This document shows positions 1 through 64,000 of a stretch of DNA of 64,000 nucleotides, one piece after another. Position 1 is the first letter of the stretch. Every line of letters starts with the position of its first letter. The notes under the pieces are model-generated. The model worked only from the letters and a program-made list of their open reading frames with translations. It was not told where the DNA came from and searched no databases. The position numbers were made by a program, and so were the translations under genes. The stretch lies in contig CAWJBB010000079.1 in assembly GCA_963840855.1 (NCBI GenBank), forward strand, positions 128,001-192,000, read 5' to 3'. This stretch comes from an uncultured delta proteobacterium (GTDB lineage Bacteria; Desulfobacterota; Binatia; UBA9968).

Positions 1-804
1 GTCATCTTTCGGGGCAGCGATCTGCTCAAGCTCGGCGCCGAAGAGATGCGCCGCATACGCGGCCGCGACATCAGTATGATTTTTCAGGAGCCATCGACAT
101 TCTTAAACCCCGTCCTCACCATCGGCCGGCAGATCACGGAAGCGATGGAACTTCACTTGGGCCTGAACCGCGCGGCGTGTCGCGAGCGCGCCCTAGAGCT
201 CTTGGCGAAGGTCGGCATCCCGGACGGCGAAAGCCGTCTGTCGGATTACCCGCATCAGTTTAGCGGCGGCCAGCGCCAAAGGGTGATGATCGCCGCGGCG
301 CTTAGCTGCCGGCCCAAACTTCTCCTCGCCGATGAACCGACGACGGCATTGGATGTAACGATTCAGGCGCAGATTCTCGATCTGATCAAGCAACTCACCC
401 GCGAGTTCGGCACGTCGGTCATTTTGATCACCCATAACTTCGGCATCGTGGCGCGTTACGCCGATCGCGTCAACGTCATGTATGGAGGCGAGATCGTCGA
501 AAGTGCCACGGCCCGGGAAATCTACCGAAACCCGAGGCATCCTTACACTTGGGGTCTGCTCGAATCGGTGCCCCGGCTGGACCGCCAGGTCGACGGCGAA
601 CTCAGGACCATTGAAGGTCAGCCTCCGGACCTTAGAGTTGCGAAGCAGGGCTGCAATTTCCGCCCGCGCTGTCCCTGGGCGGTGCGCCACTGCGCCATCG
701 AACAGCCGCCCTTACAAGAGATCGCCGTGCGCCATACTTCAGCCTGTTGGGAGAGCGAGCGGGTCGGTGGTTTAGCACCCGAAGCGGCTGGGCCTCGGTC
801 ATGA
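1..804 (+). CDS. oppD: Peptide/nickel ABC transporter ATP-binding protein (OppD/DppD family), 5' end outside window
   Basis: MIFQEP, FSGGQRQRVMIA, LLLADEPTTALD, C-terminal HPYT and Cys-rich tail; frame is open from base 1. Confidence 0.95.
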   Translation, partial: VIFRGSDLLKLGAEEMRRIRGRDISMIFQEPSTFLNPVLTIGRQITEAMELHLGLNRAACRERALELLAKVGIPDGESRLSDYPHQFSGGQRQRVMIAAALSCRPKLLLADEPTTALDVTIQAQILDLIKQLTREFGTSVILITHNFGIVARYADRVNVMYGGEIVESATAREIYRNPRHPYTWGLLESVPRLDRQVDGELRTIEGQPPDLRVAKQGCNFRPRCPWAVRHCAIEQPPLQEIAVRHTSACWESERVGGLAPEAAGPRS

Positions 805-1784
805 ATTCTCCAGAAGTCTTACTCGACGTAAGCAACTTAAAAATGTATTACCCGGTGAACCGGGGTATCGTCTTCCAGCGCGCCAAGGGCGAGTTGAAAG
901 CCGTCGACAATGTCAGCCTGACGATCAATCGCGGCGAAGTGCTGGGCTTGGTTGGCGAGACTGGTTCCGGCAAGACCACCGTCGGCAGATGTATTTTGCG
1001 TCTGCAGCTGCCCACGGCGGGAGAAATTTACTTTGCCGGGCGCAATCTCCTGGCGCTCCATGGCCGAGAGCTCAGAAAAATTCGCAAACAGATGCAGGTC
1101 GTCTTTCAGGACCCTTATAGCTCCCTCAACCCGCGCATGAGCATAGGTAACATCGTCGGCGAACTACTGATGGTTCATAGGGTGGTTTTTGACAAAAAGG
1201 CATACCGGGAAAGAACTGCCGAGCTTTTTACCGCCGTCGGTCTGGACCCGGCATTATTCGATCGTTACCCCCATGAATTGAGCGGCGGCCAGCGCCAGCG
1301 CGTGGGCATCGCGCGCGCGTTGGCCCCCAGACCAAGCTTCATCGTGTGCGACGAGGCCGTGTCGGCGTTGGATGTTTCCATTCAGGCGCAGATCTTGAAT
1401 CTGCTGATGAAACTAAAAAAGCAGTACGCGCTCACCTATCTTTTTATCGCCCACGACTTGGCGGTTGTGAAACATATGAGCGATCGAGTGGCGGTCATGT
1501 ATCTGGGGCGAATCATGGAACTCGCCTCGAAGAAAGATCTCTACGAGAATCCCCTGCATCCCTACACCCAAGCCCTGCTGGCGGCTGTTCCCATCCCCGA
1601 TCCGGTGCTCGAAGCGAAGCGCGCACGGGTGCCGCTCAAAGGCGAGATTCCGAGTCCCATGCATCCGCCGAGCGGCTGCGTCTTTCATCCGCGCTGTCCC
1701 ATCGCCGTCGAGGAATGCCGGCGCGTGGTGCCTGAGCTCCGTGATATCGGCAGCGGGCGCTCGGTGGCCTGTATCCGGGCATAA
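801..1784 (+). CDS. oppF: Peptide ABC transporter ATP-binding protein (OppF/DppF family)
   Basis: Walker A GETGSGKT, LSGGQRQR, CDEAVSALD, HPYT; ATG at 801 overlaps the oppD stop (ATGA). Confidence 0.95.
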   Translation: MNSPEVLLDVSNLKMYYPVNRGIVFQRAKGELKAVDNVSLTINRGEVLGLVGETGSGKTTVGRCILRLQLPTAGEIYFAGRNLLALHGRELRKIRKQMQVVFQDPYSSLNPRMSIGNIVGELLMVHRVVFDKKAYRERTAELFTAVGLDPALFDRYPHELSGGQRQRVGIARALAPRPSFIVCDEAVSALDVSIQAQILNLLMKLKKQYALTYLFIAHDLAVVKHMSDRVAVMYLGRIMELASKKDLYENPLHPYTQALLAAVPIPDPVLEAKRARVPLKGEIPSPMHPPSGCVFHPRCPIAVEECRRVVPELRDIGSGRSVACIRA

Positions 1785-2106
1785 CCTTCGATTTTAAGCC
1801 AGCTCTTTGAACCCAGATTCCGCAGTTGCGATTGACGCAAAGAGCGAGGCGCAATCCTTCCGTAGCGAAGTCAATGGGTCTCTGCCCCACGGGCTCTGAG
1901 CCTGGTCGAAGGGCGACCGGAGGTTTTTTAGTGCCACGCTGGTCGACAATTGCGCAATAGCAAGTTAACAAAGGTTACACCTGCGTATCCCATCGTATAC
2001 ACAGGGTGCTCATGCTAAGCGCTCAAGTCTGAGCCGATTCGTAATTTTTAGCATTGATTTCTGCCCACTAACGCAGGCATGCGTGATATGTTCGCTGACG
2101 CGCGGA

Positions 2107-2122
2107 TGGCACATTCATTGCT
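2107..2122 (+). promoter_or_regulatory. Putative sigma54 -24/-12 promoter
   Basis: TGGCAC-ATTCA-TTGCT matches TGGCAC-N5-TTGCW, about 85 bp upstream of the protease start. Confidence 0.6.
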
Positions 2123-2207
2123 GTATAAAAAGTGATTGACGGCTTCACCGCGCAATTTGCTGCGATAAACTTTGTCGTAAATTATATTCCCGAATAGGAG
2201 GCAGTAT

Positions 2208-4499
2208 ATGGCTTCACCCTTCAATGGTAAGACCTTCACGTTCACTCAACCTGACGGAACTAAAATCCAGGTACGCGGCTGGGGCGACCAACACTATGCG
2301 GTGTTCGAAACCCTTGACGGCTACACCGTGGTCAAGAACCCCAGCACCGGGTTCTTCGAAATTGCCCAGCTATCGAACGACGGAACTAGGCTGGAACGGG
2401 CTCCCGGCCCTCAGGGCAACCTGGATGGCGCGCGGGCCCCGGTACGGCCCGGGTTGCGGATCAACCGCGAGGCCGCTCGGGCACGAGGATCCGAGGGAGC
2501 GATGCGACTGGGTGGCCGGCGCTGCGATCGGCGCCGCGAGCAGCGCAAGAGCTTAGCGAGAGCGGCACGCGCGCTCGGAGGACCCCTCACCGCGCCCCCA
2601 CAACGCGCAACCGTCGGGGATTTTGTCGGGCTCTGTCTGTTGATCGATTTCTCCGATGAACCCGGGACTATTTCCCGAAACGAGGTTGACAACTTCTGCA
2701 ACCAGCCGGGATATTCAGGCTTCGGTAACAGCGGCTCCGTCTCTGACTATTTCCGCGATAATTCCATCGGCCGCTGCCGTTATACGAATATCGTTGCCGA
2801 CTACTACCGGGCCCAACATCCCAAGTCGCATTACACCGACCCCAATATCGAGCAAGGTGTGCGCGCCCGGGAGCTAATCGTCGAGGCTCTCACTCATCTG
2901 AAGGCCAACAACTTCGACTTTACGCCGTTGACCGCCGATAGCGGCGGTTTTGTCTACGCCATGAACGTCTACTATGCCGGTGAGGTCGTCAACAACTGGG
3001 CCGAAGGTTTGTGGCCGCATGCATGGCATCTGGCGACGCCCGTCGCGCTGGCGCCCGGCAAGTCTGCCTTTGACTACCAGTTCACCGACATGAGCCACCA
3101 GCTCTCTCTCGGCACCTTCTGCCACGAGAACGGCCATATGTTGTGCGACTATCCGGATTTGTACGACTACGGCAGCGAGTCGAGCGGCGTGGGCGCCTAT
3201 TGCCTGATGTGCGCCGGCGGCAACATCGACGAAAAGAACCCCGTCCATATTTCCGCCTACCTGAAACGGCTGTCGGGCTGGGCGAGAAATGTAACCGCGA
3301 TTCAACACGATCAGCAGGTCGACCTCGCCTCAGGCCAGAACGACTTCGCAATGTTTTCAAAGAACAGCGGCGAATACTTCATCGTTGAAAACCGGCGCAA
3401 GAGCGGCCGAGACGTTTCCTTGCCGGACGAGGGACTCGCGATTTGGCATGTGGACGAAGATGGCAGCAACAACAACGAACAAATGACTGCCAGTCAACAC
3501 TACGAGCTCTCGTTGAAACAGGCGGATGGAAATTTTCGCCTGGAGACCTCCCGGCACCACTACGGGGATGCCACCGATCTGTATGGGCAGGTAAATTTGC
3601 GCTTTGCTGATTCGACTTCTCCCGGCAGTAAATGGTGGGATGGCACGGCGTCCAATCTGGACATCTTTGAGATCAGTGCGCCGGGAGACATGATGCGGTT
3701 TCGCACCAGGCTGTTCGAAGATAGCGCCGGCACGCAGACCATCCGGGGCGAGTCTACCCCTGGGCGCAGCATTCCGGACAATACCGCCGGAGGAATAACC
3801 GATACCATCACGATCGCTCAGGACGCCGTCATCGCCAGCGTAAAGATCATGCTCGACATCACTCACACGTACCGCGGCGATTTGCGGGTCACTTTGCAGG
3901 CTCCGTGGGGCGATGAGATCCGTTTGCATGAACGGAACCAGGGCGACAGCGCGGATCACATTCAGCAGACGTTCGATGAGTCCAAGCTGCAGGCCCTGGC
4001 AACGCTCCACAGCCACAGCGCAAAGGGTGACTGGCGTCTGTCTGTCCAGGATCTGGCGGCGGCCGATGTTGGCAGGCTCAATCGTTGGGCGCTGGAGTTC
4101 ACAACCTCCGGGCAGCCGCAAGGGCAGGTCGTGTTGGAAGAGGCACCAGGCACACACATCCCCGATAACAACCCGGTGGGGATCCAGCGCAATCTTTCCA
4201 CCAACGCTACCGGCAATGTCGGCAGCGTGGAAGTGTCCGTGGATATTACCCACACGTATATCGCCGATCTGCGCATCAGCTTGCGCTCGCCGGCCGGCAC
4301 GGAGGTGATCCTCCAAGATCAGATGGGCGGATCCGCTGATAACGTGGTGACGACCTACACCACGGCCACCACCGCCGCGCTCGTGAACCTTGCAGGACAA
4401 CCGATCAACGGGACCTGGCGGCTCAGCGTATCAGATGGCGCCGGCCAGGATGTGGGCAAACTGAATACCTGGCGTGTGGCGATTCATCCCGCTCCGTAA
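2208..4499 (+). CDS. M6 family (immune inhibitor A-like) metalloprotease with two C-terminal proprotein convertase P-domains
   Basis: FTQPDG N-terminal motif, HENGHMLCDYPDLYD zinc motif, EYFIVENR and GLAIWHVDE, two ITHTY-x-x-DL..P.G / G.WRLSV.D repeats; AGGAGG RBS. Confidence 0.9.
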   Translation: MASPFNGKTFTFTQPDGTKIQVRGWGDQHYAVFETLDGYTVVKNPSTGFFEIAQLSNDGTRLERAPGPQGNLDGARAPVRPGLRINREAARARGSEGAMRLGGRRCDRRREQRKSLARAARALGGPLTAPPQRATVGDFVGLCLLIDFSDEPGTISRNEVDNFCNQPGYSGFGNSGSVSDYFRDNSIGRCRYTNIVADYYRAQHPKSHYTDPNIEQGVRARELIVEALTHLKANNFDFTPLTADSGGFVYAMNVYYAGEVVNNWAEGLWPHAWHLATPVALAPGKSAFDYQFTDMSHQLSLGTFCHENGHMLCDYPDLYDYGSESSGVGAYCLMCAGGNIDEKNPVHISAYLKRLSGWARNVTAIQHDQQVDLASGQNDFAMFSKNSGEYFIVENRRKSGRDVSLPDEGLAIWHVDEDGSNNNEQMTASQHYELSLKQADGNFRLETSRHHYGDATDLYGQVNLRFADSTSPGSKWWDGTASNLDIFEISAPGDMMRFRTRLFEDSAGTQTIRGESTPGRSIPDNTAGGITDTITIAQDAVIASVKIMLDITHTYRGDLRVTLQAPWGDEIRLHERNQGDSADHIQQTFDESKLQALATLHSHSAKGDWRLSVQDLAAADVGRLNRWALEFTTSGQPQGQVVLEEAPGTHIPDNNPVGIQRNLSTNATGNVGSVEVSVDITHTYIADLRISLRSPAGTEVILQDQMGGSADNVVTTYTTATTAALVNLAGQPINGTWRLSVSDGAGQDVGKLNTWRVAIHPAP

Positions 4500-4650
4500 G
4501 GCGGTGCCTCGGAAGACGCGTACACGAGCGGCGACCGTAGAGCAGTTCGACTCCCGCGGTATAGTGCCGGCGAGTCGCTGGGATCTGGGCAGTTCACCTT
4601 GCTCCGGTCACCAGCGAAACACGATCTAATGTAGCGTCTCAAGAACTTAA

Positions 4651-5724
4651 TCAGCGCGGCGGTAGAGGTCCGCCGCCAATAATTTTCCTGTAGATTTCAA
4701 TGGCCTGGGGATCCCGCGGAATTTCACCGATCACCTTTGCCTGTTCTTCGGGAAATAGTGGATCGGGCTCAACGCCGATCAATTTTTTCAAGTTCACTGC
4801 GAAGTCGGGGTCGCGAAATGTCTTGCGCATCGCCTCTGACAAAATTTTCACCCGCTCCGTTGGCGTTCGAACCGGCAGAATATAGGGATAACCGATGTAG
4901 CGAAGGTTGTAATGCAGTAAAACAACCTTTCTCTCGCTCTCATTTTTCACAAAATTTTCTATTGCGGGCAAATTATCAAAGGCGGGATGACGGATGCGGA
5001 AATCTCTGGGAATCCGCCAAATCGCATGGAAGTGCATGTTTCCCTGTTCGAGCCAATCAGGCGACCGGACAAGAATAGTATTGGTTGGGTACGCCAGCGC
5101 ATCAATTTCCCCCTGAGCGATAGCGGCAACGTGCTCAAGGCCGCCATAGCCAACTATGAACTTTGGCTCTTTGAGACCTAGAAGCCAGGCAAAAATACGG
5201 GCTCGATTGTAGGTGTCATGACCGATAGACTGGGCTCCGATTCTCACGCCCGGAGCTGATCGAAGCTTTTCCAGTGTATCTAGACCGGCTGCCTTGGCGG
5301 TATGAAAAACGTAATTGACTCCGGTGTCTGATGTACCGAGATAAATGAATTTGTCGATATCGTATTGGACGCCGGTCTCCCCCAAAATCGCCTCGCCTGC
5401 AAACCCGGAGCCGGGACTGCCAATGGTCAAGCCATCCGGCTGAGCCATTCTAAATAAATGATTGGCAAGCTTCCGGCCGCCGCCCCCTGGCATATAGTCG
5501 ATCACGATAGTCGGATTGCCGGGGATATACTTGCGCAGAAAAGGGACAGCCGCTTTGATCCTTAAATCTCCCGAGCCGCCGGCTGGGCTTGCCGAGAGGA
5601 TAGTAAGGATCTTGCCTTGATAAAAGGCAGTCTGGGAAAAGGCGTGGGTCGATGAGCACAGAATAATGACCGTGAGAAATCCCAACGAAAGCAATTTTAA
5701 CCCGAGTCTGTTTGTTGACCTCAT
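4651..5724 (-). CDS. Bug/TctC family tripartite tricarboxylate transporter substrate-binding protein
   Basis: Signal peptide, FYQGK.LTI..S.AGG.GD, PGNPTIVIDYMPGGGG, PDGLTIG. Confidence 0.85.
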   Translation of the reverse strand: MRSTNRLGLKLLSLGFLTVIILCSSTHAFSQTAFYQGKILTILSASPAGGSGDLRIKAAVPFLRKYIPGNPTIVIDYMPGGGGRKLANHLFRMAQPDGLTIGSPGSGFAGEAILGETGVQYDIDKFIYLGTSDTGVNYVFHTAKAAGLDTLEKLRSAPGVRIGAQSIGHDTYNRARIFAWLLGLKEPKFIVGYGGLEHVAAIAQGEIDALAYPTNTILVRSPDWLEQGNMHFHAIWRIPRDFRIRHPAFDNLPAIENFVKNESERKVVLLHYNLRYIGYPYILPVRTPTERVKILSEAMRKTFRDPDFAVNLKKLIGVEPDPLFPEEQAKVIGEIPRDPQAIEIYRKIIGGGPLPPR

Positions 5725-5760
5725 CTCTCCCTCCGATGTTCTTCGTTCCTCGCCGAAAAC

Positions 5761-8034
5761 CTATTCAGTCATTTCTCCCTTGATCGCCCAGAAGACGCGC
5801 TCCGGGGTCATCGGTAGCTCTGTAAGCCGGACTCCCGTGGCACGAGCGATGGCGTTACCGATGGCCACGGGCGGTATCACGATGCCCATTTCACCTGCGC
5901 CGCGCACGCCGTAAGGACCGGCGCCCGCAGACGCAGGGACTTCAATAATCTCGCAGTCCAGCGGCGGAACGTCCAGCGCAGTGGGCATGCGGTAGTCCAG
6001 CAGAGTAGCATTTTTCATCGCGCCATTGTTGTCATATATATACTCTTCGCTAAGCGCCCAACCGATGCCCTGGGTGGCGCCTCCCTGCATCTGCCCCTCT
6101 ACCATCGACGGGTTCAAAGCAAATCCCACGTCCTGAAAGCTTGTGTAACGCAGCAACTTGACTTTGCCGGTCTCTGGGTCCGTTTCAACATCAACCACGT
6201 GGCCGGCGGTGGCTGGCGCCATTTGGAGTTGCGTGACCTGACCATGCGCCACGATCACACTGCCGCCTTTGAGGCTCGCCAGCGCCAGCTCCGCGAGGCT
6301 TACTGACCTATCTGGCAAACCCCTCACCGAGAACCGCTTTTCTCTGTATTCGACCAATTCGGCAGGCGCTTCCAAGCTCGTCGCCGCTCGTTGTTTCAGT
6401 TCGGCGAGCAAATTCTGGCAGGCGTAGTTGACCGCCGTACCCATGTCGTGAGCGAGGCGACTGCCCGTACTACCGTCCGTGTAACCGGCCGTATCCGTAT
6501 CCGCGGTAACCACGCGCACCTCTTCAAGAGAAATATCCAGCTCCTCTGCAACGATCTGCGCAAATCCGGTGCGCGTGCCGGAGAGATCTACCGAGCCCAC
6601 GGTGAGGTTAACCGTGCCATCGCTGACAAGCGTGATTTGGCAATGGGCCTGCCCAGAGCCCAAGGGCCAAAAACCTAGGGCAAAGCCGCGCCCTTGGTTT
6701 TTCCCCACCAGTGGAGTCGTCCAGCATGGGTGATCCTCGATCGTCGCAAGGATCTTCTCAAAGCCGATTGCATCGAAGGTCCCTCCGGCAGGCGCAGGGT
6801 CTCCGGCCCGCGAGATGTTTTTCTTCCGCAACTCCAGCGGGTTCATTTCAAGACTCCGAGCTACTTCGTCCATCGTCGTCTCGATAGCGTAGGTCGCAGC
6901 AGCGCCTCCCGGTGCGCGATAAGGCACAGATTTGGGTTTGTTGGTCACGACATCGTAACCTTCCACCTTGAAGTTGGGAATCTGATAGGGTGCCACTGCC
7001 GCCCAGATCGCTCGATTGATCGGCGCGCCAGGATAGCAGCCCCCGCTGTAAGCGTAGCGAGCGTGGAGCGCAGTGAGTTGGCCGCTCCGTTTGACGCCGA
7101 TCTTGACCGTACTCACCGTGGCAGCCCCAGGTCCTGTGGCCCTTAACACTTCCTCCCTCGTAAGGGCGATACGCACCGGGCGGCCGCATTTTCGCGAGAG
7201 CGCTGCACAGACAGGCGAAACGCGAGCGTGCTCCTTGCCGCCAAAAGCGCCGCCGACTTCCATAGGGATCACCTTGATCTTACTTGGCGGCACCTGAAGC
7301 AGTACCGATAGCTCCTCTCGATGTAGGAAGATGCCCTGGGTCACCGCCCATACCGTGATGTGACCGCCAGGACCAACCAGGGCGCACTCAGCTTCCGGTT
7401 CGATATAACCCTGGTGCACCATCCTCGTGCGAAAACTGCGCTCGATTACGATGTCCGCGTCCGCGAAACCTCGTTCCAAACTTCCCCGTTTAAACTCGAG
7501 ATGCCACGCCACGTTGCTGGGGCTGGTGGCGAGATCTCCGTCGCTTAAGGTGAATAGGTCCGAGTGTAGCAGCGGCGCCTCCGGCTTCATTGCTTCATCC
7601 GGGTCCAGCACCACAGGCAAAGGCTCGTACTCTACTTCAATGAACCCCAGGGCATCCTCGGCTTCCTCCAATGTCCTGGCAGCAACGGCCGCCACGGGCT
7701 GCCCGTGAAAATGAACCTTCTCTCGCGCCATGATCACGCGACTCAAATACGACATCTCAAAGGTACGCCTGCCAACACAGGCCAGAGTACCTCGGGCCAA
7801 GTTGGGAAAGTCGGCCGCGGTGACGACAGCCATCACTCCAGGCCTCGCGGCGGTCTTGCTGGTGTTTATGCTTTTGATGCGGGCATGAGCGTATGGACTG
7901 CGGAGAATTTTTCCGTAGAGCATGCCGGGAAGCATCAGGTCCGCGCCAAACTGCGAGTTGCCGGTCACCTTGTCTAGCCCATCGACCTTTGCAGTGCGGT
8001 TGCCTAGATACCTGTGCTCCTTGGCAGCAGCCAT
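5761..8034 (-). CDS. Xanthine dehydrogenase family molybdopterin-binding large subunit (CoxL-like, not a CO dehydrogenase)
   Basis: LRSPYAHARI, GGAFGGK, PYRAPG, EGQMQGGATQGIG, GAGE motifs. Confidence 0.92.
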   Translation of the reverse strand: MAAAKEHRYLGNRTAKVDGLDKVTGNSQFGADLMLPGMLYGKILRSPYAHARIKSINTSKTAARPGVMAVVTAADFPNLARGTLACVGRRTFEMSYLSRVIMAREKVHFHGQPVAAVAARTLEEAEDALGFIEVEYEPLPVVLDPDEAMKPEAPLLHSDLFTLSDGDLATSPSNVAWHLEFKRGSLERGFADADIVIERSFRTRMVHQGYIEPEAECALVGPGGHITVWAVTQGIFLHREELSVLLQVPPSKIKVIPMEVGGAFGGKEHARVSPVCAALSRKCGRPVRIALTREEVLRATGPGAATVSTVKIGVKRSGQLTALHARYAYSGGCYPGAPINRAIWAAVAPYQIPNFKVEGYDVVTNKPKSVPYRAPGGAAATYAIETTMDEVARSLEMNPLELRKKNISRAGDPAPAGGTFDAIGFEKILATIEDHPCWTTPLVGKNQGRGFALGFWPLGSGQAHCQITLVSDGTVNLTVGSVDLSGTRTGFAQIVAEELDISLEEVRVVTADTDTAGYTDGSTGSRLAHDMGTAVNYACQNLLAELKQRAATSLEAPAELVEYREKRFSVRGLPDRSVSLAELALASLKGGSVIVAHGQVTQLQMAPATAGHVVDVETDPETGKVKLLRYTSFQDVGFALNPSMVEGQMQGGATQGIGWALSEEYIYDNNGAMKNATLLDYRMPTALDVPPLDCEIIEVPASAGAGPYGVRGAGEMGIVIPPVAIGNAIARATGVRLTELPMTPERVFWAIKGEMTE

Positions 8035-8052
8035 TCACACCTCCGTTCCTTT

Positions 8053-8529
8053 CTATGCGACCTTAGGGAGAGCCTGGCACGCTGCCATAACCGCCCGCAC
8101 GATCTTGTCATACCCGGTGCATCGGCACAGGTTGCCGGCGAGGGCGAGACGGATCTCATGCGCGGTGGGATTCGGGTTGTGCTCCAGGAGCGCCTTGGCG
8201 GACATGATGAAGCCCGGGGTGCAAAAACCACACTGCAACGCGCCGTGCTCGATGAAGGCCCGTTGCACGGGGTGAAGCATGCCGTTTGCTGCAACCCCTT
8301 CCACCGTGGTGACTTCGGCCCCATCTCCCTCGACGGCAAACACCAGACAGGAGTTCACGGTTGCGCCGTTCAGATCCACTGTGCAACTGCCGCAGTTGCC
8401 ATTGCCACAGCCCTCTTTGGAACCCATAAATCCAAGACGGTAGCGCAGCGCGTCGAGCAGGGTTTCGCGCGTATCCACAATGACGCTGTACTTTTCGCCG
8501 TTGACTTTGAAGTTGACTTCACGTTTCAC
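8053..8529 (-). CDS. Mo-hydroxylase small [2Fe-2S] subunit (CoxS/CutS-like)
   Basis: GCGNGNCGSC, QCGFCTPG, NLCRCTGY; GTG start. Confidence 0.95.
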   Translation of the reverse strand: MKREVNFKVNGEKYSVIVDTRETLLDALRYRLGFMGSKEGCGNGNCGSCTVDLNGATVNSCLVFAVEGDGAEVTTVEGVAANGMLHPVQRAFIEHGALQCGFCTPGFIMSAKALLEHNPNPTAHEIRLALAGNLCRCTGYDKIVRAVMAACQALPKVA

Positions 8530-8573
8530 GTTACTCTCCTCAGCCTCGGCAGTCAGAGCTGGAACAGGTCCTG

Positions 8574-9473
8574 TCAGCCCGTAGCCTGTTCGCTTACTCT
8601 CTCCAACGCCTTTTGCAGGGTTCGGCGGGTCAATACTTTGACCAACTCAATGCGATAGGCAGCCGAGCCGCGCACGTCGGAGATCGGCTGCGCCGCCCGG
8701 GCAGCCAATTCACCAGCCTGTGTGAAGGCCGCCTGATCGGGCGCTTTACCAACCAGGAACTCCTCGGCCTCCCGCGCCCGCACCGGCGTGGGCGCTACCG
8801 CTGCCAGCGTAATCCGCGCCTGCTCACAGCGCCGGCCATCGGCACTGAACTGCACAAACGATCCCACGCCGGCTACGGCGATGTCCATTTCTTCGCGGGG
8901 GATAAAGCGGAGGTACGCGGCGCCGGAGTGAGGAGGCGGCGTTGGCACAGCAATCTCAACCAGGATTTCGCCCTTGGCGAGCACGGCCTGACCGGGCCCG
9001 ACAAAAAAATTCTCTGCCGGCAGCTCTCGGCAGCCATTGGGGCCGGCGATAATCAATTTCCCCCCGTAAGAAAGGATTGGCGGCACCGTATCGGCCGAAG
9101 GGGCAGCATTGCAGAAGTTGCCGCCAACCGCGGCACGATTTTGAATCTGGACCGAGCCGACTAAGCCGCAGGCCTCGGCCAGCGCATGATAATGCTGCCG
9201 CGCCGGCGGAAAGTTGCCGATGCGGGCGCAGGAAACTGCTGCGCCGACCCGCAGCCCCTGCTTTTCGTCGCAGCAAAGGACATTCAATTCGGGGATACGC
9301 TTGACATCCACCACCAGGCCGGGGCTCTTGCGGTTCTCCTTCATTTGCGCGATGAGATCCGTTCCACCGGCGAGCAGCCGGCCTTCGCCGTTTGCTCGGG
9401 ACAAAAGGTCTATGGCTTCTTGCAAACTTGTCGGTGCAGCGTATTCAAACTCGCGCACACTATCATCCTCCAT
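8574..9473 (-). CDS. Mo-hydroxylase FAD-binding medium subunit (CoxM/CutM-like)
   Basis: LAGGTDL, GSVQIQNRAAVGGNFCNAAPSAD, PISDVRGSAAYR. Confidence 0.93.
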   Translation of the reverse strand: MEDDSVREFEYAAPTSLQEAIDLLSRANGEGRLLAGGTDLIAQMKENRKSPGLVVDVKRIPELNVLCCDEKQGLRVGAAVSCARIGNFPPARQHYHALAEACGLVGSVQIQNRAAVGGNFCNAAPSADTVPPILSYGGKLIIAGPNGCRELPAENFFVGPGQAVLAKGEILVEIAVPTPPPHSGAAYLRFIPREEMDIAVAGVGSFVQFSADGRRCEQARITLAAVAPTPVRAREAEEFLVGKAPDQAAFTQAGELAARAAQPISDVRGSAAYRIELVKVLTRRTLQKALERVSEQATG

Positions 9474-9551
9474 TTTATTGTACGAGCGGAAGGGAAATGA
9501 GCAGCAGCCTCTTTCCGGGCAACACGCACTTTGAGGTCATTTTAAAAATCG

Positions 9552-9581
9552 ACATTAGGAGATTCAAAGGTGAAGTGTCAA
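9552..9581 (-). promoter_or_regulatory. Putative sigma70 promoter for the Mo-hydroxylase operon
   Basis: Minus strand TTGACA-N18-TAATGT in an AT-rich intergenic region. Confidence 0.4.
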
Positions 9582-9688
9582 GCCGGTGCTCATACGTGAT
9601 CTTGCAAATTTATTACGCAGCGATGATAAAGGTGAGTATATAGCTGAGATGGCCTAAACGAGCCCGCAGTGCAACGGCAGGCCGGCGC

Positions 9689-10006
9689 TTGGCAGGAACC
9701 GGACAGCAAAATTGGTTTGACACGTTCACGGTGGGACGAATACCACCAAAGATTTCCGATGTGCGTCGTTCCTTCGATAAATCAGGACGGGCTCTGAGGG
9801 TCTCTAAGGATGAACGAAGATTTTTCAGCAATCGCGTCCAATGCACGGTGCACATAGAAGAAGATGCAAATTATGCAACCGGGCTCGAGGAATACGCCAA
9901 AGAAATGGTCGCGCTGGGAGACGTAAAAAATATAAACCTGGAGAAGGTTCTTAGACAGGACTTGATGCGCGAGGCCTTCCAAATTATGGGCTCGCGCCGA
10001 AATTAA
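9689..10006 (+). pseudogene. Possible C-terminal remnant of a substrate-binding protein
   Basis: Tail EMVALGDVKNINLEKVLRQDLMREA resembles TauA/NitT-type C-termini; no convincing start or N-terminal part. Confidence 0.3.
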
Positions 10007-10120
10007 GCCTGAGCTCGAAAGAGCTCGGGAAGTGGTAAAACGGATCGGCTACTAGACGGATTAGACGGATTGAGAGTTAAATCGCCTTTCGCTTTAGAAA
10101 AACCAGCCAGGAGGTTCGAT

Positions 10121-11245
10121 ATGAAGTATCACTTGTGCAGGATTGCTTGCTTGTCTCTCAGCCTTGGTCTGTGGCAATCGGCTTTCGCCGCTACCATCGA
10201 TTCCACTCTGGGTAAAATTAAGAGTGAAGCGCAATCGAAGGGCTACATCTTCTATACGAGCCATGATCAGATCGTGTCTGAGGCGAAAAAGGAAGGAAAG
10301 CTCAAAATCCTGACCGGCCTGGATCCGCAATCCATTAAAGCCATGACCAGCGCATTTAAAAGAAAATATCCCTTCATCAATGTGATCGCTGAGGAAGCAC
10401 AGGGAATCACCGAGCACCAGCGGATCATTCTCGAGCTCAAAGCCGGCTTGACCAGGGACACGGATGGCATCTCGATGGCCAGCGATTTGTATAACGACTA
10501 TATGCCCTATCTGAAAAAGTTCGATATCCTCTCGATGGCCGAACACGGCGTGCTGCAAATCCATCCCAAGATGCTCGATCCAAAGAATCGCAACGTCGCG
10601 GCATTGACCGCCAATACACAAGTAGGCGTAGCCTTCAATAAAAACCTCATCGCTGCCGAGAAAACACCCAATACCTGGGAAGATTATCTAAAACCCGAGT
10701 TCAAAGGAAAAAAGTTTGTCGCTGATGTCAGGCCCACAGAGATCGCGGCGCTGGTGCCTGCATGGGGATTGGAAAAGACTGTGGACTACGCGCGCAAGCT
10801 GGCCGCCCAGCAACCGGTGTGGGTGCGTGGCGCCACCAGGGCGACCATGGCCGTATTTGCCGGAGAGTATCCCATGTTCATAGGGGGCAATTACAAAACC
10901 ATCCGGCGAGCGCAGCAAAAGGATCGCGCCGGCGTGCTGCACTACAAGTTCCTGGAACCGATCCCTGTGCGCCCCGCCGAGCCTTTCGGGGTGATCGCCA
11001 CAAGTGGCAATCCGCATACGGCGTTACTATGGATTGAATTCGTGGCTACAGCGGAAGGTCAAAAAATTATCGATGACTTTGATCCCTTCGGAGCCTCCAT
11101 TTACGCGCCGAACTCGATACAAGGCCAGGAGGTCAAAGGCAAGAAGGTGTCATTGGTGGACTGGGAGTATTATACGCTGCTGGGCGAATATCAGGACAAG
11201 ATAGTCGCCGCTTATGGCTTTCCCAAGGCCGACCCGCAAAAATAG
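10121..11245 (+). CDS. ABC-type substrate-binding protein (AfuA/Fe3+-like family)
   Basis: Signal peptide, EAKKEGKL, FKRKYPFI, PNTWEDYLKPEFKGK, NPHTALLWIEF; GGAGG RBS before ATG 10121. Confidence 0.85.
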   Translation: MKYHLCRIACLSLSLGLWQSAFAATIDSTLGKIKSEAQSKGYIFYTSHDQIVSEAKKEGKLKILTGLDPQSIKAMTSAFKRKYPFINVIAEEAQGITEHQRIILELKAGLTRDTDGISMASDLYNDYMPYLKKFDILSMAEHGVLQIHPKMLDPKNRNVAALTANTQVGVAFNKNLIAAEKTPNTWEDYLKPEFKGKKFVADVRPTEIAALVPAWGLEKTVDYARKLAAQQPVWVRGATRATMAVFAGEYPMFIGGNYKTIRRAQQKDRAGVLHYKFLEPIPVRPAEPFGVIATSGNPHTALLWIEFVATAEGQKIIDDFDPFGASIYAPNSIQGQEVKGKKVSLVDWEYYTLLGEYQDKIVAAYGFPKADPQK

Positions 11246-11268
11246 AAGAACCGAAAAAGGGAGCGAAA

Positions 11269-12162
11269 ATGATTCTGGTTTTGCGCGCGGCCTCGATGAG
11301 CGGTCTCCCCTTCTACATAGCGGAAGAAAAAGGCTTCTTTGACAGAGAAAACGTCCAGGTCCGCTGCATACATTCACACGATCCGAAGCGAAGAATAGTC
11401 CAATTATTGGCCGAGGGGGAAGTTGATTTCTATACCTCGATAAGCGCCATCGTGGAAGCGGTTACCGACGGCGTGAAAGTAAAAGCGCTGTGCGCCACGA
11501 GCAACTCGCGATATCCCTGCGCAGCGAGAGAGGTGATCCGTTCGTTTGCTGATTTGAAAAACAAAAAAGTGATGGTCGGAGGCGGCAGGTCGCGCAACGA
11601 AGTTCTCTGGCTGTGCCGGCGCCTGGGTTGGCAACCGGATCAGGATCTGGAAATTGTCTCCGGAGATCTGTCCGAGCGCGCGCAGGCCTTCTCCGATCCC
11701 AGCTTTGCTGCCGTGTTCGGGCGGCCTCAGTACCTGTCTTGGCTCAAAAAAGGCGGGTTTCATCTTTTACCTTATCCGGACAAGGACGACGCCTGGCCCG
11801 AAGGGTGTCTCGCCACAAGTCAAGCACTGATTGAGGAGAAGCCGGACGTCATACAAAAGGTTGTCAACGCGGTCGTTACGGCCACTGAGTACGCCAGAAG
11901 CCATAAAGAGGAAGCCCTAGCGGTTGCGATGAACCATGTTGGCTATCTCGGAAAAGAGGCGGTTGAGGGGAATTATGAAGTGCTGCGCGAATGGTACTCC
12001 AACGATATTAGCGAGACTGCCATCGCTCACATTGTGGAAGTACTTGAGCTCAAAAATGAGTCCGCTAAACAGCTCCGGCTGGAGGATTTTGCCGTAGGCG
12101 TAGCTTCAATAAAAACCTCATCGCTGCCGAGAAAACACCGAATACCTGGGAAGATTATCTAA
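11269..12162 (+). CDS. NitT/TauA/NMT1-like binding-fold protein, copy 1 (C-terminus altered by the junction at about 12094)
   Basis: LPFYIAEEKGFF..EN, GEVDF, DLKNKKV, IEEKPDVIQKVV; near-identical to 12740..13606 up to LEDFA. Confidence 0.8.
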   Translation: MILVLRAASMSGLPFYIAEEKGFFDRENVQVRCIHSHDPKRRIVQLLAEGEVDFYTSISAIVEAVTDGVKVKALCATSNSRYPCAAREVIRSFADLKNKKVMVGGGRSRNEVLWLCRRLGWQPDQDLEIVSGDLSERAQAFSDPSFAAVFGRPQYLSWLKKGGFHLLPYPDKDDAWPEGCLATSQALIEEKPDVIQKVVNAVVTATEYARSHKEEALAVAMNHVGYLGKEAVEGNYEVLREWYSNDISETAIAHIVEVLELKNESAKQLRLEDFAVGVASIKTSSLPRKHRIPGKII

Positions 12163-12716
12163 AACCCGAGTTCAAAGGAAAAAAGTTTGTCGCTGATGTC
12201 AGGCCCACAGAGATCGCGGCGCTGGTGCCTGCATGGGGATTGGAAAAGACTGTCGACTACGCGCGCAAGCTGGCCGCCCAGCAACCGGTGTGGGTGCGTG
12301 GCACCACCAGGGCGACCATGGCCGTATTTGCCGGAGAGTATCCCATGTTCATAGGGGGCAATTACAAATCCATCCGGCGAGCGCAGCAAAAGGATCGCGC
12401 CGGCGTGCTACACTACAAGCTCCTGGAACCGATCCCTGTGCGCCCCGCCGAGCCTTTCGGGGTGATCGCCACAAGTGGCAATCCGCATACGGCGTTACTA
12501 TGGATTGAATTCGTGGCTACAGCGGAAGGTCAAAAAATTATCGATGACTTTGATCCCTTCGGAGCATCCATTTACGCGCCGAACTCGATACAAGGCCAGG
12601 AGATCAAAGGCAAGAAGGTGTCATTGGTGGACTGGGAGTATTATACGCTGCTGGGCGAATATCAGGACAAAATCGTCGCCGCTTATGGCTTTCCCAAGGC
12701 CGACCCCCAAAAATAG
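12094..12716 (+). pseudogene. 5'-truncated duplicate of the AfuA-like binding protein gene
   Basis: From 12094 the sequence matches 10623 onward (GTAGGCGTAGC...), with an indel and a mismatch next to the junction. Confidence 0.85.
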
Positions 12717-12739
12717 AAGAACCGAAAAAGGGAGCGAAA

Positions 12740-13606
12740 ATGATTCTGGTTTTGCGCACCGCCTCGATGAGCGGTCTCCCCTTCTACATAGCAGAAGAAA
12801 AAGGCTTCTTTAACAGAGAAAACGTCCAGGTCCGCTGCATACATTCACACGATCCGAAGCGAAGAATAGTCCAATTACTGGCCGAGGGGGAAGTTGATTT
12901 CTATACCTCGATAAGCGCCATCGTGGAAGCGGTTACCCACGGCGTGAAAGTAAAAGCGCTGTGCGCCACGAGCAACTCGCGATATCCGTGCGCGGCCAGA
13001 GAGGAGATTCGGTCGTTTTCCGGTTTGAAAAATAAAAAAGTGATGGTGGGAGGCGGCAGGTCGCGCAACGAAGTTCTCTGGCTCTGCCGGCGCCTGGGTT
13101 GGCAACCGGATCAGGATCTGGAAATTGTCTCCGGAGATCTGTCCGAGCGCGCGCAGGCCTTCTCCGATCCCAGCTTTGCTGCCGTGTTCGGGCGGCCTCA
13201 GTACCTGTCCTGGCTCAAAAAAGGCGGGTTTCATCTTTTACCTTATCCGGACAAGGACGACGCCTGGCCCGAAGGGTGTCTCGCCACAAGTCAAGCACTG
13301 ATTGAGGAGAAGCCGGACGTCATACAAAAGGTTGTCAACGCGGTCGTTACGGCCACTGAGTACGCCAGAAGCCATAAAGAGGAAGCCCTAGCGGTTGCGA
13401 TGAACCATGTTGGCTATCTCGGAAAAGAGGCGGTTGAGGGAAATTATGAAGTGCTGCGCGAATGGTACTCCAACGATATTAGCGAGACTGCCATCGCTCA
13501 CATTGTGGAAGTACTTGAGCTCAAAAATGAGCCCGCCAAACAGCTCCGGCTGGAGGATTTTGCCGACCTTTCATTCTTGATGCAGACACGCAAAGGTTTG
13601 CGCTGA
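12740..13606 (+). CDS. NitT/TauA/NMT1-like binding-fold protein, copy 2 (no signal peptide)
   Basis: Same motifs as copy 1; intact C-terminus DFADLSFL. Confidence 0.82.
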   Translation: MILVLRTASMSGLPFYIAEEKGFFNRENVQVRCIHSHDPKRRIVQLLAEGEVDFYTSISAIVEAVTHGVKVKALCATSNSRYPCAAREEIRSFSGLKNKKVMVGGGRSRNEVLWLCRRLGWQPDQDLEIVSGDLSERAQAFSDPSFAAVFGRPQYLSWLKKGGFHLLPYPDKDDAWPEGCLATSQALIEEKPDVIQKVVNAVVTATEYARSHKEEALAVAMNHVGYLGKEAVEGNYEVLREWYSNDISETAIAHIVEVLELKNEPAKQLRLEDFADLSFLMQTRKGLR

Positions 13607-13622
13607 TGAACTTGCCGTTGCG

Positions 13623-14609
13623 TTACGAAACTTCGACAAAATAGGGGATCGCGCGGATGGCCACGCTAAGCGCAAGGACGCCGAGAGAAGCCAGAGCGAA
13701 GGGATAAAACCAAGGCACTTGTTTGCCCAGGCTTTTCACGAGAAAAGTTCCCTTCTCGGTTCTGTTGATATTCGCGTAGGCTTCCTCGAGCTGCTTCGCG
13801 TCGCGCACGTCAAAGTAATTCCCCCCCGTGCCTTCCACCGCCGCAATCAACCTCGGCGCGTCGCGCGCTTTTTCCACTTCTACGCCGATAAAATGGATCT
13901 TGAATTTATCGTCCTTCGCCCGCGCGATGGCCTGATAGACATCGCGGCCGGTGTTGTTCTCGCCGTCGGTGAGAACGATCATCACCCTTCCTTTGTCGGC
14001 TCCTTTGGCGTCCCGCCCTTGCTTGGCGGCGAGGTCGAGGGAAGTCAGAATTCCTTCACCGATGGCCGTTTGGCCCTCGCTGGCGAGCATCTTGTTGTCG
14101 ACCAGTTGGAGATAACGCTGCACGTAAGCGGAATCGAAGGTCATCGGCGCCACAACGTAGCCATTTTCAGAGAACACGACCACCGCCAACCGGTCGTCGT
14201 GGCGCCGCTCCACGAAGGTGGCCATGGCTTCCTTGACGGCTCCCAGCCGGTCTTTTTCTTTTGTCCGAATACCCAGCCGTTGCCGTTCCAACGCGCCCCT
14301 GAGGTCGATGGGCTCCTGCATACTGGAAGAGAGATCGACGACCATGATGATATCGAGACCTTTTTTAGCGATGAAACGTTGCGACGCGGGGAGCACCGGG
14401 TCCAGGAGCGCCACGACCAGCAATCCCAATGACAGAAGCTCCAGGAAACGCGGCAGATAAACCAGGCGGGAAGCCGGGCGAATTCGCGTCTTGAGATAGT
14501 GCAATAGAGGGTGGGTGAAGTAGCTCCGCGGCCTGCGCCAGCGCACCGCCAAGACTAACACGATGAGCGGAATGAGAACCCACAGCAGATCCAAACGGGC
14601 AAACTTCAT
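13623..14609 (-). CDS. Membrane VWA-domain protein (BatA/MxaC-like), duplicate copy
   Basis: N-terminal TM segments, MIDAS DLSSS, TAIGEG, LTDGENN, C-terminal TM. Confidence 0.9.
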   Translation of the reverse strand: MKFARLDLLWVLIPLIVLVLAVRWRRPRSYFTHPLLHYLKTRIRPASRLVYLPRFLELLSLGLLVVALLDPVLPASQRFIAKKGLDIIMVVDLSSSMQEPIDLRGALERQRLGIRTKEKDRLGAVKEAMATFVERRHDDRLAVVVFSENGYVVAPMTFDSAYVQRYLQLVDNKMLASEGQTAIGEGILTSLDLAAKQGRDAKGADKGRVMIVLTDGENNTGRDVYQAIARAKDDKFKIHFIGVEVEKARDAPRLIAAVEGTGGNYFDVRDAKQLEEAYANINRTEKGTFLVKSLGKQVPWFYPFALASLGVLALSVAIRAIPYFVEVS

Positions 14610-14619
14610 GTCGTGGCCT

Positions 14620-15690
14620 TTATATGCGCAGCCTTTGGGTCAACTTGCCAAGCTCGCCTTGAACCTCATCTCGCCAATCTCTTCCCAAATCTGCGCCCCG
14701 CCTTGTGTAAAGCACCTGCTCGCATCTCTCGAGCAGGGTTTTGATCGGCGCTCCCAAGCCCTCTTGCCCGTGGTTTTTTAAAGCGCTGGCAACCTCATCT
14801 GGAGTCAGGCTTGAGACATCGATTTCCAGCGATTGACCGAGATACTCGCGCATGAACCGGGAGACTTCGGCATAGAACCGCAGCTGATCTTCGGCGGAAT
14901 CCCGGCCCATCGTTTGAGTAGCGCGCAAGAAATCCTGCAGCATTCGGGCCTTGGCCCGCCGGGTCAAGTGTCGCGTTTTGGGTTTCTCCGTGGACGACGA
15001 TGTCCAGAGGCGCCGGGTGAATTGCACGGCTAAAAAAATCATCCCCGCCAAACCGAGCGCCAGGGCGGCCATCCATCGCTCGGGGCCGGCCCGCGAGATG
15101 ACTCTGCTGTCACGGGGCCTAAGGGCATCGGCGGTCAAAGTCGAACGGAGGCCAACTCGGGTCGCGGGCACGGGAAAAGATTCCGCGAGAGTATCTCCAC
15201 CCTTCTCTGATCCCGCTTTGAGCGTAAAGTAATATAGGACGAAGGAAGGAATTCGTAGCTCGGCTTGCCCGCTCTCGTAGGTAGCGAGTAGAAGAATAAC
15301 CTCGGTAACTTTCTTGTCGGCGCCGAATGCGCTATGACGCACGGCAACTTCGCGCACCACGAATGGCGCCAGATTCAAGCTCTCCTTTTTCAAAGGTTCC
15401 AAAACAATTTCGATGTTAGGATCATGGATAGCCCTCACGGTGTAGTGGAACAGGTCGCCAACCCAGACAGCAGTTTTATCCAAATGAGTCGAGACGGCGA
15501 TTTTACTCGTCTTGACCTTTTTCTCCACCGGTGCGGCGCCCAGCGTCGTTAAAGCGAGTAGCAACAATAGAAGGCGCAAGGCGTGAGGCGCAAGGCGTGT
15601 CTTTATCGTGGTTCGTGTTCGTGATTCGTGTTCACCCGAGCACGAGAAACGAGCACGATTTCCACGAGATGATTGAGCGTAACGAATCAT
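14620..15690 (-). CDS. BatD/MxaA-like membrane protein, duplicate copy
   Basis: Hydrophobic leader, VWVGD.FHYTV Ig-like segment, G.AELRIP, TM, then FY.EVS...REYL...SLT..E; lies between DUF58 and VWA. Confidence 0.65.
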   Translation of the reverse strand: MIRYAQSSRGNRARFSCSGEHESRTRTTIKTRLAPHALRLLLLLLALTTLGAAPVEKKVKTSKIAVSTHLDKTAVWVGDLFHYTVRAIHDPNIEIVLEPLKKESLNLAPFVVREVAVRHSAFGADKKVTEVILLLATYESGQAELRIPSFVLYYFTLKAGSEKGGDTLAESFPVPATRVGLRSTLTADALRPRDSRVISRAGPERWMAALALGLAGMIFLAVQFTRRLWTSSSTEKPKTRHLTRRAKARMLQDFLRATQTMGRDSAEDQLRFYAEVSRFMREYLGQSLEIDVSSLTPDEVASALKNHGQEGLGAPIKTLLERCEQVLYTRRGADLGRDWRDEVQGELGKLTQRLRI

Positions 15691-15730
15691 ATGACTTTTT
15701 TTCAGGCGCCTGCCGGTGATACGACCTTAT

Positions 15731-16615
15731 TCATCGACGCCTCTTGCGAGCAAGAAAGAAACCGATCAGCGGGTCCAGATAGGGTTTTCCGGGATGAAGA
15801 AACAGATGGTCTAAGCCCATGGTGTAAAGAGCGCGCTCCAGCACGACCCGTCGTTCCAGCATCATGGACCGGTAGAGATCCTTATTCTTCCTGGTCAGGT
15901 TGAGAACTATTCCAGCGCCCGATTCCGCGTCGCGCAGGCGCGCGAAGCCGCGCCCGCCGGGCAAGGCCTCCTCCCAGTTGTCCGCGACGATGAGGGGAAT
16001 GAGATCGTGCTTGCGCGCGATATGCCTGAGCGCATGGCCATGCAAGGCCTCTTCCGCCTCAATGAAGTCCGAGATCAAAAAAATCAAGGCCGAGGTCCTG
16101 AGCTTGCCGAACAAATGCGCGAATGGGAGTGAAAAATCGGTCTTGACCGAGCTTGGTTTGACATCCCACAGGGATTCTAAAATCTGCCAGATTTGTCTGG
16201 AGCCCGCCTTGAGCGGGATATCCAATTCGATTCTGTCGGTGAATCCCAGCAAGCCGACCTTCATATTGTCGCCAGTGGCGGAAAAAGCCAGGATCGCGGC
16301 GACCCGCACGAGCAGCTCCCGTTTCGATTGGTCCACGCTGGCAAATTCCATCGACCGTGACAGGTCCGCGATGATGATGGCGCTCAACTCCTTCTCTTCG
16401 AAGTCCTTCTTCACGAACGGGTAGCGCATGCGCGCGGTGGCATTCCAGTCGATCTGCCGGTAATCATCGCCTTGTTGGTAAGGCTTGTGCTGGTCGAATT
16501 CGAAGCCTCTACCGCGCAGCGGGCTGCGATAGTCTCCCACCCGGTGATCCCGCACCGCCCGGCGCGTATAAATCTCGATGTAGCGCAACTCTTCCATCAA
16601 CGCTCTAGGGATCAT
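15731..16615 (-). CDS. DUF58 family protein (MxaS-like, MoxR-associated), duplicate copy
   Basis: S.LRGRGFEF..H.PY..GDD.R.IDWNATAR, DLSRSM, ISDF. Confidence 0.93.
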   Translation of the reverse strand: MIPRALMEELRYIEIYTRRAVRDHRVGDYRSPLRGRGFEFDQHKPYQQGDDYRQIDWNATARMRYPFVKKDFEEKELSAIIIADLSRSMEFASVDQSKRELLVRVAAILAFSATGDNMKVGLLGFTDRIELDIPLKAGSRQIWQILESLWDVKPSSVKTDFSLPFAHLFGKLRTSALIFLISDFIEAEEALHGHALRHIARKHDLIPLIVADNWEEALPGGRGFARLRDAESGAGIVLNLTRKNKDLYRSMMLERRVVLERALYTMGLDHLFLHPGKPYLDPLIGFFLARKRRR

Positions 16616-16707
16616 ATTTATTATTCACCGCGACGGACACGACGAGCACGAAGGGTTCGCAATACGGGACGGTCGCGACCGTCCCCTACTTTGTGACCTT
16701 TGTACTA

Positions 16708-16910
16708 CTATGTTTAAGAGTTTTCGCGGCTCGCGCAAATTCTTTGTTGCCCTTATCCTAAATTGTGGAATTCAGAAGACAATACGGTATCACCACGAAG
16801 GCACGAAGGACACGAAGGGTTCGGATATTTATACTCTTAAACTTCGTGAACTTCGTGCCTTCGTGGTGAGTCCCCTCGTCTTGTGCCTTTTGTGGTTGAA
16901 TCTCTTGTTC
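16708..16910. repeat. About 200 bp intergenic repeat with a long core hairpin (other copies 23201-23403 and 41831-42036)
   Basis: AGTTTTCGCGG..GCGCAAATTCTTTG...TCACCACGAAGGCACGAAG...CTTCGTGCCTTCGTGGTGA at three loci. Confidence 0.85.
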
Positions 16911-16915
16911 TCTTT

Positions 16916-17938
16916 CTATGGGACCGCGACTTTTGCCAATAATTCCTCAACGATTTCGTCCGGCGAGATGTTTTCCGCCTCCGCGCGCACGGTGCGGATC
17001 AAGCGGTGGCGCAGGGCGTCCGGAGCAATGCGCTTGACATCGGCGGGAAGAACGAAATCCCGGCCCGCGAAGAAGGCGGTGGTGCGCGCCAGCGCGAGAA
17101 GATGCTGCGCCGCCCGCGGCGACGCGCCATGAAGAACCATTTCACTGATCACGGGCAGGCTCATCGCCATCCCGTTGCGCGTGGCGCGGACGATGCGGAT
17201 GACATACTCTCTGATGGCATCGCTGACGAAGGTTTCCCCGCCGATGCGCTTGCGCAAGCGGATCACGTCGGCGGGCGCCATGACGGCCCTTACGGTCAAT
17301 TGGCTCAAGTTGCGCGCGAGCATCGCGGCCTCGTCCGCATGGGTCGGATAGTCGACCTTCACTTTCAAGGAAAATCGGTCCACTTGAGCTTCGGGGAGAG
17401 CGTAGACGCCTTCTTGTTCAATGGGATTTTGCGTCGCCAAGACCCAAAAGGGTTCATCCAGAGGATAGGTCGTCTCGCCGATGGTGACTTGCCGTTCCTG
17501 CATCGCTTCCAAAAGCGCGCTCTGGGTTTTCTGCGTGGCGCGATTGATCTCGTCGGCCAAAATCAAGTTGGCGAAGATCGGTCCCTTTTCGGTGCGGAAC
17601 GTGCCTAGGGCAATATCAAAAATTCGCGTGCCGATGATGTCGGCGGGGAGCAGGTCCGGCGTGAACTGAATGCGTTGAAACCTGGCGCTGATCGTGTTGG
17701 CAAGGGTCATCACCGTCAGGGTCTTGGCCAGCCCGGGCACTCCCTCCAGCAGCACATGGCCGTAGCCCGATTTCTCCTCCTCGTCGCGCTTGAATGAATA
17801 AGGTATCTCCGAGAACAAACCGATCAGCAGGCGTTGAATCAGCCATTCCTGGCCCACGATCACCTTGTTGATCTCTTGCGCCACCGCCTGGATGGCTTCG
17901 AAGGCCTGCTCTCGGTCTATGTTTTCGCGCGTGTCCAC
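16916..17938 (-). CDS. moxR: MoxR family AAA+ ATPase, duplicate copy
   Basis: HVLLEGVPGLAKT, RIQFTPDLLPADIIG, LADEINRA, ATQNPIEQEG, EAQVDRF; GTG start. Confidence 0.95.
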   Translation of the reverse strand: MDTRENIDREQAFEAIQAVAQEINKVIVGQEWLIQRLLIGLFSEIPYSFKRDEEEKSGYGHVLLEGVPGLAKTLTVMTLANTISARFQRIQFTPDLLPADIIGTRIFDIALGTFRTEKGPIFANLILADEINRATQKTQSALLEAMQERQVTIGETTYPLDEPFWVLATQNPIEQEGVYALPEAQVDRFSLKVKVDYPTHADEAAMLARNLSQLTVRAVMAPADVIRLRKRIGGETFVSDAIREYVIRIVRATRNGMAMSLPVISEMVLHGASPRAAQHLLALARTTAFFAGRDFVLPADVKRIAPDALRHRLIRTVRAEAENISPDEIVEELLAKVAVP

Positions 17939-17944
17939 GGCTAC

Positions 17945-18546
17945 GAACCTGAAATTAACAGCGTCAAAAAAAGATGCCGGCCGCGGCCAGCAAAAAGCCA
18001 TGATAAAAGTCCTGGTATTCGATGACTTTTCTGAAGCCGGTGATATCGCGCTCTTTGAGAACGATTTCAGAAAAAGTCTTATCCAGCTCGAAACCGCTGA
18101 GAGATCGGTAAAACTTCCCTCCAGTCTTGTCCGCGATCCAGTGCAGGGTGCGCTCATCGAAACGAGTGATGATTCTTTTACCCTGGTCGTCCTCGAGGTA
18201 AACAGGACGGCCGCTCTCGTACGCAATCGGTATCGGCGCGCCTTCCACGGAGCCTACGCCGACGGTATGGACCTTGACTCCTTGTTCTTTCACCGCGTCA
18301 ACCGCCCCATCGAGCTCCGCGCTGTTGTCCTCGCCGTCGGAAAGCAGGATAAAGACCTTCTTGTTGCGCGCCGCTGCAGGGTACACTTCGGCTTCTTTGC
18401 GAATCACGGTAAGACCATTTCTGAGCCCGCGCCCGATATTGGTTCCATGGCTCACGCTGGTGTCTTCTTTCAGATAGTCGAGATAATAGAGAATATTGTT
18501 GGCGTCTTCAGTCAGGTAGGAGATGATCACGCTGCCGCCGGCAAAC
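17945..18546 (-). pseudogene. 5'-truncated duplicate of the VWA (BatB/MxaL-like) gene
   Basis: Matches the 3' part of 24437..25444; cut at junction 18546; A7 vs A8 homopolymer frameshift near the end. Confidence 0.85.
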
Positions 18547-19209
18547 AAGAATCGCAACGTCGCGGCATTGACCGCCAACACACAAGTAGGCGTAGCCTTC
18601 AATAAAAACCTCATCGCTGCCGAGAAAACACCCAATACCTGGGAAGATTATCTAAAACCCGAGTTCAAAGGAAAAAAGTTTGTCGCTGATGTCAGGCCCA
18701 CAGAGATCGCGGCGCTGGTGCCTGCATGGGGATTGGAAAAGACTGTCGACTACGCGCGCAAGCTGGCCGCCCAGCAACCGGTGTGGGTGCGTGGCACCAC
18801 CAGGGCGACCATGGCCGTATTTGCCGGAGAGTATCCCATGTTCATAGGGGGCAATTACAAATCCATCCGGCGAGCGCAGCAAAAGGATCGCGCCGGCGTG
18901 CTACACTACAAGCTCCTGGAACCGATCCCTGTGCGCCCCGCCGAGCCTTTCGGGGTGATCGCCACAAGTGGCAATCCGCATACGGCGTTACTATGGATTG
19001 AATTCGTGGCTACAGCGGAAGGTCAAAAAATTATCGATGACTTTGATCCCTTCGGAGCATCCATTTACGCGCCGAACTCGATACAAGGCCAGGAGATCAA
19101 AGGCAAGAAGGTGTCATTGGTGGACTGGGAGTATTATACGCTGCTGGGCGAATATCAGGACAAAATCGTCGCCGCTTATGGCTTTCCCAAGGCCGACCCC
19201 CAAAAATAG
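18547..19209 (+). pseudogene. 5'-truncated duplicate of the AfuA-like binding protein gene
   Basis: From 18547 the sequence matches 10584 onward (AAGAATCGCAACGTC). Confidence 0.85.
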
Positions 19210-19232
19210 AAGAACCGAAAAAGGGAGCGAAA

Positions 19233-20099
19233 ATGATTCTGGTTTTGCGCACCGCCTCGATGAGCGGTCTCCCCTTCTACATAGCAGAAGAAAAAGGCTT
19301 CTTTAACAGAGAAAACGTCCAGGTCCGCTGCATACATTCACACGATCCGAAGCGAAGAATAGTCCAATTACTGGCCGAGGGGGAAGTTGATTTCTATACC
19401 TCGATAAGCGCCATCGTGGAAGCGGTTACCCACGGCGTGAAAGTAAAAGCGCTGTGCGCCACGAGCAACTCGCGATATCCGTGCGCGGCCAGAGAGGAGA
19501 TTCGGTCGTTTTCCGGTTTGAAAAATAAAAAAGTGATGGTGGGAGGCGGCAGGTCGCGCAACGAAGTTCTCTGGCTCTGCCGGCGCCTGGGTTGGCAACC
19601 GGATCAGGATCTGGAAATTGTCTCCGGAGATCTGTCCGAGCGCGCGCAGGCCTTCTCCGATCCCAGCTTTGCTGCCGTGTTCGGGCGGCCTCAGTACCTG
19701 TCCTGGCTCAAAAAAGGCGGGTTTCATCTTTTACCTTATCCGGACAAGGACGACGCCTGGCCCGAAGGGTGTCTCGCCACAAGTCAAGCACTGATTGAGG
19801 AGAAGCCGGACGTCATACAAAAGGTTGTCAACGCGGTCGTTACGGCCACTGAGTACGCCAGAAGCCATAAAGAGGAAGCCCTAGCGGTTGCGATGAACCA
19901 TGTTGGCTATCTCGGAAAAGAGGCGGTTGAGGGAAATTATGAAGTGCTGCGCGAATGGTACTCCAACGATATTAGCGAGACTGCCATCGCTCACATTGTG
20001 GAAGTACTTGAGCTCAAAAATGAGCCCGCCAAACAGCTCCGGCTGGAGGATTTTGCCGACCTTTCATTCTTGATGCAGACACGCAAAGGTTTGCGCTGA
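19233..20099 (+). CDS. NitT/TauA/NMT1-like binding-fold protein, copy 3
   Basis: Translation appears identical to 12740..13606. Confidence 0.82.
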   Translation: MILVLRTASMSGLPFYIAEEKGFFNRENVQVRCIHSHDPKRRIVQLLAEGEVDFYTSISAIVEAVTHGVKVKALCATSNSRYPCAAREEIRSFSGLKNKKVMVGGGRSRNEVLWLCRRLGWQPDQDLEIVSGDLSERAQAFSDPSFAAVFGRPQYLSWLKKGGFHLLPYPDKDDAWPEGCLATSQALIEEKPDVIQKVVNAVVTATEYARSHKEEALAVAMNHVGYLGKEAVEGNYEVLREWYSNDISETAIAHIVEVLELKNEPAKQLRLEDFADLSFLMQTRKGLR

Positions 20100-20115
20100 T
20101 GAACTTGCCGTTGCG

Positions 20116-21102
20116 TTACGAAACTTCGACAAAATAGGGGATCGCGCGGATGGCCACGCTAAGCGCAAGGACGCCGAGAGAAGCCAGAGCGAAGGGATAA
20201 AACCAAGGCACTTGTTTGCCCAGGCTTTTCACGAGAAAAGTTCCCTTCTCGGTTCTGTTGATATTCGCGTAGGCTTCCTCGAGCTGCTTCGCGTCGCGCA
20301 CGTCAAAGTAATTCCCCCCCGTGCCTTCCACCGCCGCAATCAACCGCGGCGCGTCGCGCGCTTTTTCCACTTCTACGCCGATAAAATGGATCTTGAATTT
20401 ATCGTCCTTCGCCCGCGCGATGGCCTGATAGACATCGCGGCCGGTGTTGTTCTCGCCGTCGGTGAGAACGATCATCACCCTTCCTTTGTCGGCTCCTTTG
20501 GCGTCCCGCCCTTGCTTGGCGGCGAGGTCGAGGGAAGTCAGAATTCCTTCACCGATGGCCGTTTGGCCCTCGCTGGCGAGCATCTTGTTGTCGACCAGTT
20601 GGAGATAACGCTGCACGTAAGCGGAATCGAAGGTCATCGGCGCCACAACGTAGCCATTTTCAGAGAACACGACCACCGCCAACCGGTCGTCGTGGCGCCG
20701 CTCCACGAAGGTGGCCATAGCTTCCTTGACGGCTCCCAGCCGGTCTTTTTCTTTTGTCCGAATACCCAGCCGTTGCCGTTCCAACGCGCCCCTGAGGTCT
20801 ATGGGCTCCTGCATACTGGAAGAGAGATCGACGACCATGATGATATCGAGACCTTTTTTAGCGATGAAACGTTGCGACGCGGGGAGCACCGGGTCCAGGA
20901 GCGCCACGACCAGCAATCCCAATGACAGAAGCTCCAGGAAACGCGGCAGATAAACCAGGCGGGAAGCCGGGCGAATTCGCGTCTTGAGATAGTGCAATAG
21001 AGGGTGGGTGAAGTAGCTCCGCGACCTGCGCCAGCGCACCGCCAAGACTAACACGATGAGCGGAATGAGAACCCACAGCAGATCCAAACGGGCAAACTTC
21101 AT
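20116..21102 (-). CDS. Membrane VWA-domain protein (BatA/MxaC-like)
   Basis: MIDAS DLSSS, TDGE, flanking TM helices. Confidence 0.9.
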   Translation of the reverse strand: MKFARLDLLWVLIPLIVLVLAVRWRRSRSYFTHPLLHYLKTRIRPASRLVYLPRFLELLSLGLLVVALLDPVLPASQRFIAKKGLDIIMVVDLSSSMQEPIDLRGALERQRLGIRTKEKDRLGAVKEAMATFVERRHDDRLAVVVFSENGYVVAPMTFDSAYVQRYLQLVDNKMLASEGQTAIGEGILTSLDLAAKQGRDAKGADKGRVMIVLTDGENNTGRDVYQAIARAKDDKFKIHFIGVEVEKARDAPRLIAAVEGTGGNYFDVRDAKQLEEAYANINRTEKGTFLVKSLGKQVPWFYPFALASLGVLALSVAIRAIPYFVEVS

Positions 21103-21112
21103 GTCGTGGCCT

Positions 21113-22183
21113 TTATATGCGCAGCCTTTGGGTCAACTTGCCAAGCTCGCCTTGAACCTCATCTCGCCAATCTCTTCCCAAATCTGCGCCCCGCCTTGTG
21201 TAAAGCACCTGCTCGCATCTCTCGAGCAGGGTTTTGATCGGCGCTCCCAACCCCTCTTGCCCGTGGTTTTTTAAAGCGCTGGCAACCTCATCTGGAGTCA
21301 GGCTTGAGACATCGATTTCCAGCGATTGACCGAGATACTCGCGCATGAACCGGGAGACTTCGGCATAGAACCGCAGCTGATCTTCGGCGGAATCCCGGCC
21401 CATCGTTTGAGTAGCGCGCAAGAAATCCTGCAGCATTCGGGCCTTGGCCCGCCGGGTCAAGTGTCGCGTTTTGGGTTTCTCCGTGGACGACGATGTCCAG
21501 AGGCGCCGGGTGAATTGCACGGCTAAAAAAATCATCCCCGCCAAACCGAGCGCCAGGGCGGCCATCCATCGCTCGGGGCCAGCCCGCGAGATGACTCTGC
21601 TGTCACGGGGCCTAAGGGCATCGGCGGTCAAAGTCGAACGGAGGCCAACTCGGGTCGCGGGCACGGGAAAAGATTCCGCGAGAGTATCTCCACCCTTCTC
21701 TGATCCCGCTTTGAGCGTAAAGTAATATAGGACGAAGGAAGGAATTCGTAGCTCGGCTTGCCCGCTCTCGTAGGTAGCGAGTAGAAGAATAACCTCGGTA
21801 ACTTTCTTGTCGGCGCCGAATGCGCCATGACGCACGGCAACTTCGCGCACCACGAATGGCGCCAGATTCAAGCTCTCCTTTTTCAAAGGTTCCAAAACAA
21901 TTTCGATGTTAGGATCATGGATAGCCCTCACGGTGTAGTGGAACAGGTCGCCAACCCAGACAGCAGTTTTATCCAAATGAGTCGAGACGGCGATTTTACT
22001 CGTCTTGACCTTTTTCTCCACCGGTGCGGCGCCCAGCGTCGTTAAAGCGAGTAGCAACAATAGAAGGCGCAAGGCGTGAGGCGCAAGGCGTGTCTTTATC
22101 GTGGTTCGTGTTCGTGATTCGTGTTCACCCGAGCACGAGAAACGAGCACGATTTCCACGAGATGATTGAGCGTAACGAATCAT
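21113..22183 (-). CDS. BatD/MxaA-like membrane protein
   Basis: As 14620..15690; start uncertain because the 5' end overlaps REP-like repeats. Confidence 0.65.
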   Translation of the reverse strand: MIRYAQSSRGNRARFSCSGEHESRTRTTIKTRLAPHALRLLLLLLALTTLGAAPVEKKVKTSKIAVSTHLDKTAVWVGDLFHYTVRAIHDPNIEIVLEPLKKESLNLAPFVVREVAVRHGAFGADKKVTEVILLLATYESGQAELRIPSFVLYYFTLKAGSEKGGDTLAESFPVPATRVGLRSTLTADALRPRDSRVISRAGPERWMAALALGLAGMIFLAVQFTRRLWTSSSTEKPKTRHLTRRAKARMLQDFLRATQTMGRDSAEDQLRFYAEVSRFMREYLGQSLEIDVSSLTPDEVASALKNHGQEGLGAPIKTLLERCEQVLYTRRGADLGRDWRDEVQGELGKLTQRLRI

Positions 22184-22223
22184 ATGACTTTTTTTCAGGC
22201 GCCCGCCGGTGATACGACCTTAT

Positions 22224-23108
22224 TCATCGACGCCTCTTGCGAGCAAGAAAGAAACCGATCAGCGGGTCCAGATAGGGTTTTCCGGGATGAAGAAACAGAT
22301 GGTCTAAGCCCATGGTGTAAAGAGCGCGCTCCAGCACGACCCGTCGTTCCAGCATCATGGACCGGTAGAGATCCTTATTCTTCCTGGTCAGGTTGAGAAC
22401 TATTCCAGCGCCAGATTCCGCGTCGCGCAGGCGCGCGAAGCCGCGCCCGCCGGGCAAGGCCTCCTCCCAGTTGTCCGCGACGATGAGGGGAATGAGATCG
22501 TGCTTGCGCGCGATATGCCTGAGCGCATGGCCATGCAAGGCCTCTTCCGCCTCAATGAAGTCCGAGATCAAAAAAATCAAGGCCGAGGTCCTAAGCTTGC
22601 CGAACAAATGCGCGAATGGGAGTGAAAAATCGGTCTTGACCGAGCTTGGTTTGACATCCCACAGGGATTCTAAAATCTGCCAGATTTGTCTGGAGCCCGC
22701 CTTGACCGGGATATCCAATTCGATTCTGTCGGTGAATCCCAGCAAGCCGACCTTCATATTGTCGCCAGTGGCGGAAAAAGCCAGGATCGCGGCGACCCGC
22801 ACGAGCAGCTCCCGTTTCGATTGGTCCACGCTGGCAAATTCCATCGACCGTGACAGGTCCGCGATGATGATGGCGCTCAACTCCTTCTCTTCGAAGTCCT
22901 TCTTCACGAACGGGTAGCGCATGCGCGCGGTGGCATTCCAGTCGATCTGCCGGTAATCATCGCCTTGTTGGTAAGGCTTGTGCTGGTCGAATTCGAAGCC
23001 TCTACCGCGCAGCGGGCTGCGATAGTCTCCCACCCGGTGATCCCGCACCGCCCGGCGCGTATAAATCTCGATGTAGCGCAACTCTTCCATCAACGCTCTA
23101 GGGATCAT
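22224..23108 (-). CDS. DUF58 family protein (MxaS-like)
   Basis: GRGFEF, GDDYRQIDWNATAR, DLSRSM. Confidence 0.93.
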   Translation of the reverse strand: MIPRALMEELRYIEIYTRRAVRDHRVGDYRSPLRGRGFEFDQHKPYQQGDDYRQIDWNATARMRYPFVKKDFEEKELSAIIIADLSRSMEFASVDQSKRELLVRVAAILAFSATGDNMKVGLLGFTDRIELDIPVKAGSRQIWQILESLWDVKPSSVKTDFSLPFAHLFGKLRTSALIFLISDFIEAEEALHGHALRHIARKHDLIPLIVADNWEEALPGGRGFARLRDAESGAGIVLNLTRKNKDLYRSMMLERRVVLERALYTMGLDHLFLHPGKPYLDPLIGFFLARKRRR

Positions 23109-23408
23109 ATTTATTATTCACCGCGACGGACACGACGAGCACGAAGGGTTCGCAATACGGGACGGTCGCGACCGTCCCCTACTTTGTGACCTTTGTACTA
23201 CTATGTTTAAGAGTTTTCGCGGCTCGCGCAAATTCTTTGTTGCCCTTATCCTAAATTGTGGAATTCAGAAGACAATACGGTATCACCACGAAGGCACGAA
23301 GGACACGAAGGGTTCGGATATTTATACTCTTAAACTTCGTGAACTTCGTGCCTTCGTGGTGAGTCCCCTCTTCTTGTGCCTTTTGTGGTTGAATCTCTTG
23401 TTCTCTTT

Positions 23409-24431
23409 CTATGGGACCGCGACTTTTGCCAATAATTCCTCAACGATTTCGTCCGGCGAGATGTTTTCCGCCTCCGCGCGCACGGTGCGGATCAAGCGGT
23501 GGCGCAGGGCGTCCGGAGCAATGCGCTTGACATCGGCGGGAAGAACGAAATCCCGGCCCGCGAAGAAGGCGGTGGTGCGCGCCAGCGCGAGAAGATGCTG
23601 CGCCGCCCGCGGCGACGCGCCATGAAGAACCATTTCACTGATCACGGGCAGGCTCACCGCCATCCCGTTGCGCGTGGCGCGGACGATGCGGATGACATAC
23701 TCTCTGATGGCATCGCTGACGAAGGTTTCCCCGCCGATGCGCTTGCGCAAGCGGATCACGTCGGCGGGCGCCATGACGGCCCTTACGGTCAATTGGCTCA
23801 AGTTGCGCGCGAGCATCGCGGCCTCGTCCGCATGGGTCGGATAGTCGACCTTCACTTTCAAGGAAAATCGGTCCACTTGAGCTTCGGGGAGAGCGTAGAC
23901 GCCTTCTTGTTCAATGGGATTTTGCGTCGCCAAGACCCAAAAGGGTTCATCCAGAGGATAGGTCGTCTCGCCGATGGTGACTTGCCGTTCCTGCATCGCT
24001 TCCAAAAGCGCGCTCTGGGTTTTCTGCGTGGCGCGATTGATCTCGTCGGCCAAAATCAAGTTGGCGAAGATCGGTCCCTTTTCGGTGCGGAACGTGCCCA
24101 GGGCAATATCAAAAATTCGCGTGCCGATGATGTCGGCGGGGAGCAGGTCCGGCGTGAACTGAATGCGTTGAAACCTGGCGCTGATCGTGTTGGCAAGGGT
24201 CATTACCGTCAGGGTCTTGGCCAGCCCGGGTACTCCCTCCAGCAGCACATGGCCGTAGCCCGATTTCTCCTCCTCGTCGCGCTTGAATGAATAAGGGATC
24301 TCCGAGAACAAACCGATCAGCAGGCGTTGAATCAGCCATTCCTGGCCCACGATCACCTTGTTGATCTCTTGCGCCACCGCCTGGATGGCTTCGAAGGCCT
24401 GCTCTTGGCCTATGTTTTCGCGCGTGTCCAC
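23409..24431 (-). CDS. moxR: MoxR family AAA+ ATPase
   Basis: Walker A GVPGLAKT, Walker B LADEINR, ATQNP, GASPRA. Confidence 0.96.
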   Translation of the reverse strand: MDTRENIGQEQAFEAIQAVAQEINKVIVGQEWLIQRLLIGLFSEIPYSFKRDEEEKSGYGHVLLEGVPGLAKTLTVMTLANTISARFQRIQFTPDLLPADIIGTRIFDIALGTFRTEKGPIFANLILADEINRATQKTQSALLEAMQERQVTIGETTYPLDEPFWVLATQNPIEQEGVYALPEAQVDRFSLKVKVDYPTHADEAAMLARNLSQLTVRAVMAPADVIRLRKRIGGETFVSDAIREYVIRIVRATRNGMAVSLPVISEMVLHGASPRAAQHLLALARTTAFFAGRDFVLPADVKRIAPDALRHRLIRTVRAEAENISPDEIVEELLAKVAVP

Positions 24432-24436
24432 GGCTA

Positions 24437-25444
24437 CTAACCCGAAATTAACAGCGTCAAAAAAAAGATGCCGGCCGCGGCCAGCAAAAAGCCATGATAA
24501 AAATCCTGGTATTCGATGACTTTTCTGAAGCCGGTGATATCGCGCTCTTTGAGAACGATTTCAGAAAAAGTCTTATCCAGCTCGAAACCGCTGAGAGAGC
24601 GGTAAAACTTCCCTCCAGTCTTGTCCGCGATCCAGTGCAGGGTGCGCTCATCGAAACGAGTGATGATCCTTTTACCCTGGTCGTCCTCGAGGTAAACAGG
24701 CCGGCCGCTCTCGTACGCGATCGGTATCGGCGCGCCTTCCACGGAGCCTACGCCGACGGTATGGACCTTGACTCCTTGTTCTTTCACCGCGTCAACCGCC
24801 CCATCGAGCTCCGCGCTGTTGTCCTCGCCGTCGGAAAGCAGGATAAAGACCTTCTTGTTGCGCGCCGCTGCAGGGTACACTTCGGCTTCTTTGCGAATCA
24901 CGGTAATACCATTTCTGAGCCCGCGCCCGATATTGGTTCCATGGCTCACGCTGGTGTCTTCTTTCAGATAGTCGAGATAATAGAGAATATTGTTGGCGTC
25001 TTCAGTCAGGTAGGAGATGATCACGCTGCCGCCGGCAAACGACACCAGCCCGACGCGGTCGTGCGCAAGCTTGGCGCGTGAAAAAGCGCCGATCACCTCC
25101 AACGCGCGCGCTAGCCGCGACGGTTGAATATCAGTGGCCCTCATGGAAGGAGATGTATCGAGCAAAAAGACCACGTCCAACACCCCCGGCTGGGGCACTT
25201 TTTGTTCTTGGACCAGTTGCGGATGGGCGAGGGCGAGAATGAGGGCCGCCATCACTAGATTCAAAAGCAAGAATCTAATAACGTCCTTGCGCAACGAAGA
25301 AAAACGAGAGATCCGTTTGAGCGCCAGCCCAACGCCCAGAGTCCGCCGGCTTTGGTGCTTGCCGTGGAGAAAATAGAGCCAACAGGGCAGCAAGGCGGCG
25401 AGCAAGAAGAACAGATTGAGATAGCCGGGATGTAAAAACTTCAT
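24437..25444 (-). CDS. Membrane VWA-domain protein (BatB/MxaL-like)
   Basis: MKFLHP start, TM segments, LDTSPSMRATDIQPSRL, GTNIG, LSDGED, VHTVGVGS.EGAPIP. Confidence 0.9.
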   Translation of the reverse strand: MKFLHPGYLNLFFLLAALLPCWLYFLHGKHQSRRTLGVGLALKRISRFSSLRKDVIRFLLLNLVMAALILALAHPQLVQEQKVPQPGVLDVVFLLDTSPSMRATDIQPSRLARALEVIGAFSRAKLAHDRVGLVSFAGGSVIISYLTEDANNILYYLDYLKEDTSVSHGTNIGRGLRNGITVIRKEAEVYPAAARNKKVFILLSDGEDNSAELDGAVDAVKEQGVKVHTVGVGSVEGAPIPIAYESGRPVYLEDDQGKRIITRFDERTLHWIADKTGGKFYRSLSGFELDKTFSEIVLKERDITGFRKVIEYQDFYHGFLLAAAGIFFLTLLISG

Positions 25445-25595
25445 CGGAGGCTTCGTGCCCTTCGCGTCCTTCGTGGGGCGTACTTCCCTCGCAACGAGTT
25501 CCTGTGGCAAGTTTTTACCACGAAGATCACGCAGGACTCGAAGATTAAATTAGCAAACATATCTCTTCACTGCCTTTTCCGCCGCCAAAACTCGT

Positions 25596-26213
25596 TCAGC
25601 CGCGCTTCTCAGGCGCCATTTGCTGCTGCGAGGGATCCTGGGGGCGCATCTTGTCCATGATCGATTTTACTTTTTGCTCCTGCGCCTTGCGGTCACGGTC
25701 CGGTTTCGCCAGGATGTTGCGGACCAGTTCATAATTGAACTTCAGGTCCCAGTCGTCCGGTTGCTGCGCAAGACCTCTTTGGTATTCTGACATAGCGGCC
25801 TTGAGTGCGTTGGTGGCGGTTTCCGCGTCTGGGCTTTCGATTGCCTGTCGAAACAGGACGTTTCCCATCCAAAAACTATAATCGGCGCTTTCGACCACCG
25901 CCGGCGCATCAACGGGCAGCTGCTCAAGCTTGGCCAGGGCGTCGCCGATCTTGCGCTGGCTATAGAGTAGGGCGACCTGGTTCAAGCTTGCTTGCTTGTG
26001 CTCCGCCGCAAGAATCTGAGTTTGCGAGGGAAGCATGTTCAACGGGCGCTCGACACGGGCATAGGTTTCCATAGCGCCAGCCATATCGCCCTGGAAAACG
26101 GCCGTCTGGGCGCGATCCAATTCGAACATCACCCAGCCATACGCGATCAACAGCGCAGAGATCACGAAAACGAGAACATATCCCGCCAATTTTGCGGCAT
26201 TCATTCTAGCCAT
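25596..26213 (-). CDS. Membrane-anchored TPR-like protein (MxaK/BatC-like)
   Basis: N-terminal TM, helical repeats, GNVLFR, P.DWDLKFNYEL. Confidence 0.7.
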   Translation of the reverse strand: MARMNAAKLAGYVLVFVISALLIAYGWVMFELDRAQTAVFQGDMAGAMETYARVERPLNMLPSQTQILAAEHKQASLNQVALLYSQRKIGDALAKLEQLPVDAPAVVESADYSFWMGNVLFRQAIESPDAETATNALKAAMSEYQRGLAQQPDDWDLKFNYELVRNILAKPDRDRKAQEQKVKSIMDKMRPQDPSQQQMAPEKRG

Positions 26214-26477
26214 CCAATCATCGGTTCATCTTGACGTCAAATACCTTCGTGAATCCTAAACCCAAAGCCGAAACAATCCAACAACCCAGAATAGGATTTG
26301 GTGCGAAAAATCCAATTTCCAAAAAAGGTTTATTGTAGTTTAGGGTATTCTAGTTGGTTTTTGAATTTGTTTCGAGCTTCGGATTTGGTGCTTCGAATTT
26401 GCTCGCTGAGATTCGGGCGCGCTCAGCACATCTTCCGTAGCGCTATTTTATCCTAAAACTATTTACTTGCCGTGACC

Positions 26478-26951
26478 TCAGCGGCTCTCCGTGGAAAATT
26501 TACGCTGCAACCAACCGGAAAACCCATCTTCTAGCACGCTGACATTGCGATACCCCTTGCCGCGCAATGCCAGGTAGGAATAGGATTCGTCAACGCCTCC
26601 CGGTGGGCAGGAGCAATAGAGAATCACCCGGCCGGACTTGGGGATTTCCTGATAGCGCATCTGCAATTCAGCCACTGGAATCGAACGAGCTCCCGGGAGA
26701 CGCGATTTTTGAAAATCGCTGGTCGGACGAAGATCGACAAAGAAAATTTTTTCCCCTGCTTCGAGCATCCTCTTTACCCGCTCCGACGGAATCGTTTCAA
26801 TGTATTCCTCGTCGTGTCCGCCGTTAGCGAGGGCGGGAATAAGAAACAAAAGAAATACTATTGACAGATCCGCCAACTCTACAACCACGCGCCGCATCGG
26901 GCTGCGTTGTAATACGCGATCGCCTGCCGCTTTGTGCCCGCCGGCGCTCAT
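26478..26951 (-). CDS. Exported rhodanese-fold protein 1 (YCSC)
   Basis: Hydrophobic leader then ANG|GH, VDLRP..DF...RLPGARSIP, VILYCSC, GYRNVSVLEDGFSGW; ATGA overlap with the upstream amidohydrolase stop. Confidence 0.88.
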   Translation of the reverse strand: MSAGGHKAAGDRVLQRSPMRRVVVELADLSIVFLLFLIPALANGGHDEEYIETIPSERVKRMLEAGEKIFFVDLRPTSDFQKSRLPGARSIPVAELQMRYQEIPKSGRVILYCSCPPGGVDESYSYLALRGKGYRNVSVLEDGFSGWLQRKFSTESR

Positions 26952-28674
26952 GGTTTTAAGGCGTCGTAAATCAGCTTGCCGCCCACGAGGGTCATGACGC
27001 TCTGAATTTTTGCGATTTCATCGTCCGGCACGTTTAGATAGTCTTTGTCGAGCACAACCATGTCGGCCCATTTGCCCGCTTCAAGTGATCCCAGAAGTTG
27101 ATCGCGCAGGACATATTGCGAGGCCCAGCGCGTCGCCATCAGAAGCGCGGTGCGCCGATCTATGGCGTGGCGGGCGCCCCACACCTTGTCGTTCTCGTCT
27201 TTGCGCGTAACCAGAGTGCCGAGCCCGAAAAAGGGCTTGATTCCCAGGTCCGCGTCATCTTGCTCCCAGGTCACCCGGCCGCCGGCATCGAGAATCCCTT
27301 GGATGGGCAAGACCCAACGGTGCGCGGCCTCCTCGCCATAGTCCCGCATCACGCGGTCGGCGCGCAGCAAGTACTTAGGCGCGCAGCTCCACATGATGTT
27401 GAGTTTCTTGGCGCGTTCGATCTGGTCGGGACGCGGGTTCATCGTGCAATGGTCGATAACATGGTTTTTCGCGCGAATTTGCTCCAGGGAAATCCCTGCT
27501 TCCGCGCTTGCCTTTTCAATGATGTCCAGCAACACATCGGTAGCCTTGTCACCCGCGCTATGCGTGCCGGCAATGCGAACGCCTGCCTTGACTGCGGCGT
27601 AGGCGGCGCGCCCGCGCACGTTGTCGATGGTCAGCCGGCAATCTTCCCGCGCTTTAACCTTGGCATCCGGCGATAGAGTCGTGCAAACCCCGGGATAGGA
27701 TGAATCCGTCGAGCCGGAAGAAATGCCGATGAGCCAGAATCGCTCCGTGCCATGACCGATGAGATTGCCGAACCGGTTCACAAAGCTTTCCGAGTAGATA
27801 TTATCGCGATAGCCCGCTTCATTCGTGTAGGCAAGGCGGATCGGCATCATCCCTTTCTGGTCCATGTAATTGAAGGCGGATATCGCTTCCGATCCCAGAG
27901 ACGAAGACCAGGTCGTGATCCCGGCGGCGCCCCACATCTCCAGCTCTTTGAGATAGACCGGTGCGAGATCTTCAGGCTTGGGCTTGGGAATAATTTCCTC
28001 GTAAAAGATCAGGCTCACGCCGGCGCCGATCCGACCCGTGAACTCTCCTTGATTATTTTTTGCCAGATCAAGAACCTTGGGATCGTAGCGCTTGAACAAG
28101 TATTCCAGCGCCCTGCTATTGGCCATAGCCTTGGTATCGGTGACATGCACCATCAAAGGATGACTCGGCGCCACTTTATCCAAATCGACCCTGGTCCGGT
28201 TGATAACGAAACTATCGGCAACATTGCGCGGACGAATGCGTGTGATAACCCACTCTCCGGGCTTTTTCGTTTTGACGGCCTCAGCGAGGCGCTCCAGCAT
28301 TTCCTCTTCCGTGCGCCCTTCGATCTTGATCTCGAGCAGACTGGGATTCATCTGGGGCGCATGCCGGTCGAGGGCATATTCATGAAGGTGCGAATGAGTG
28401 TCGATCAAGCCGGGGATCACAGTTCTGCCTTGAAGGTTGATCCTGCGGGTGCGGGACCAGCCAGCGGGAGAACATCGGCGTCGCGTCCCACCCGCAGAAT
28501 TTTTCCATCGCGCACGGCGATAGCCTCCGCGATGCTGAATTGTTCGTCTACCGTGATGATCTTGCCGTTATGCAGCACCGTTTCGGCGTAGCGGACGACC
28601 TCCGCGGGTAGCGATTGAGCCTGCGCCGGCGTCGCCAGCGCGAGCGAACTCAAAATTAAGAGAATCCATTTCAT
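26948..28674 (-). CDS. Exported amidohydrolase-3 (YtcJ-like) paralog 1; frameshift near 28450
   Basis: ORFs 28417..28674 (signal peptide, LHNGKIITVD, AIAVRDGKI) and 26948..28420 (PGLIDTHSH, THSAGD, DHC, GSLEAGKWAD) join with one indel. Confidence 0.9.
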
Positions 28675-28866
28675 AAAACGGTTTCTCCTCCCGAAAATTT
28701 TGTGCGTGATTGCCGTATACTATTCCCGGTTAGTCTTCGTCAACTGATCGAGCGCGGGTTATCGAACAGAACTATAAAGCAGCATCAGCCCAAAGCTGAT
28801 CAACCTGAGCTTGGTCCTGCGTCGTATTCCCGCCAAGCGCTCGGCTGGAACCGCTGACGTCGGTCT

Positions 28867-30924
28867 TCAGTGCACGTGATCATCCGGCGCCGGCGCCGAA
28901 GGTTTCTCCTGGCTGAGCCGGTCAATCTCGCGCATAAGATATTCCATTTTGTCCCAACCGGGGCCGTCTCGAGGAATCCAACGCGCCCGCACATAGCCCT
29001 GGCGATCGATCATGAACTCCATATGCGGTGGTACGGGCGGATCCGGGAGCGTGCCCTGCTCGGAAAAACTTCGGCGCAACAGGGCATAGGTATCAAAAGC
29101 TTCCCGGCTGCCGTCGGTAACCAGGGACACGAACTTGAACGTCGTGTTCAGCTGTAGGACTTCCTTTATCTCTTTGGGGATTGCCAGGACCTTCACGTTT
29201 TTACTCTGAAGCTGCCGGGACGCTCCTTCGAGCTCAGCCAAACGAGGGCGAGATTCCGGCAAAGAGAAAAGCACGAGCATGACGATCTCATTGCCGCGGT
29301 GATCCTTGAGAGAGCGGTTTTCACCGTTCAGCGTTCGATAGACGAAGTCCGGCGCCACGAGCCAGGGGTCGGGCTCCACCAGCGCGCTCATCTGCCTCGC
29401 CCGCTCAGCGGCGGATAAAGCGCGCAGAAAATTAATCATGTCCCAGCGCTCTTCTTCATCGAGGCTCTGCGCAAATCCAGGCATTGGACCAGGGGCGTTA
29501 TCGACCTTCATGCCATGACTCAGCCACCAAAACAGGTCCCCCGCTGTGTGATCCGCCGAATGTTTTGCCGTCAAGTCCGCCGGCTTCGGTTTCAACCCTT
29601 TACCGTTTGCGCCGTCGCCGTAACCGCCGACGCCATGGCAACCGGCGCACGTCTCATGATAAATGCGCGAGCCATTGGACACGGAGATGGTATTGTAAGG
29701 AACCGAGGGCCGGAGATAGGTCGCCGGGTAGGCGTCGATGGACAATGCGTTGTGGGCGATCCAGCCGCCATAACCGAGACTCGCCACTCCCGCGCCGAGC
29801 ACCAGGTAACGATAACGGCGCCGCAAGATAAGACAACCAATTATGCCGGCGAGTCCGGCGCCAGCCCACCATTGCCCCTGCGTAAACTGGGCGCGTATTT
29901 TCGCGCTGCTGCTGTTAAGGACATTCCAGTTCCAGCGAAACGCAAAGGGCCACTCGGGCTGGATGTGGCGCGCCGGCGGCGTGATGCTCATCAAACCGAC
30001 AATCAACAGAATACCCGCTCCTATGCCCGCTTCGGTTTTTACGTTCCGCTTTAGGCGCCGCAGAAGTACTGCCAGTCGCGCCAACGAACTTTGATCTTCG
30101 AGCGCTAGGATGCGGGGCTTAAGTTTGCGCAGATTGATCGCCGCAACTGCGAGCAGCGGCACAAGCAAAGCAAGTTTAACGAGAAGCAGTTTGCCGTAAG
30201 CCGTGCCCATGAGCGGCGGCACGGCGCCGACGAGAGTCCAGGCATTGAACATTCCCGTGACCAGGACAACTGTGACACAAACCAAACCGAGCAGAGAAAA
30301 GCGGCGCGTAGCTGCCTTAAAGGTAGCACTAGCCCAGGGATGATCAAGGCGGAGAAGCCAGGCAAGAAAAATGGCGAAAGCCGGCAATCCGCCAAGCCAA
30401 GCGCTGGCAGCCAAAAGATGCAAAGCATAGGCGGCAAGCTGCGCGACGAGCCAGATCCCTTCGCCGGCGGCGGCGTGGCTCGAGAAGGCCAGAGCCATAA
30501 CGAGAACCGCGGCGAAGATCAGAGGAAGAGCGGGCAAATCATTCGAGCGCGTTCGGCGTGCAGCGAAAATCAATCCGGCCAGAACGACGATAAGACCGAC
30601 GCGAACGAGCCAGACGATGCCATATCGAGTTCCGAGCAAAACTCCGCCGATGTTTTCCGCCCGCAATGCTTGGGTAAGCGGCACGCTGGTCACAGTGGCA
30701 ATCTGCAACCAGAAACCGAGCAGACCCGTTAGAAAAACCGCGAGCAACGTCCATTGGGTGAGCGTGAGCTGGCGGCGCGTGAAGGCCGCAAATTCCGCGC
30801 TCGTCCCGGCGCCGGCAACTCGCAGAGCTGGGCGCGCGACAATGAGGTGGAATGCCAACGATCCAAGCAGGAAAGCTGCTGACGCGAGATGCGCAAACTT
30901 AATGAACGCGGAGACAGTGGTCAC
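28867..30924 (-). CDS. copD: CopD family membrane protein fused to cytochrome c and a redoxin-like domain
   Basis: SHAAA, HLLAASAWLGG, TAYGKLLLVK (CopD); CAGCH heme motif, PADLT..H, MPGF; APDF...SLKDHRG...FMIDRQGYVRARW. Confidence 0.88.
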   Translation of the reverse strand: MTTVSAFIKFAHLASAAFLLGSLAFHLIVARPALRVAGAGTSAEFAAFTRRQLTLTQWTLLAVFLTGLLGFWLQIATVTSVPLTQALRAENIGGVLLGTRYGIVWLVRVGLIVVLAGLIFAARRTRSNDLPALPLIFAAVLVMALAFSSHAAAGEGIWLVAQLAAYALHLLAASAWLGGLPAFAIFLAWLLRLDHPWASATFKAATRRFSLLGLVCVTVVLVTGMFNAWTLVGAVPPLMGTAYGKLLLVKLALLVPLLAVAAINLRKLKPRILALEDQSSLARLAVLLRRLKRNVKTEAGIGAGILLIVGLMSITPPARHIQPEWPFAFRWNWNVLNSSSAKIRAQFTQGQWWAGAGLAGIIGCLILRRRYRYLVLGAGVASLGYGGWIAHNALSIDAYPATYLRPSVPYNTISVSNGSRIYHETCAGCHGVGGYGDGANGKGLKPKPADLTAKHSADHTAGDLFWWLSHGMKVDNAPGPMPGFAQSLDEEERWDMINFLRALSAAERARQMSALVEPDPWLVAPDFVYRTLNGENRSLKDHRGNEIVMLVLFSLPESRPRLAELEGASRQLQSKNVKVLAIPKEIKEVLQLNTTFKFVSLVTDGSREAFDTYALLRRSFSEQGTLPDPPVPPHMEFMIDRQGYVRARWIPRDGPGWDKMEYLMREIDRLSQEKPSAPAPDDHVH

Positions 30925-30940
30925 GGGATTGGGACAAATG

Positions 30941-30969
30941 CAAGGGGCGGGTTTGAAACCCGCCCTTAC
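30941..30969. repeat. GTAG-type REP palindrome (related copies near 16663, 23156, 31541, 48137, 48370 and 51014)
   Basis: AGGGGCGGGTTT(G/C)AAACCCGCCC(C/T)T and GGACGGTCGCGACCGTCCCCTAC hairpins in intergenic positions. Confidence 0.8.
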
Positions 30970-30978
30970 AGCTTCGCG

Positions 30979-31440
30979 TCAGTTGGTCTTGGCGCCGGTC
31001 TCCACAGGAAATTTGCGTTGCAACCAGCCTTTGAATCCTTCCGGCATGATGGCGATGTTGCGGTAGCCATGATCGTCTTTGAGCACCTGATAGGCGTCTT
31101 GAATGAGCAGGTTTTGAGGGCAGTCGCAGTACAGAATCACCCGCCCCGCCTTGGGAATTTGCCGCAGGTTTTTCTCCAAGTCGCTTATGGGGATCGAGCG
31201 CGCGCCGGGCAAGCGCCGCGCTTTGAACTCGGGGGCCGGGCGGAGGTCGATTAACACGAGAGTTTCCTTGTTGTCGAGGAAATACTTCACCCGTTCCGGC
31301 GTGACGATATCGACGATATCTTCGGCATCGTGGGCCGCGTCAATGATCCCGGGGGAAAATGCTAAAAACAAAAATAGTGCCGGAACGGTCGCCCAACAGC
31401 GTGTAGCCTGGTCACGAATTCGCTGAATCATGTTTCGCAT
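30979..31440 (-). CDS. Exported rhodanese-fold protein 2 (YCDC)
   Basis: Leader ending IDA|AH, IDLRP, RLPGARSIP, VILYCDCPQ, GFKGW. Confidence 0.88.
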   Translation of the reverse strand: MRNMIQRIRDQATRCWATVPALFLFLAFSPGIIDAAHDAEDIVDIVTPERVKYFLDNKETLVLIDLRPAPEFKARRLPGARSIPISDLEKNLRQIPKAGRVILYCDCPQNLLIQDAYQVLKDDHGYRNIAIMPEGFKGWLQRKFPVETGAKTN

Positions 31441-31652
31441 CCTCTTTTCCATAGTTCGTAGCCTGGATGGAGTGAAACGTAATCCAGGAAGTCTTTCCCT
31501 ACAGTTCTGGATCTCATACGCAAGACTCACCAATCGAACCGTAGGAGGTCGCGACCGTCCCCTACCTGCAAGCACGACCTTCGCAAGTCGATCGAGCGCA
31601 CTCTTCGACGATGCTCAGGGCGATCGGCATATCAGTCTTCTTCACCAGCCTG

Positions 31653-33413
31653 CTAAAAATTCGGCGCCCGATGCAGGATCTTGCCGCCCACCACGGTGAG
31701 CAGGGACTTGATCGTCCTGATTTCCCGCTCCGGCACCGTGAAGTAATCCCTGTCCAAAACCAGCAAGTCGCCGAGTTTACCGCGTTCCAACGAGCCGATT
31801 TTGTCTGCTCGCAGGACGTATTCCGCCGCCCAGTTGGTGGACATCTTCAGGGCAATCACGCGATCGACTCGCTCTTTGCCATTGTACACTTTGCCCTCGA
31901 CCTCACGATTGACCAGAACATCCAAGTAGTGAAAGACTGTTCCGACCTTGAAGATTTCGTTGTCATCAACTTCCATCACTGTCTTGACGTTGGCATCAAG
32001 CAAACTTTTTACCGGCGCCACCCAGCTCAGATACTTTTCACCATAGTCCCTGAGAACCCGCGGACTCGCCTCGATGTATTTTGGCGCGCAGCTCATCATG
32101 ATGTTGAGTTTTTGCAGCCTGGGGATTTGGTCCGGACGTGGATTCAATGTGCAGTGATCGATCGCATGTCCCTTGGCCCTGATTTGATCGAGGGTATAAC
32201 CCGCTCTGGCGCTCCCTTTCTCAATCGCGTCCAGGGTTAAATCCAGGGCTTTATCTCCCGCAGTGTGGGTGCCGGACCATCTCAGGCCCGAAGCGACGGC
32301 ATTTTCAATGAAGGCCTCGAAGCCAACGTTATGAATCTCCCGATCCTTGATTTCTTTCGGGATATCCGGCGGCTCGATGGTCGTGAGTATTCCTGGATAT
32401 GAAGCATCGACGCCTCTCATGCTGGCGCCGACGAACCAGAGGTAATCGCTCCCATAGCCGCTTACGCCGAACATTTCGGGAACCACCTGCGCGGGGGTGC
32501 CCGTGCCCGGTGTATAGCCATACCTGATGCCGATCTCGCCCCTTTGATCCAAGAGTTGATAGGCGGCAAGAATCCTGAGCGAGCGGATATTGCTCGACCA
32601 GGTGGTCACCCCGTAGCTGGCCCAACGAAGGTTCTCGGCTTTGTAAATTTCCGCCAATTTTTCAACGCTGGGAATCAAGTGATCCGACAGCACCATTCGG
32701 TTGATGGTGTTCGAAGAGAAGCCGTCGTCCCGCATTAGATTGGGTTCCATCGGGCCGTGCCAACCGGCGCGGATGAGCTCCTGAGCTTTGCCGTTGGTAA
32801 TCGAAGAAGTCCTGGTGCGTATGTAAACCGGATTGTTGGGCGCCACCTTGTCCAATTCAGCTCGGGTAACCACCTGGCTGCGCATTGCGGCTTGCACCGC
32901 GTCCATGGGTTTGCCGTCTTTTCCGATCGCTTGCCTGGGCAGATCGAGGGCGATCCACTCTCCCGGTTTGCGCTTGGCGACTTCCTGACGGATCGCCTCG
33001 AGGGTTTTCTGTTTAACGGAGTCCCAGGTCTCGTTCTGCTCTGCACGAATTCGCATCCGGGGCGAAGCGTCGCCCAGGGAATCCATCGCATAGTCGAAAA
33101 GATGGGAGTGTGTGTCGATGATCCCTGGCACCACTGTCCGCCCCTTCACGTCGAATACTTGCGTCTGCGGTCCTCTCAGGGAAAGAATCTGGCTATTGTT
33201 GCCGAGCGCGAGTATCTTGCCATCTCTGACGGCCAGAGCTTCGACGACGGTTCCCAGAACCGCCGAGTTGCTCTTGTCATCCATCGTGACGATCTTGCCG
33301 TTGTGAAAGATCAGTTCCGGATATCGGACAAGGTCCGGCGCGAGGGTTTGCGCGGCGACGGGAGTGGCCCAAAGGGCAAGAGCAACAAGTGACCAAAGAA
33401 AACTGAGCGTCAT
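31653..33413 (-). CDS. Exported amidohydrolase-3 paralog 2
   Basis: Signal peptide VAA|Q, IDTHSH, THTAGD, DHC, SCAPKY, GSLERGK; GGAG RBS before 33413. Confidence 0.93.
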   Translation of the reverse strand: MTLSFLWSLVALALWATPVAAQTLAPDLVRYPELIFHNGKIVTMDDKSNSAVLGTVVEALAVRDGKILALGNNSQILSLRGPQTQVFDVKGRTVVPGIIDTHSHLFDYAMDSLGDASPRMRIRAEQNETWDSVKQKTLEAIRQEVAKRKPGEWIALDLPRQAIGKDGKPMDAVQAAMRSQVVTRAELDKVAPNNPVYIRTRTSSITNGKAQELIRAGWHGPMEPNLMRDDGFSSNTINRMVLSDHLIPSVEKLAEIYKAENLRWASYGVTTWSSNIRSLRILAAYQLLDQRGEIGIRYGYTPGTGTPAQVVPEMFGVSGYGSDYLWFVGASMRGVDASYPGILTTIEPPDIPKEIKDREIHNVGFEAFIENAVASGLRWSGTHTAGDKALDLTLDAIEKGSARAGYTLDQIRAKGHAIDHCTLNPRPDQIPRLQKLNIMMSCAPKYIEASPRVLRDYGEKYLSWVAPVKSLLDANVKTVMEVDDNEIFKVGTVFHYLDVLVNREVEGKVYNGKERVDRVIALKMSTNWAAEYVLRADKIGSLERGKLGDLLVLDRDYFTVPEREIRTIKSLLTVVGGKILHRAPNF

Positions 33414-33622
33414 AATAATCCTCCGTAAGGTTTGGCTTTTCTTACTTGAAAAAAATTCAACGTTTGGCCAGCCATGTACCACACAACAGCGAGTTTGAAA
33501 AGTCCGGCGCTGAGCACAGTCTAGAGTCTCGGGTCTGGAGACTCGGTTTGACTCGAAAAGAAATTCGAAACGCGGAAGCGTGTGTTCGTTCGAACACGAG
33601 CACGAGAGATGAGCACGCGTCG

Positions 33623-33994
33623 TTAGTTTTTTGTTTCTCTAACAGTGAACGGAAAACTCTGCTCGACCACGTGCCCGTCCACAGATAAAACGCGGAATTT
33701 CACGGTATATCTCCCTGCCTGAAGTTGCTTGACGCCGATGGCAAGCTGCTTTGGATCCTCATTGGACACCAACGCGTTGTCGAGGTCTACACGCTTGCCA
33801 CCGGAATCAAGAACCGCGATGGACGAATAGCGTGGCTCCAAGCGCTCGTTAAACCAGATCTGAATTTTCGCCGGCGAAGCGAACAGCGTAGCGCGGCCCG
33901 GCGGCACGGATTTCACGAGATAAGCGTGTGCGGAAGCGAGCGCCGGAAACAAAAGAAACAACAAGAGCAAAACCTCAGCACGTCGCGCTTTCAT
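33623..33994 (-). CDS. copC: Periplasmic copper-binding protein CopC
   Basis: ASA|HAYLVKS.P (His1), WFNE.LE, GRYTVKFRVLSVDGH. Confidence 0.93.
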   Translation of the reverse strand: MKARRAEVLLLLFLLFPALASAHAYLVKSVPPGRATLFASPAKIQIWFNERLEPRYSSIAVLDSGGKRVDLDNALVSNEDPKQLAIGVKQLQAGRYTVKFRVLSVDGHVVEQSFPFTVRETKN

Positions 33995-34038
33995 TTTTTG
34001 ACGAAGCAACACGGCGAATTAAACAAAAGATCGGAGAT

Positions 34039-34077
34039 AAAGGGATAGAAGATGTCGCACCTCTATCCCTTTTTTTT
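34039..34077. terminator. Intrinsic terminator-like hairpin between amidohydrolase 3 and copC
   Basis: AAAGGGATAGA...TCTATCCCTTTTTTTT; long T tract on +, short on -. Confidence 0.6.
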
Positions 34078-34097
34078 GTCCACTGCCTGCGGACCAC

Positions 34098-35859
34098 TCA
34101 GAAATTATCCGCCTGGTAAACGATCTTCCCGCCAACCATGGTGAGGAGAGGTTTTATCTTTCTGATCTCCCGTTCAGGCACAGTGAAGTAATCGCTACTG
34201 AGAACCAGGAGATCGGCATACTTGCCGCGCTCCAGGGAGCCCTAGAACGTTCTCCCTGAAGACATACTCGGCCGCCCAGCTCGTGGCCGTTTTCAGCGCC
34301 AGCACGCGGTCGACGCGTTCCTTGGCGGCATAGACCTTGCCTTCGACTTCCCGATTGACCATGACGTCGATGTAGTGAAACACGGTGCCGACCTTGAAGA
34401 TGTCGCGATCATCGATCTCCATGACGGTTTTAACCCCTGCGTCGAGCAATGATTTCACTGGGGCAATCCACGTGAGGTATTGCTCGCCGTAATCACGCAA
34501 GACTTCCGGCGAGTCCTCAACGTATTTCGGCGCGCAGCTCATCATAATATTGAGCTTTTGCAGCCGCGGGATTTGGTCAGGGCGGGGATTCAAGGCGCAG
34601 TGATCGAGCGCATGACCCTTGGCTTTGATCTGCTCGGCGGTCAGCCCGGCCCTGGCGCTCCCCTTTTCGATGGCGTCGAGCATGATATCCGCCGCCTTAT
34701 CGCCCGCTGTATGCGTGCCGGCAATCCGAAGGCCGGCGGCGACCGCATTCTCAATAAATTCCGGAAGACCCGCGTTGAAAACCTCTCGATCTTTAATTTC
34801 CTTGGGTACATTGGTGATGGTCGTCAGAAGTCCGGGGTAGGACTGGTCGGTGCCGCGCATGCTCGCTCCGACGAACCACACGTAGTCGGTTCCATAACCG
34901 CTTACGCCATACATCTCCGGAATCAATTGAATCGGCGTGCCCAGACTCGGAGTATAGGCAAATCTTATCCCTATCTCGCCCTTTCTATCGAGGAGCTGGT
35001 AGCCGGCCAACGCGCGCATCGAGCGCATGGAGCTGGACCAGGTAGTAACACCGTAGCTCGCCCATCGGAGATTTTCCTCTTTGTAAAGTTGCGCTAACTG
35101 CTCCAAAGTCGGGATCAGGAAGTCAGACCCTATAATGCGATTCAGCGTGTTGGAAGAAAAGCCGTCTTCGCGCATGAGATCAGGTTCCATGGGGCCGGCC
35201 CAGATGTTTTTCACGATGTCCATGGCTTTGCTGTTCAGAATCGAAGTGGTTCTTACTTTAAGGTAAACGGGGTTGTTCGGCGCCAGCTCATCCAACTCTT
35301 TTCGATTGACGATAACTCCCCTGCGCGAAGCGACGATGCCATCCATGGGTTTACCGTCCTGTCCGATGCCCTCGCGCGGCAAGTCCAAGGCGATCCAGTC
35401 GCCGGGTTTTTTCTTGGCCGCCTCTACCTTGACGACGTCGAGAACCTTTTTCTTGATGCTCGCCCAAGTCTCTCCCGACTGAGCCCGGACGCGTGTTCGC
35501 ACCGTATTTTGCTCCTGCGCGTCCAGGGCGTAATCAAACAAGTGCGAATGCGTGTCGATAATTCCCGGCACAACCGTGCGGCCCTTCAGATCGAGGATTT
35601 TCGTCTGCGGTCCTTTTAACCCAAGGATCTGTTGATCGCCGCCGGCGGCGATGATTTTTCCGTCTCGAATCGCCACCGCCTGCGCCATGGTTCCGGGGTT
35701 TGACGAGGGTGTCTTGTCGTCCATGGTTGCGACCTTGCCGTTGTGCAGGATGGTGTCGGGATAATTTACTAGCTCTGGTGGAACACTTTGAGCCAGTACC
35801 GGGCGGGTGACGAGAGCCAAACTCAAGAGAAGAAATAAAACCCTAATAGAGCGTTTCAT
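34098..35859 (-). CDS. Exported amidohydrolase-3 paralog 3; +1 frameshift near 34240
   Basis: VLA|Q, IDTHSH, THTAGD, DHC, SCAPKY; removing one G restores GSLERGKYADLLV...GGKIVYQADNF stop at 34098. Confidence 0.9.
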
Positions 35860-35977
35860 AAAAACCTCCTTGTGGTTTCGCTTTCTTATTTATTATTGGC
35901 TTTTTGCTCGAAGCAGATTCTCCTGTTAAGCGTATAGCATAGAGCCTGTAGCCCTGAAAAGCCCAAATGCTAACTGC

Positions 35978-36409
35978 TTACTTCTTACCCGTTTCAACCG
36001 GAAACTTTCGTTTAACCCATTCCTTAAAAGTATCCGCCATGACCGAAATATTGCGATACTCATGGTCGTCGCGCAGTGGTAGATACGCTTCCTGAACCAG
36101 CTCGTCTTGCTCGCAGTCGCAGTAGAGCACCACCCGGCCCGCCTTGGGAATCTCCCTTAAACGTTTTTCAAGCTCGTTCATGGGGAGCGAACGGGCGCCC
36201 GGGATGCGTGCCTGCTTAAAGTCTTTGGCGGGCCGGAGGTCGAAAAGAATGAGCGGTTCGCGCGCAGCGAGATAATACTTGACCCGCTCCATCGTCACTA
36301 TCGAGACAGGTTCCTCCGAGCCGTGGCCGGCCACAGCGATCCTCGTGGGGAACCCCACGACCATGGCGAAAAGAAAGACGAAAACTCGATGGCCAGAGCA
36401 CAGGCGCAT
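35978..36409 (-). CDS. Exported rhodanese-fold protein 3 (YCDC)
   Basis: Leader ending AVA|GH, FDLRP, RIPGARS, VVLYCDCEQ. Confidence 0.88.
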   Translation of the reverse strand: MRLCSGHRVFVFLFAMVVGFPTRIAVAGHGSEEPVSIVTMERVKYYLAAREPLILFDLRPAKDFKQARIPGARSLPMNELEKRLREIPKAGRVVLYCDCEQDELVQEAYLPLRDDHEYRNISVMADTFKEWVKRKFPVETGKK

Positions 36410-36461
36410 CTTAGGATTGTCTCCGTAAATAGCAGAGCGACAATATCCGCCAGCGGCTTTA

Positions 36462-38303
36462 TTACTCGATAACCCCCGGCGCTTCCTTGCCGCCAAACTC
36501 CGCCACCTGGGGACCGCGGGTCCTCCCTCTCAACGCGGAGTTTTCGTGGATAATCTTGCCACTTACCATAGTGAGCACTGGAGCGACAGTTCCGATCTCG
36601 CCTTCGGGCACCGTCAGGTAATCGCGGTTGAGGACCAGCAAGTCAGCGAACTTTCCCGGCTCCAGCGAACCCAAAACATTTTCCTTCAACACATACTCTG
36701 AAGCCCACACGGTTCCCATCTTTAGCGCGAGCACGCGGTCGATCTTCTCCCGCGCCGCATAAACCTTACCGTTCACCTCACGCGTCACTAAGAGTTCCAG
36801 GTAGTGGAATGGACCCTTTGTCGGCGTGAAATGAATATCTGTTTCCAGTACTGTCTTCACTCCGGCTTCGATAAGGCTCTTGGCGGGAGCGACCCAGTTG
36901 AGATATTTCTCGCCATAATCGCGCAGCACTTCCGGGCTGGCGTTTTCGATATACTTGGGACTGCAGCTCACGAGAATACCGAGCTTCTTTAATCTCGGCA
37001 TTTGATCCGGTCTCGGATTCATCGTGCAGTGATCGACAGAATGACGCCGGGCCTGGATTTGCTCAGGCGACATGCCGGCTTTCTTGCTCCCCTCTTCGAT
37101 GACATCCATCACCTGGTCCAAGGTGGCGTCCCCCGCGACATGCGTGTTGCTAAAACGCAGCCCTCGGGCGACGATTTCCTCTAAGACCTTGCGCCTGTAG
37201 TCCCCGCCATCCAAACGAGTCATCTCCCTCGATTTGATTTCCGCCGGCGCGTCAGCGCTGGATTTTAGCTGTGGGTACGAGCCATCGGCGCTGACCAGGC
37301 TGATGCCGTTGGGCCAGAGATACTCAGATCCCTGCCCCTCTACCAGTTCCATGTAGCCGCGCACCATGGCCGGTCCTTGTGAAGTTCCGGTAATGAGACT
37401 TCCCAAACCATAGGCGAAGCGCACGACCATTTCGCCCTTTTGATCGAGAAGCCGATAGGCGCGAATCGTATTCAACGCTGAGGTAGAGGAAGACCAGGTG
37501 GTCACGCCATAGGCCGCCAATTCCTCCTGTTCTTTCTTGTAGAGATCGGCCAACAGAGGAAGCTTGCCATCGAGGATGATGTCGGTTTGGAGCGAGCGCC
37601 GGATGCTGGCGCTCCATACGATGCCATCCTCGCTGATCTCTTCATCCAATGCGCCATAGTGGCGCTTGAATGCCTCAAGGGCGCGGCTGCTGAACAATCC
37701 ACGATTGCCGGCCTGGATGAAAATCGCATGATCAGGCGAGATTTTATCCAGCTCTTCTTTGTTGAACATCTTGAGGTCCGTCATCGCCACTTTGATGTCC
37801 ACTTGTTTGCCATCGCGCATGACGCGATTCGGTAGCCTCACCCATATCCACTCGCCCGGTTGGGCTTTCTTTACCTCCGCCTGAACGGTTTCCAGCGTCG
37901 CCTTTCTCAGCTCTGCCCACTCCCGCCCCTTGATTGCCGGTTTTCTCAGCTCAGGGAGGTTCCTCCCCCAGTGGTCCATGGTGTATTCCATCGCGTGGTA
38001 GTGGGTGTCGATGATTCCAGGGACCACGGTCCTACCGCGCAAATCGATGATCTCGGTCTTGGGGCCTTTCAGCGCGAGAATTCTATTGTTGGCACCGAGA
38101 GCCAAAATCCTGCCATCTCGGATGGCGAGCGCCTGGACGATCGTTCCGGGATTGGTGGATGTTGTCTTGTCGTCCACCGTGACGATCTTACCATTGTGCA
38201 GAATCGCTTCCGGATAGCGGATCAATTCCGGCGGCAGGTTTTGCGCGAATGCAGGACTCAAGGAAAGTAGACCAACTAAAAAGGAAAAAAATAGCCTTCT
38301 CAT
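36462..38303 (-). CDS. Exported amidohydrolase-3 paralog 4
   Basis: AFA|Q, IDTHYH, THVAGD, DHC, SCSPKY, GSLEPGKFAD. Confidence 0.93.
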   Translation of the reverse strand: MRRLFFSFLVGLLSLSPAFAQNLPPELIRYPEAILHNGKIVTVDDKTTSTNPGTIVQALAIRDGRILALGANNRILALKGPKTEIIDLRGRTVVPGIIDTHYHAMEYTMDHWGRNLPELRKPAIKGREWAELRKATLETVQAEVKKAQPGEWIWVRLPNRVMRDGKQVDIKVAMTDLKMFNKEELDKISPDHAIFIQAGNRGLFSSRALEAFKRHYGALDEEISEDGIVWSASIRRSLQTDIILDGKLPLLADLYKKEQEELAAYGVTTWSSSTSALNTIRAYRLLDQKGEMVVRFAYGLGSLITGTSQGPAMVRGYMELVEGQGSEYLWPNGISLVSADGSYPQLKSSADAPAEIKSREMTRLDGGDYRRKVLEEIVARGLRFSNTHVAGDATLDQVMDVIEEGSKKAGMSPEQIQARRHSVDHCTMNPRPDQMPRLKKLGILVSCSPKYIENASPEVLRDYGEKYLNWVAPAKSLIEAGVKTVLETDIHFTPTKGPFHYLELLVTREVNGKVYAAREKIDRVLALKMGTVWASEYVLKENVLGSLEPGKFADLLVLNRDYLTVPEGEIGTVAPVLTMVSGKIIHENSALRGRTRGPQVAEFGGKEAPGVIE

Positions 38304-38325
38304 CTGTATCTCCCTTCTTGATTCT

Positions 38326-38763
38326 CTAGCGGGTTACTTTTTTGGCAATCGTCTCCATCGGATAACCGCGGTTTACCCAGCCCTGGAATCCATCCGCCAT
38401 TATGGCAGCATTGCGGTAACCATAGTCTTTGAGTAACAAGTAAGCGTCGTCGATAATCTGATTTTGCGGGCAGTCGCAATAGAGCACCACGCGACCCGAT
38501 CGCGGAATTTCCGTGTAGCGCTTAGCCAGTTCCTTCAGCGGAACGGAACGCGCACCGGGGAGCCGCGCTTTCTGAAAGTCAGCGCCGGCACGAAGATCGA
38601 CGATGATGATCTTCTCGCGCGCATCGAGAAAAGCCTTCACCTGCTCAACCGTGACCGTGACCACATCTTCTTCACTGCCATGCCCGGCCCATGCCACCGC
38701 GGGCGAAACCATCACGAGTGCGAGTATAAGAGCGGCGAGCTTTCTATCATTTGTCACATGCAT
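38326..38763 (-). CDS. Exported rhodanese-fold protein 4 (YCDC)
   Basis: Signal peptide AWA|GH, VDLR, RLPGARS, VVLYCDCPQ, GFQGW. Confidence 0.9.
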   Translation of the reverse strand: MHVTNDRKLAALILALVMVSPAVAWAGHGSEEDVVTVTVEQVKAFLDAREKIIIVDLRAGADFQKARLPGARSVPLKELAKRYTEIPRSGRVVLYCDCPQNQIIDDAYLLLKDYGYRNAAIMADGFQGWVNRGYPMETIAKKVTR

Positions 38764-38777
38764 AGTTCGTGTCTGCG

Positions 38778-40575
38778 CTATTTGCTCGGCGTTAGTGCAA
38801 GACCCACCGCCGGTAATTTCTCCGCCTTGGCGAATTGCGGATTGGTGTACACCAGCTTACCCGCGACCGCAGTCAGCATTACGTTGATCTTCGAGAGATC
38901 TTCGTCCGGAGTATTCAGGTAATCGCGGTCTATAATGACGAAATCCGCCCACTTCCCACGCTCGAGGGAGCCCAGAACCTTTTCACGCAGAACGTATTCG
39001 GCGGCCCAACGGGTGAACATCTTTAGAGCCGTAGACTTATCGACGGCTTGCTTTGCTCCCCAGGTTCTTCCCTCGCTGTCCTTGCGGGTAACCGCATACT
39101 TGATGTGAGCAAAGGCGCCGCCTTCCTTTCTGTGCACCCTGCGATCGTCCATTTCCATAACGACTTTCCCGCCGGCTTGTAGAATGTTCTGGATGGGCGC
39201 GTTCATCTCATGCGCGTATTTTTCGCCGTAGTCCCGGGATATGTCGGCAGCATCCTCTATATATCGGGGCGCGCAACTCCAGATGATGTCGAGTTTTTTT
39301 CCCCGTTCGATTTGGTCGGGCCGCGGGCTCATGCCGCAGTGGTCAATGTTATGCTTCTTGGCCCGGATCTCATCGGCGCTTATTCCCGCCTCCGCGCTCG
39401 CCTTCTCGATCAGGTCGAGATATTTATCGACCGCGCCATCGCCATAGACATGGGTTCCTGAGATGCGCTGCCCTGCTTGAACCGCGGCGCGCATGATTTT
39501 GTATTGCGCATCCGCCTCGCATATCTCCCGCGACTTGATTTCGTCACGCGCATTAACCGTGGTGCAGTGCCGCGGGTAACTGCTGTCGAGAGCGGACAGC
39601 GATACGCCAATGGTCCACAAGTAGTTCGTGCCGTGACCGACATTGTTTCCCAGCCGCTTGTAGAACTCTGCCGGCATGGGCAAAACCTGCGGCGCCCATT
39701 CGATGCGAGTACGCAAAGCGGATCGGCATCTCACCGGCACGGTCCAGCACGGCAAAGCCGTCAAAAACCTTGGCCGTTGGTAGCGACGATGACCAAGTGG
39801 TAACGCCAAGCGCAGACCAGGCCTGTAACTCCTTCTTATAAATGGCTGCGAGTGTTTACGGCTTTTGCACGAGAATCTCGCCGATTAACGTGCGCATGGC
39901 GCCGGAGCCGATCGGCCCCCGTGGAGTCCCTTTCGCGTCCGAGGGTATCTCTTCTGGAAGCTCGCCGAAGTAGTCAGTGAACATCTTAAAGATGAGACTG
40001 TTCGCCCTTCTATCCGTGCCGCGGAGCTGGACGACAATCGGATTCTTAGGCGCAAGCTCGTCCATTTCTTTCAGCATCATCTTTTTGCCGAACTCCTCAG
40101 CGACGCTAGACGGCTGGAGTTGCACGTGGACGATCTTGCCCGCGGGAGTTTTCGCAAGCATCTCCTTCAAGCGAGCGATCGCTTCGTCGACGGATTTAAC
40201 CCGAACCTCGGTCTGCCGGTACTGCGCCAACTCCGGCTCGAGCTTTTCAAGATCGTTCGCCCAATTTGCCGGTGCGTAATCGAACAGGTGGGAATGTGTG
40301 TCGATAAACCCAGGTAGTACTGATTTACCCTTCAGGTCCAGTTGCAGGGTTTTAGGGCCGGCTAGCGCGAGGATTTCGCTGTTGCTGCCGACGGCCATGA
40401 TTTTGCCGTCGCGCACGGCAAGGGCCTGCGACACGGAAAAACGCTCGTCCACCGTAACTATTTTCCCATTGTGATACACAGCATCCGCGAAAATCACCAT
40501 CCCTTTACCGGTTTGCGCCGCGGCTTGACTCGTGAGAAGACAGTACGACATTAAGAAGCTAATCAGCCATCTCAT
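38778..40575 (-). CDS. Exported amidohydrolase-3 paralog 5; in-frame TAA at 39856 and frameshift near 39680 (error or pseudogene)
   Basis: AAA|Q, IDTHSH; reading continues in frame through the stop (GVTTWSS, GEMPIRFAY), then THVYGD, DHC, SCAPRY in the shifted frame. Confidence 0.85.
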
Positions 40576-40670
40576 GGGTTTTTCCTCCTTGTGACTGTAT
40601 TTAAGTCAACGCAGGCAATGTGTCCACCCCTGCGCCGTTAAAAAATCACCCAACTTCGCCCAGGCGCGAG

Positions 40671-41787
40671 TCACTGCTCCGTAGCCCGCGGCGCTGGCAA
40701 TCCCCACACTTCAACGGCGATGCGCTCGGCAATCTTGTTTCCTTTTAGCAAGCAGGCGACATTGCAAAACGAAACGCTGGCGCTCTTTGTTAGCTGATGA
40801 GTTAAATTTCCCTCAACCAGGAACGAACCTCTACCGGGTTCCGTCGATTCGACGATTTGCTGGGCCTCGCCGAGAAGCTAAAAACTCCAGCCAGAGAAGC
40901 GCTGCATGAGGATTCTTGGCGCCCGCATAGATCGCCTGGGGATCGTGCAAGGTGATCGGGAGAATCTCCGGTACTACCATCTTGATGGGCAGATTCGGAT
41001 CCTTCTTCAACATGCGGCTCATCGGATGGATATACATCCCGCAGTTCATGGAGAGCTTGCCCTCGGCCAGCAAACCGAGGTTGCGGGTATTGCCCCGGCC
41101 AAACACTGCCTGGTTATCTTTCAATCCCCGGGCAAAGTCGAAAAGTCTTTCCTCCCCCCAGCGCGGGATGAGCCATGTCAGCATATTGGGATTGGCATCG
41201 ACGCTGAACCTGCCTTTCCATTGCGAGTCGAGGCAGCTCGCCCAACCCTTGGGGGCTTTGTCCGCTGCTATCAGGCTTGAGTTGTAAGTGATGATGCCGG
41301 TGTTGTTCGACGGCCACACAATCATGCCCGTGTCATCGATCATCTCGATGGGAATTTTGATCTGACCATCCCGCGCCATCGCCTTGAGGTCATACTTTTT
41401 GACAAGCCCCCGCTCAGGATATTCGTTTGGGAAAGAGCCGCTAAATCCTAAAACATCGACGACCGCCTCGCCTGCGACAAGCTCATCGAGCGCTTGTTTG
41501 GGATTTGGCCTCGAGCCCATTTTGCTGGCGCCCCACCCGGGCTGCACAAAGGGATACCTTTTGCCGAACGCCTTGAGAAGCTCCGGTATCGTTGCTTTGT
41601 CATACTCGGGCCGCAGCGCGGGATGCAAAAGCAGTTTCCCTTCCTTCTTCGCTCCCTCGATCATCTGCGCGCTTGACACATAAATCGTTGCCGGCCTTGG
41701 CTGGGCCGTGGATTGGCTCGCGGAAAACATTGCCGCGAGAGCAAACGGGATAGAAAAACAAACATGGAAATATTGCGCTAGTTTCAT
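40671..41787 (-). CDS. AfuA-like ABC substrate-binding protein; frameshift near 40873
   Basis: Signal peptide, GAKKEGKL, FGKRYPFV, NPHAALLWLEF; shifted frame continues GEAQQIV...VWGLP to a stop at 40671; homologous to 10121..11245. Confidence 0.8.
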
Positions 41788-42086
41788 TTTTGTAACCTTT
41801 GTGCTCTTTGTGGCTGATCTTGCCTGCCTTCTATGTGGTTCAAAGTTTTCGCGGCGCGCGCAAATTCTTTGGTTACCTTGATCCTAAATTGGGGAATTCA
41901 CAAGACAATACGGTATCACCACGTAAGGCACGAAGGACTCGAAGGGTCCGAATATTTATATTATTAAACTTCGTGAACTTCTGCCTTCGTGGTGAGTCCC
42001 TTCTTCTTGTGCCCTTTAGGGTTAAATCGCTTATTCCGTTTGGTTGCGGTCGCCGCGCTAGGTTTTTCGTGGCGCGTGTCCCTAAC

Positions 42087-42557
42087 CTACCGCCGGCCCG
42101 CCTCGATGGGAAATTTACGCTTTTCCCAGCCGTAAAACCCTTCCAGCATGAAAGCGATATTTCTGTACCGGTTGTCCTCAAAAAGCTGAAACACGGAGTC
42201 CGGAATCTCGTCTTGCGGCGTTGCCGCGTATACAATGACCCTTCCCGACTTGGGAATCTCGCCCAACCGCTTGTCCAACTCCGCCATCGGAATCGAGCGG
42301 GAGCCGGGAAGTCTTTTGTCTTGGAACTCTTTTGCCGGCCGGATATCGATGAGCAAAAATTTTTCGCCGGCGTCGAGCAGCAGCTTGAGGCGGTCGGCCG
42401 CGATGGTAGTAACGTCCCTGCCCTCATGCCCGGCTTCCGCCAGCGCCGGCGCTAAAGCAAGAACCAAGACCGTTAGAAAAATAATTACATGGCCCGCCCT
42501 GACGATTCTTATCGCCGATTGCTTTTCCCTCTTGATGGCTCGTTTACGGATTGCCAT
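42087..42557 (-). CDS. Exported rhodanese-fold protein 5 (cysteine-free, YAAT)
   Basis: AEA|GH, IDIRP..EF..KRLPGSRSIP, VIVYAATP, EGFYGW. Confidence 0.87.
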   Translation of the reverse strand: MAIRKRAIKREKQSAIRIVRAGHVIIFLTVLVLALAPALAEAGHEGRDVTTIAADRLKLLLDAGEKFLLIDIRPAKEFQDKRLPGSRSIPMAELDKRLGEIPKSGRVIVYAATPQDEIPDSVFQLFEDNRYRNIAFMLEGFYGWEKRKFPIEAGRR

Positions 42558-42587
42558 CGCTGCTGCGGCTCAGTTATCTTCTCTCGC

Positions 42588-44423
42588 CTACTTACTTGCC
42601 GCCCTTTCATAAACCGTCTTGCCGCCCACGATGGTCAGATCGACCAGCAACTCGTCGATCTTGTCCTCCGCGACGGACATGTAATCGCCGTTGAATACCA
42701 CCAGGTCGGCATATTTGCCGCGCTCGATGGAACCCAGCATCTTCTCCTCGCCGATGAATTTCGCCGCATTATACGTCGTCATCAACAAAGCCTGTTTCCT
42801 ATCGATGGCTTGATTCTTACCCCACACCCGCCCTTCGCGGGCGCTGCGCGTGCTTTTATCCGTCCGGGTCACGAACCGCTCGATCCTCCAGACCGGCGGC
42901 TCATCCGGCTTACCGCCCTCGATGTGGACATTCACCCCGGCATTGATCAAGTCCTTGACCGGCTGCATGGAATGCATCTGCTCGCCGTACTGCGCGAAGA
43001 GCATCTCTTCGCCCCGCACGACGCGCTGGCTGAAAATCTCGGAATTCAACCCGAATGCCAATCCGTCGCCGAGCTGCTTGGACAGGGCGAGCGATTTCGC
43101 ATCCCAGATCAAGTTGTGATCGAGCGCGTTGCGCCCGAGCATGGTGTGCACCTTGATCTCAGGTTGCTTCTCGGCGTCCGCCAGACTTTCCAGCACGATT
43201 GTCGTCGCGCCGCTGCCCATATTGTGGTTACCGCTGATATTCCAGCCGTGTTTGCGCAGGAGTTGTAGAGTCGTCCATTCGGTATCGCGTTTCTCTGCGT
43301 CGTTAAGATCGCGCCACTGCTTGCCGGTCCATTCCGGCCCCGTCCATTTGTTGCGTCCGTAGAGCCCGCCCTTGACCTCGGCATGAGCGGCCCGCTTGGG
43401 CTCGTTGGTCATGATGCCGCCATCATCCGACGCGCCGTCCACCGGTCCCACCGCGGCGCCAACGATTCTTACCATGTCATCGCCGAGTCTAAAGTTCACC
43501 AGGTTGGGAGTACGCCGCAGAATCTGGTCGGCCATGGGATTTTGCCGCGCGAAATCTAAGGTAGGGCGGATACGCATCTTGAGGCGGTCGTGATGGAACA
43601 TCTGGCTAACGATGGTCACCGTGTAGCCGCTCGCATGACCGGTGATCGTCGTCACCCCGACCCTGAGAAATTGGTCGATGATTTCCGCCTGCTCCTTGAA
43701 GATCTCTTCGGTGAGCTCCGGCCAGTCGCGCAGGTTCCAGCCGATAAATCCCAGGGCCTGACTGAAGAGCTGGCCGGTGGGATTGCCGTTCGCATCCTTG
43801 ACGACTTGAAAGTGCTCTTTGCGCATTCCCGCGGCGAACGCCTTCTCCAACATGAGCGTGTTGACGACTCCCTCTGAGCTGGAAAGCGACAGCATCAGAG
43901 GATTATTGGGCGCGAGCTTGTCCAGGTCCCTGGCCGTCAGTTTCGACAGATCGCTGACGAATTCGTCCGCCATGCGGACGTATACGCTCGAGCCGGGCTT
44001 TGCCTGCGAAACCAGATTGCCGACCTGAGTCAACATCTCGGGGACGTTCTTGCCTCGAACCCTCCTGCCAACTTTTCCATTGACCATGGTGTCCTTATAG
44101 AGATCGCCGCCCGCAAAGGCATTGTCGCCGTCGCTGTCGATGAATCCTGGGACGACGCTTCTCCCTCTGAGATCGACGCGGCGCGTGTCCGGCCCCGCGA
44201 GCCTCATCATTTCAGCGCTGCTCCCCACCGCGAGAATCTTTCCGTCCCGCACCGCCACCGCCTCGGCGACGGTGAAATTCTTGTCAGCGGTGAGCACTTT
44301 GCCGTTGTGCAAAATCAAATCGGCGTAGCGGATCAGCTCCGGCGGCAGCGTCTGAGTGACGCCCTGGCCTGCGAGCATCAACAAGAAAAACCAGCCCGGA
44401 TAAGCGGATAAAATTGTTCTCAT
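42588..44423 (-). CDS. Exported amidohydrolase-3 paralog 6, divergent (DSDGD in place of DTHxH; no Cys)
   Basis: LILHNGKVLT, AVAVRDGKI, VVPGFIDSDGD, GSIERGKYADLVV; AAGGAGG RBS. Confidence 0.88.
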   Translation of the reverse strand: MRTILSAYPGWFFLLMLAGQGVTQTLPPELIRYADLILHNGKVLTADKNFTVAEAVAVRDGKILAVGSSAEMMRLAGPDTRRVDLRGRSVVPGFIDSDGDNAFAGGDLYKDTMVNGKVGRRVRGKNVPEMLTQVGNLVSQAKPGSSVYVRMADEFVSDLSKLTARDLDKLAPNNPLMLSLSSSEGVVNTLMLEKAFAAGMRKEHFQVVKDANGNPTGQLFSQALGFIGWNLRDWPELTEEIFKEQAEIIDQFLRVGVTTITGHASGYTVTIVSQMFHHDRLKMRIRPTLDFARQNPMADQILRRTPNLVNFRLGDDMVRIVGAAVGPVDGASDDGGIMTNEPKRAAHAEVKGGLYGRNKWTGPEWTGKQWRDLNDAEKRDTEWTTLQLLRKHGWNISGNHNMGSGATTIVLESLADAEKQPEIKVHTMLGRNALDHNLIWDAKSLALSKQLGDGLAFGLNSEIFSQRVVRGEEMLFAQYGEQMHSMQPVKDLINAGVNVHIEGGKPDEPPVWRIERFVTRTDKSTRSAREGRVWGKNQAIDRKQALLMTTYNAAKFIGEEKMLGSIERGKYADLVVFNGDYMSVAEDKIDELLVDLTIVGGKTVYERAASK

Positions 44424-44439
44424 GAGCGACCTCCTTAAA

Positions 44440-44459
44440 AATACGACTAAAGTCGTATT
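44440..44459. promoter_or_regulatory. Perfect 8-4-8 palindrome in the divergent promoter region (candidate operator)
   Basis: AATACGAC-TAAA-GTCGTATT; degenerate copy near 46312-46330. Confidence 0.5.
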
Positions 44460-44544
44460 GCTTTTCGTCGAGATTTAGGCGAGAAATACGCCCAATTCAC
44501 AAAGATTACCAGGGAAAACAATAAACGCTTTAAGGGGGTCAAGG

Positions 44545-46098
44545 ATGGAAATACGACGTGGATTTTTCCTGACGATTGGAGTGGCGTTCTTCGCGTCGCT
44601 CTTAATGGTGACGCCTGCATCGGCGGCCAACGACGAGATTGAAGCGCAGATCAAAGCTTTGGAGCAGGAGGTCTCGAAGATCGAGCCGCTCAAAGACCAG
44701 ATCGAGCGGCTCAGGTCGCAGCAGATAGAATTGAAGAAAGACGCAACCGCGGCGGCGGCTGCTTTGCCGGCGTTTGAATACCGCCCGGGCCGCGGCTTGA
44801 CGATTACCGCCGCGGACAAGAGCTGGTCGTTTAATACGACTTACCGGCTCAACATGTACTTGTACAATATTCTCCAGGGGAAGCCGAATTTCTCCGCAGC
44901 GATGGCGATCAAATAAATACTGGCGCCACGCAAGGGGAGATTTTCCCCCGCCGCAACCGTTTGTACTTTTCGTATTGCTGGTCGGACTGCTTTCTCCAGG
45001 CGGATGTCACCTTCGACGGTGAGACCGCCCCACGCGCAAGTTTCCTGGCGCGACAGCGAACTCTGGTTTCGCTTCGACCAGTTCAACGAGTACCTGCCCT
45101 ATTTTTCCGTAGGTCTGCGCCGGGGCGCCGGTAGAACCCACATAGGGAGAAGCTCCGACAACGACGGGAAGATGGAACATAGCATAATCGTCGACGGCTT
45201 TGCCTGGGGCGGCGACGGCTCCCATGCCGGTGCGGGTATAGGTTGGGAGGGGATAGATATTGGCCCGAGTAAATTCGAACTCTACGTCAACTAGGCGACG
45301 AGCAGGCAGGGCACGCACCAGGAATTCGTCAATGACGACCGCAAGGGGCTTATGACGTTTCTTGGGGTCAGGCCCTTTGCCAACATGAAGAACAAGTGGA
45401 TTGAAGGGCTTGATATTGGCTTCGGCTACCAGGCCCAGTCGCAAAATTCGCCGTTTAACATGCAAGGCGCCGATGGCGTTAGCGAGATCCGGGTCCGCAA
45501 CGCCGAGCGGCGTGGCCGCTTCGATTTGTTTAGGCCGGCGGTTGAGCTATGTCCACCCGGCGAAGACAACTGTGATCAGAACTTCGGTGGCGGCTGGAGT
45601 TATGTGATAATCCCCGGCCTCCAGTAGAAGATCGGCCCCTACATGTTCCGGGCCGTTTGGGTGAAAACCCAGTACAGGGGCAAGGATGATACCTTGCGAG
45701 GCATTGAGGGAAGGGGCTGGACCGTCGACCATCAGGTCTTCCTGTGGAGCCCGAAGGGTTTCTTCACCGGCAGTCAGACCACGCCGAACTCGATCATGTT
45801 CTCCTTTGGCTTTGAGCGCGGCGATATGGAATGCGGCGAGGGCTGCGATGCCTCGCCGGGCGCGGGTTCATTCCACTCCAATACCGTGTTAAACCGGGAA
45901 GCAGCACTGTGGTACTGGGTCCGGCCGAGCTTTGGCATAGGCACGTGGTTTCATTACTGGACAACGGCCAATACGCCCGTGCGGACTCAGGTAGGAACTG
46001 GCTGCAAGAACAATATTGCTGATGCTGAAGCCGGGAGTGGCGCGGCCAGGAAATGCAGTTTTACCAGCGCGAAATTCGGTATACGCTACCGCTGGTAA
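44545..46098 (+). pseudogene. Outer-membrane beta-barrel (OprO/OprP-like architecture) copy 1; two frameshifts and two in-frame TAG stops
   Basis: Signal peptide ASA|A, N-terminal coiled coil, amphipathic strands, C-terminal GIRYRW; TAG at 45292 and 45625 where copy 2 has TTG and TAC. Confidence 0.7.
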
Positions 46099-46117
46099 CA
46101 GAAAACGCAAGAAGAGC

Positions 46118-46151
46118 AAAAAAGGGCGCGAGAATCTCGCGCCCTTTTTTT
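46118..46151 (+). terminator. Rho-independent (bidirectional) terminator
   Basis: AAAAAAGGGCGCGAG-AAT-CTCGCGCCCTTTTTTT. Confidence 0.9.
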
Positions 46152-46417
46152 GATGGTTCTGATCTCCCCTAGTCTGAATTAATCGCAGCTTTAGAAATGA
46201 TCCGCCTAGAAGACGATTGTGCAACATAGCTAAGAGCTTCGATAAGTCTGATACGGATAAAAAATAGAGGTAAATAGTATGAAAATGGTATGTTTTTGAT
46301 ATTAGTGAGAAAAATACACTAAAGTCGTATTGCTTTTGGTGGAGATTTAGGCGAGAAATACGCCCATTCACAAAGATTACCAGGGAAAAACAATAAACGC
46401 TTTAAGGGGGGTCAAGG

Positions 46418-47971
46418 ATGGAAATACGACGTGGACTTTTCCTTACGATTGGAGCGGCGTTCTTCGCGTCGCTCTTAATGGTGACGCCTGCATCGGCGGC
46501 CAACGACGAGATTGAAGCGCAGATCAAAGCTCTGGAGCAGGAGGTCTCGAAGATTGAGCCGCTCAAAGACCAGATCGAGCGCCTCAGGTCGCAGCAGATA
46601 GAATTGAAGAAAGACGCAACCGCGGCGGCGGCTGCTTTGCCGGAGTTTAGTTACCGCCCGGGCCGCGGCTTGACGATTACCGCCGCGGATAAGAGCTGGT
46701 CGTTTAATACGACTTACCGGCTCAACATGTACATGTACAATATTCTCCAGGGGAAGCCGAATTTCTCCCAGGATGGCGATCAAATAAGTACTGGCGCCAC
46801 GCAAGGGGAGATTTTCCCCCGCCGCAACCGTTTGTACTTTACGTTTTGCTGGTCGGACTGCTTTATCCAGGCGGATGTCACCTTCGACGGTGAGAGCGCC
46901 CCACGCGCAACTTCCTGGCGCGACAGCGAACTCATGTTTCGCTTCGACCAGTTCAACGAGTACCTGCCCTATTTTTCCGTAGGTCTGCGCCGGGGCGCCG
47001 GTAGAACCCACATAGGGAGAAGCTCCGACAACGACGGGAAGATGGAACATAGCATAATCGTCGACGGCTTTGCCTGGGGCGGCGACGGCTCCCATGCCGG
47101 CGCAGGTATCGGTTGGGAGGAGATAGATGTTGGCCCGAGTAAATTCGAGGCCTACATCAACTTGGCCACGAGTAGACAGGGCACGCACCAGGAATTCGTC
47201 AATGACGACCGCAAGGGGCTCATGACGTTTTTTGGGGTCAAGCCCTTTGCCAACATCAAGAACAAGTGGATTGAAGGGCTTGATATTGGCGTCGGCTACC
47301 AGGCCCAGTCGCAAAATTCGCCGTTTAACATGCAGGGCGCCGATGGCGTTAGCGAGATCCGGGTCCGCAACGCCGAGCGGCGTGGCCGCTTCGAGATGTT
47401 TAGGCCGGAGGTTGAGCAATGTCCACCACCGCGACAGACGGCTGTGATCAGAACTTCGGTAGCGGCTGGAGTTATGTGATAATCCCCGGCCTCCAGTACA
47501 AGGTCGGCCCCTACATGTTCCGGGCCGTTGGGGTGAAAACACATGTACCGGGGCAAGGATGATGGTTTGCGAGGCATTGAAGCAACGGGCTGGACCATCG
47601 ATCATCAGGTCTTCCTGTGGAGCCCGAAGGGTTTCTTCACCGGCAGTCAGACCACGCCGAACTCGATCATGTTCTCCTTTGGCTTTGAGCGCGGCGATAT
47701 GAAATGCGGCGAGGGTTGCGATGCCTCGCCGAGCACGGGTTCATTCAACTCCAATACCGTGTTAAACCGGGAAGCAGCACTGTGGTACTGGGTCAAGCCG
47801 AGCTTTGGCATAGGCACGTGGTTTCATTACTGGACAATGGCCAATACGCCCGTGCGGACTCAGGTAGGAACTGGCTGCAAGAGCAATATTGCTGCTGCTG
47901 AAGCCGGGAGTGGCGCGGGCAGGAGTTGCAGTTTTAGCAGCGCGAACCTCGGTGTACGGTTCCGCTGGTAA
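46418..47971 (+). CDS. Outer-membrane beta-barrel copy 2; compensating frameshifts near 47430 and 47540
   Basis: Paralog of 44545..46098; C-terminal GVRFRW; Cys pairs in loops. Confidence 0.7.
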
Positions 47972-47991
47972 TAGAAAAAGCAAGAAGAGCG

Positions 47992-48025
47992 AAAAAGGGC
48001 GCGAGATTCTCGCGCCCTTTTTTTT
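47992..48025 (+). terminator. Rho-independent (bidirectional) terminator
   Basis: AAAAAGGGCGCGAG-ATT-CTCGCGCCCTTTTTTTT. Confidence 0.9.
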
Positions 48026-48088
48026 GCGCGACGCTTCTAGTGTCCTGACCCAGAAGTTCGCAAAAGAAGTCAGAGGGGGCCTTCTGAC

Positions 48089-48213
48089 CGTCATGCCCGC
48101 CCTTCGGCTGGGCTCAGGACAAGCTCCGGGTAGCTTGTAGGGGCGGGTTTCAAACCCGCCCTTACCCTGGATTCCGGGTCGCGCTAGCTATCGCCAGCTC
48201 GCCCGGAATGACG
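48089..48213. repeat. Nested REP composite (CGTC-type ends enclosing a GTAG-type hairpin)
   Basis: CGTCATGCCCG ... GGATTCCGG ... CGGAATGACG enclosing CCCTTCG..GCTCAGG and GTAGGGGCGGGTTTCAAACCCGCCC. Confidence 0.6.
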
Positions 48214-48465
48214 TCCAGAATCAAAGACTACCCTGTCGATTCCTCTCCGAACAACGACACGCGAAGCGCTGAGTTAAACACATCTGAAAGTTGGCTCATG
48301 ACGACAAGATTGTGTGGTAGTCGCACGAGCCTAAACTTCAGTCCTCTCACAGAGAAGAAGCAAAACAAGCTAGGGGCGGGTTTCAAACCCGCCCCTGCAA
48401 GATGATGGCCGTGTCCAGAGGTGTCGTGAATGGATGGTCGTTAAAAACTAGAATGCGCCCGGGGC

Positions 48466-49140
48466 TTAGGTGCTCTTGTCATCGCCCTTCGCCGAATCTC
48501 TCCGCTCTCTGCGCAGCTGCTCTCTTACCGCATCGGCTTCCCGTTCAACTTCCATGCCGACGAGTTCAACGCTGGCGATAAGGTCGGTCCAGTTGATTTC
48601 CTTGCCTTGAGTAGTGGCAAGATCTTTTTCAATCCGCGAACGGATGATTCTCCCGGGGTCCCAGTACGCGCCATACAAAGAATAGTATTGCATGTAGTCG
48701 ATCCAGCCTCCCAGTCCGCTAAGTCCGGTCTGGATCTCTTTCAGACCCCTTTGGCGATCGCCATCTTGGGATAATGCCAGGCCGAGATAAAGCGGCGCCA
48801 GGGAGTCTTCAGGGTAACGCGTGCGCGCTTGCTCCAGGGCCTTGCGCGCCGCGGGGTAGTCTCCGCCGGCGTAATAAGCGCGCCCCACATAGGTCCACAC
48901 GCCTTCTTTCATGAGGCCATGTTGAACCTTGGCGTTGGGGTCGATCTCCGCGGCACGCTCGAAGTGAGCCAGAGCGCGCTTGGCATCGCCGCGCATCAGG
49001 GCATATCGACCTGGCTGCAGCTCGCCGCTCGCTCGAATAGCGGTACAGCCGGAGAGGAACATGGCTAGAGGCAAAATGAAACCCGCAACATGAAAAATAT
49101 TGACTTTGGCGATTCGCGATTTGAAATCTGCGATCTTCAT
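48466..49140 (-). CDS. TPR lipoprotein, type A copy 1
   Basis: Lipobox LSG|C, TPR pattern GRAYY.GDYPAARKALEQA...P.D.LAPLYLG. Confidence 0.82.
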   Translation of the reverse strand: MKIADFKSRIAKVNIFHVAGFILPLAMFLSGCTAIRASGELQPGRYALMRGDAKRALAHFERAAEIDPNAKVQHGLMKEGVWTYVGRAYYAGGDYPAARKALEQARTRYPEDSLAPLYLGLALSQDGDRQRGLKEIQTGLSGLGGWIDYMQYYSLYGAYWDPGRIIRSRIEKDLATTQGKEINWTDLIASVELVGMEVEREADAVREQLRRERRDSAKGDDKST

Positions 49141-49228
49141 GGTCCGTTTTTCCTCCTTGTGATCTGAAGCCTATAACATAAACAGTTTCATGGCAAATTC
49201 TATTCCCGTTTCACATCTTTCCCAAGAT

Positions 49229-49257
49229 TTGACACTCCCCGAGCCATTGGTTATCGT
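49229..49257 (+). promoter_or_regulatory. Putative sigma70 promoter (second copy 51871-51899)
   Basis: TTGACA-N17-TATCGT upstream of the type B lipoprotein gene. Confidence 0.55.
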
Positions 49258-49350
49258 TCTTTATCTCAATCAACCATACGTTGCGGACGATATCCGTGGA
49301 TTGCTCCACGGCTAATTTCAATAAAACCTATACGGATTGGCGGAAAGGAT

Positions 49351-49980
49351 ATGACAAATTTCCACGATAGCCGCTTGCCGGTTGTAAGTCTCTTACTATT
49401 TACCCTGGGCTGGCAGTTTGTATCCGCTTGCTCCAAGCCCGATTGGTTCGTCGGCCGCAGCGGCCAATACAACGAGGGAAAGTACGAGATCATCCGCCGG
49501 GTGGGCGGCAACATGGACAAGGCCATCAATAACTTCGAAGCCATCGCAAGCGAAGACCCTGCATACCGGGACACTCTGACCCTTTTGGGTAGGGCTTATT
49601 ATAAGAAGGGCCGCTACCCGGATGCTCATTTGATCTTGCAAAGAGCCGTGAGGCTCAGAAATGATGATGAGATTGCCTGGTTGATATTCGGCATAACCCA
49701 GCTGCGCCTGGGGGACAATGACCGGGGGCTGGAGAGCGTGCGCGGCGGCCTCACCCTCTTTGCCAGAGCCACCGCCGATAACAAATATCGCGGCTGGGAT
49801 GTATGGGATCCCGCTGGCAAGGTCAAAATCGCCGGGCGCCGAGCGGTCTTCATCGCCCTCAAGGGACTCGAGGAGAAAGATGATTTGATCAGGAGCGTGG
49901 AAAATGTTCTCTCGGCTGTCGAGGACGAGGAATTTCATCAAATCTTTGAAAAGACCCAGCAGCAAAGGCAGTTCGAATAG
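49351..49980 (+). CDS. TPR lipoprotein, type B copy 1
   Basis: Lipobox VSA|C, LLGRAYYKKGRY..A...LQRA, AWLIFG. Confidence 0.82.
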   Translation: MTNFHDSRLPVVSLLLFTLGWQFVSACSKPDWFVGRSGQYNEGKYEIIRRVGGNMDKAINNFEAIASEDPAYRDTLTLLGRAYYKKGRYPDAHLILQRAVRLRNDDEIAWLIFGITQLRLGDNDRGLESVRGGLTLFARATADNKYRGWDVWDPAGKVKIAGRRAVFIALKGLEEKDDLIRSVENVLSAVEDEEFHQIFEKTQQQRQFE

Positions 49981-50108
49981 CGCCGGTGAGCTGTAACAAT
50001 TGATTCGCGTCTACCTTCGACAAGCTCAGGGTGAACGGTCAAGGCACGCGACTTAAGCAACCCTTGGCGTGAATGGATGGTCGATAAAAACTAGAATGCG
50101 CCCGGGGC

Positions 50109-50783
50109 TTAGTTGCGCCCGTCATCGCCCCTCGCCGAATCTCTCCGGTCTCTGAGCACCTCTTTTCTTACCGCAGCGGCTTCCCGTTCAACTTCCATGC
50201 CGACGATTTCAACGCTGGCGAGAAGGTCGCGCCAGTTGATTTCCTTGCCTTGAGTAACGGCAAGATCTTTTTCAATCCGCGAACGGATGATCCTCCCGGG
50301 GTCCCAATACGCGCCATACAAAGTATAGTATTGCATGTAGTCGAGCGAGCTTCCCAGTCCGCTAAGTCCGGTCTGGATCTCCTTCAGACCCCTTTGGCGA
50401 TCGCCATCTTGGGATAATGCCATGCCGAGATAGAGCGGCGCGAAGTAGTCTTCAGGGTAACGCGTGCGCGCTTGCTCCAGGGCCTTGCGCGCCGCGGGGT
50501 AGTCTCCGCCGGCGTAATAAGCGCGCCCCACATAGGTCCATACCCCCTCTTTCATGAGGCCATGTAGAACCCTGGCGTTGGGGTCGATCTGGGCGGCACG
50601 CTCGAAGTGAGCCAGAGCGCGCTTGTCATCGCCGGCCATCAGGGCAAATCGTCCTGGCTGCAGATCGCCACTCGTTCGAATAGCGGTACAGCCGGAGAAG
50701 AACATGGCTAGAGGCAAAAGGTAAAATGCGATATTAAAGACTTTAACGTTGGCAAGCCGCGATTTGAGATTTAAGAACTTCAT
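50109..50783 (-). CDS. TPR lipoprotein, type A copy 2
   Basis: FSG|C lipobox; paralog of 48466..49140; GGAGG RBS before MKFLN. Confidence 0.82.
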   Translation of the reverse strand: MKFLNLKSRLANVKVFNIAFYLLPLAMFFSGCTAIRTSGDLQPGRFALMAGDDKRALAHFERAAQIDPNARVLHGLMKEGVWTYVGRAYYAGGDYPAARKALEQARTRYPEDYFAPLYLGMALSQDGDRQRGLKEIQTGLSGLGSSLDYMQYYTLYGAYWDPGRIIRSRIEKDLAVTQGKEINWRDLLASVEIVGMEVEREAAAVRKEVLRDRRDSARGDDGRN

Positions 50784-51109
50784 CTTCCGTTTTCCTCCTT
50801 TGATCAAAAGCCTATAACATAAACAGTTTCATGGCAAATTTCACACGGCCTGACGCTCAGGATAAACTCCGCCGAAGAATCTCGTCTTCGGAACACCTTG
50901 AATATGCGAGATGCTTCGCAGAGTTTATCCTGAGCTTTGCCGAAGGGCTCATGACTCAGCGCGCTTTCGCGGTTTGCGACACACAGTCTCAGAGCGAGAA
51001 GAAGCAAAACAAGCTAGGGGCGGGTTTCAAACCCGCCCCTGCAAGATGATAGCCGTGTCCAGAGGTGTCGTGAATGGATGGTCGTTAAAAACTAGAATGC
51101 GCCCGGGGC

Positions 51110-51784
51110 TTAGGTGCCATTGTCATCGCTCCTCGCCGAATCTCTCCGTATTCTGAGCACCTCCGCTTTTACCGCAGCGGCTTCCCGTTCAACTTCCATG
51201 CCGACGATTTCAACGCTGGCGAGAAGGTCGCGCCAGTCGATTTCCTTGCCTTGAGTAACGGCAAGATCTTTTTCAATCCGCGAACGGATGATCCTCCCGG
51301 GGTCCCAATACGCGCCATACAAAGTATAGTATTGCATGTAGTCGAGCGAGCTTCCCAGTCCGCTAAGTCCGGTCTGGATCTCCTTCAGACCCCTTTGGCG
51401 ATCGCCATCTTGGGATAATGCCATGCCGAGATAGAGCGGCGCGAAGTAGTCGTCAGGGTAACGCGTGCGCGCTTGCTCCAGGGCCTTGCGCGCCGCGGGG
51501 TAGTCTCCGCCGGCGTAATAAGCGCGCCCCACATAGGTCCATACCCCCTCTTTCATGAGGCCATGTAGAACCCTGGCGTTGGGGTCGATCTGGGCGGCAC
51601 GCTCGAAGTGAACCAGAGCGCGCTTGTCATTGCCGGCCATCAGGGCAAATCGTCCTGGCTGCAGCTCGCCACTCGTTCGAATAGCGGTACAGCCGGAGAA
51701 AAACATGGCTAGAGGCAAAAGGTAAAATGCGATATTAAAGACTTTAACGTTGGCAAGCCGCGATTTGAGATTTAAGAACTTCAT
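51110..51784 (-). CDS. TPR lipoprotein, type A copy 3
   Basis: Near-identical to 50109..50783 except the C-terminus and scattered substitutions. Confidence 0.82.
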   Translation of the reverse strand: MKFLNLKSRLANVKVFNIAFYLLPLAMFFSGCTAIRTSGELQPGRFALMAGNDKRALVHFERAAQIDPNARVLHGLMKEGVWTYVGRAYYAGGDYPAARKALEQARTRYPDDYFAPLYLGMALSQDGDRQRGLKEIQTGLSGLGSSLDYMQYYTLYGAYWDPGRIIRSRIEKDLAVTQGKEIDWRDLLASVEIVGMEVEREAAAVKAEVLRIRRDSARSDDNGT

Positions 51785-51988
51785 CTTCCGTTTTCCTCCT
51801 TTGATCAAAACCCTATAACATAAACAGTTTCATGGCAAATTCTATTCCCGTTTCACATCTTTCCCAAGATTTGACACTCCCCGAGCCATTGGTTATCGTT
51901 CTTTATCTCAATCAACCATACGTTCCGGACGATATCCGTGGATTGCTCCACGGCTTTAGTAAAACCTATACGGATTGGCGGAAAGGAT

Positions 51989-52618
51989 ATGACAAATTTA
52001 CACGATAGCCGCTTGCCGGTTGTAAGTCTCTTACTATTTATCCTGGGCTGGCAGTTTGTATCCGCTTGCTCCAGGCCCGCTTTGTTCGTCGGCCGCAGCG
52101 GCAAATATAAGGAGGGAAAGTACGAAATCATCCGCCGGGCGGGCGGCAACATGGACAAGGCCATCAATAACTTCGAAGCCATCGCAAGCGAAGACCCTAA
52201 ATACCGGGACACACTGACCCTTTTGGGGAGGGCCTATTATAAGAAGGGCCGCTATAAGGATGCCTATTTGATCTTGCAAAGAGCGGTGGCGATCAAAAAT
52301 GACGATGAGATTGCCTGGTTGATATTCGGCATAACCCAGCTGCGCCTGGGAGACAATGACCGGGGGCTGGAGAGCGTGCGCGGCGGCCTTACCCTCTTTG
52401 CCAAAGCCAGCGCCGATAGCAAATATCGAGGATATGATGTATGGGATCCCGGTGGCAAGGTCAAAATCGCCGGGCGCCGAGCGGTTTTCATCGCCCTCAA
52501 GGGACTCGAGGAGAAAGATAATTTGATCAGGAGCGTGGAAAGTGTTCTCTCGGCTGTCGAGGACGAGGAATTTCATCAACTCTTTGAAAAGAGGCTGGAC
52601 AACAGGCAGTGGGAATAG
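51989..52618 (+). CDS. TPR lipoprotein, type B copy 2
   Basis: Paralog of 49351..49980. Confidence 0.82.
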   Translation: MTNLHDSRLPVVSLLLFILGWQFVSACSRPALFVGRSGKYKEGKYEIIRRAGGNMDKAINNFEAIASEDPKYRDTLTLLGRAYYKKGRYKDAYLILQRAVAIKNDDEIAWLIFGITQLRLGDNDRGLESVRGGLTLFAKASADSKYRGYDVWDPGGKVKIAGRRAVFIALKGLEEKDNLIRSVESVLSAVEDEEFHQLFEKRLDNRQWE

Positions 52619-52625
52619 CGCCGGT

Positions 52626-52756
52626 ACTAGTGAACTGTACCAGCTTCATAGCGTTTGCCGTTCATGGTTCGCGAGCCTCACCACGAACGGCTTGTGCCTT
52701 GACCGTTCACCCTGAGCTTGTCGAATGACGTGAACCAACTGTTACAGGTCACTAGT
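52626..52756. mobile_element. MITE-like element with ACTAGTGAACTGTA terminal inverted repeats
   Basis: ACTAGTGAACTGTAC ... GTTACAGGTCACTAGT; internal sequence shared with 62748-62893. Confidence 0.75.
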
Positions 52757-52784
52757 AAAACGAACAATTCCAAGAAGCGATGGG

Positions 52785-54521
52785 TTAGAGCGGGATGATC
52801 GGGAGCAGGAGACATGCGGCCCGGCTGGGACCGATATGCAACATCGTCCTGCCCGCAAAAATCTCGCGTGACCGGTCGCGCGGCTCGTCGTGAAGAAAAG
52901 GGCCGCAGCCTTTTAGCTCGTTCTTGAAGCTCGCAATCCGCCCGCCGCTCGGCCCCGGGTACTCATAATCCTTTCCGCGCACAGTGAGGCCGATGCGATA
53001 GCCGGCGGGCACGACGATGGAGGTCGGCCAAATCTCGACGTCAAGCTCGACGATTTCGCCGGGTCGCAGCGGCTGCTCCTCATCGTGGGTGTGATACGGC
53101 CGGTAGGGCATACTCAGCTCCGGATCGAGCTTTCGATGCGATGCCCGCAGCCATCCTTGGCTGATAGGTGTGTGGGGATCGAGGGCGCCCTGGAACACGA
53201 CCTCCTTGCCGTCACGGGAAAATACGCGCAGCACGATGAAGATGTCGGCGTCCGGCGTAGAAGATGAGACGAAGAGCTTAGCGGCCGAAGGCCCGGTGAT
53301 CTCTGTCTCGCGTTCCAGCAGCGGCGAAAGAAACGTGACGCCGTCGTCCATGGCGTCGAACTCGATGCGTCCTTCGGCCGTAACGGGTGTCCAGCTCAGG
53401 CTGCGATCGGCGGGATTTAGATAGAGCCTCATCCAGCGCGTGCGGCCGATGGGCCATTGGTTTTCCTTGCGCTCGACAAATCCATCAATGCGCCGAATTT
53501 GCAGCCGAACCCGCGGTTCGTCGGCCCAGCCGTTGTCCATGCCTTTCAGAAGATAGTCGAAGAAGCGCTTCTGCAGCAGGCGCCCATAATCGGTGTAGAA
53601 GTGCGTCCAGTGCTCTAGCCCGTGCAACTCCAGCCACTTCTGCTTTGACGCTGCGCGGACAAAACCCTCGACGTTGCCGCGCAAATGTAGCCCTTGACCG
53701 CCCCAATTTCCTGCGGAGAGAAACGGTACCGTTACTTTCGACCAGACCGGCGAGCGGGCCTTGTGATAGTCGTCGTCGAGCGCATGGGCGAGGATTTCTT
53801 TGCCGAGTTCACAGCGATTTCTCGCCAGCTCTTCGTCCGAGAGCGTCTCGGATCCGCAGACAAGCTCACCGCCAACGCGGCTGCGCGGGCCGCGCTCGCC
53901 GAGTCCACACTGCACGGTCTTTACCTGCATGTCGTACCAATTCGTCCAGAAAGTGCAAAGAATGCCGCCATGGTGCGTCATGTCGCGATACCAATCGGCG
54001 GCGCCTTCCCAAATGCACATGGCCGCGAGGTGCGGCGGCTGAAGCGATGCCACGTGCCACTGGTTGATCGCATAGTAAGAAACTCCGTTAAGGCCCACCT
54101 TGCCGTTGCTCCACGGCTGGATTCCCGCCCATTCGATGCAGCTGTAGAAATCCTTGGTCTCGCGCGCGGAGAAATGGTCGACGTAGCCGGGAGAGCTACC
54201 GCAGCCGCGCGCGTCCACACGTATGCAGACGTAGCCTTCCGGCACCCACTTCTCCGGATCGACGACTTCCCAGTTCTGGTATTTGTTGGTTGAGCCCGCC
54301 GCAACCTCCGGATGCTGCTCGATCATCCGCTGCCATTGGTTGGGGTAGCCGTCCTGAAAGGCGAGCCCTTTCGCGTAAGGACCGTAGCTCAGGATGACCG
54401 GGTATTTCCCGTCAGAGATCGGACGGAATATATCGGCGCGCAGAACGAGGCGGTCGTCCATCGTGATCGGCATGTTCCACTCGATGCGCATGCCGTCCCT
54501 TATTTCAGAGCGATGCTCCAT
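52785..54521 (-). CDS. CocE/NonD family (S15) hydrolase
   Basis: LRADIFRP, GPYAK, VDARG.G.S.G, nucleophile motif GVSYYA, GWLRASHR. Confidence 0.93.
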   Translation of the reverse strand: MEHRSEIRDGMRIEWNMPITMDDRLVLRADIFRPISDGKYPVILSYGPYAKGLAFQDGYPNQWQRMIEQHPEVAAGSTNKYQNWEVVDPEKWVPEGYVCIRVDARGCGSSPGYVDHFSARETKDFYSCIEWAGIQPWSNGKVGLNGVSYYAINQWHVASLQPPHLAAMCIWEGAADWYRDMTHHGGILCTFWTNWYDMQVKTVQCGLGERGPRSRVGGELVCGSETLSDEELARNRCELGKEILAHALDDDYHKARSPVWSKVTVPFLSAGNWGGQGLHLRGNVEGFVRAASKQKWLELHGLEHWTHFYTDYGRLLQKRFFDYLLKGMDNGWADEPRVRLQIRRIDGFVERKENQWPIGRTRWMRLYLNPADRSLSWTPVTAEGRIEFDAMDDGVTFLSPLLERETEITGPSAAKLFVSSSTPDADIFIVLRVFSRDGKEVVFQGALDPHTPISQGWLRASHRKLDPELSMPYRPYHTHDEEQPLRPGEIVELDVEIWPTSIVVPAGYRIGLTVRGKDYEYPGPSGGRIASFKNELKGCGPFLHDEPRDRSREIFAGRTMLHIGPSRAACLLLPIIPL

Positions 54522-54790
54522 CTTTCGAATAGCCGCGCGTTCAATCCTGGATTCCGCAAGTCAATAAGCTAATAGCACGTGAGCGAGGTGCAAGCCTGGA
54601 GTAGCGAAGGCACCCAACTCCGAAATTTCAAAGTCCTTTTCGATGTTTTGCACCTCGTTGTTGTAACTCTTGAATTTCTCATCAAAGCACCGATGATCGA
54701 TGTCCGCTCATCAGAGGCAGAGACCCATTGACTTCGTACGGAAGGGTTGCGCCTCGCTCTTTGCATCGATCGCAACTGCGGAATCTGGGT

Positions 54791-55459
54791 TCAATCGATC
54801 TTCGCGAAGAAGCGAGCCGGCGCGCCCTCGGTTCCCTCGATTTTGTAAAACGGCGCGTAGAACGGCACCCGTTGGCGCGGCAGTGCTCCCAGGTTGGTGA
54901 TCCCCTCCATGATCACGATTCCCGCGCCGAGAATCACGCGGTGCATCGGGAAATCCTCGGAGGTGAAATCGGGAAGCCGCGCGCAGTATTCCTCAAAGAA
55001 ATCGAAACCGATCGACTTGGGGTCTTTGGCCACAAGCCACTCGGCCGACTCCGGCGGAAAGAATGGCGACTGGGTGAAGTAGTCGGGCCACTTGCCGTAC
55101 ATCTTATCGGTCCAATCGGTGCGGAGAAGGACGATATCGCTCTTTTTCACTTTGTCGGCGCCACCGCGTTTGAGGTCGTCGATGGTGATTTTGTGGTTGG
55201 CGCCGACGAATGAGAGATCAATGCTTACGGCCTCGCCGATGACCTGATCCAAACTGATCTCGGCCGTGGTGATCCCGTCCTTGAAGACGTGCAGCGGAGA
55301 ATCGATGTGAGCGCCTGTGTGGAGTCCCTGACTAACGCTCGAGACCTGCCAGAAGCCCGGGCCACGGCGATGCGGTGTGATATCCACCCGAAGATTGGTG
55401 GAGGGAGGGCTCAGCGTATTGCTGTTTACGGCAACCGAAAGATCAATGAGTCTAGCCAT
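54791..55459 (-). CDS. Cyclase family protein (kynurenine formamidase-like)
   Basis: HTGAHIDSPLH, LLRTDW, H..IL..GI.I.E, GTEGAPAR. Confidence 0.92.
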   Translation of the reverse strand: MARLIDLSVAVNSNTLSPPSTNLRVDITPHRRGPGFWQVSSVSQGLHTGAHIDSPLHVFKDGITTAEISLDQVIGEAVSIDLSFVGANHKITIDDLKRGGADKVKKSDIVLLRTDWTDKMYGKWPDYFTQSPFFPPESAEWLVAKDPKSIGFDFFEEYCARLPDFTSEDFPMHRVILGAGIVIMEGITNLGALPRQRVPFYAPFYKIEGTEGAPARFFAKID

Positions 55460-55552
55460 TTTGTGCCTCAGCCAGCGGGATACCTAGAGGCTAACGTCTG
55501 ACATATGATTCGACGATGTTCGAGGTGATTCATTTGCATGCGCCACAAATCT

Positions 55553-57914
55553 CCCTCTTTTGGTAAACTAATCGTTAGCCGTAACGGTTTGCTAGACACG
55601 GGGGGTGAGAGCAGATGTGGGCAAAGTTGAGCGCATGAATTTCCAGGTTGCGGCAATGTCGTCGAGACGTTGGATTCTAGCAAAGAGATTTGGTGCAGGT
55701 CTCCGTCGCTTCGGCGGCGAGAAAGCCGCGAGGCTAGCACCATGCGGACAGCTTCTCTGAGGGTGGGCGGTTGATCCGGAGGTTTTGGATCTTGTCGGAC
55801 AAAACAATACAAGGCTTTCCACTCGGCTTCTTCAAAGAAAACCGAGCACGGCACATCGGGAGTCTCGCGTCCGAGCTTGGTCAAGTGAAAGATGCGCCAC
55901 GCCACTACCATGTCTATAGCCAGGCACGCCTCAAGACGATCGGCGCTACCAACTGGCGCTCTTCGATCTTGCAACCGCTTTTCAAGGTGCGGTGATAGAC
56001 TCAATCCCCCAACGTTGGCATACCAGGAAAGCTTTCCACAGCCTGATCAAAGTTTTCACGCACGTCGTGAGCAGCATCCACTGAAGCGGCTCGATCCCTT
56101 GGGGACAATCGATCTCCTGAGCCACAATCGCGTGATGTCGAGCTCTTTGAACTCAAGCTTGCGACTCGGCGGAGTCAGCTTCACTCGCCCAAAGCGCACC
56201 TCCAAGCGCGCCTCTCGGGGTGCGCGCTTACCTGACGCGGCACGCTGATAACTGCAGTTCGGCCACAGGCTGTTTGGCCATATGCTCCCACAACCGGCCT
56301 GACCGTCGGCCAACAGCCGATCATGTTCAGCGCGCACCAGCAACTGCGCTCCACAGGGGTTTTTCAAAGCCAAGTGGAAAAACTCATAAATATCGGCTTC
56401 CCGGTCTGCCACACTGATAGTGTGGTGTTAGAACAGCGCCTCGCAGCTCGCTGACTTTGTTAAAACTCTTAAGCCACTTCTGACTCTCTTTGTGCTCGAT
56501 GGAAAGCTCGTGACGAAACTGCCTTTTACCAAACTGTTTAGGATCTCTCGCCCAACACTGCACATCGAGAAGCCCCAAGGGAGTGCCCGCTACATTGACG
56601 CCATCGAGTCATGCAGCAAAGTCCAACGACCCCTTGGGACTTGGGGCTAATGGGACCCAGGCCTTCGGTGAGTGGGTGAGCGCTGTAGTTAACGGTGGTG
56701 GTGTCCTGCACTACCAGGACTATCTTCTCTTCGCTGATGCGCTGAAGGGTCGCCTCGTAGTGAGACTTAAGAAGCTTATCCATCGTGACCTTAGGGTGAT
56801 CGAAAAACCGATAGCCGCTCTGGTCTTGGCTCGGCTTTGACAAGCCTGAGGCAGATTCGCCTGAGGACGCTCATAGAAATCGCGCGCCAGAGTCAAAAGC
56901 CTTCGTTCAGCCGCTCATCGTTAAGCTCTGCCTCGCCAAACTCCTGTTGCGCCCAATCCTCATGCTTTTCAGGCGGCGAGGCTCAGGCTCTACCTAGAGA
57001 CAGCGCTACAGAGAACTCACGCGCCTGTTGCGCAGACTATACACATACACATCTTTTTCGCTCAGCGGAAATGTTTTCGCGATCCTGTCGTCCCCGCCAG
57101 AAGTTTGTCCCAGATACAGCCAATTGGCGGCCGATAAGAACTCCCAAAAAGCGGCTGCGATCCACAAAGGTCTCAGCAACACAGGCTCAAAACCATAACG
57201 CTCTTGCCAGTCGGCTCTAAGCCGGCCATCGCCTGCGCGAGCACATGGCTCGCCAAGTTTTGACTTGACCCACGGCAGAATCAAAAACCGACTGTTCGAG
57301 ACCACCTTGGCAAATTTTCTTGGCGCGCCTATCGCTCCAGCCAATCCAGCGATCGCGCGCCTTAACACGCCACGCCGAAGCGCTGAAAGCCAGCCCTCCC
57401 AACCATTGGCCTTGCCGCTCCTGATCAAATAGCGCAGCTGCGCTCCGCAAAGCGGCCCCGAGCCCAAATAATGATAGCGCCCATCAACTCATTCCAACAC
57501 CTAGAAGCGTGCTCTCAGCGCTGCTCACCTAACCAACTCCACCCCGCCCAACTCTGCCAGACACACTGGATCGGCTCAGGGGTTGCGAGCGGGCACACAA
57601 CTCGCTCTACGCCCAGGCACGCGCTGAGTCAGCGGCCGCAACCGGATCACGCCGCGCCGATCAAGCCTCGAAAGCGCTACGCGACAACTCATCTCCTTGA
57701 GCTTACCGTTGGGGCTGCGCCAGTTCAGTTTCCCACACACCGGCGCGACAACGCCACCCGAGACATCCGCGGCTCGCGCTCGATCGTCGCTTGAATGTAC
57801 GCGATGGTTTGTCCGAAAACGTTTGCCGACAAACGACCACGTAGGCAAAATAGCACTTAGCGCCCCCGTGTCCAGTCAAAAGATGTGTCGCACAATTAGT
57901 TTGGTAAAGAGAGG
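55553..57914 (-). mobile_element. Degraded IS4-family (IS50/Tn5-like) element with an N-terminal DUF4338/DruA-like domain
   Basis: Fragments YRFFDHPKV, VQDTT..NY, DREADIYE, LGRETPDVPC, PPTLREA (Tn5-like); QLRYLI, NSRFLILPWV, DWQERYG, AANW..LG.T (DUF4338); imperfect TIRs sharing AAACTAAT...GACACGGGGG. Confidence 0.85.
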
Positions 57915-58074
57915 TTAACGCTTCTCGGAGACATCTCCCCTTTAAAAAAAGGGGGACACAGGGGGATTGATTCAGCTAATGCCATGGCGTGAATAGTAAA
58001 GAAGGGACAACTAGAAGAAAGATCAGAGACAGAGCGATGGCGACGAAAAATCCATCACACATATAAGCCTCCAG

Positions 58075-58980
58075 TCAGTCTTTTTTCTCCGATGGACGAT
58101 CCATTTCCAATCCGGCCAGGAGTTCGTAGGTCGTGACGAGAGCAGCCAGATCTTCGTTGCCTCGTCCAGCCGCGGCGGCGGCTGTGACCAGCTGCTGCGT
58201 GATGCTCGTCAGCGGCAGCGGAACTCCGAGGCGAAGCCCTTCTTCCAACATGAGCTTAAAGTCTTTCAAGAAAAGATCGATCTTCATCTGAGCATCGAAC
58301 CGATGGCTCACCATGAGCGGACCGCGCACGTCGACCATCTTCGACGCGCCGGCACTTTCTTTGAGAATTTCAACCAGCGCGCCCGGCGCCAAACCCGCTT
58401 TTGCGCCGAGGACGAGCGCCTCTGCCAGCGCCGCAGTGTTGAGCCCGACCAACAGGTTTGTCGCAAGCTTCGCGAGCGAGGCCATGCCGACATTCCCCAC
58501 GTAGTGAGTTTTCTTTGCAATCGCGTCGAAGATAGGCTGGCAAGCATCGGTCCGCCAACGGTCACCGGCGACAAAAATCGCGCAGTCGCCGCGCTCGACC
58601 ATCGCACTGGTGCCGCTCATCGGCGCGTCGAGAAATCCAAGCGCTTTGGCGGCCGCGGCATTGCCGAGACGGCGAGTCAGATTTGGTGAGACCGTGCTCA
58701 TCTGGATCACAGTGCAATTCTGCGGCGCGGTCTCGATCAATCCCCCTGCGCCGAGGATCGTGGTCTCGACGCTCTCGAGCGAAGGGAGAATTGTGAAGAC
58801 GGCGTCGGCTTCTGCCGCGGCCGCCGCAATGCTCGCCGCTGCGACCAGTCCCTGGGTCTGAAGGGCTTTTACCTGTTCGAGGCGGGTGTCGTAGGCCGCA
58901 ACCTCGAAGCCACCCTTAAGGAGGCGCGAAGCTACCGCACTACCAAGAAGCCCGACTCCGATGATACCGATTCGTTTCAT
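58075..58980 (-). CDS. Beta-hydroxyacid dehydrogenase (3-hydroxyisobutyrate/tartronate semialdehyde reductase family)
   Basis: IGIIGVGLLG, QMSTVSP, LDAPMSG, AKLATN, KDF. Confidence 0.92.
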   Translation of the reverse strand: MKRIGIIGVGLLGSAVASRLLKGGFEVAAYDTRLEQVKALQTQGLVAAASIAAAAAEADAVFTILPSLESVETTILGAGGLIETAPQNCTVIQMSTVSPNLTRRLGNAAAAKALGFLDAPMSGTSAMVERGDCAIFVAGDRWRTDACQPIFDAIAKKTHYVGNVGMASLAKLATNLLVGLNTAALAEALVLGAKAGLAPGALVEILKESAGASKMVDVRGPLMVSHRFDAQMKIDLFLKDFKLMLEEGLRLGVPLPLTSITQQLVTAAAAAGRGNEDLAALVTTYELLAGLEMDRPSEKKD

Positions 58981-59190
58981 TTGAGAGTTTTTCATTGAAA
59001 ACGTTAGAGTCCCGGATTCGAGAAGTTGAAAAGTTGGGCGACCTTTTGCTACCACCCACCCCGGCACTTGTCAATTAGCTCACGGGCTGCATACCATCAG
59101 AAGAGTTTCAAGTTTCATGTCTCAGGTTTCAGGTTTAACTCGAAACGCGGAACTCGAAACCCCTGGACTGAATTAGACAGGAGGCACGCC

Positions 59191-60071
59191 ATGGTCTTCC
59201 CACGCGATCAAATTCCATACTCGGCGATCATCGACCGCCCCGCACTTCGTCTGCCAAAATCCGCTCGGGTCGTGGTGTGGGTCATCGTCAACGTAGAGGA
59301 GTGGGATATTCAAGGTCCGATGCCGCGCACCGTGCTCCCGCCGCCGAGCGGAGCGCAAGTCATCCCCGACGTTCCCAACTTCGCCTGGTCTGAATACGGC
59401 ATGCGTGTCGGATTCTGGCGCCTGAAATCAGTTCTCGACAAGCACAAGATCAAAGCCACCCTGGCAATCAACGCTTCCGTTTGCCTCACCTATCCAAGAA
59501 TCGCTGAAGCTTCGCGAGAGGCCGGCTGGGAATTCATGGGCCACGGTTTCATCCAGAAGCCCATGCATCAGGTCGAAGATCAACGCGAGGCGATCCGGAA
59601 GTCCGTGGAGGTGATCCGCAAATTTACGGGGAAGGCGCCGTCAGGCTGGCTCGGTCCAGGGCTCACCGAGACGCCGGAAACTCTCGATCTGCTGGCCGAG
59701 GCCGGCCTTCAGTACGTCGCCGACTGGGTCAACGACGACCAACCCTACGAAATCAAGACCGCCCACGGCCCGCTCTTCTCGATTCCTTATGCGTGGAGCT
59801 TAACGACATCCCGATGATGGTTCTGCAGCACCACGACGCGGAGGAGTTTTTCCGCCGGGCTAAGGATCAGTTCGAAACGCTCTACGCTGAAGGAGCGAAA
59901 AGCGCCCGCGTGATGGCGATTGCGGTGCATCCGTATATCAGCGGCGTGCCGCATCGGATCAAGTATTTCGAGAAGACCTTTGCCTACTTGAAAAAACAGA
60001 AGGGCGTTCTCTTCTGGACCGGTGAAGAGATTCTGGAGTGGTATCGAGCGACGCGATCAAAGCACGGGTGA
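59191..60071 (+). CDS. Polysaccharide deacetylase family protein (PuuE allantoinase-like); frameshift near 59793
   Basis: YSAIIDRP.L..P, EYGMRVGFWR, EFMGHG, GWLGPGLTE, DDQP; continues ELND...AVHPYISGVPHR. Confidence 0.88.
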
Positions 60072-60194
60072 GCGGATCTCATCCCGTTTTCACGGGAATG
60101 ACGGATGGCCGGAAGAACATCTCAGCGGTTCACACCTAGACTATGTTTGATTTTCGATTGAATCTAATATCGGCAATCCAAAATCCAAAATAAT

Positions 60195-61175
60195 TCATGT
60201 GTCATAGATTTCCGGGTTGTAGAGGTTCGGCGGCTTCCTGCCCTCGATGACGGAGATGGCATTGTCAACCAGGATGCCCGCGACCCGTTCGCGCGTATCA
60301 AGCGCGGCGCTTCCGAGGTGAGGAGTTAACACCACGTTGGCCAAGTTGATGAGGCCCGGCTCGACCATCGGCTCACGCTCATACACGTCGAGCGCCGCGC
60401 CGGCGATCCGCTTCTCTTCCAGCGCTCGCACCAGAGCCTTCTCATCTACAATGGGACCGCGTGCCGTGTTCACGAGATACGCGCTCGGCCGCATGAGAGC
60501 CAACTCTCGCTGGCCGATCAGGTGGACAGTCTCAGGGCTCAGCGCGGCATTGACCGAGACGAAGTCGGATTCCTTCAAGAGATCGTCCAAGCTTCGGTAC
60601 TCGACACCGAGCGCCGCTTCTCGCGCTTCATCGAGTCTGCGACGCTTTGTGTAGAGGATGCGCATGCGAAATCCTCGGGCGCGCCGGGCCACGGCTTCGC
60701 CGATGGCGCCGAGTCCGACAATGCCCAAAGTCTTGCCGTTGACTTCACCGCCGACGAAATGGAGCGACTGGCTGCCGGGAAAAATCCCCGAGCGGAGAGC
60801 GCGATCGCCTTCCACGATTCGGCGCGCCACGGCCATAAGAAGCGCCCAATGGAGATCTGCCGTGGCTTCAGTAACGAGCGGCGAAATGTTTGTCACGGGT
60901 ATGCGCCGCGCGTTCGCCGCCGCCACATCGACTCCAGATGGCGTGATCGCCATCGAGGCGATCAGCTTGAGATTGGGGTTGGCGTTGATAACTTCAGCGT
61001 CCACGCGATCGTGCAGCATGCAGACGAGATAGTCGTTCCGCCTGAGTGCGGCGATCAGCTCAGGTTTCGTGATGATATGAGTGGAATCAGGGTTCAATTC
61101 GACTTCAGCGACTTCCCGAAGGCGGGCCAACGCGTTTTCCGGGATCGGCTGTGTAAGAAAGATTCTTGGAGCCAT
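60195..61175 (-). CDS. D-2-hydroxyacid dehydrogenase (glyoxylate/hydroxypyruvate reductase-like)
   Basis: TEATAD, GIVGLGAIG, NTARG, ALDVYEREP, TPHLGS. Confidence 0.95.
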   Translation of the reverse strand: MAPRIFLTQPIPENALARLREVAEVELNPDSTHIITKPELIAALRRNDYLVCMLHDRVDAEVINANPNLKLIASMAITPSGVDVAAANARRIPVTNISPLVTEATADLHWALLMAVARRIVEGDRALRSGIFPGSQSLHFVGGEVNGKTLGIVGLGAIGEAVARRARGFRMRILYTKRRRLDEAREAALGVEYRSLDDLLKESDFVSVNAALSPETVHLIGQRELALMRPSAYLVNTARGPIVDEKALVRALEEKRIAGAALDVYEREPMVEPGLINLANVVLTPHLGSAALDTRERVAGILVDNAISVIEGRKPPNLYNPEIYDT

Positions 61176-61501
61176 TGCTTGACGTTCGAGACGATTATCT
61201 CAGCCTGCAAAAACATACCACCAACAGGTCGGAACGAGAAGAGAGAGCACAATGGGTAGTGGTTCACTTTAGAGCAAGATCCCTCGTCCTGCGGCTCGGA
61301 ATGACAATTCGACACTGCTCGTCATTTCGAGGGCCTTCGACTAAGCTCATGGCCAAACTCCGCGAGAAATCCTGCTTCCTGATAGCGGGGGGAATTTTAA
61401 TTGAACCAACCGGAGATTGACAATCATTGCTGAGATGACTTAAGTGTCGCTATCTGAAAACCAAATGTGAATTGCCTTACTCCTATAACTAAGGAGGCTC
61501 T

Positions 61502-62752
61502 ATGGTAACCCGCAGCACATCGAGTTTCGGCCTGGTCGGCACCGATTGGCAGCAGCGCATCAACTGGGAGCGCCTGAGGAAGTACCGCTTGAATCGCGCC
61601 CGAGACGCGATGAAGCGAAATGGCCTGGGTGCTCTGCTCGCAATGTACGATGAAAACGTCCGCTACATCTCCAGCACCGTTACCCCCGGCTGGTGTCGGC
61701 TAAAGCCCGGCCTGCGTTACGCGTTGCTTTGCGAAGGCTCCGAGCCGATCCTTTTCGAGCAGGGAGACATCGGCATACAGATCAATCGCCACTGCCCGTG
61801 GATTCCGCGCGATAACGTGCGCTACGCATACTCGTGGATCAAAGGAGCCGTCGGCGGCGCTTCGCGCCAGCAGGTGAAAAAGTTTACCAACGCAATTGTC
61901 GAGGAGCTCAGGAAGTACCATGTGGAGAAAGCGCCTCTTGGGGTCGACTTCATCGACCTCAACATGATGAACGCTTTTAAGGAGGCGGACATCAATTATA
62001 CCGACGGCGCATCGCCGATGGTGGAAGCGCGCGCGATCAAGAACGAGGATGAGCTGGAAGCGATGCGGATTGTGGCGGCTATCTGCGATGCCTGCCATTC
62101 CGCCATCTCCAAGTTCATCAGGCCCGGCATGCAGGAGCATCAGATTACCGCCTACGCCATGAACTTCCTGTATAACATTCCTGGAGTCGAAGACGTGGAG
62201 GACATTATTGTCTCCTCAGGCCCGAACAGCTGGCCCAACTGGCGTCATTTTTCTGATCGCATCATCCAGCCCGGCGATCTCGTGATCATCGACATGGCGG
62301 CGGTCACCTGGAACGGTTACAAAAGCTGCATGTATCGCACTTACTGTGTCGGCAAAAAGCCGACCCAGGAGCAGAAGGACTACTACAACATCGCTTATGA
62401 GTGGCTCTATCGGGCAATAGACAAAGTGACGCCCGGAGCGACGACCAAAGAAATCGCGGAGTGCTGGCCCTCAGCGATGGATACGTGGGGCTACAAGGAA
62501 GAGGATCAGGCTGCGGCCAACCTCTGGGGCCATGGACTCGGTTTGGCCCAGTATGACACTCCGGTCATCTCGCGGATTTACTCGCTGGATTTCCCTGTAG
62601 TCATTCAGCCCGGAATGAGCTTCGCTTTAGAGACGCAGCACGGCAAACCGCTTCAGTGGGGCGTGAGATTAGAAGAAATGATGGTAGTAACGGAAAAAGG
62701 CCCGGAGGTCACCACGCAATTTCCGATAGAAGAAATTACCGTCATCGACTAG
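61502..62752 (+). CDS. M24 family (Xaa-Pro peptidase/creatinase-like) protein
   Basis: ARAIKNEDE, IQPGDLVIID, GHGLG, GMSFALET, GVRLEE; AAGGAGG RBS. Confidence 0.9.
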   Translation: MVTRSTSSFGLVGTDWQQRINWERLRKYRLNRARDAMKRNGLGALLAMYDENVRYISSTVTPGWCRLKPGLRYALLCEGSEPILFEQGDIGIQINRHCPWIPRDNVRYAYSWIKGAVGGASRQQVKKFTNAIVEELRKYHVEKAPLGVDFIDLNMMNAFKEADINYTDGASPMVEARAIKNEDELEAMRIVAAICDACHSAISKFIRPGMQEHQITAYAMNFLYNIPGVEDVEDIIVSSGPNSWPNWRHFSDRIIQPGDLVIIDMAAVTWNGYKSCMYRTYCVGKKPTQEQKDYYNIAYEWLYRAIDKVTPGATTKEIAECWPSAMDTWGYKEEDQAAANLWGHGLGLAQYDTPVISRIYSLDFPVVIQPGMSFALETQHGKPLQWGVRLEEMMVVTEKGPEVTTQFPIEEITVID

Positions 62753-62893
62753 TGAACTGTAACAGCTACATAGCGTTTGCCGTTCATGGTTCGAGAGCCT
62801 CACCACGAACGGCTTATGCCTTGACCGTTCACCCTGAGCTTGTCGAAGGGTTCCTCGAATTTAGACACGAATTAACGGTTACAGTTCACTAGT
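62748..62893. mobile_element. MITE-like element with perfect 16 bp inverted ends, overlapping the M24 stop codon
   Basis: ACTAGTGAACTGTAAC ... GTTACAGTTCACTAGT. Confidence 0.8.
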
Positions 62894-62979
62894 GTCCTGT
62901 CCCGGAAATTCCGTGGACAATTCGATGGTCCTTGACGACATTCCCAACGGCACCGGACACCACGGTAGATACGAGGTTT

Positions 62980-64000
62980 CGATTAAGCGCCGAACTAAAA
63001 CACCGAAGCTGCGAAAGCGCGCGGCTGCCCAAGCCCGGCGCTCGCATGACGCCACGGGCACGATCGACATTCACGCCCACTTCGTCCCGGAAGAGTATCT
63101 CCGGATTATCGAGGCGGAAGGAGAACCTTACGGCGTACGCCTCCGGCCTGGTCCGGATGGACCGATGATCTTGGTCGGCCAAGCCACGATTGGCCCGATC
63201 ACAGCGCACTATCACAATCTAGACCTCCGGCTGAAAGCCATGAATAGGCAGGATGTGACGGTGCATGCTCTTTCGCTCAACCCGCCGATGGTCTACTGGG
63301 CGGATGGCGCTCTCGGCATCCGCTTGGCGAGAATCGTCAACGACGCGATGGCCGAGGCAACGCGGTTGCATCCGGACCGCTTCGTCGCTCTCGCCACGCT
63401 CCCCATGCAAGATCCCGAGGCTGCTGTGACTGAACTGAATCGGGCAGTGACACAACTCGGTTGCCGCGGCATCTATCTCGGCACGAACATTCGCGGAAAA
63501 GAGCTGACCGATCCTTTGTTCCTGCCGGTCTTTGAGCGCATCCAGGCGCTGCAAGCGCCGGTTTTTCTTCATCCGCTCAACGTCATCGGCTCCCAGCGGC
63601 TTACCAACTACTACTTGCATAACCTTCTGGGAAATCCGTTTGACACCGCGGTCGCAGCCGCCAACTTGATCTTCAGCGGACTTCTTGATCGTTTTCCCAA
63701 GCTCAATATCTGCCTGCCGCATGCCGGCGGCGCCTTTCCCTATCTCATCGGCCGTCTCGATCGCGGTTGGAAAGTGCGACAGGAGTGCAAGGCGCTCAAG
63801 AGGCCCCCTTCGAACTATCTGAGGCGTTTCACCTACGACACGATCAGCCACGCTCCGGCATCACTTGATTATCTCATCAAACTCGTGGGCGATCGATCGC
63901 GTGATGATGGGAAGCGATTTCTGCTTTGACATGGGCTACGAGCGGCCGGTCAAAGCCGTAAGCGCGCTCAAGCTAAGCCGCACTGATCAAGAAAAAATCC
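62980..64000 (+). CDS. Amidohydrolase-2 family protein (ACMS decarboxylase-like); start uncertain, frameshift near 63893, runs off the window
   Basis: IDIHAH, ALATLPMQD, VFLHP, GNPFDT, HAGGAFP; shifted frame DRVMMGSDFCFDMG. Confidence 0.88.

Follow-up and report, generated by a model that had tools for sequence, protein, structure and literature searches.

Between positions 20116 and 44423 of the window (the whole stretch of 64,000 nucleotides analyzed here), the minus strand encodes a conserved and hitherto undescribed cluster that combines six YtcJ-like amidohydrolases (AH), five rhodanese-like proteins (Rhd), a CopC, a CopD-cytochrome c fusion, a solute-binding protein (SBP) and a six-gene MoxR/DUF58/VWA/TPR module (Table 1). 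We tentatively read the AHs as periplasmic enzymes of metallohydrolase fold whose maturation is carried out by a copper-linked accessory module together with a Mxa/Bat-like MoxR module. Pfam searches and the ORF list give the order AH6-Rhd5-SBP-AH5-Rhd4-AH4-Rhd3-AH3-CopC-AH2-Rhd2-CopD/cytochrome c-AH1-Rhd1-TPR-VWA-MoxR-DUF58-356-aa protein-VWA. They thus confirm the layout given in the preliminary description: an Rhd follows five of the six AHs and CopC follows the sixth (AH3), one AH-Rhd pair is coupled through an ATGA (AH1 stop/Rhd1 start), and every AH and every Rhd carries a hydrophobic leader (that of AH1 lies on the 28417-28674 piece). The further claim that no described pathway has this gene combination agrees with our literature searches, in which neither queries on the combination nor broader ones returned a description.

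Table 1. Features of the cluster and associated repeats, in order of position in the window
Feature	Coordinates	Strand	Evidence
Tandem copy of 18586-25040	12094..18546	-	Self-BLAST, 99.5% identical, 6455 bp, 2 gaps
Second BatA-like membrane VWA protein, last gene of cluster	20116..21102	-	Pfam VWA 8.8e-18
356-aa bitopic membrane protein, no named family	21113..22183	-	Sequence; conserved in relatives
DUF58 protein, MxaS-type partner of MoxR	22224..23108	-	Pfam DUF58 9.2e-51
MoxR-type AAA+ ATPase	23409..24431	-	Pfam AAA_3 3.5e-63, AAA_lid_2 1.1e-19
BatA/BatB-like membrane VWA protein, MIDAS DTSPS	24437..25510	-	Pfam VWA 6.9e-19, BatA N-term 2.2e-4
TPR-like membrane-anchored protein, first gene of MoxR module	25596..26213	-	Weak Pfam TPR-S 8.9e-4; position conserved in relatives
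Rhd1, start overlaps AH1 stop	26478..26951	-	ORF list, Pfam
AH1, leader and N-terminus on 28417-28674, rest on 26948-28420	26948..28674	-	Pfam, ORF list, sequence
CopD membrane domain, c-type cytochrome (CAGCH) and Cys-less thioredoxin-fold-like tail	28867..30924	-	Pfam CopD 2.7e-21, Cytochrom_C 5.8e-12
Rhd2	30979..31575	-	Pfam 4.2e-13
AH2, reference exported amidohydrolase	31653..33482	-	Pfam, alignment, AF2 model, Foldseek
CopC, single Cu(II)-site type	33623..34012	-	Pfam CopC 2.2e-22; PDB 5ICU 1e-18
AH3, followed by CopC	34101..35859	-	ORF list, frameshift analysis
Rhd3	35978..36496	-	Pfam 5.3e-11
AH4, intact, HYH variant of HxH	36462..38303	-	Pfam 5.7e-41, alignment
Rhd4, exported rhodanese-like protein	38326..38763	-	Pfam 5.2e-13
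AH5, split over two frames (38778-39809 and 39856-40575)	38778..40575	-	Pfam
SBP_bac_6, orphan periplasmic solute-binding protein	40831..41787	-	Pfam 8.8e-6
Repeated intergenic element, about 200 nt	41838..42036		Self-BLAST 88%
Rhd5, exported partner of AH6	42087..42557	-	Pfam Rhodanese 3.9e-10, alignment
AH6, exported YtcJ-like amidohydrolase paralog	42588..44423	-	Pfam Amidohydro_3 1.2e-32, motif table

We find the cluster at about 50 loci; its arrangement, seen in dozens of independent contigs, goes far beyond what chance would produce. Among close AH homologs having downstream room, 42 of 49 are directly followed by an Rhd, and the pairing is ortholog-specific: AH1 precedes an Rhd1-type partner in 10/11 cases, AH2 an Rhd2-type in 15/16, AH4 an Rhd3 in 4/4 and AH5 an Rhd4 in 11/12. 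The MoxR module is present in all 10 Rhd-type loci with at least 5 kb of downstream flank and in 11 of the 12 with at least 3 kb. The number of AH/Rhd copies ranges from 1 to 8 at an unchanged module content, with locus L004 being a minimal version that retains every module around one AH and one Rhd. The genome-resolved carriers compared all belong to one bacterial family, in which the cluster is patchily distributed (12/90 genomes); part of the synteny may therefore reflect inheritance rather than selection. Across the 89 other genomes of this family (counts that take in the unpublished G498), the Rhd clade is found in 20, the CopD-cytochrome c fusion in 24 and AH2-like proteins in 11. The fusion is present in 20/20 Rhd-positive genomes, which suggests a joint gain and loss of the two components and would favor the maturation reading. 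Together, these counts support, at the level of gene neighborhoods, the view that the cluster genes form one conserved unit.

The AHs retain the HxH/His/His/Asp metal ligands and lack the bridging carboxylated lysine. In AH2 the key residues are H125, H127, H406, H439, H443, C444, C465 and D506, and its AF2 model (pLDDT 92.4) matches 3ICJ in Foldseek searches (1.5e-30). Whereas the lysine of 3ICJ and 3IGH is carboxylated, the equivalent position is Ser, Gly, Thr or Ala across 114 members of the AH clade, which makes it a non-standard member of its family; since the canonical His/Asp ligands are all kept, an ordinary mononuclear Zn/Fe/Mn center is compatible with it. C444 directly follows the catalytic β6 His in both alignment and model. 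The DHC/SC cysteines (C444 and C465) co-occur in 45/46 cases with nothing else co-conserved with them, and so behave like a disulfide pair, as would fit a disulfide with a purely structural role in an exported protein; a Cu-S cofactor finds no support in this pattern. AH6, which reads DSDGD in place of HxH and lacks both the Cys pair and the β8 Asp, is probably non-catalytic. One frameshift apiece interrupts AH1, AH3 and AH5. In AH1 one base is missing near 28452 (break region 28452-28489), where a relative's soil-metagenome contig has an additional T; in AH3 an extra base near 34241 puts the C-terminal about 47 residues out of frame; and in AH5 there is an extra base near 39673 (break region 39646-39673), where relatives' soil-metagenome contigs have one fewer. 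As the orthologs in L003 and L013 are intact (for AH5, L003:3478-5349 and L013:14737-16530) and two of the three breaks (28452 and 39673) are not present in the related soil-metagenome contigs, the frameshifts are specific to this assembly, being either errors or very recent. AH3-type genes in relatives are followed either by an Rhd and then CopC or by CopC directly.

The Rhds share an invariant His close to the N-terminus (43/43 and 55/55 sequences), preceded by A/G-(G/A/S/T) and predicted to be at position 2 of the mature protein (43/43), the X-His terminus following from the -3/-1 rule as applied to the sequence, not from a prediction program. In Rhd4 the predicted mature N-terminus is GHGSEE and the loop LYCDCPQN, without the basic rhodanese loop; its best NCBIfam model is NF041203 (rhodanese_LYCAU, a rhodanese-related (seleno)protein type), at 59.8 bits and thus below the cutoff of 115. 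A sulfur-transfer role is unsupported by such a loop. The CxC motif is kept in 52/55 sequences. As precedents one may name the GHK peptide and the CXC motif of CCS. A relative in the same genome has selenocysteine in the equivalent loop (ILYUACP) and adjoins genes for a Sco1/SenC-like protein and a VKOR-thioredoxin, and a second reads LYCS-TGA; these relatives suggest that the CxC is redox-active. Rhd5 retains the N-terminal His and has lost both Cys (YAATPQ). Since 3/5 pairs with "dead" AH6-type enzymes keep a CxC partner, this motif is not strictly coupled to the AH metal site.

The mature His1 and the SVDGH motif (DGH site) of CopC align with those of Methylosinus CopC (5ICU). The CopD-cytochrome c protein is conserved over its full length in relatives, with the c-type cytochrome always fused in these clusters; it scores 158.6 bits against the CopD model NF033808 (below the cutoff of 195), and its tail matches AhpC-TSA at 5.7e-5, below the Pfam cutoff. 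In the same family, the trio of Rhd, CopC and CopD-cytochrome c is also coupled, without MoxR, to an unrelated exported LVIVD β-propeller, for which the most similar structure is 5HRM, the Sphingobium metallo-phosphotriesterase. The trio would thus have an accessory rather than a pathway role, and the Rhds are not AH-specific.

The six-gene set of MoxR, DUF58, membrane protein, VWA, TPR and VWA is of the MxaRSACKL or Bat type. MxaRSACKL acts in Ca insertion in methanol dehydrogenase, and CoxDEF, known from the CODH context, is another precedent for such helper systems. NorQ and NorD insert FeB into cNOR, according to a passage in PMC9976466. The VWA protein at 24437-25510 matches the NCBIfam BatB/BatA models below cutoff. 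The 356-aa protein occupies the position of MxaA/BatD in such modules; the label "BatD/MxaA-like" it had been given lacks support beyond a weak BatD lead in the Atlas (11% of the members of one cluster), as searches against Pfam and NCBIfam returned no match. Most of this module lies in a 6.5-kb unit (18586-25040), the tandem copy of which holds VWA, 356-aa protein, DUF58, MoxR and a truncated BatA-like gene, along with SBP genes on the plus strand. The intergenic element of about 200 nt has further copies at 16712-16910 and 23205-23403 (88% by self-BLAST) and matched no Rfam family; contig depth in soil runs is very high at 41981, inside it. The carrier of the cluster is a soil bacterium.

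Members of this AH clade (signature HH.HHHCCD) are found in a gammaproteobacterial MAG and in marine contigs, where their partner is a blue-copper-like cupredoxin with a His...Cys-x2-His(-Met) pattern (L009, L010, L011, L056, L057). The AHs are followed by MoxR-DUF58-x-VWA in L009 and by MoxR at the contig end in L060 and L081; at L057 no MoxR occurs over a distance of about 9.9 kb, and CopC/CopD were not found in the fetched flanks of these relatives. The cupredoxin matches, with weak E-values, cupredoxin domains of Cu nitrite reductase and amicyanin. This likeness to electron carriers may fit electron transfer better than metal delivery, and to that extent speaks against the maturation reading. 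The copper link itself is strengthened by the cupredoxin partners, the position-2 His of the Rhds and the His1/DGH correspondence of CopC. The conserved unit and this link support part of the earlier interpretation; a Cu-S or sulfur-transfer version finds no support in the loop of the Rhds.

Some of these features could be explained by a redox partnership, in which the AHs have an ordinary or redox-labile center (e.g. Fe(II)) and catalyze a redox-coupled reaction or undergo reductive activation in the oxidizing periplasm. The small partner (CxC rhodanese here, blue-copper cupredoxin in Gammaproteobacteria) would then be an electron or thiol-disulfide carrier fed via the cytochrome c portion of the CopD fusion, with copper merely the carriers' cofactor. 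The selenocysteine-containing relatives, which point to a catalytic redox Cys, the (seleno)protein type of the best Rhd model, the type-1-like pattern and weak matches of the cupredoxin, the constant CopD-cytochrome fusion and a possible regulatory disulfide between C444 and C465 would all fit. However, we hold this explanation to be unlikely: one ortholog-specific Rhd per AH paralog is not what diffusible electron carriers usually show, Cys-less Rhd5-type partners still keep the N-terminal His, CopC as a Cu(II) binder has no place in it, the β-propeller client is hydrolase-like, and we know of no redox reaction for the amidohydrolase fold.

It is likewise improbable, in our estimation, that the modules are independent, with the AHs being hydrolases of an ordinary Zn/Fe/Mn type that work in the periplasm and obtain nitrogen or carbon by scavenging amide compounds, their products entering via nearby SBPs and Opp-type transporters, the copper-uptake genes for CopC/CopD-cytochrome c and a Bat-like MoxR operon serving separate housekeeping functions, and the neighbors persisting only since the carriers are close kin and the island travels as one piece. 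The Rhd-type carriers compared are indeed 83-90% identical in RpoB, the island is accessory and patchy, an integrase lies upstream of it in L031, a transposase remnant and many duplications are present in the window (self-BLAST, Pfam), and SBP and Opp/Dpp components recur near Rhd-type clusters. Moreover, Bat-type MoxR operons are common where AHs are absent, CopC-CopD-cytochrome c also lies beside genes other than AH (L106-L108), and several distant signature-clade AHs with at least 5 kb of flank lack Rhd, cupredoxin and MoxR (L047/L048, L058, L084, L086). Against this stand the constancy of the modules under varying AH/Rhd copy number, the reappearance of the AH-MoxR-DUF58-VWA adjacency in another class at about 40% AH identity (L009, L060, L081), the presence of a copper protein as the immediate AH neighbor in both lineages, the count of 0/20 Rhd-positive genomes without CopD-cytochrome c, and the overlapping start and stop codons of AH1 and Rhd1. 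Copper acquisition would assign the AHs and the β-propeller to the hydrolysis of chalkophore-like copper-chelating amide or ester metabolites brought by the orphan SBP, the freed Cu(II) being caught by the Rhd X-His site and CopC and, once CxC or cytochrome c had reduced it, entering the cell through CopD. In its favor, copper binding or transport is possible for all non-enzyme components bar the MoxR set, in relatives the orphan SBP is repeatedly found immediately upstream of AH1/AH2-type genes, several chelators could account for several paralogs, two hydrolase folds are served by the same trio, and CopCD/YcnJ is regarded as a copper importer in a passage of PMC13344008. It leaves the dedicated Rhd per enzyme and the AH-tied MoxR-VWA module unaccounted for, the gammaproteobacterial relatives lack CopC/CopD in the flanks fetched, and the Rhd-type loci showed neither genes for chalkophore biosynthesis nor genes for TonB uptake; we regard it as very unlikely.

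Under the maturation reading, the clients would be the Sec-exported AH paralogs. CopC would capture periplasmic Cu(II), which the CopD-cytochrome c protein would then move and/or reduce. Each Rhd would be a dedicated, client-specific accessory that holds Cu at its N-terminal X-His site, with the CxC serving as a Cu(I) or a thiol-disulfide site, and would load or activate the client metal center, possibly with the C444-C465 pair flanking the catalytic β6 His. The MoxR-VWA machine would remodel the AH so that the center fills, comparable to the action of MxaRSACKL on methanol dehydrogenase and of NorQD on cNOR; with MoxR cytoplasmic and the clients periplasmic, this action presumably passes through the membrane VWA proteins. 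The periplasmic reaction would most likely be hydrolysis of an amide- or ester-type bond, with the paralogs serving different substrates. If this reading is true, hydrolase-like enzymes may depend on copper-linked helpers for their activity.

Within 20116-44423 of the window, all the Pfam-recognised long open reading frames lie on the minus strand, and each of the exported YtcJ-like amidohydrolases (AH1-AH6) and their rhodanese-like partners (Rhd1-Rhd5) carries a hydrophobic leader at its N-terminus. Thus, the gene order and the leaders on all AH and Rhd proteins given in the preliminary description are borne out, the former by the ORF list with Pfam and the latter by the protein sequences.

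Coordinates of the genes of the window cluster, in transcription order, and of features at related loci in other genomes or metagenome contigs
Feature	Sequence and coordinates	Strand	Remark
AH6	window 42588-44423	minus	Pfam; first in transcription order
Rhd5	window 42087-42557	minus	Pfam
SBP_bac_6 protein	window 40831-41787	minus	Pfam
AH5	window 38778-40575	minus	Pfam
Rhd4	window 38326-38763	minus	Pfam
AH4	window 36462-38303	minus	Pfam
Rhd3	window 35978-36496	minus	Pfam
AH3	window 34101-35859	minus	Pfam
CopC	window 33623-34012	minus	Pfam
AH2	window 31653-33482	minus	Pfam
Rhd2	window 30979-31575	minus	Pfam
CopD + c-type cytochrome + Cys-less tail, 685-aa fusion	window 28867-30924	minus	AhpC/TSA match of tail sub-threshold
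AH1	window 26948-28674	minus	Pfam
Rhd1	window 26478-26951	minus	ATGA overlap with AH1
TPR-like membrane protein	window 25596-26213	minus	weak TPR match
BatA-like VWA protein	window 24437-25510	minus	Pfam
MoxR	window 23409-24431	minus	Pfam
DUF58	window 22224-23108	minus	Pfam
356-aa bitopic protein without family	window 21113-22183	minus	ORF; no family match
Second BatA-like VWA protein	window 20116-21102	minus	Pfam; last in transcription order
Exported protein of ~190-200 aa	L016 2097-2693; L017 11563-12132; L022 2136-2732; L047 4360-4944; L048 5029-5613
LVIVD propeller-Rhd-CopC-CopD-cyt c	L106 9201-13513; L108 7426-11691
DUF1028/DUF305/NlpE-like context	L056 1485-3956, 6486-7583; L057 7984-8757, 12428-13618

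AH1, AH3 and AH5 have one frameshift each, and their orthologs at two related loci (L003 and L013) are intact. We aligned contigs from four public soil runs to 26400-44500, the best run containing at most 24% of the sampled window words, and compared the break points of AH1 and AH5: a soil contig of a relative has one extra T at 28452, the exact break point of AH1, and two soil runs have one base fewer at 39673, the exact break point of AH5. Thus, the frameshifts of AH1 and AH5 are private to this assembly and stem from indel errors or from lesions of very recent date. An explanation of the broken AHs by in-frame selenocysteine sites was rejected because their pieces occupy different frames. 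Five stretches of the window (29372-29595, 35076-35304, 37397-37575, 41327-41477 and 42091-43337) are matched by contigs from run X20, a soil metatranscriptome library, two of the pieces being identical and the others ~94-99% alike; for several of the genes the identity of the pieces reaches 99-100%. This is only a weak hint of expression of the cluster in a near-identical strain, as such libraries can hold DNA.

Self-comparison of the window shows that 12094-18546 matches 18586-25040 with 99.5% identity across 6455 bp; hence, the module of MoxR and associated genes is present twice in the assembly, with the junction of the tandem copies falling within the BatA-like gene. Further duplications include a ~1.5-kb unit with SBP genes in three copies (10583-12094, 12094-13565 and 18547-20058), and the pairs 44437-46151 and 46310-48024 (94% alike) and 48352-49987 and 50996-52625 (92% alike, with TPR genes inside). 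These many near-identical tandem duplications may be real and recent or may be assembly artefacts. A ~200-nt intergenic repeat is found at 16712-16910, 23205-23403 and 41838-42036 (88% identity between copies), and has the appearance of an element present in many copies in soil metagenomes, given that at 41981 the summed contig depth of the soil runs exceeds the depth of the flanks 10- to 20-fold. There is also a 100-nt direct repeat, 96% identical, with copies 10 kb apart (52626-52725 and 62748-62847). No Rfam family was found anywhere in the 64-kb window, the ~200-nt repeat included.

Species-representative genomes and metagenome contigs were scanned, with 23 and 79 loci recovered, respectively; the 100 distinct loci among them were then mapped with the window proteins. 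They show a conserved architecture: among 137 AH genes at 88 loci, an Rhd gene directly follows 42 of the 49 that are at least 70% identical to a window AH and have room downstream, and this pairing is ortholog-specific. The string TPR-VWA-MoxR-DUF58-x-VWA, where x is the 356-aa protein (hereafter the MoxR module), is present in all ten Rhd-type loci with at least 5 kb beyond the last AH, and in 11 of the 12 with at least 3 kb of flank, the one miss being a contig that ends inside the flank. These counts uphold the earlier grouping of AH, Rhd and MoxR-VWA genes into one system. The smallest version (locus L004) is AH-Rhd-CopC-CopD-cyt c-TPR-VWA-MoxR-DUF58-x-VWA, and Rhd copy number ranges from 1 to 8 per genome.

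The records of the carriers are titled Binatia, 'Deltaproteobacteria', Thermodesulfobacteriota, Acidiferrales and Verrucomicrobiia; of five carriers whose RpoB was compared with that of the window genome, four have 83-90% identity, and in the fifth no RpoB was found. A first, phylum-level sample of 400 other genomes gave no strong match to the Rhd clade, which was a sampling effect, as a search of the order recovered the clade in 21 of 123 genomes. All of these belong to one family (20 of its 89 other genomes; 6 of 27 genera), where the CopD-cyt c fusion is found in 24 of the 89, including all 20 Rhd-positive ones, and AH2-like proteins (E<=1e-100) in 11. The Rhd, CopD-cyt c and AH2 tallies include one unpublished genome (G498), without which they are 19, 23 and 10 of 88, respectively. 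In one locus (L031) an integrase is encoded upstream of the cluster. These patchy tallies within a single family indicate that the system is an accessory island of one soil lineage.

AH1-AH6 match Pfam Amidohydro_3 with 89-150 bits (cutoff 29.7; the N-terminal piece of AH5 35.3). The relatives of AH2 are all metagenomic or MAG proteins, named at most 'predicted amidohydrolase YtcJ', and a full HMMER scan (E<=1e-30) recovers a clade of 243 clusters at 50% identity. By sequence, the closest solved proteins to AH2 are the uncharacterised Pyrococcus hydrolases 3IGH (6.7e-24) and 3ICJ (5.5e-21); an AF2 model of AH2 spanning residues 1-587 of 609 (pLDDT 92.4) has 3ICJ as its top Foldseek match (E 1.5e-30, TM 0.60/0.74, 21% identity). 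With these YtcJ-like structures the AHs share the fold and an aligned set of TIM-barrel metal ligands, namely the HxH of beta-1, a His each in beta-5 and beta-6, and the Asp of beta-8. In a fast alignment H125, H127, H406 and H443 (AH2 numbering) are kept in 111-114 of 114 clade members, and D506 in 72 of 114; in AH6 DSDGD replaces HxH, and the beta-8 Asp and the Cys pair described below are absent. What the AHs do not share is an equivalent of the Lys in the GVK motif of 3ICJ/3IGH, which we take to be carboxylated and to bridge the binuclear centre: AH2 has Ser at this position and the 114 clade members have S/G/T/A/R, Lys not being among the five commonest residues. They further differ in having an export signal, fixed accessory genes and a subclade signature comprising His439 and two Cys, of which Cys444 immediately follows the beta-6 His and Cys465 lies at the end of beta-7. 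At loci holding Rhd, cupredoxin or MoxR genes, all non-degenerate AHs have both Cys and nearly all have the full signature. C444 and C465 co-occur in 45 of 46 cases, with no other co-conserved position, a pattern that fits a disulfide and gives no call for the Cu-S centre suggested in the preliminary description. Complex prediction for mature AH2 (46-609) with mature Rhd2 (81-198), using alignments for both, gave ipSAE values of 0.36, 0.21 and 0.00.

The AH signature is retained in marine and gammaproteobacterial relatives with 38-46% identity. In five such loci (L009, L010, L011, L056 and L057) the immediate AH neighbour is an exported cupredoxin of 145-152 aa with a His...Cys-x2-His(-Met) motif, weakly resembling the cupredoxin domains of Cu nitrite reductase and amicyanin. 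L009 continues downstream with MoxR-DUF58-x-VWA, and L060 and L081 run from AH to MoxR up to the contig end. Thus, the link of AH to MoxR and that of AH to a copper protein are each present in a second, distant lineage. Other signature-clade loci are without Rhd-type, cupredoxin or MoxR neighbours (L047/48, L058, L084 and L086), and L057 is without MoxR within ~9.9 kb. In L056 and L057, DUF1028 (Ntn-hydrolase-like) genes adjoin the AH; L056 also encodes a DUF305 protein nearby, and L057 an NlpE-like lipoprotein. Some distant AHs (34-37% identity; three contigs titled Acidobacteriota) are followed by an exported protein of ~190-200 aa without a Pfam family, whose C-terminus is always CFFY(M/L)H, possibly a sorting or modification signal.

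The Rhd proteins match Pfam Rhodanese with 40-52 bits (cutoff 22.2). Rhd1-4 possess the Cys at the active-site position within a stretch LYC-D/S-C-P; Rhd5 is without both Cys. Rhodanese sulfurtransferases have a six-residue cationic active-site loop after the Cys; the Rhd loop (C-D/S-C-P-Q/P-N/G...) has no Arg or Lys, which renders thiosulfate sulfurtransferase activity doubtful. Like the members of NF041203 ('rhodanese-related (seleno)protein, LYCAU') and periplasmic rhodaneses such as PspE, they possess a signal peptide and just one rhodanese domain. NF041203 is their best NCBIfam model and has the LYC-x-C motif in common with them, LYCDC matching LYCAU with Cys for Sec. Their scores against it are below the cutoff of 115 (Rhd1 51.2, Rhd4 59.8 bits), and they are set apart by genetic coupling to exported hydrolase-fold enzymes and CopC/CopD, and by an X-His that is invariant at the predicted N-terminus of the mature protein. 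This His lies just past the leader in the five window Rhd and 38 from other loci, preceded by AG (24), AA (8), GG (7), AS (2), PG (1) or GT (1). Judging from the -3/-1 rule, the mature protein would begin with X-His, a Cu(II)-binding arrangement as in the GHK peptide and ATCUN-type sites.

The window genome additionally encodes two weaker Rhd relatives with an in-frame TGA in the LYCxC motif, which are candidate selenoproteins. One (L103 1614-2087, contig C55) is exported, reads ILYUACP and adjoins genes for a Sco1/SenC-like protein and a VKOR-thioredoxin fusion; the other (L104 5803-6780, contig C52) is a DedA-rhodanese fusion with LYCS followed by TGA. As Sec/Cys exchange marks redox-active cysteines, the Rhd CxC probably serves in redox chemistry or in binding a soft metal, and not in carrying persulfide. 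A possible analogy is offered by CCS, the copper chaperone of Cu,Zn-superoxide dismutase, whose CXC motif delivers Cu and which handles the disulfide of its client: both would be client-dedicated CXC accessories, without homology and with different folds and compartments. Co-degeneration of AH6 and Rhd5 was considered as proof of coupling and set aside as weak, the CxC being lost in only two of five AH6-type pairs.

The window CopC matches Pfam with 80.3 bits (cutoff 23.3) and NF033814 with 79.3 (below its cutoff of 95); its H29 aligns with His1 and its SVDGH with SSDGH of the Methylosinus CopC 5ICU, i.e. the type with a single Cu(II) site. The CopD domain scores 76.3 bits in Pfam (cutoff 32.1) and 158.6 against NF033808 (below its cutoff of 195). 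The copCD genes are known to adjoin pmo/amo operons. As in other cases of copCD beside periplasm-facing copper enzymes, CopC (nearest to 5ICU) and CopD here adjoin genes for extracytoplasmic enzymes; unlike those at pmo/amo or thiocyanate dehydrogenase, the neighbouring enzyme has a fold not known to use copper, and CopD bears a cytochrome c and a thioredoxin-fold-like tail. A paper on thiocyanate oxidation (PMC5744179) contains the terms copC, copD and rhodanese.

In the family of the window genome, the trio Rhd-CopC-CopD-cyt c also follows an exported LVIVD beta-propeller of ~470 aa (L106 and L108), whose stop overlaps the Rhd start, and neither AH nor MoxR module is present at these two loci. 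A propeller at least 64% identical is encoded in 17 of 90 family genomes, with Rhd adjacent in 15 of the 17. The nearest fold to its model (pLDDT 90.1) is the Sphingobium phosphotriesterase 5HRM (3.3e-15, TM ~0.6, 17% identity); it has five invariant His (165, 246, 292, 326 and 362) and one Cys (320). Two known Cu enzymes, methanethiol oxidase and thiocyanate dehydrogenase, were considered as its identity, without support for either: the SBP56 Pfam match is sub-cutoff, and PDB sequence and fold searches yield only 5HRM. A third CopC/CopD-cyt c context in the family (L107 7616-12269) comprises a bicupin gene, then a cytochrome b561-CopC fusion and CopD-cyt c. The presence of the trio beside the propeller without AH or MoxR leads to the proposal that it is an accessory module shared by several metallohydrolase-like enzymes that are exported; the MoxR module, for its part, is confined to the amidohydrolases.

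MoxR of the window matches AAA_3 with 211.8 and AAA_lid_2 with 70.4 bits, and DUF58 and both VWA proteins are likewise recognised by Pfam; the TPR protein is a weak match (20.2 against 27.6 bits), and the 356-aa protein has no family match in Pfam or NCBIfam and only a weak BatD lead. Judged by family matches and gene set, the module resembles MxaRSACKL/Bat operons: it has a MoxR AAA+ ATPase (AAA_3), DUF58 and two BatA/BatB-like VWA proteins, together with a TPR-like protein and, as a possible counterpart of MxaA/BatD, the bitopic 356-aa protein. The Mxa genes serve in Ca insertion into periplasmic methanol dehydrogenase and, like them, the module adjoins genes for a Sec-exported metalloenzyme (here predicted). 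The differences are the client, an amidohydrolase fold in place of a PQQ propeller, the permuted order TPR-VWA-MoxR-DUF58-x-VWA, and the addition of CopC, CopD-cyt c and Rhd. NorQ/NorD, CoxD/CoxE/CoxF (which builds a Mo-S-Cu site) and CbbQ/CbbO, which serve to mature or reactivate metalloenzymes, also have MoxR ATPase and VWA genes beside the gene of the client enzyme; in contrast to their membrane or cytoplasmic clients and soluble VWA proteins, here the VWA proteins are predicted to be membrane-anchored and the putative clients periplasmic. NorQD inserts the non-heme FeB (PMC9976466). The window also encodes a CoxL/M(/S)-like molybdenum hydroxylase on the minus strand (5761-9473; MoCoBD large subunit 5761-8034, FAD subunit 8574-9473), with ~4 kb between it and the first MoxR/VWA copy.

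Amidohydrolase-superfamily enzymes are textbook examples of self-assembling Zn/Fe/Mn hydrolases, with urease as the exception that needs helpers. The most economical reading of the above, which we adopt tentatively and as somewhat short of probable, is a maturation system with copper handling, Rhd accessories and MoxR-VWA. CopC and CopD-cyt c would handle periplasmic copper, each Rhd would be a client-specific accessory with an X-His and CxC site, and the Mxa/Bat-like MoxR-VWA set would help to fill or open the AH metal site. The presence of all the classical AH metal ligands and the disulfide-like Cys pair count against it, as does the cupredoxin, which is better suited as an electron carrier than as a chaperone; the small partners might instead be redox carriers serving an enzyme whose metal is ordinary or redox-labile, which we consider unlikely. 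Also counted against maturation are the close kinship of all Rhd-type carriers and the distant signature-clade loci without such neighbours; that the modules have separate functions and are only inherited together appears to us similarly improbable. A role of the enzymes in copper uptake, by releasing the metal from chelators, is very unlikely.

A more specific form of the maturation reading, speculative and rather unlikely to hold as a whole, is that the TIM barrel and the LVIVD propeller, two unrelated exported folds, both have a copper-containing or copper-dependent redox-active centre, installed by a rhodanese-fold metallochaperone of a new class, fed by CopC/CopD-cyt c and, for the AHs, completed by MoxR/VWA; the evidence for copper in the AHs is the gene neighbourhood. 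The chaperone would hold Cu(II) at its N-terminal X-His and use the CxC for Cu(I) or disulfide work, the usual Zn/Fe/Mn would be replaced, and the MoxR/VWA machine would act across the membrane.

Each of the parts comes from a known family, and systems in which MoxR-VWA proteins mature a metalloenzyme are known. No family model in Pfam or NCBIfam names the AHs, the Rhd clade or the 356-aa protein, and the titles and abstract openings of the papers retrieved contained no description of the amidohydrolase/rhodanese/CopC/CopD/MoxR combination, in agreement with the initial view that no such pathway had been described. The clade is unusual in that it is exported, has lost the bridging carboxylated Lys, and is genetically tied to a client-specific copper-motif protein, copper import genes and a MoxR/VWA module. 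If the functional link is true, it would add a new client class to the MoxR/VWA maturation machines, give the CxC/CxU rhodanese-like (seleno)protein family its first role, possibly reveal metal chemistry that is new to a thoroughly studied fold, and offer a handle on the 'predicted amidohydrolase YtcJ' genes that abound in uncultured bacteria of soil.

Follow-up and report, generated by a model that had tools for sequence, protein, structure and literature searches.

The window analysed here comprises 64,000 nt of contig CAWJBB010000079.1 in assembly GCA_963840855.1 (positions 128,001–192,000 of the forward strand), and coordinates follow its own numbering. On the minus strand it carries five genes for exported rhodaneses: rhod1 (26478..26951), rhod2 (30979..31575), rhod3 (35978..36496), rhod4 (38326..38763) and rhod5 (42087..42557), the last encoding a protein devoid of cysteines. 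An earlier note on this DNA had described five exported rhodanese-fold paralogs; all five ORFs were recovered, and each product gave a single-domain match to PF00581 (Rhodanese) in a profile search (E 4e-10 to 9e-14; 40.5–52.3 bits, in every case above the gathering score of 22.2). An AlphaFold2 model (mean pLDDT 83.4, with residues 1–5 below 50) and Foldseek agree on this fold, with TM values of 0.73–0.80 to 3TP9, 3FNJ and 1YT8. The nearest solved structures, 1YT8 by sequence (E 8.5e-22) and 3TP9 by fold (TM 0.80), contain sulfurtransferase-type domains, and homologues carry the source name ‘rhodanese-related sulfurtransferase’. Where H(I/L)PGA is usual, all five proteins read R(L/I)PG(A/S)RS, bearing out the R(L/I)PG reading of the earlier note; the His is present at this position in more distant relatives.

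Each rhodanese gene lies next to an upstream gene of the Amidohydro_3 family, also on the minus strand. Those upstream of rhod1 to rhod4 encode exported enzymes: amido1 (26948..28674, frameshifted near 28417–28420), amido2 (31653..33482), amido3 (36462..38303, its 3′ end overlapped by the rhod3 ORF) and amido4 (38778..40575, frame-disrupted). The paralog upstream of rhod5, amido5 (42588..44423), no longer has the HxH motif, the DHC cysteine or the Asp of strand 8. A further exported Amidohydro_3 enzyme, amidoX (34100..35859), is frameshifted near its 3′ end; its end at about 34100 is taken from the shifted frame.

The same strand and cluster hold two copper genes. One encodes CopC, a periplasmic copper-binding protein (33623..34012; PF04234, 2.2e-22; NF033814, 2.5e-22, under its cut-off) with a DGH motif and a predicted mature N-terminal His (ASA/HAYL, the slash marking cleavage here and below). 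The other, directly downstream of rhod2, encodes a fusion of the CopD membrane protein with a cytochrome c domain (CAGCH) and with a cysteine-free thioredoxin-fold domain (28867..30924; PF05425, PF00034 and PF00578; NF033808). Also on the minus strand are an SBP_bac_6 solute-binding protein gene inside the cluster (40831..41787), with a homologue in the corresponding cluster of genome G021, and, downstream of the cluster, genes for a TPR membrane protein, a vWA protein and a MoxR ATPase (23409..26213), whose order is syntenic in relatives.

A predicted Xaa-His tip and a CxC loop

Cleavage sites inferred from the −3/−1 rule for signal peptides are ANG/GHDEEY, IDA/AHDAED, AVA/GHGSEE, AWA/GHGSEE and AEA/GHEGRD for rhod1 to rhod5, respectively. 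The predicted mature proteins would thus begin with Gly-His in rhod1 (26814..26819), rhod3 (36323..36328), rhod4 (38680..38685) and rhod5 (42426..42431) and with Ala-His in rhod2 (31330..31335). These sites agree with the earlier placement of His as residue 2 in all five, with ALA/NGGH as a second good candidate in rhod1. The five copies are paralogs and hence non-independent instances of the tip.

Across the wider family, we counted tips in the 191 non-identical members, out of 212 aligned rows, whose sequence extends 16 residues or more upstream of the His column; the other 21 rows have short N-termini and include three without the His (P0142, P0191 and P0259) and three that are truncated (P0149, P0153 and P0248). 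His occupies predicted position +2 in 191 of 191 members with a complete N-terminus, so the conservation in homologs whose absence the earlier note had named as a refutation is present. The predicted −1 residue is Ala, Gly or Ser in 189 members and Pro in the other 2, the −3 residue is A/L/I/V/G/T/S in 190, and a hydrophobic signal-peptide core is found in 190. The residue before the His is Gly in 167 rows, Ala in 10, Ser in 5, Asp in 4, Phe in 2, Thr in 2 and Arg in 1, and never Pro. The His is also invariant in a 66-row alignment spanning relatives down to about 35% identity. Such an invariant residue just after the predicted signal peptide, in relatives this distant, indicates selection beyond chance.

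Two other cleavage registers were considered. Cleavage one residue later, making His residue 1, would place W/R/F/E/Q/D at −3 or D/F/T/R at −1 in many members. Cleavage one residue earlier, giving an ATCUN motif with His at position 3, would move the −2 residue (S, L, W, R, F, E and others) to −1, again a misfit in many members. Among the candidate registers, Xaa-His fits best as the predicted mature N-terminus. NH2-Xaa-His is documented to bind Cu(II) as a tridentate motif, leaving the fourth site free (PMC11591581).

At the active-site loop, rhod1 has CSC (26607..26615), rhod2, rhod3 and rhod4 have CDC (31120..31128, 36113..36121 and 38470..38478) and rhod5 has AAT (42219..42227), in keeping with the YCxC loop earlier read in four of the five. 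CxC is present in 196 of the 212 family rows, and 10 members (rhod5 and 9 others) have lost the cysteines while keeping the His tip; tip and loop are therefore separable features and not one obligate site. A distance or contact between His2 and the loop was sought in the AlphaFold2 model, and none was obtained, residues 1–5 having pLDDT below 50.

Catalytic sulfurtransferase rhodaneses have a cationic loop with the consensus CxxGxR(S/T). In rhod1–4, although not in rhod5, the first Cys of the loop falls in the alignment on the catalytic Cys of the solved rhodaneses (CAGRTRS in 1YT8, CRTGGRS in 3TP9). That position, the fold, the sulfurtransferase-type nearest structures and the label of the homologues would suit an ordinary PspE-type periplasmic sulfurtransferase, whose first Cys would form a persulfide and so carry sulfane sulfur from thiosulfate to thiols or cyanide. 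However, the six-residue loops here read CDCPQN, CSCPPG and CDCEQD, with no Arg or Lys, and three of the copies have Asp at loop position +1, a composition that, judged from sequence, would be unfavourable for thiosulfate. The contrast with typical sulfurtransferases drawn in the earlier note thus stands, since CDCPQN lacks the Gly and Arg of both aligned loops. PspE models match at only E 5e-5, their cut-off being 102 bits and the score 23.6. The 10 Cys-less members also speak against a PspE-type function, which accounts for neither the invariant tip nor the copC/copD linkage described below; we regard it as highly improbable.

The best NCBIfam match is instead NF041203, ‘rhodanese_LYCAU (seleno)protein’ (59.8 bits and E 2e-16 for rhod4, under the cut-off of 115). 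NF041203 proteins from the same phylum are likewise exported, with C-x-U exactly at the CxC position: with TGA read as U, 11 of 12 LYCAU members have YCAU, YCSU or YCTU and one (L028) has YUTU, against YCDC or YCSC here. By this comparison, the CxC loop corresponds to the selenoprotein family's CxU loop with Cys in place of U, which backs the thiol-redox partner earlier offered as an alternative. Two sources list the NF041203-type family as a predicted selenoprotein, ‘rhodanese form 3, CxU’ (PMC13188914, PMC9312934), and the second describes most predicted selenoproteins as resembling thiol oxidoreductases. These relatives point to redox chemistry, and none of the 12 LYCAU members examined has the His tip, both of which speak against a copper role.

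The rhodaneses might accordingly act as periplasmic thiol or chalcogen redox partners, in which a CxC dithiol/disulfide or persulfide maintains the correct redox state of a small substrate or of clients such as the amidohydrolases or beta-propellers, and the His tip serves for docking or as a general base, with no copper involved. The prevalence of CxC in the family fits this role, as do two nearly invariant cysteines in the amidohydrolases (C406 and C427 of amido3). Nevertheless, the Cys-less members keep the His, so the redox loop is not the most conserved feature; the NF041203 score is below cut-off; in the CopD fusion, the thioredoxin-fold domain offers no cysteine as an exchange partner; and a pure redox role leaves the copC/copD linkage unexplained. 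On balance we consider this explanation unlikely.

Pairing with exported amidohydrolases

The cluster contains five adjacent amidohydrolase–rhodanese gene pairs, with overlapping ORFs in two, and pairs 1 and 4 are kept as orthologous pairs between genomes G000 and G021. In other genomes, the gene ahead of this type of rhodanese encodes a beta-propeller (LVIVD or Kelch), and in two loci (L065 and L036) the two genes overlap by 23 nt. Complex prediction for amido3 and rhod3 gave a score of 0.32 (runs of 0.32, 0.40 and 0.25) against 0.01 for the best control, with at least 48% of contacts agreeing between runs and partner pLDDT of at least 83. Of 157 solved complexes, 116 reach the mark for this score, as do 2 of 215 mismatched pairs; only 18 of the 157 pass it at 0.60 or under, the range in which both passing mismatches also fall. 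Because our own alignments were used, these counts hold only roughly. The model is thus weak evidence that rhod3 may bind amido3.

The N-terminal Xaa-His-acid motif of HypA, Met-His-Glu, binds Ni(II), which counts against a copper reading of the rhodanese tip. By analogy with this tip and its nickel enzymes, each rhodanese could serve solely the Amidohydro_3 enzyme encoded upstream of it, as a regulatory subunit or as a chaperone for a metal other than copper, with the Xaa-His-acid tail delivering or capping Ni, Zn, Fe or Mn. The gene pairs, their conservation, the propeller-linked copies and the complex score are consistent with such a role, and Sec export would oblige the enzyme to take up its metal in the periplasm. 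A nickel-binding site has been placed at the HypA N-terminus (PMC5557546). Against such a role, no rhodanese gene directly follows amidoX or three of the G021 amidohydrolases, and an HxH-less G021 amidohydrolase is nonetheless paired with a CxC rhodanese. Moreover, at least eight loci have the rhodanese gene ahead of copC–copD and contain no amidohydrolase (L038–L040, L047, L049, L051, L052 and L061), so the amidohydrolase is not an ancestral or general partner. The pairing is a lineage-specific expansion, and we judge a role confined to amidohydrolase metallation to be distinctly unlikely.

Linkage to copper genes

Several lines of evidence connect the family to copper genes. First, copC and the copD fusion both lie inside the rhodanese cluster, an arrangement repeated in G021 and G003, and the best G021 match of rhod2 is the rhodanese copy sitting between copC and copD. 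Second, among 35 loci with a match of at least 39% identity (L030–L062, L065 and L069; fetched stretch only), copC and/or a copD–cytochrome c fusion is found in 20, representing 20 of 26 assemblies from several phyla (Binatia/‘delta proteobacterium’, Methylomirabilis, Xanthobacteraceae, Alpha- and Betaproteobacteria). This adjacency, conserved across lineages, compares with none of nine loci of distant rhodaneses (36% identity or less). In relatives the rhodanese typically stands directly in front of copC/copD, often translationally coupled, its stop overlapping the copC start or lying 2 nt from it in five loci (L047, L049, L051, L052 and L061). Third, among 41 related genomes, which are kin and hence non-independent, the rhodanese occurs in 8, the CopD fusion in 8 and both in 7 (including the unpublished G009); outside the overlap fall G019, whose 40% match contains an in-frame TGA, and G005, in which a contig end cuts the CopD match. 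No fused rhodanese–CopC or rhodanese–CopD protein was found, which is weak evidence against a copper role.

Two further observations run against it. In 15 of the 35 loci neither copC nor copD lies within the fetched stretch; some of these are on short contigs, and four (L045, L055, L058 and L065) have long flanks. Within the window, only rhod2 adjoins the copper genes, the other four rhodaneses following amidohydrolases.

The earlier note had suggested a copper chaperone or carrier from tip and loop. That role gains from the neighbourhood of, and co-occurrence with, copC and copD–cytochrome c, evidence absent from that note, and loses the notion of a single obligate site formed by tip and loop. 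We tentatively favour, at a little under an even chance, the reading that this exported rhodanese subfamily is a periplasmic copper-handling accessory of a CopC/CopD–cytochrome c copper-uptake module. Signal peptidase would free the NH2-Xaa-His tip on a flexible acidic tail, and the tip would bind Cu(II) through three nitrogens, those of the amine, the first amide and the imidazole. One coordination position would be left open, so that the metal could exchange with the His-brace site of CopC. The CxC loop, at the place of the rhodanese catalytic Cys, may reduce the copper and/or hold Cu(I) en route to CopD or a client enzyme. In this lineage the rhodanese gene was duplicated together with genes for exported Amidohydro_3 enzymes, and every copy is probably the dedicated partner of its upstream enzyme.

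A bolder version, which we rate as unlikely, sees in the rhodanese scaffold a periplasmic copper metallochaperone of a new class: Cu(II) would be captured by a natural Xaa-His tip and exchanged with CopC, the CxC loop and the CopD cytochrome c would reduce it and pass on Cu(I), and repeated recruitment would have set the protein to loading or guarding exported enzymes, namely Amidohydro_3 and LVIVD or Kelch propellers. If so, these ‘amidohydrolases’ would depend on copper supply, and the family would be the first in bacteria defined by an Xaa-His copper tip.

At stake are the capture of extracellular Cu(II), its reduction and its handover to CopD in bacteria, for which the known third partners, YcnI and YebY, vary by lineage. 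A small, soluble, easily expressed rhodanese with a predicted Xaa-His tip and a CxC loop, tied genetically to CopC and to a CopD with its own cytochrome c, would make these steps directly testable. A copper role would give the Xaa-His motif, so far known mostly from peptides, a physiological function, provide the first functional lead for the CxC/CxU rhodanese group and mark many exported YtcJ-like amidohydrolases of uncultured soil bacteria as clients of a metal-handling system.

Comparison with known systems

The loop and fold have partial counterparts. A copper chaperone with a Cys-x-Cys pair carries Cu(I) and handles a disulfide, but the resemblance is of motif only, as fold, compartment and organisms all differ. 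PspE/GlpE-type single-domain sulfurtransferases, 1YT8 and 3TP9 share the fold and first-Cys position; unlike them, our family lacks the cationic loop and has a second Cys, an invariant His tip, some Cys-less members and linkage to copper genes. NF041203 proteins are likewise exported single-domain rhodaneses with Y-C-x-[U/C], in which the second chalcogen follows the catalytic Cys at a distance of two residues, but their loop continues xxE(A/G)TSA rather than PQN, PPGG or KPYD, none of the 12 members examined has a His tip, and the rhodanese score against their model is below cut-off.

For the tip, HypA offers an Xaa-His-acid N-terminus on a metallochaperone, but one that is a cytoplasmic zinc-ribbon protein with an uncleaved Met1 and binds nickel, not copper. 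ATCUN motifs (Xaa-Xaa-His) differ in having His at position 3 rather than the predicted 2. In Cu(II) peptides such as Gly-His-Lys, the free amine and His2 give a three-nitrogen site with one exchangeable position (PMC11591581); Gly-His is the commonest predicted tip here. Xaa-His is known from peptides and engineered tags, whereas the rhodanese tip would be a natural instance of it, conserved throughout a bacterial protein family.

Genetic parallels are YcnI (DUF1775) of Bacillus subtilis ycnKJI and YebY (DUF2511) of E. coli yobA–yebZ–yebY, small extracytoplasmic proteins encoded, like the rhodaneses, beside copC/copD. YcnI uses its N-terminal His as a ligand. The rhodanese fold is unrelated to either, its predicted His is residue 2 rather than 1, it adds a CxC loop, and its linked CopD bears cytochrome c and thioredoxin-fold domains. 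The AZY operon is described as copper-linked (PMC8689200) and YcnI, with YcnJ, as a third extracytoplasmic Cu(II) protein of a CopC/CopD operon that swaps copper with the CopC domain (PMC12362106), whereas the rhodanese family is known from genes and models.

Gene context of the rhodaneses

The main new evidence on the five exported rhodaneses of the window comes from their gene context in other genomes. The row to which they belong (26478–44423, minus strand) is, in order of transcription, amido5, rhod5, a solute-binding protein, amido4, rhod4, amido3, rhod3, amidoX, CopC, amido2, rhod2, a CopD–cytochrome c–thioredoxin-fold fusion, amido1, rhod1, a TPR membrane protein, a vWA protein and a MoxR ATPase. 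The rhodanese genes (rhod1 to rhod5; 26478–26951, 30979–31575, 35978–36496, 38326–38763 and 42087–42557) all match PF00581 in a profile search, with E values of 4e-10 to 9e-14, and the 7.1-Mb assembly holds no further members of their subfamily, the next best matches being at most 35% identical. The amido genes match PF07969 (Amidohydro_3), with signal peptides at their starts. CopC begins with His after its predicted cleavage site (ASA|HAYL, the bar marking the cut), has a DGH motif and lacks a Met-rich stretch, and we take it to be of the Cu(II)-only type in the CopC classification. The CopD fusion (28867–30924) ends in DDHVH, and its terminal thioredoxin-fold (AhpC/TSA-like) domain is unlikely to be a thiol oxidoreductase because it contains no cysteine.

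One genome per species was scanned, which gave 44 loci, and the ORFs of these were classified against the window proteins; 35 are family loci, with a match at least 39% identical, and 9 hold distant rhodaneses only. The fetched stretch includes copC and/or the copD–cytochrome c fusion at 20 of the 35 family loci, from 20 of 26 assemblies, and at none of the 9 others. Several loci have the order rhodanese–copC–copD with no amidohydrolase (L038–L040, L047, L049, L051, L052 and L061), and in a number of these the rhodanese stop codon overlaps the copC start codon or is 2 nt away from it. The loci are labelled Binatia or 'delta proteobacterium', Thermodesulfobacteriota, Methylomirabilis, Xanthobacteraceae, and Alpha- and Betaproteobacteria MAGs. 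In a set of 41 related, hence not independent, genomes, where absence is uncertain if a MAG is incomplete, the rhodanese occurs in 8, the CopD fusion in 8 and both in 7, one of the seven being unpublished (G009); the exceptions are G019 (a rhodanese match of 40% whose frame contains a TGA) and G005 (a CopD match truncated where the contig ends).

We favour, tentatively, a reading in which the exported rhodaneses would be a copper-handling accessory of CopC/CopD. Against it stand 15 family loci, four with long flanks, at which no copper genes were seen in the fetched stretch and, more weakly, a search among longer proteins for fusions to CopC, CopD or an amidohydrolase, in which none of 896 candidates reached E 1e-10.

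The order amidohydrolase(s)–rhodanese(s)–CopC–CopD-cytochrome c–TPR–vWA–MoxR recurs at L054 and L057 (whole), L031, L033 and L041, in MAGs labelled Xanthobacteraceae and Alphaproteobacteria and in Binatia-type MAGs, and the MoxR and vWA genes may be part of the same functional unit. Next to the cluster, a direct tandem duplication (12054–18265 and 18547–24759; period 6493 nt; sampled 300-nt stretches 98–100% identical) repeats five genes, for an NMT1-type binding protein, a vWA protein, an unknown protein, a DUF58 protein and a MoxR ATPase. Its end falls within the vWA gene adjoining the cluster, and it may be genuine or an artefact of assembly.

The predicted N-terminus and the active-site loop

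Alignment of the five copies, with a check of coordinates, bears out the earlier note on the predicted cleavage sites (ANG|GHDEE, IDA|AHDAE, AVA|GHGSE, AWA|GHGSE and AEA|GHEGR) and on the active-site loops, which read CSC, CDC, CDC and CDC in rhod1 to rhod4 and AAT in rhod5; R(L/I)PG likewise stands where many rhodaneses have H(I/L)PG. Loss of His in homologues had been raised as a possible objection, and His is found at the column in 191 of 191 family rows. These are the rows with at least 16 residues ahead of that column, from 212 pooled non-identical sequences weighted toward close relatives of rhod4 (120 close homologues, single-domain representatives of 50%-identity clusters and family ORFs of the scanned loci). 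The 21 rows left out have short or different N-termini; among them P0142, P0191 and P0259 have no His, and truncation affects P0149, P0153 and P0248. A 66-row alignment reaching about 35% identity likewise shows His without exception.

Cleavage was placed by the −3/−1 pattern of this pool. Of the 191 rows, 189 have A, G or S at position −1, 190 have a small or aliphatic residue at position −3, and in 190 the site follows a hydrophobic core; a second plausible site exists only in rhod1 (ALA|NGGH). Because a cut one residue earlier or later breaks the −3/−1 rule in many members, Xaa-His fits best as the predicted mature N-terminus. Around the rhod3 signal peptide, contigs of two sequencing runs (X2 and X6) match the window on either side of 36334–36466 and diverge over exactly 131 nt of the same length, which encode that signal peptide and the amido3 tail; similarity returns two codons ahead of the predicted cleavage site. 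No run contained more than 0.28 of the sampled words.

The catalytic Cys of solved rhodaneses aligns with the first Cys of the loop, and CDCPQNQ, with no Arg or Lys, occupies the place of CAGRTRS (1YT8) and CRTGGRS (3TP9). An AlphaFold2 model of mature rhod4 (80-row alignment) has a normal rhodanese fold, with a mean pLDDT of 83.4 and TM scores of 0.80 to 3TP9 and 0.73 to 1YT8. That these proteins are ordinary sulfurtransferases is highly improbable in our view, and ranks fourth among the readings. Residues 1–5 have pLDDT below 50, so the tail is predicted to be flexible and the model yields no His-to-loop distance. CxC is present in 196 of the 212 rows, and ten full-length rows without its first Cys keep His; the N-terminal His is therefore the more conserved feature and separable from the loop.

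The best curated family match is NF041203, 'rhodanese_LYCAU (seleno)protein' (59.8 bits, under the cut-off of 115), a predicted CxU selenoprotein family whose function is given as unknown in reviews (PMC9312934, PMC13188914). Its members in the same phylum are exported and have Y-C-x-U where the window proteins have CxC but, unlike the window rhodaneses, none of the 12 examined carries the His N-terminus; the subfamily is related to the CxU family and lies outside it. These relatives suggest redox chemistry, which speaks against copper and for a thiol or chalcogen redox partner acting without it, a second-ranked reading that we consider unlikely. Elsewhere in the source assembly, three rhodanese frames with an in-frame TGA (C52:11576-11896, C55:1764-2066 and C6:55670-55951) match the CxU family under its cut-off.

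Possible amidohydrolase and propeller partners

Amidohydrolases occur at only 13 of the 35 family loci (at L056 as a 23% match), so the pairing of enzyme and rhodanese reflects expansion in certain lineages and is not the core arrangement. In one related genome, G021, the best matches of amido1 and rhod1 form an adjacent pair (87% and 59% identity), as do those of amido4 and rhod4 (82% and 60%); the pairs are evidently old.

That four of the five rhodaneses come after enzymes with no established metal is a further point against copper. A role dedicated to the amidohydrolase, as its metallochaperone for a metal other than copper or as its subunit, ranks third and is less likely than the redox reading; it would have a precedent in the N-terminal nickel site of HypA (PMC5557546). 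The predicted complex of mature amido3 and mature rhod3 scored 0.32 (runs 0.32, 0.40 and 0.25; best control 0.01), its runs sharing at least 48% of contacts with partner pLDDT of at least 83. The mark for a complex was reached by 116 of 157 solved against 2 of 215 mismatched pairs, and at 0.60 or below by just 18 of the 157 and by both passing mismatches, counts that are only rough here as custom alignments were used; the result weakly supports binding of amido3 to rhod3.

The sources name the amidohydrolases only 'YtcJ' or 'amidohydrolase family', NCBIfam matches are all sub-threshold, and the nearest solved chains, 3IGH and 3ICJ, are both uncharacterised. Three of seven Amidohydro_3 genes are frame-disrupted: amido1 (28417–28420), amido4 (39673 and 39856), which also carries an in-frame stop, and amidoX (about 34195–34250). 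Contigs of three metagenome runs, 90–99% alike, all lack the base at 39673, so this break is due to an indel in the assembly or is peculiar to this strain. The amido5 ORF (42588–44423) is intact but no longer has the HxH motif, the DHC cysteine or the strand-8 Asp; its G021 homologue (L014 1007–3250; 46% identical) has no HxH and DHN instead of DHC, which suggests a conserved paralog that is catalytically dead. Coupled loss of metal ligands and cysteines, as in amido5 and its CxC-less partner rhod5, is not general, since the HxH-less G021 homologue precedes a rhodanese with CDC. Metatranscriptome contigs from run X20, 90–99% alike (10 at 95–99%, 2 at 90–95%), cover among others 42091–42263 (rhod5) and 42594–43337 (amido5); they were not used as evidence of expression because contigs cannot show transcription and the library may contain DNA.

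Elsewhere (L065 4599–6411; L036 1321–3166; L042 3–1534), genes for rhodaneses of the CDCK(P/T)YD type come after a propeller gene, either an LVIVD beta-propeller gene that they overlap by 23 nt or one of the Kelch kind, an arrangement that mirrors the amidohydrolase–rhodanese pairs. The LVIVD propeller as a copper enzyme is unsupported, the matches being sub-threshold (SBP56, 22.5 bits against a cut-off of 34; choice-of-anchor B; haloalkylphosphorus hydrolase).

Proposed copper handling and known systems

In the copper-accessory reading, the N-terminal Xaa-His would serve as a Cu(II) site and the CxC loop as a Cu(I) or reducing element. The literature covered, mostly outside subscription journals, yielded no rhodanese copper chaperone and, in main texts, no account of a rhodanese associated with CopC/CopD and no bacterial protein family for which an Xaa-His N-terminus is the defining feature; PMC5744179 mentions rhodanese only in one unrelated sentence.

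The ranking of the readings rests on the Xaa-His Cu(II) site, the CopC features of the window and a Bacillus subtilis precedent. It is well established that NH2-Xaa-His forms a tridentate site for Cu(II) and leaves one position open (PMC11591581), and YcnI is described in PMC12362106 as a third extracytoplasmic Cu(II) protein of CopC/CopD systems that swaps copper with the CopC domain of YcnJ. The subfamily would be a periplasmic copper accessory built on a rhodanese scaffold.

Follow-up and report, generated by a model that had tools for sequence, protein, structure and literature searches.

A cysteine-free, DxD-type amidohydrolase and its cysteine-free rhodanese neighbour: probably a conserved cognate pair rather than two decaying genes

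In a bacterial gene cluster made up of amidohydrolase (AH) and rhodanese (Rhd) genes in pairs, one pair departs from the others: the amidohydrolase, AH6, has neither the HxH motif nor any cysteine, and the adjacent rhodanese, Rhd5, has lost both cysteines of its active-site loop. The original prediction read this as coordinated degeneration, in which covariation ties the rhodanese CxC to the Cys/His site of its partner. The locus thus raises the question of whether two genes are decaying together or whether a functional pair has been kept in altered form. The window, i.e. the whole stretch of DNA analysed, comprises 64,000 nucleotides and stems from a MAG that is 94% complete with 8% contamination.

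Results

Organization of the amidohydrolase–rhodanese cluster

All genes of the cluster lie on the minus strand. As originally described, AH6 (42588-44423) stands first and both it and Rhd5 are intact. AH6 encodes a secreted YtcJ-like (Amidohydro_3) protein of 611 aa with 12 His and no Cys, belonging to the DxD-type clade defined below, and Rhd5 (42087-42557) encodes a single-domain rhodanese of 156 aa, likewise without Cys, that carries an N-terminal signal or anchor sequence. A solute-binding protein gene, SBP_bac_6 (40831-41787), separates this pair from the next cassette; SBP_bac_6 genes turn up again in related clusters. There follow AH5 with Rhd4 (38326-40575), where AH5 is split into 39856-40575 and 38778-39809 with one TAA inside and Rhd4 (38326-38763) has YCDC, and AH4 with Rhd3 (35978-38303), where AH4 (36462-38303) has DTHYH, VDHC and SCSP and Rhd3 (35978-36496) has YCDC. 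Next are AH3 and CopC (33623-35859), AH3 (34195-35859) having a frameshifted C-terminus and no rhodanese, and CopC (33623-34012) matching PF04234 with 80.3 bits. AH2 with Rhd2 (30979-33482; AH2 31653-33482, Rhd2 30979-31575, YCDC) is followed by a CopD–cytochrome c–AhpC/TSA-like fusion protein (28867-30924) and by AH1 with Rhd1 (26478-28719), in which the N-terminal 76 profile positions of AH1 (26948-28420) lie in another frame (28420-28719) and Rhd1 (26478-26951) has YCSC.

The statement that all other pairs keep both sets of motifs holds for the motifs as such, but AH1, AH3 and AH5, out of five canonical AH genes, have their reading frames broken in the assembly, and AH3 is followed by CopC rather than by a rhodanese. 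We weighed and dismissed a pseudogene reading of these interrupted genes; the corresponding orthologs of another MAG are split too, so that indel errors are equally likely. The assembly further contains a near-identical tandem repeat of 6.5 kb. A promoter and terminator scan of 40500-45600 returned one promoter-like site, on the wrong strand, where 2.4 were expected.

Comparison with related clusters showed that the corresponding pair also heads the operon in two further loci (L007 and G121), and that CopC and CopD genes recur. The CopD–cytochrome c–AhpC/TSA fusion was found again in G121, G261 and L123; in G038 and L097 a CopD–cytochrome c fusion was seen with the AhpC/TSA part unmatched. For AH1/Rhd1, AH2/Rhd2, AH4/Rhd3 and AH5/Rhd4, the same partner genomes group in the AH and rhodanese trees, and the cassettes are thus conserved between genomes as units. 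The CopC and CopD–cytochrome c context points to a possible role in periplasmic metal handling.

Remodelled metal-site motifs of AH6

AH6 matches Amidohydro_3 (PF07969) with 114.4 bits against a cut-off of 29.7, residues 83-605 covering profile positions 3-472 of 472, and its predicted model has a pLDDT of 89.7 and a pTM of 0.88. Its motifs were compared with the window paralogs by alignment and with 15 canonical relatives by profile–profile alignment. These comparisons bore out the motif changes first noticed, AH6 having DSDGD, NHNMGS and DHN and being devoid of HxH, SCxP and cysteine: it reads PGFIDSDGDNAF where canonical copies show PGIIDTHSHLFD. In FIDSDGDNAF (44115-44144, minus strand; residues 94-103), D98 and D100 occupy the HxH metal-ligand positions of canonical relatives. 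The replacement of HxH by DxD follows from the gapless register of D-S-D-G-D with D-T-H-S-H, and HMMER aligns "idsdgdnaf" to "VNAHGHSAM" of 4dyk. GNHNMGS (43212-43232, minus; residues 398-404) stands where canonical proteins have GTHxAGD, and H400 is the retained strand-5 His. LDHN (43113-43124, minus; residues 434-437) stands for IDHC, with H436 as the retained strand-6 His and N437 replacing the invariant Cys. H400 and H436 align with H406 and H443 of the canonical profile, which are invariant in the 15 canonical relatives, and AFGLNSE is found at the position of canonical SCAPKY. The canonical AHs have two invariant cysteines, C444 and C465, beside the His ligands.

One change comes in addition to those described earlier. 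At E502-G503-G504 (42912-42920, minus), E502 is kept, but G504 aligns with the strand-8 Asp of the canonical E-x-D motif (D506), which is invariant in 15 of 15 canonical sequences. Of the features that define a canonical binuclear amidohydrolase site, AH6 therefore lacks the strand-1 HxH and the strand-8 Asp and has the strand-5 and strand-6 His. The strand-8 Asp is the general base in enzymes of the amidohydrolase superfamily; with its loss, AH6 may be devoid of hydrolytic activity altogether. AH6 also has an insert of ~40 residues (about 340-380) that is missing from the window's canonical copies.

The altered site is tightly conserved. Strands are predicted at 94-96, 257-264, 284-289, 432-437, 455-459 and 498-501, and it is at their C-terminal ends that the invariant or nearly invariant residues sit (S97, D98, D100, N101, H263, D290, H400, N401, D435, H436, N437, G458-E462 and E502-G504); this placement at the ends of barrel strands suggests that the pocket is still under selection.

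The closest structures retrieved by Foldseek with the AH6 model are the Pyrococcus proteins 3icj (E 2e-26) and 3igh (E 4e-25), with TM scores of 0.51-0.67 at 17% identity; both are YtcJ-like hydrolases (PF07969, COG1574), solved but uncharacterised. AH6 shares their fold and domain order. The window's canonical paralogs align to 3icj over HAIGDKA and IEH. AH6 differs from canonical YtcJ-like hydrolases in that DxD takes the place of HxH and the strand-8 Asp has given way to Gly. In a PDB sequence search with AH6 and its clade profile, only the peripheral beta-sandwich and a C-terminal segment found matches, and no solved relative turned up for the barrel core.

A widespread clade with a DxD signature

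A search with AH6 yielded 909 homologs at E<=1e-10, the best 120 of which show identities of 65-98%; their sources are Vicinamibacterales, Burkholderiales, delta-proteobacteria and others. Among the 121 proteins formed by AH6 and these best 120 of 909, S-D-[GA]-D-N was found in 119, the exact FIDSDGDNAF in 97 and GNHNMGS in all 121; 80 are free of cysteine. We defined a DxD-type YtcJ-like clade by S-D-[GA]-D-N, G-x-H-N-M-G-S, L-D-H-N and a place in clade B of the AH tree, and AH6 has all of these features. The motifs that had been taken for degeneration are thus the conserved signature of a large clade of old, widespread and uncharacterised YtcJ-like amidohydrolases. A paralog of AH6 on another contig of the same genome (C63) has VNSGSGAFA and LDRN, from which it follows that the clade tolerates losing the acidic residues.

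Most clade members, from Acidobacteriota and Actinomycetota, occur without any AH–rhodanese cassettes, and nine loci of the clade from these phyla had no rhodanese. When the Acidobacteriota neighbours (an HMBD protein, a CLPCH protein and others) were compared with the window by tblastn, no match was obtained, and that neighbourhood is therefore not shared. No NCBIfam family reached its cut-off for AH6, Rhd5, AH2, Rhd2 or two conserved Acidobacteriota neighbours. Literature searches, judged by title or the start of the abstract, retrieved no study of a clade member or of an AH–rhodanese pair, nothing joining "YtcJ" with "rhodanese" and, among the papers listed, nothing naming "Amidohydro_3".

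Rhd5 is a rhodanese without catalytic cysteines

Rhd5 matches Rhodanese (PF00581) over residues 54-146 with 40.5 bits against a cut-off of 22.2. Paralog alignment and codons bore out the absence of cysteine and the change of YCxC to YAAT: Rhd5 reads VYAATPQ against LYC[DS]CP in four window paralogs, and both cysteines of the active-site loop, Y110-A-A-T113 (42219-42230, minus; TAC GCG GCA ACG), are Ala. The catalytic Cys at the start of this loop, by which an active rhodanese or sulfurtransferase is recognised, is therefore absent. Each of the two Ala codons is two changes away from a Cys codon, which rules out a single-base error. All 112 sampled paralogs of Rhd5 keep CxC.

Other features of the family are retained. 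His44 (42426-42428, minus) follows directly on the hydrophobic signal segment at a putative AEA|GH cleavage site. All 26 family members that were aligned have this His, and a His occurs in the expected N-terminal stretch of all 101 N-terminally complete sequences, in 61 of them as A-G-H.

The best NCBIfam match of Rhd5 (38.8 bits) and Rhd2 (45.1 bits) is rhodanese_LYCAU (NF041203, rhodanese-related (seleno)protein), but with scores far below the 115-bit cut-off neither is a member, and Rhd5 differs from that family in having neither Cys nor Sec. The same genome also encodes a secreted relative in which the first position of CxC is an in-frame TGA (LYUACP under TGA=U).

Purifying selection acts on both genes. 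dN/dS was 0.064-0.092 for AH6, 0.07-0.20 for the whole Rhd5 ORF and 0.074-0.098 for the mature Rhd5 domain, similar to the 0.10-0.13 of CxC paralogs where dS was computable; these values are rough since dS, at about 0.6 to 1.8, is close to saturation or past it.

Census of partners and order of the two losses

A locus scan was seeded from the rhodanese side (80 loci among the matches listed), and 128 distinct rhodanese domains were counted, their loop motifs being checked by eye. The CxC rhodaneses stood behind a clade-A AH in 64 cases, behind a clade-B AH in 3, without an AH in 29 and at a contig end in 16; for the Cys-less rhodaneses the corresponding numbers were 0, 12, 0 and 4. Every Cys-less rhodanese with a readable upstream region (12/12, from four genomes and eight metagenome contigs) thus lies downstream of an AH6-type gene, as against 0/64 behind canonical AHs. 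At least 20 of the 29 CxC rhodaneses without an AH belong to one CDCK[PT]Y subfamily; these 29 imply that CxC is useful without any AH.

The association does not run in both directions. Three HxH-less AHs whose mature part is Cys-free are followed by a CxC rhodanese. That of G121/L019 has IIASDGDNAF, GVHNMGS and LDHN, its sole Cys lying in the signal peptide, and precedes a rhodanese with YCDCRPG; in L058 an HxH-less AH precedes YCACQPG; and in L123 an AH with the exact FIDSDGDNAF, GIHNMGS and LDHN precedes YCDCRPADE. Of the expectation that DSDGD-type homologs go with Cys-less rhodaneses, only the half read from the rhodanese side (12/12) therefore stands.

In AH trees built by a quick method, canonical clade A and clade B were recovered with support of 98 each, AH6 falling as outgroup of the canonical AHs. 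The HxH-less AHs form one clade of 21 sequences (97), with HxH lost at its base. It splits into a group of the C63 paralog, L123 and L019 with L058 on the one side and a DSDGDN clade of 16 sequences (100) on the other. The latter consists of two sister groups, one of six sequences whose partner is a Cys-less rhodanese (98) and one of ten Acidobacteriota and Actinomycetota sequences without a rhodanese (100). In the unrooted rhodanese tree of 106 sequences, the 16 Cys-less sequences form one clade (100), with one change needed. Cysteine loss thus had a single origin, and the AH–rhodanese covariation rests on a single evolutionary event. An AU test of the rhodaneses partnered with AH6's clade as one clade gave p 0.030, a marginal value, and the group had been chosen with an earlier tree already in view; these rhodaneses are probably not one clade, and the partner trees would therefore be incongruent at that depth rather than mirroring each other.

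With HxH lost at the base of a clade that takes in rhodanese-free Acidobacteriota and Actinomycetota, and cysteine lost once within a clade of 16, the two losses appear to have arisen at different times and not by joint decay, and the word "coordinated" had to be given up. A covariation that looked perfect (12/12 against 0/64) shrank, once relatives were sampled, to one event and three counter-examples.

Predicted complex of AH6 and Rhd5

Complex prediction for AH6 and Rhd5 gave a median score of 0.64 over three runs (0.78, 0.64 and 0.46), the best of three controls scoring 0.00. Of 157 solved complexes, 116 reach the mark applied to this score, as do 2 of 215 mismatched pairs; these rates hold only roughly here because our own alignments were used. 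The runs share at least 57% of contacts, and partner pLDDT is at least 81. Rhd5 is placed at the mouth of the AH6 barrel, the predicted interface taking in residues 101 and 104 of the DxD loop and 505-507, just past the strand-8 position. On this model the two proteins probably form a complex, and together with the census it lends support to the cognate pairing that had been proposed for them.

Discussion

We consider it likely that AH6 and Rhd5 belong together as cognate partners, conserved and functional, rather than being two decaying genes. The entire alpha-metal site of AH6 is remodelled, with HxH turned to DxD in the invariant FIDSDGDNAF and the strand-8 Asp to Gly, while strands 5 and 6 retain their beta-site His; in the mechanism we favour, AH6 would hold one harder cation or a ligand instead of the canonical binuclear centre. 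In one Syntrophobacteraceae-like lineage, this protein leads an operon of canonical AH–rhodanese cassettes with CopC and the CopD–cytochrome c fusion, and there its rhodanese partner lost both YCxC cysteines once, long after the change in the AH site. Rhd5 retains its fold and the N-terminal His that is invariant in the family, and its constraint is normal; the complex model suggests that it most likely docks over the barrel mouth as a non-catalytic subunit.

Known systems offer partial precedents for each partner. CRMP/dihydropyrimidinase-like proteins, which are cytosolic, occur in animals and fall into a different subfamily from AH6, have the amidohydrolase fold, have lost metal-binding His and function with no hydrolase activity. 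The N-terminal domains of MAP-kinase phosphatases are catalytically inactive rhodanese homology domains. In TBC1D23, a rhodanese homology domain without a working catalytic Cys serves as a protein-binding surface, according to the passages cited from PMC7274447. Rhd5 resembles these inactive domains in lacking Cys and in being predicted to dock on AH6, whereas the known cases are eukaryotic and multidomain and Rhd5 is bacterial, secreted, small and made up of one domain, its sampled paralogs being CxC proteins. For the amidohydrolase, E. coli NagA (N-acetylglucosamine-6-phosphate deacetylase) is described in the cited part of PMC6016474 as having QXN for HXH and a mononuclear site, so that an amidohydrolase fold working without HxH, through the other metal site alone, is feasible. 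The same part reports that NagA keeps the strand-8 Asp and that the D272A and D267A mutants are dead; in AH6 this position is Gly, and NagA, which is cytoplasmic, belongs to another subfamily of which only the C-terminal composite domain matches, weakly. Replacement of HxH by DxD is compatible with the hard-metal Asp motif that had been suggested. D96-S-D98-G-D100 is acidic at positions 1, 3 and 5 of the calcium-binding loop Dx[DN]xDG, as defined in the lines cited from PMC3123361, but position 6 is Asn101 instead of Gly, so that this linear motif is absent, and position 1 is Ala in relatives from G121 and G203. The likeness to the calcium loop is one of resemblance and not of membership.

Sequencing or assembly error, or a contaminating contig, could be suspected from the 8% contamination, the frame-interrupted AH genes and the tandem repeat; yet both ORFs are intact, the Ala codons are two positions removed from Cys codons, and the same motifs recur in three other genomes and 12 metagenome contigs with a Cys-less rhodanese (4 of the 12 start at the rhodanese, their AH being unseen). 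These orthologs refute an artefact in practice, and its probability is negligible. We regard it as doubtful that AH6 is a genuine pseudoenzyme which kept the amidohydrolase fold but serves, without catalysis, for binding or as a scaffold, with Rhd5 as a second inactive module and the pair regulating or assembling the downstream canonical cassettes. All three alpha-site ligands (both HxH His and the strand-8 Asp) are lost, the C63 paralog has changed further, the window, L007 and G121 all have the pair at the operon head, and rhodanese domains lacking activity can serve as binding platforms (in the cited passages of PMC7274447). But the pocket residues are the most conserved part of AH6, which is unusual for a ligand-free site, most clade members have no cassettes to regulate, and amidohydrolases without HxH can be active, E. 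coli NagA being the example taken from PMC6016474.

Closest to the original prediction is the idea that CxC serves the His/Cys metal site of the partner AH, for instance by delivering a thiophilic metal or sulfur, that it became dispensable beside an AH without such a site and was lost as a delayed consequence, CxC beside other DxD AHs being not yet lost. The one-sided census agrees with this, as do the invariant C444 and C465 adjoining the His ligands, the recurrent CopC/CopD genes and the keeping of cassettes as units; an interface at the active-site mouth, with contacts to the DxD loop and 505-507, is also what would be expected if the rhodanese loop were functionally linked to the AH site. 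The loss, however, happened only once and is hence not replicated, CxC partners persist beside Cys-free, HxH-less AHs in at least two lineages (L019 with L058, and L123), an upstream AH is missing for 29 CxC rhodaneses of this family, and Rhd5 shows no relaxed constraint. We hold such a delayed loss to be unlikely.

A broader picture, which we put forward as speculative and on balance improbable, would join these observations: AH–rhodanese cassettes would be undescribed periplasmic two-subunit metalloproteins, in which the rhodanese, with its N-terminal X-His and CxC loop (Sec at the first position in a relative), caps the AH mouth and CopC and the CopD–cytochrome c fusion supply copper or other thiophilic cargo. 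The AH6–Rhd5 pair would represent a metal swap that arose in nature (His/Cys to Asp in one subunit; CxC to AxA in the other), working with a hard cation and no thiol chemistry. In Acidobacteriota, this DxD protein would have been taken, by independent recruitment, into neighbourhoods of heavy-metal-binding domains and TonB receptors.

Apart from this picture, the favoured reading of a functional pair gives, in the predicted heterodimer, a concrete and testable model. The operon type, with up to six amidohydrolase–rhodanese cassettes, CopC and a CopD–cytochrome c fusion, is, in the literature searched, as unstudied as the clade itself, which has been labelled only "amidohydrolase" or "YtcJ". 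The members examined share a metal site that is remodelled throughout and whose conservation is as tight as that of an active site. The clade constitutes a natural experiment in which soft His ligands were swapped for hard Asp on one scaffold, and it is a candidate for new chemistry or a metal-binding role.

Genomic context of AH6 and Rhd5

The amidohydrolase gene AH6 (42588–44423, minus strand) and the rhodanese gene Rhd5 (42087–42557, minus strand) are intact ORFs of 611 and 156 aa, separated by 30 bases. AH6 matches Pfam Amidohydro_3 with 114.4 bits (cut-off 29.7), and Rhd5 matches Rhodanese with 40.5 bits (cut-off 22.2). Each protein starts with a signal-like segment and is free of cysteine. 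The pair heads a minus-strand cluster, followed on that strand by a solute-binding protein gene, AH5 with Rhd4, AH4 with Rhd3, AH3 (which has no rhodanese) and then CopC (33623–34012), AH2 with Rhd2, a CopD–cytochrome c–AhpC/TSA fusion (28867–30924) and AH1 with Rhd1, after which come TPR, VWA, MoxR and DUF58 genes. The MAG holding the window (7.1 Mb, 94% complete, 8% contaminated) has Syntrophobacter-like organisms as its closest named relatives.

Interruptions affect three of the five canonical AH genes: the N-terminus of AH1 sits in another frame (28420–28719), the C-terminus of AH3 is frameshifted (34113–34247), and a TAA occurs in AH5, which is split (38778–40575). Because their orthologs in another MAG (loci L007 and L033) are split as well, assembly indel errors are as likely an explanation as pseudogenes. 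About 6.49 kb of sequence is directly repeated in tandem (12054–25040, spacing 6493–6494), with 98–100% identity in sampled 300-base blocks; the repeat duplicates NMT1-like binding protein, VWA, DUF58 and MoxR genes, and could be either real or an assembly artefact. Upstream of the cluster (48466–52618) lie five small paralogous TPR-protein genes on alternating strands; in L007 and L055, too, TPR genes lie upstream of the AH6 ortholog.

AH6 belongs to a conserved clade with a replaced alpha-metal site

When aligned with its window paralogs, AH6 carries PGFIDSDGDNAF in place of PG[IL]IDTH[SY]H, GNHNMGS in place of GTHxAGD and LDHN in place of [IV]DHC, and in alignments with these paralogs and canonical relatives it has no motif resembling SC[AS]P. 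Without gaps, D-S-D-G-D falls in register with D-T-H-S-H, whereby both metal-binding His residues are now Asp. HMMER pairs the motif in the same register with AHGH of 4dyk; in hhalign, D98 also meets the first His but a gap follows, which makes the position of D100 less certain. The strand-8 Asp is shared by all 15 canonical relatives aligned but is Gly504 in AH6; the strand-5 and strand-6 His (H400 and H436) are retained. By these alignments, the alpha-metal site is wholly replaced and the beta-site His are kept.

A search of 5.8 billion proteins with AH6 returned 909 matches at E ≤ 1e-10, the best 120 of which are 65–98% identical to it, with Vicinamibacterales, other Acidobacteria and Burkholderiales as their named sources. 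Among AH6 and these best 120 matches, FIDSDGDNAF is exact in 97 of 121, S-D-[GA]-D-N is present in 119 and GNHNMGS in all 121, and 80 are Cys-free. In a 39-member alignment that includes two relatives at 41–47% identity, invariant residues lie at the C-terminal ends of the predicted barrel strands, where amidohydrolase active sites are located. The AH6 model is confident (pLDDT 89.7, pTM 0.88), and its closest structural matches are the uncharacterised YtcJ-like 3icj and 3igh.

Across four orthologs, the dN/dS of AH6 is 0.064–0.092, and full-length identity to the canonical AHs of the window is only 26–29%; on these values and the conserved clade motifs, AH6 was rejected as a decayed local copy. 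A second AH6-like gene of the same genome (contig C63; L001 7228–9126, plus strand), 41% identical to AH6, has VNSGSGAFA and LDRN, so that even the acidic residues are gone. No rhodanese lies beside it, and unrelated metabolic genes flank it.

An initial AH tree, for which other Amidohydro_3 proteins served as the outgroup, recovers the canonical cassette AHs as clade A (14 rows, support 98) and the AH6-like proteins as clade B (20 rows, 98). When a second tree was rooted on clade A, clade B began with three proteins of genome G203, of which at least one retains HxH (DTHLHS), followed by an HxH-less clade of 21 rows (97). The latter comprises one group (93) made up of the C63 paralog, L123 and L019 with L058, and another of DSDGDN proteins (16 rows, 100), which divides into 6 rows of the AH6 lineage (98) and 10 Acidobacteriota/Actinomycetota rows (100). 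By this order, HxH loss is old and also found in lineages lacking a rhodanese neighbour. AH6 itself is a conserved protein of a distinct, DxD-type clade, in which Asp-x-Asp replaces HxH.

Rhd5 is a constrained, Cys-less rhodanese

Rhd5 has VYAATPQ where its four window paralogs have LYC[DS]CP. The family occurs in 21 of 123 genomes of an order-level sample (E ≤ 1e-30; the count includes the unpublished genome G273), and a metagenome scan seeded with 26 members returned 76 loci. Among 106 distinct near-full-length domains, 90 have the CxC loop and 16 lack both Cys; these 16 form one clade (100), so a single change suffices for the loss. Mature-domain dN/dS is 0.074–0.098 for Rhd5, against 0.10–0.13 for CxC paralogs where dS could be computed, and at these low values Rhd5 is not drifting. 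It represents a constrained derivative without Cys, of single origin. HxH loss and rhodanese Cys loss are separated in time. The original prediction described the motif replacements and missing Cys of both proteins correctly, but its reading of them as coordinated degeneration is not supported, since the AH6 clade is conserved, Rhd5 is not drifting and HxH loss is the older event.

The one family-invariant residue outside the fold core, a His right after the hydrophobic signal segment, is kept in Rhd5 (42426–42428); it is present in 26 of 26 aligned family members, and as A-G-H in 61 of 101. The same His, mostly as A-G-H, was seen in Rhd1–4 and loci L005–L123. If cleavage occurs after Ala, the mature rhodanese would begin X-His, a recognised kind of N-terminal Cu(II) site.

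One subfamily, with YC[DE]CK[PT]Y as its loop, occurs on its own, lacking an upstream amidohydrolase (L020, L021, L032, L036–L046, L095, L102, L103, L109, L113, L116–L122), and is single copy in many genomes having this family. On contig C55 of the same genome (L124 215–688, plus strand), a rhodanese match contains a single TGA, as do matches in several related genomes; its nearest NCBIfam model is a rhodanese-related (seleno)protein family.

Covariation and predicted complex

In a census, 128 distinct rhodanese domains were classed according to their loop and the gene immediately upstream, "no AH" meaning none within 500 bases. CxC rhodaneses follow a clade-A AH in 64 cases, a clade-B AH in 3, no AH in 29 and a contig end in 16; for Cys-less rhodaneses the counts are 0, 12, 0 and 4. 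One direction is perfect, in that a Cys-less rhodanese with a readable upstream gene always follows an AH6-type gene (12 of 12). The reverse fails, as HxH-less AHs also precede CxC rhodaneses or have none. In G121 (L019), the head-of-cluster AH has IIASDGDNAF, GVHNMGS and LDHN, carries its sole Cys in the signal peptide, and is encoded by a gene that shares 4 bases with that of a YCDCRPG rhodanese; its relative in L058 is followed by one with YCACQPG. The L123 AH, with exactly FIDSDGDNAF, GIHNMGS and LDHN and no Cys in its mature part, precedes a rhodanese with YCDCRPADE. Nine further DSDGDNAF loci from Acidobacteriota/Actinomycetota, seven with at least 0.7 kb of downstream sequence, contain no family rhodanese, and Pfam Rhodanese matched none of 35 neighbouring ORFs. 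The proposed tracking of CxC loss with the DSDGDN type of AH stands from the rhodanese side, but not from that of the amidohydrolase.

In both partner trees the same genomes accompany each of the pairs AH1/Rhd1, AH2/Rhd2, AH4/Rhd3, AH5/Rhd4 and AH6/Rhd5, so at a shallow level the cassettes travel as units, and here the anticipated mirror topology holds. Deeper in the trees it probably gives way: forcing the three CxC partners of clade-B AHs into one clade with the Cys-less rhodaneses lowers the log-likelihood by 14.8 units (AU p 0.030, a marginal value for a group named after a first tree). This suggests that clade-B AHs gained rhodanese partners more than once.

Complex prediction with AH6 27–611 and Rhd5 43–156 gave a score of 0.64 (runs 0.78, 0.64 and 0.46), against 0.00 for the best of three controls; 116 of 157 solved complexes attain the score mark, as do 2 of 215 mismatched pairs, a rough guide only, own alignments having been used. 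The runs share at least 57% of contacts, with partner pLDDT of at least 81. We know of no solved amidohydrolase–rhodanese complex, so a pass by memorisation seems unlikely. Confident contacts involve AH6 residues 101 and 104 of the DxD loop and 505–507 beside the strand-8 position, and Rhd5 residues 103–105 and 130–133 beside the active-site loop, which would place the rhodanese at the barrel mouth. The model supports, but does not show, AH6–Rhd5 binding; together with the census, it favours the cognate pairing first proposed.

Possible metal-handling neighbourhoods

CopC and/or the CopD–cytochrome c fusion recur in related clusters (the window, G121, G261, G038, L123, L097, L057 and L055). 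In L123 the fusion immediately precedes the AH, and in L055 AH6, a Cys-less rhodanese and CopC stand in succession. Besides the window, the loci recorded with either gene are L018, L022, L033, L055, L057, L097 and L123; an AhpC/TSA-like domain is present in four of the six fusion copies seen. The Acidobacteriota/Actinomycetota DSDGDNAF loci share another neighbourhood (L008, L009, L010, L014 and L015). Near the DSDGDNAF gene, all five loci with long flanks encode a secreted protein of about 320 aa with an N-terminal heavy-metal-binding domain (50–69% mutual identity), four of five a CLPCH-motif protein of about 410 aa, and two of five a TonB-receptor-like outer-membrane protein by Pfam match; a 1,087-aa ORF without family match in L009 is a possible third case. 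As a lead only, two unrelated neighbourhoods point to periplasmic metal handling.

Proposed function

AH6 and Rhd5 would form a periplasmic heterodimer, in which AH6 may hold a single cation or ligand via D96, D98 and D100 with H400 and H436, and the Rhd5 subunit may serve for docking or gating, with no sulfur-transfer chemistry. The three Asp are reminiscent of the Dx[DN]xDG calcium loop (PMC3123361), except that position 6 is Asn. Inactive rhodanese domains are known as binding platforms (PMC7274447). Loss of HxH is compatible with activity, as seen in E. coli NagA, which has QXN and a mononuclear site (PMC6016474); NagA, however, keeps the strand-8 Asp where AH6 has Gly504, so that AH6 as a non-hydrolytic binding protein is a serious rival to a catalytic role.

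No description of an amidohydrolase–rhodanese pair or of the DxD clade was found in the literature searched, and no NCBIfam model reaches its cut-off. While the fold and both domain families are known, the remodelled and conserved site and a partner that is inactive set this pair apart.
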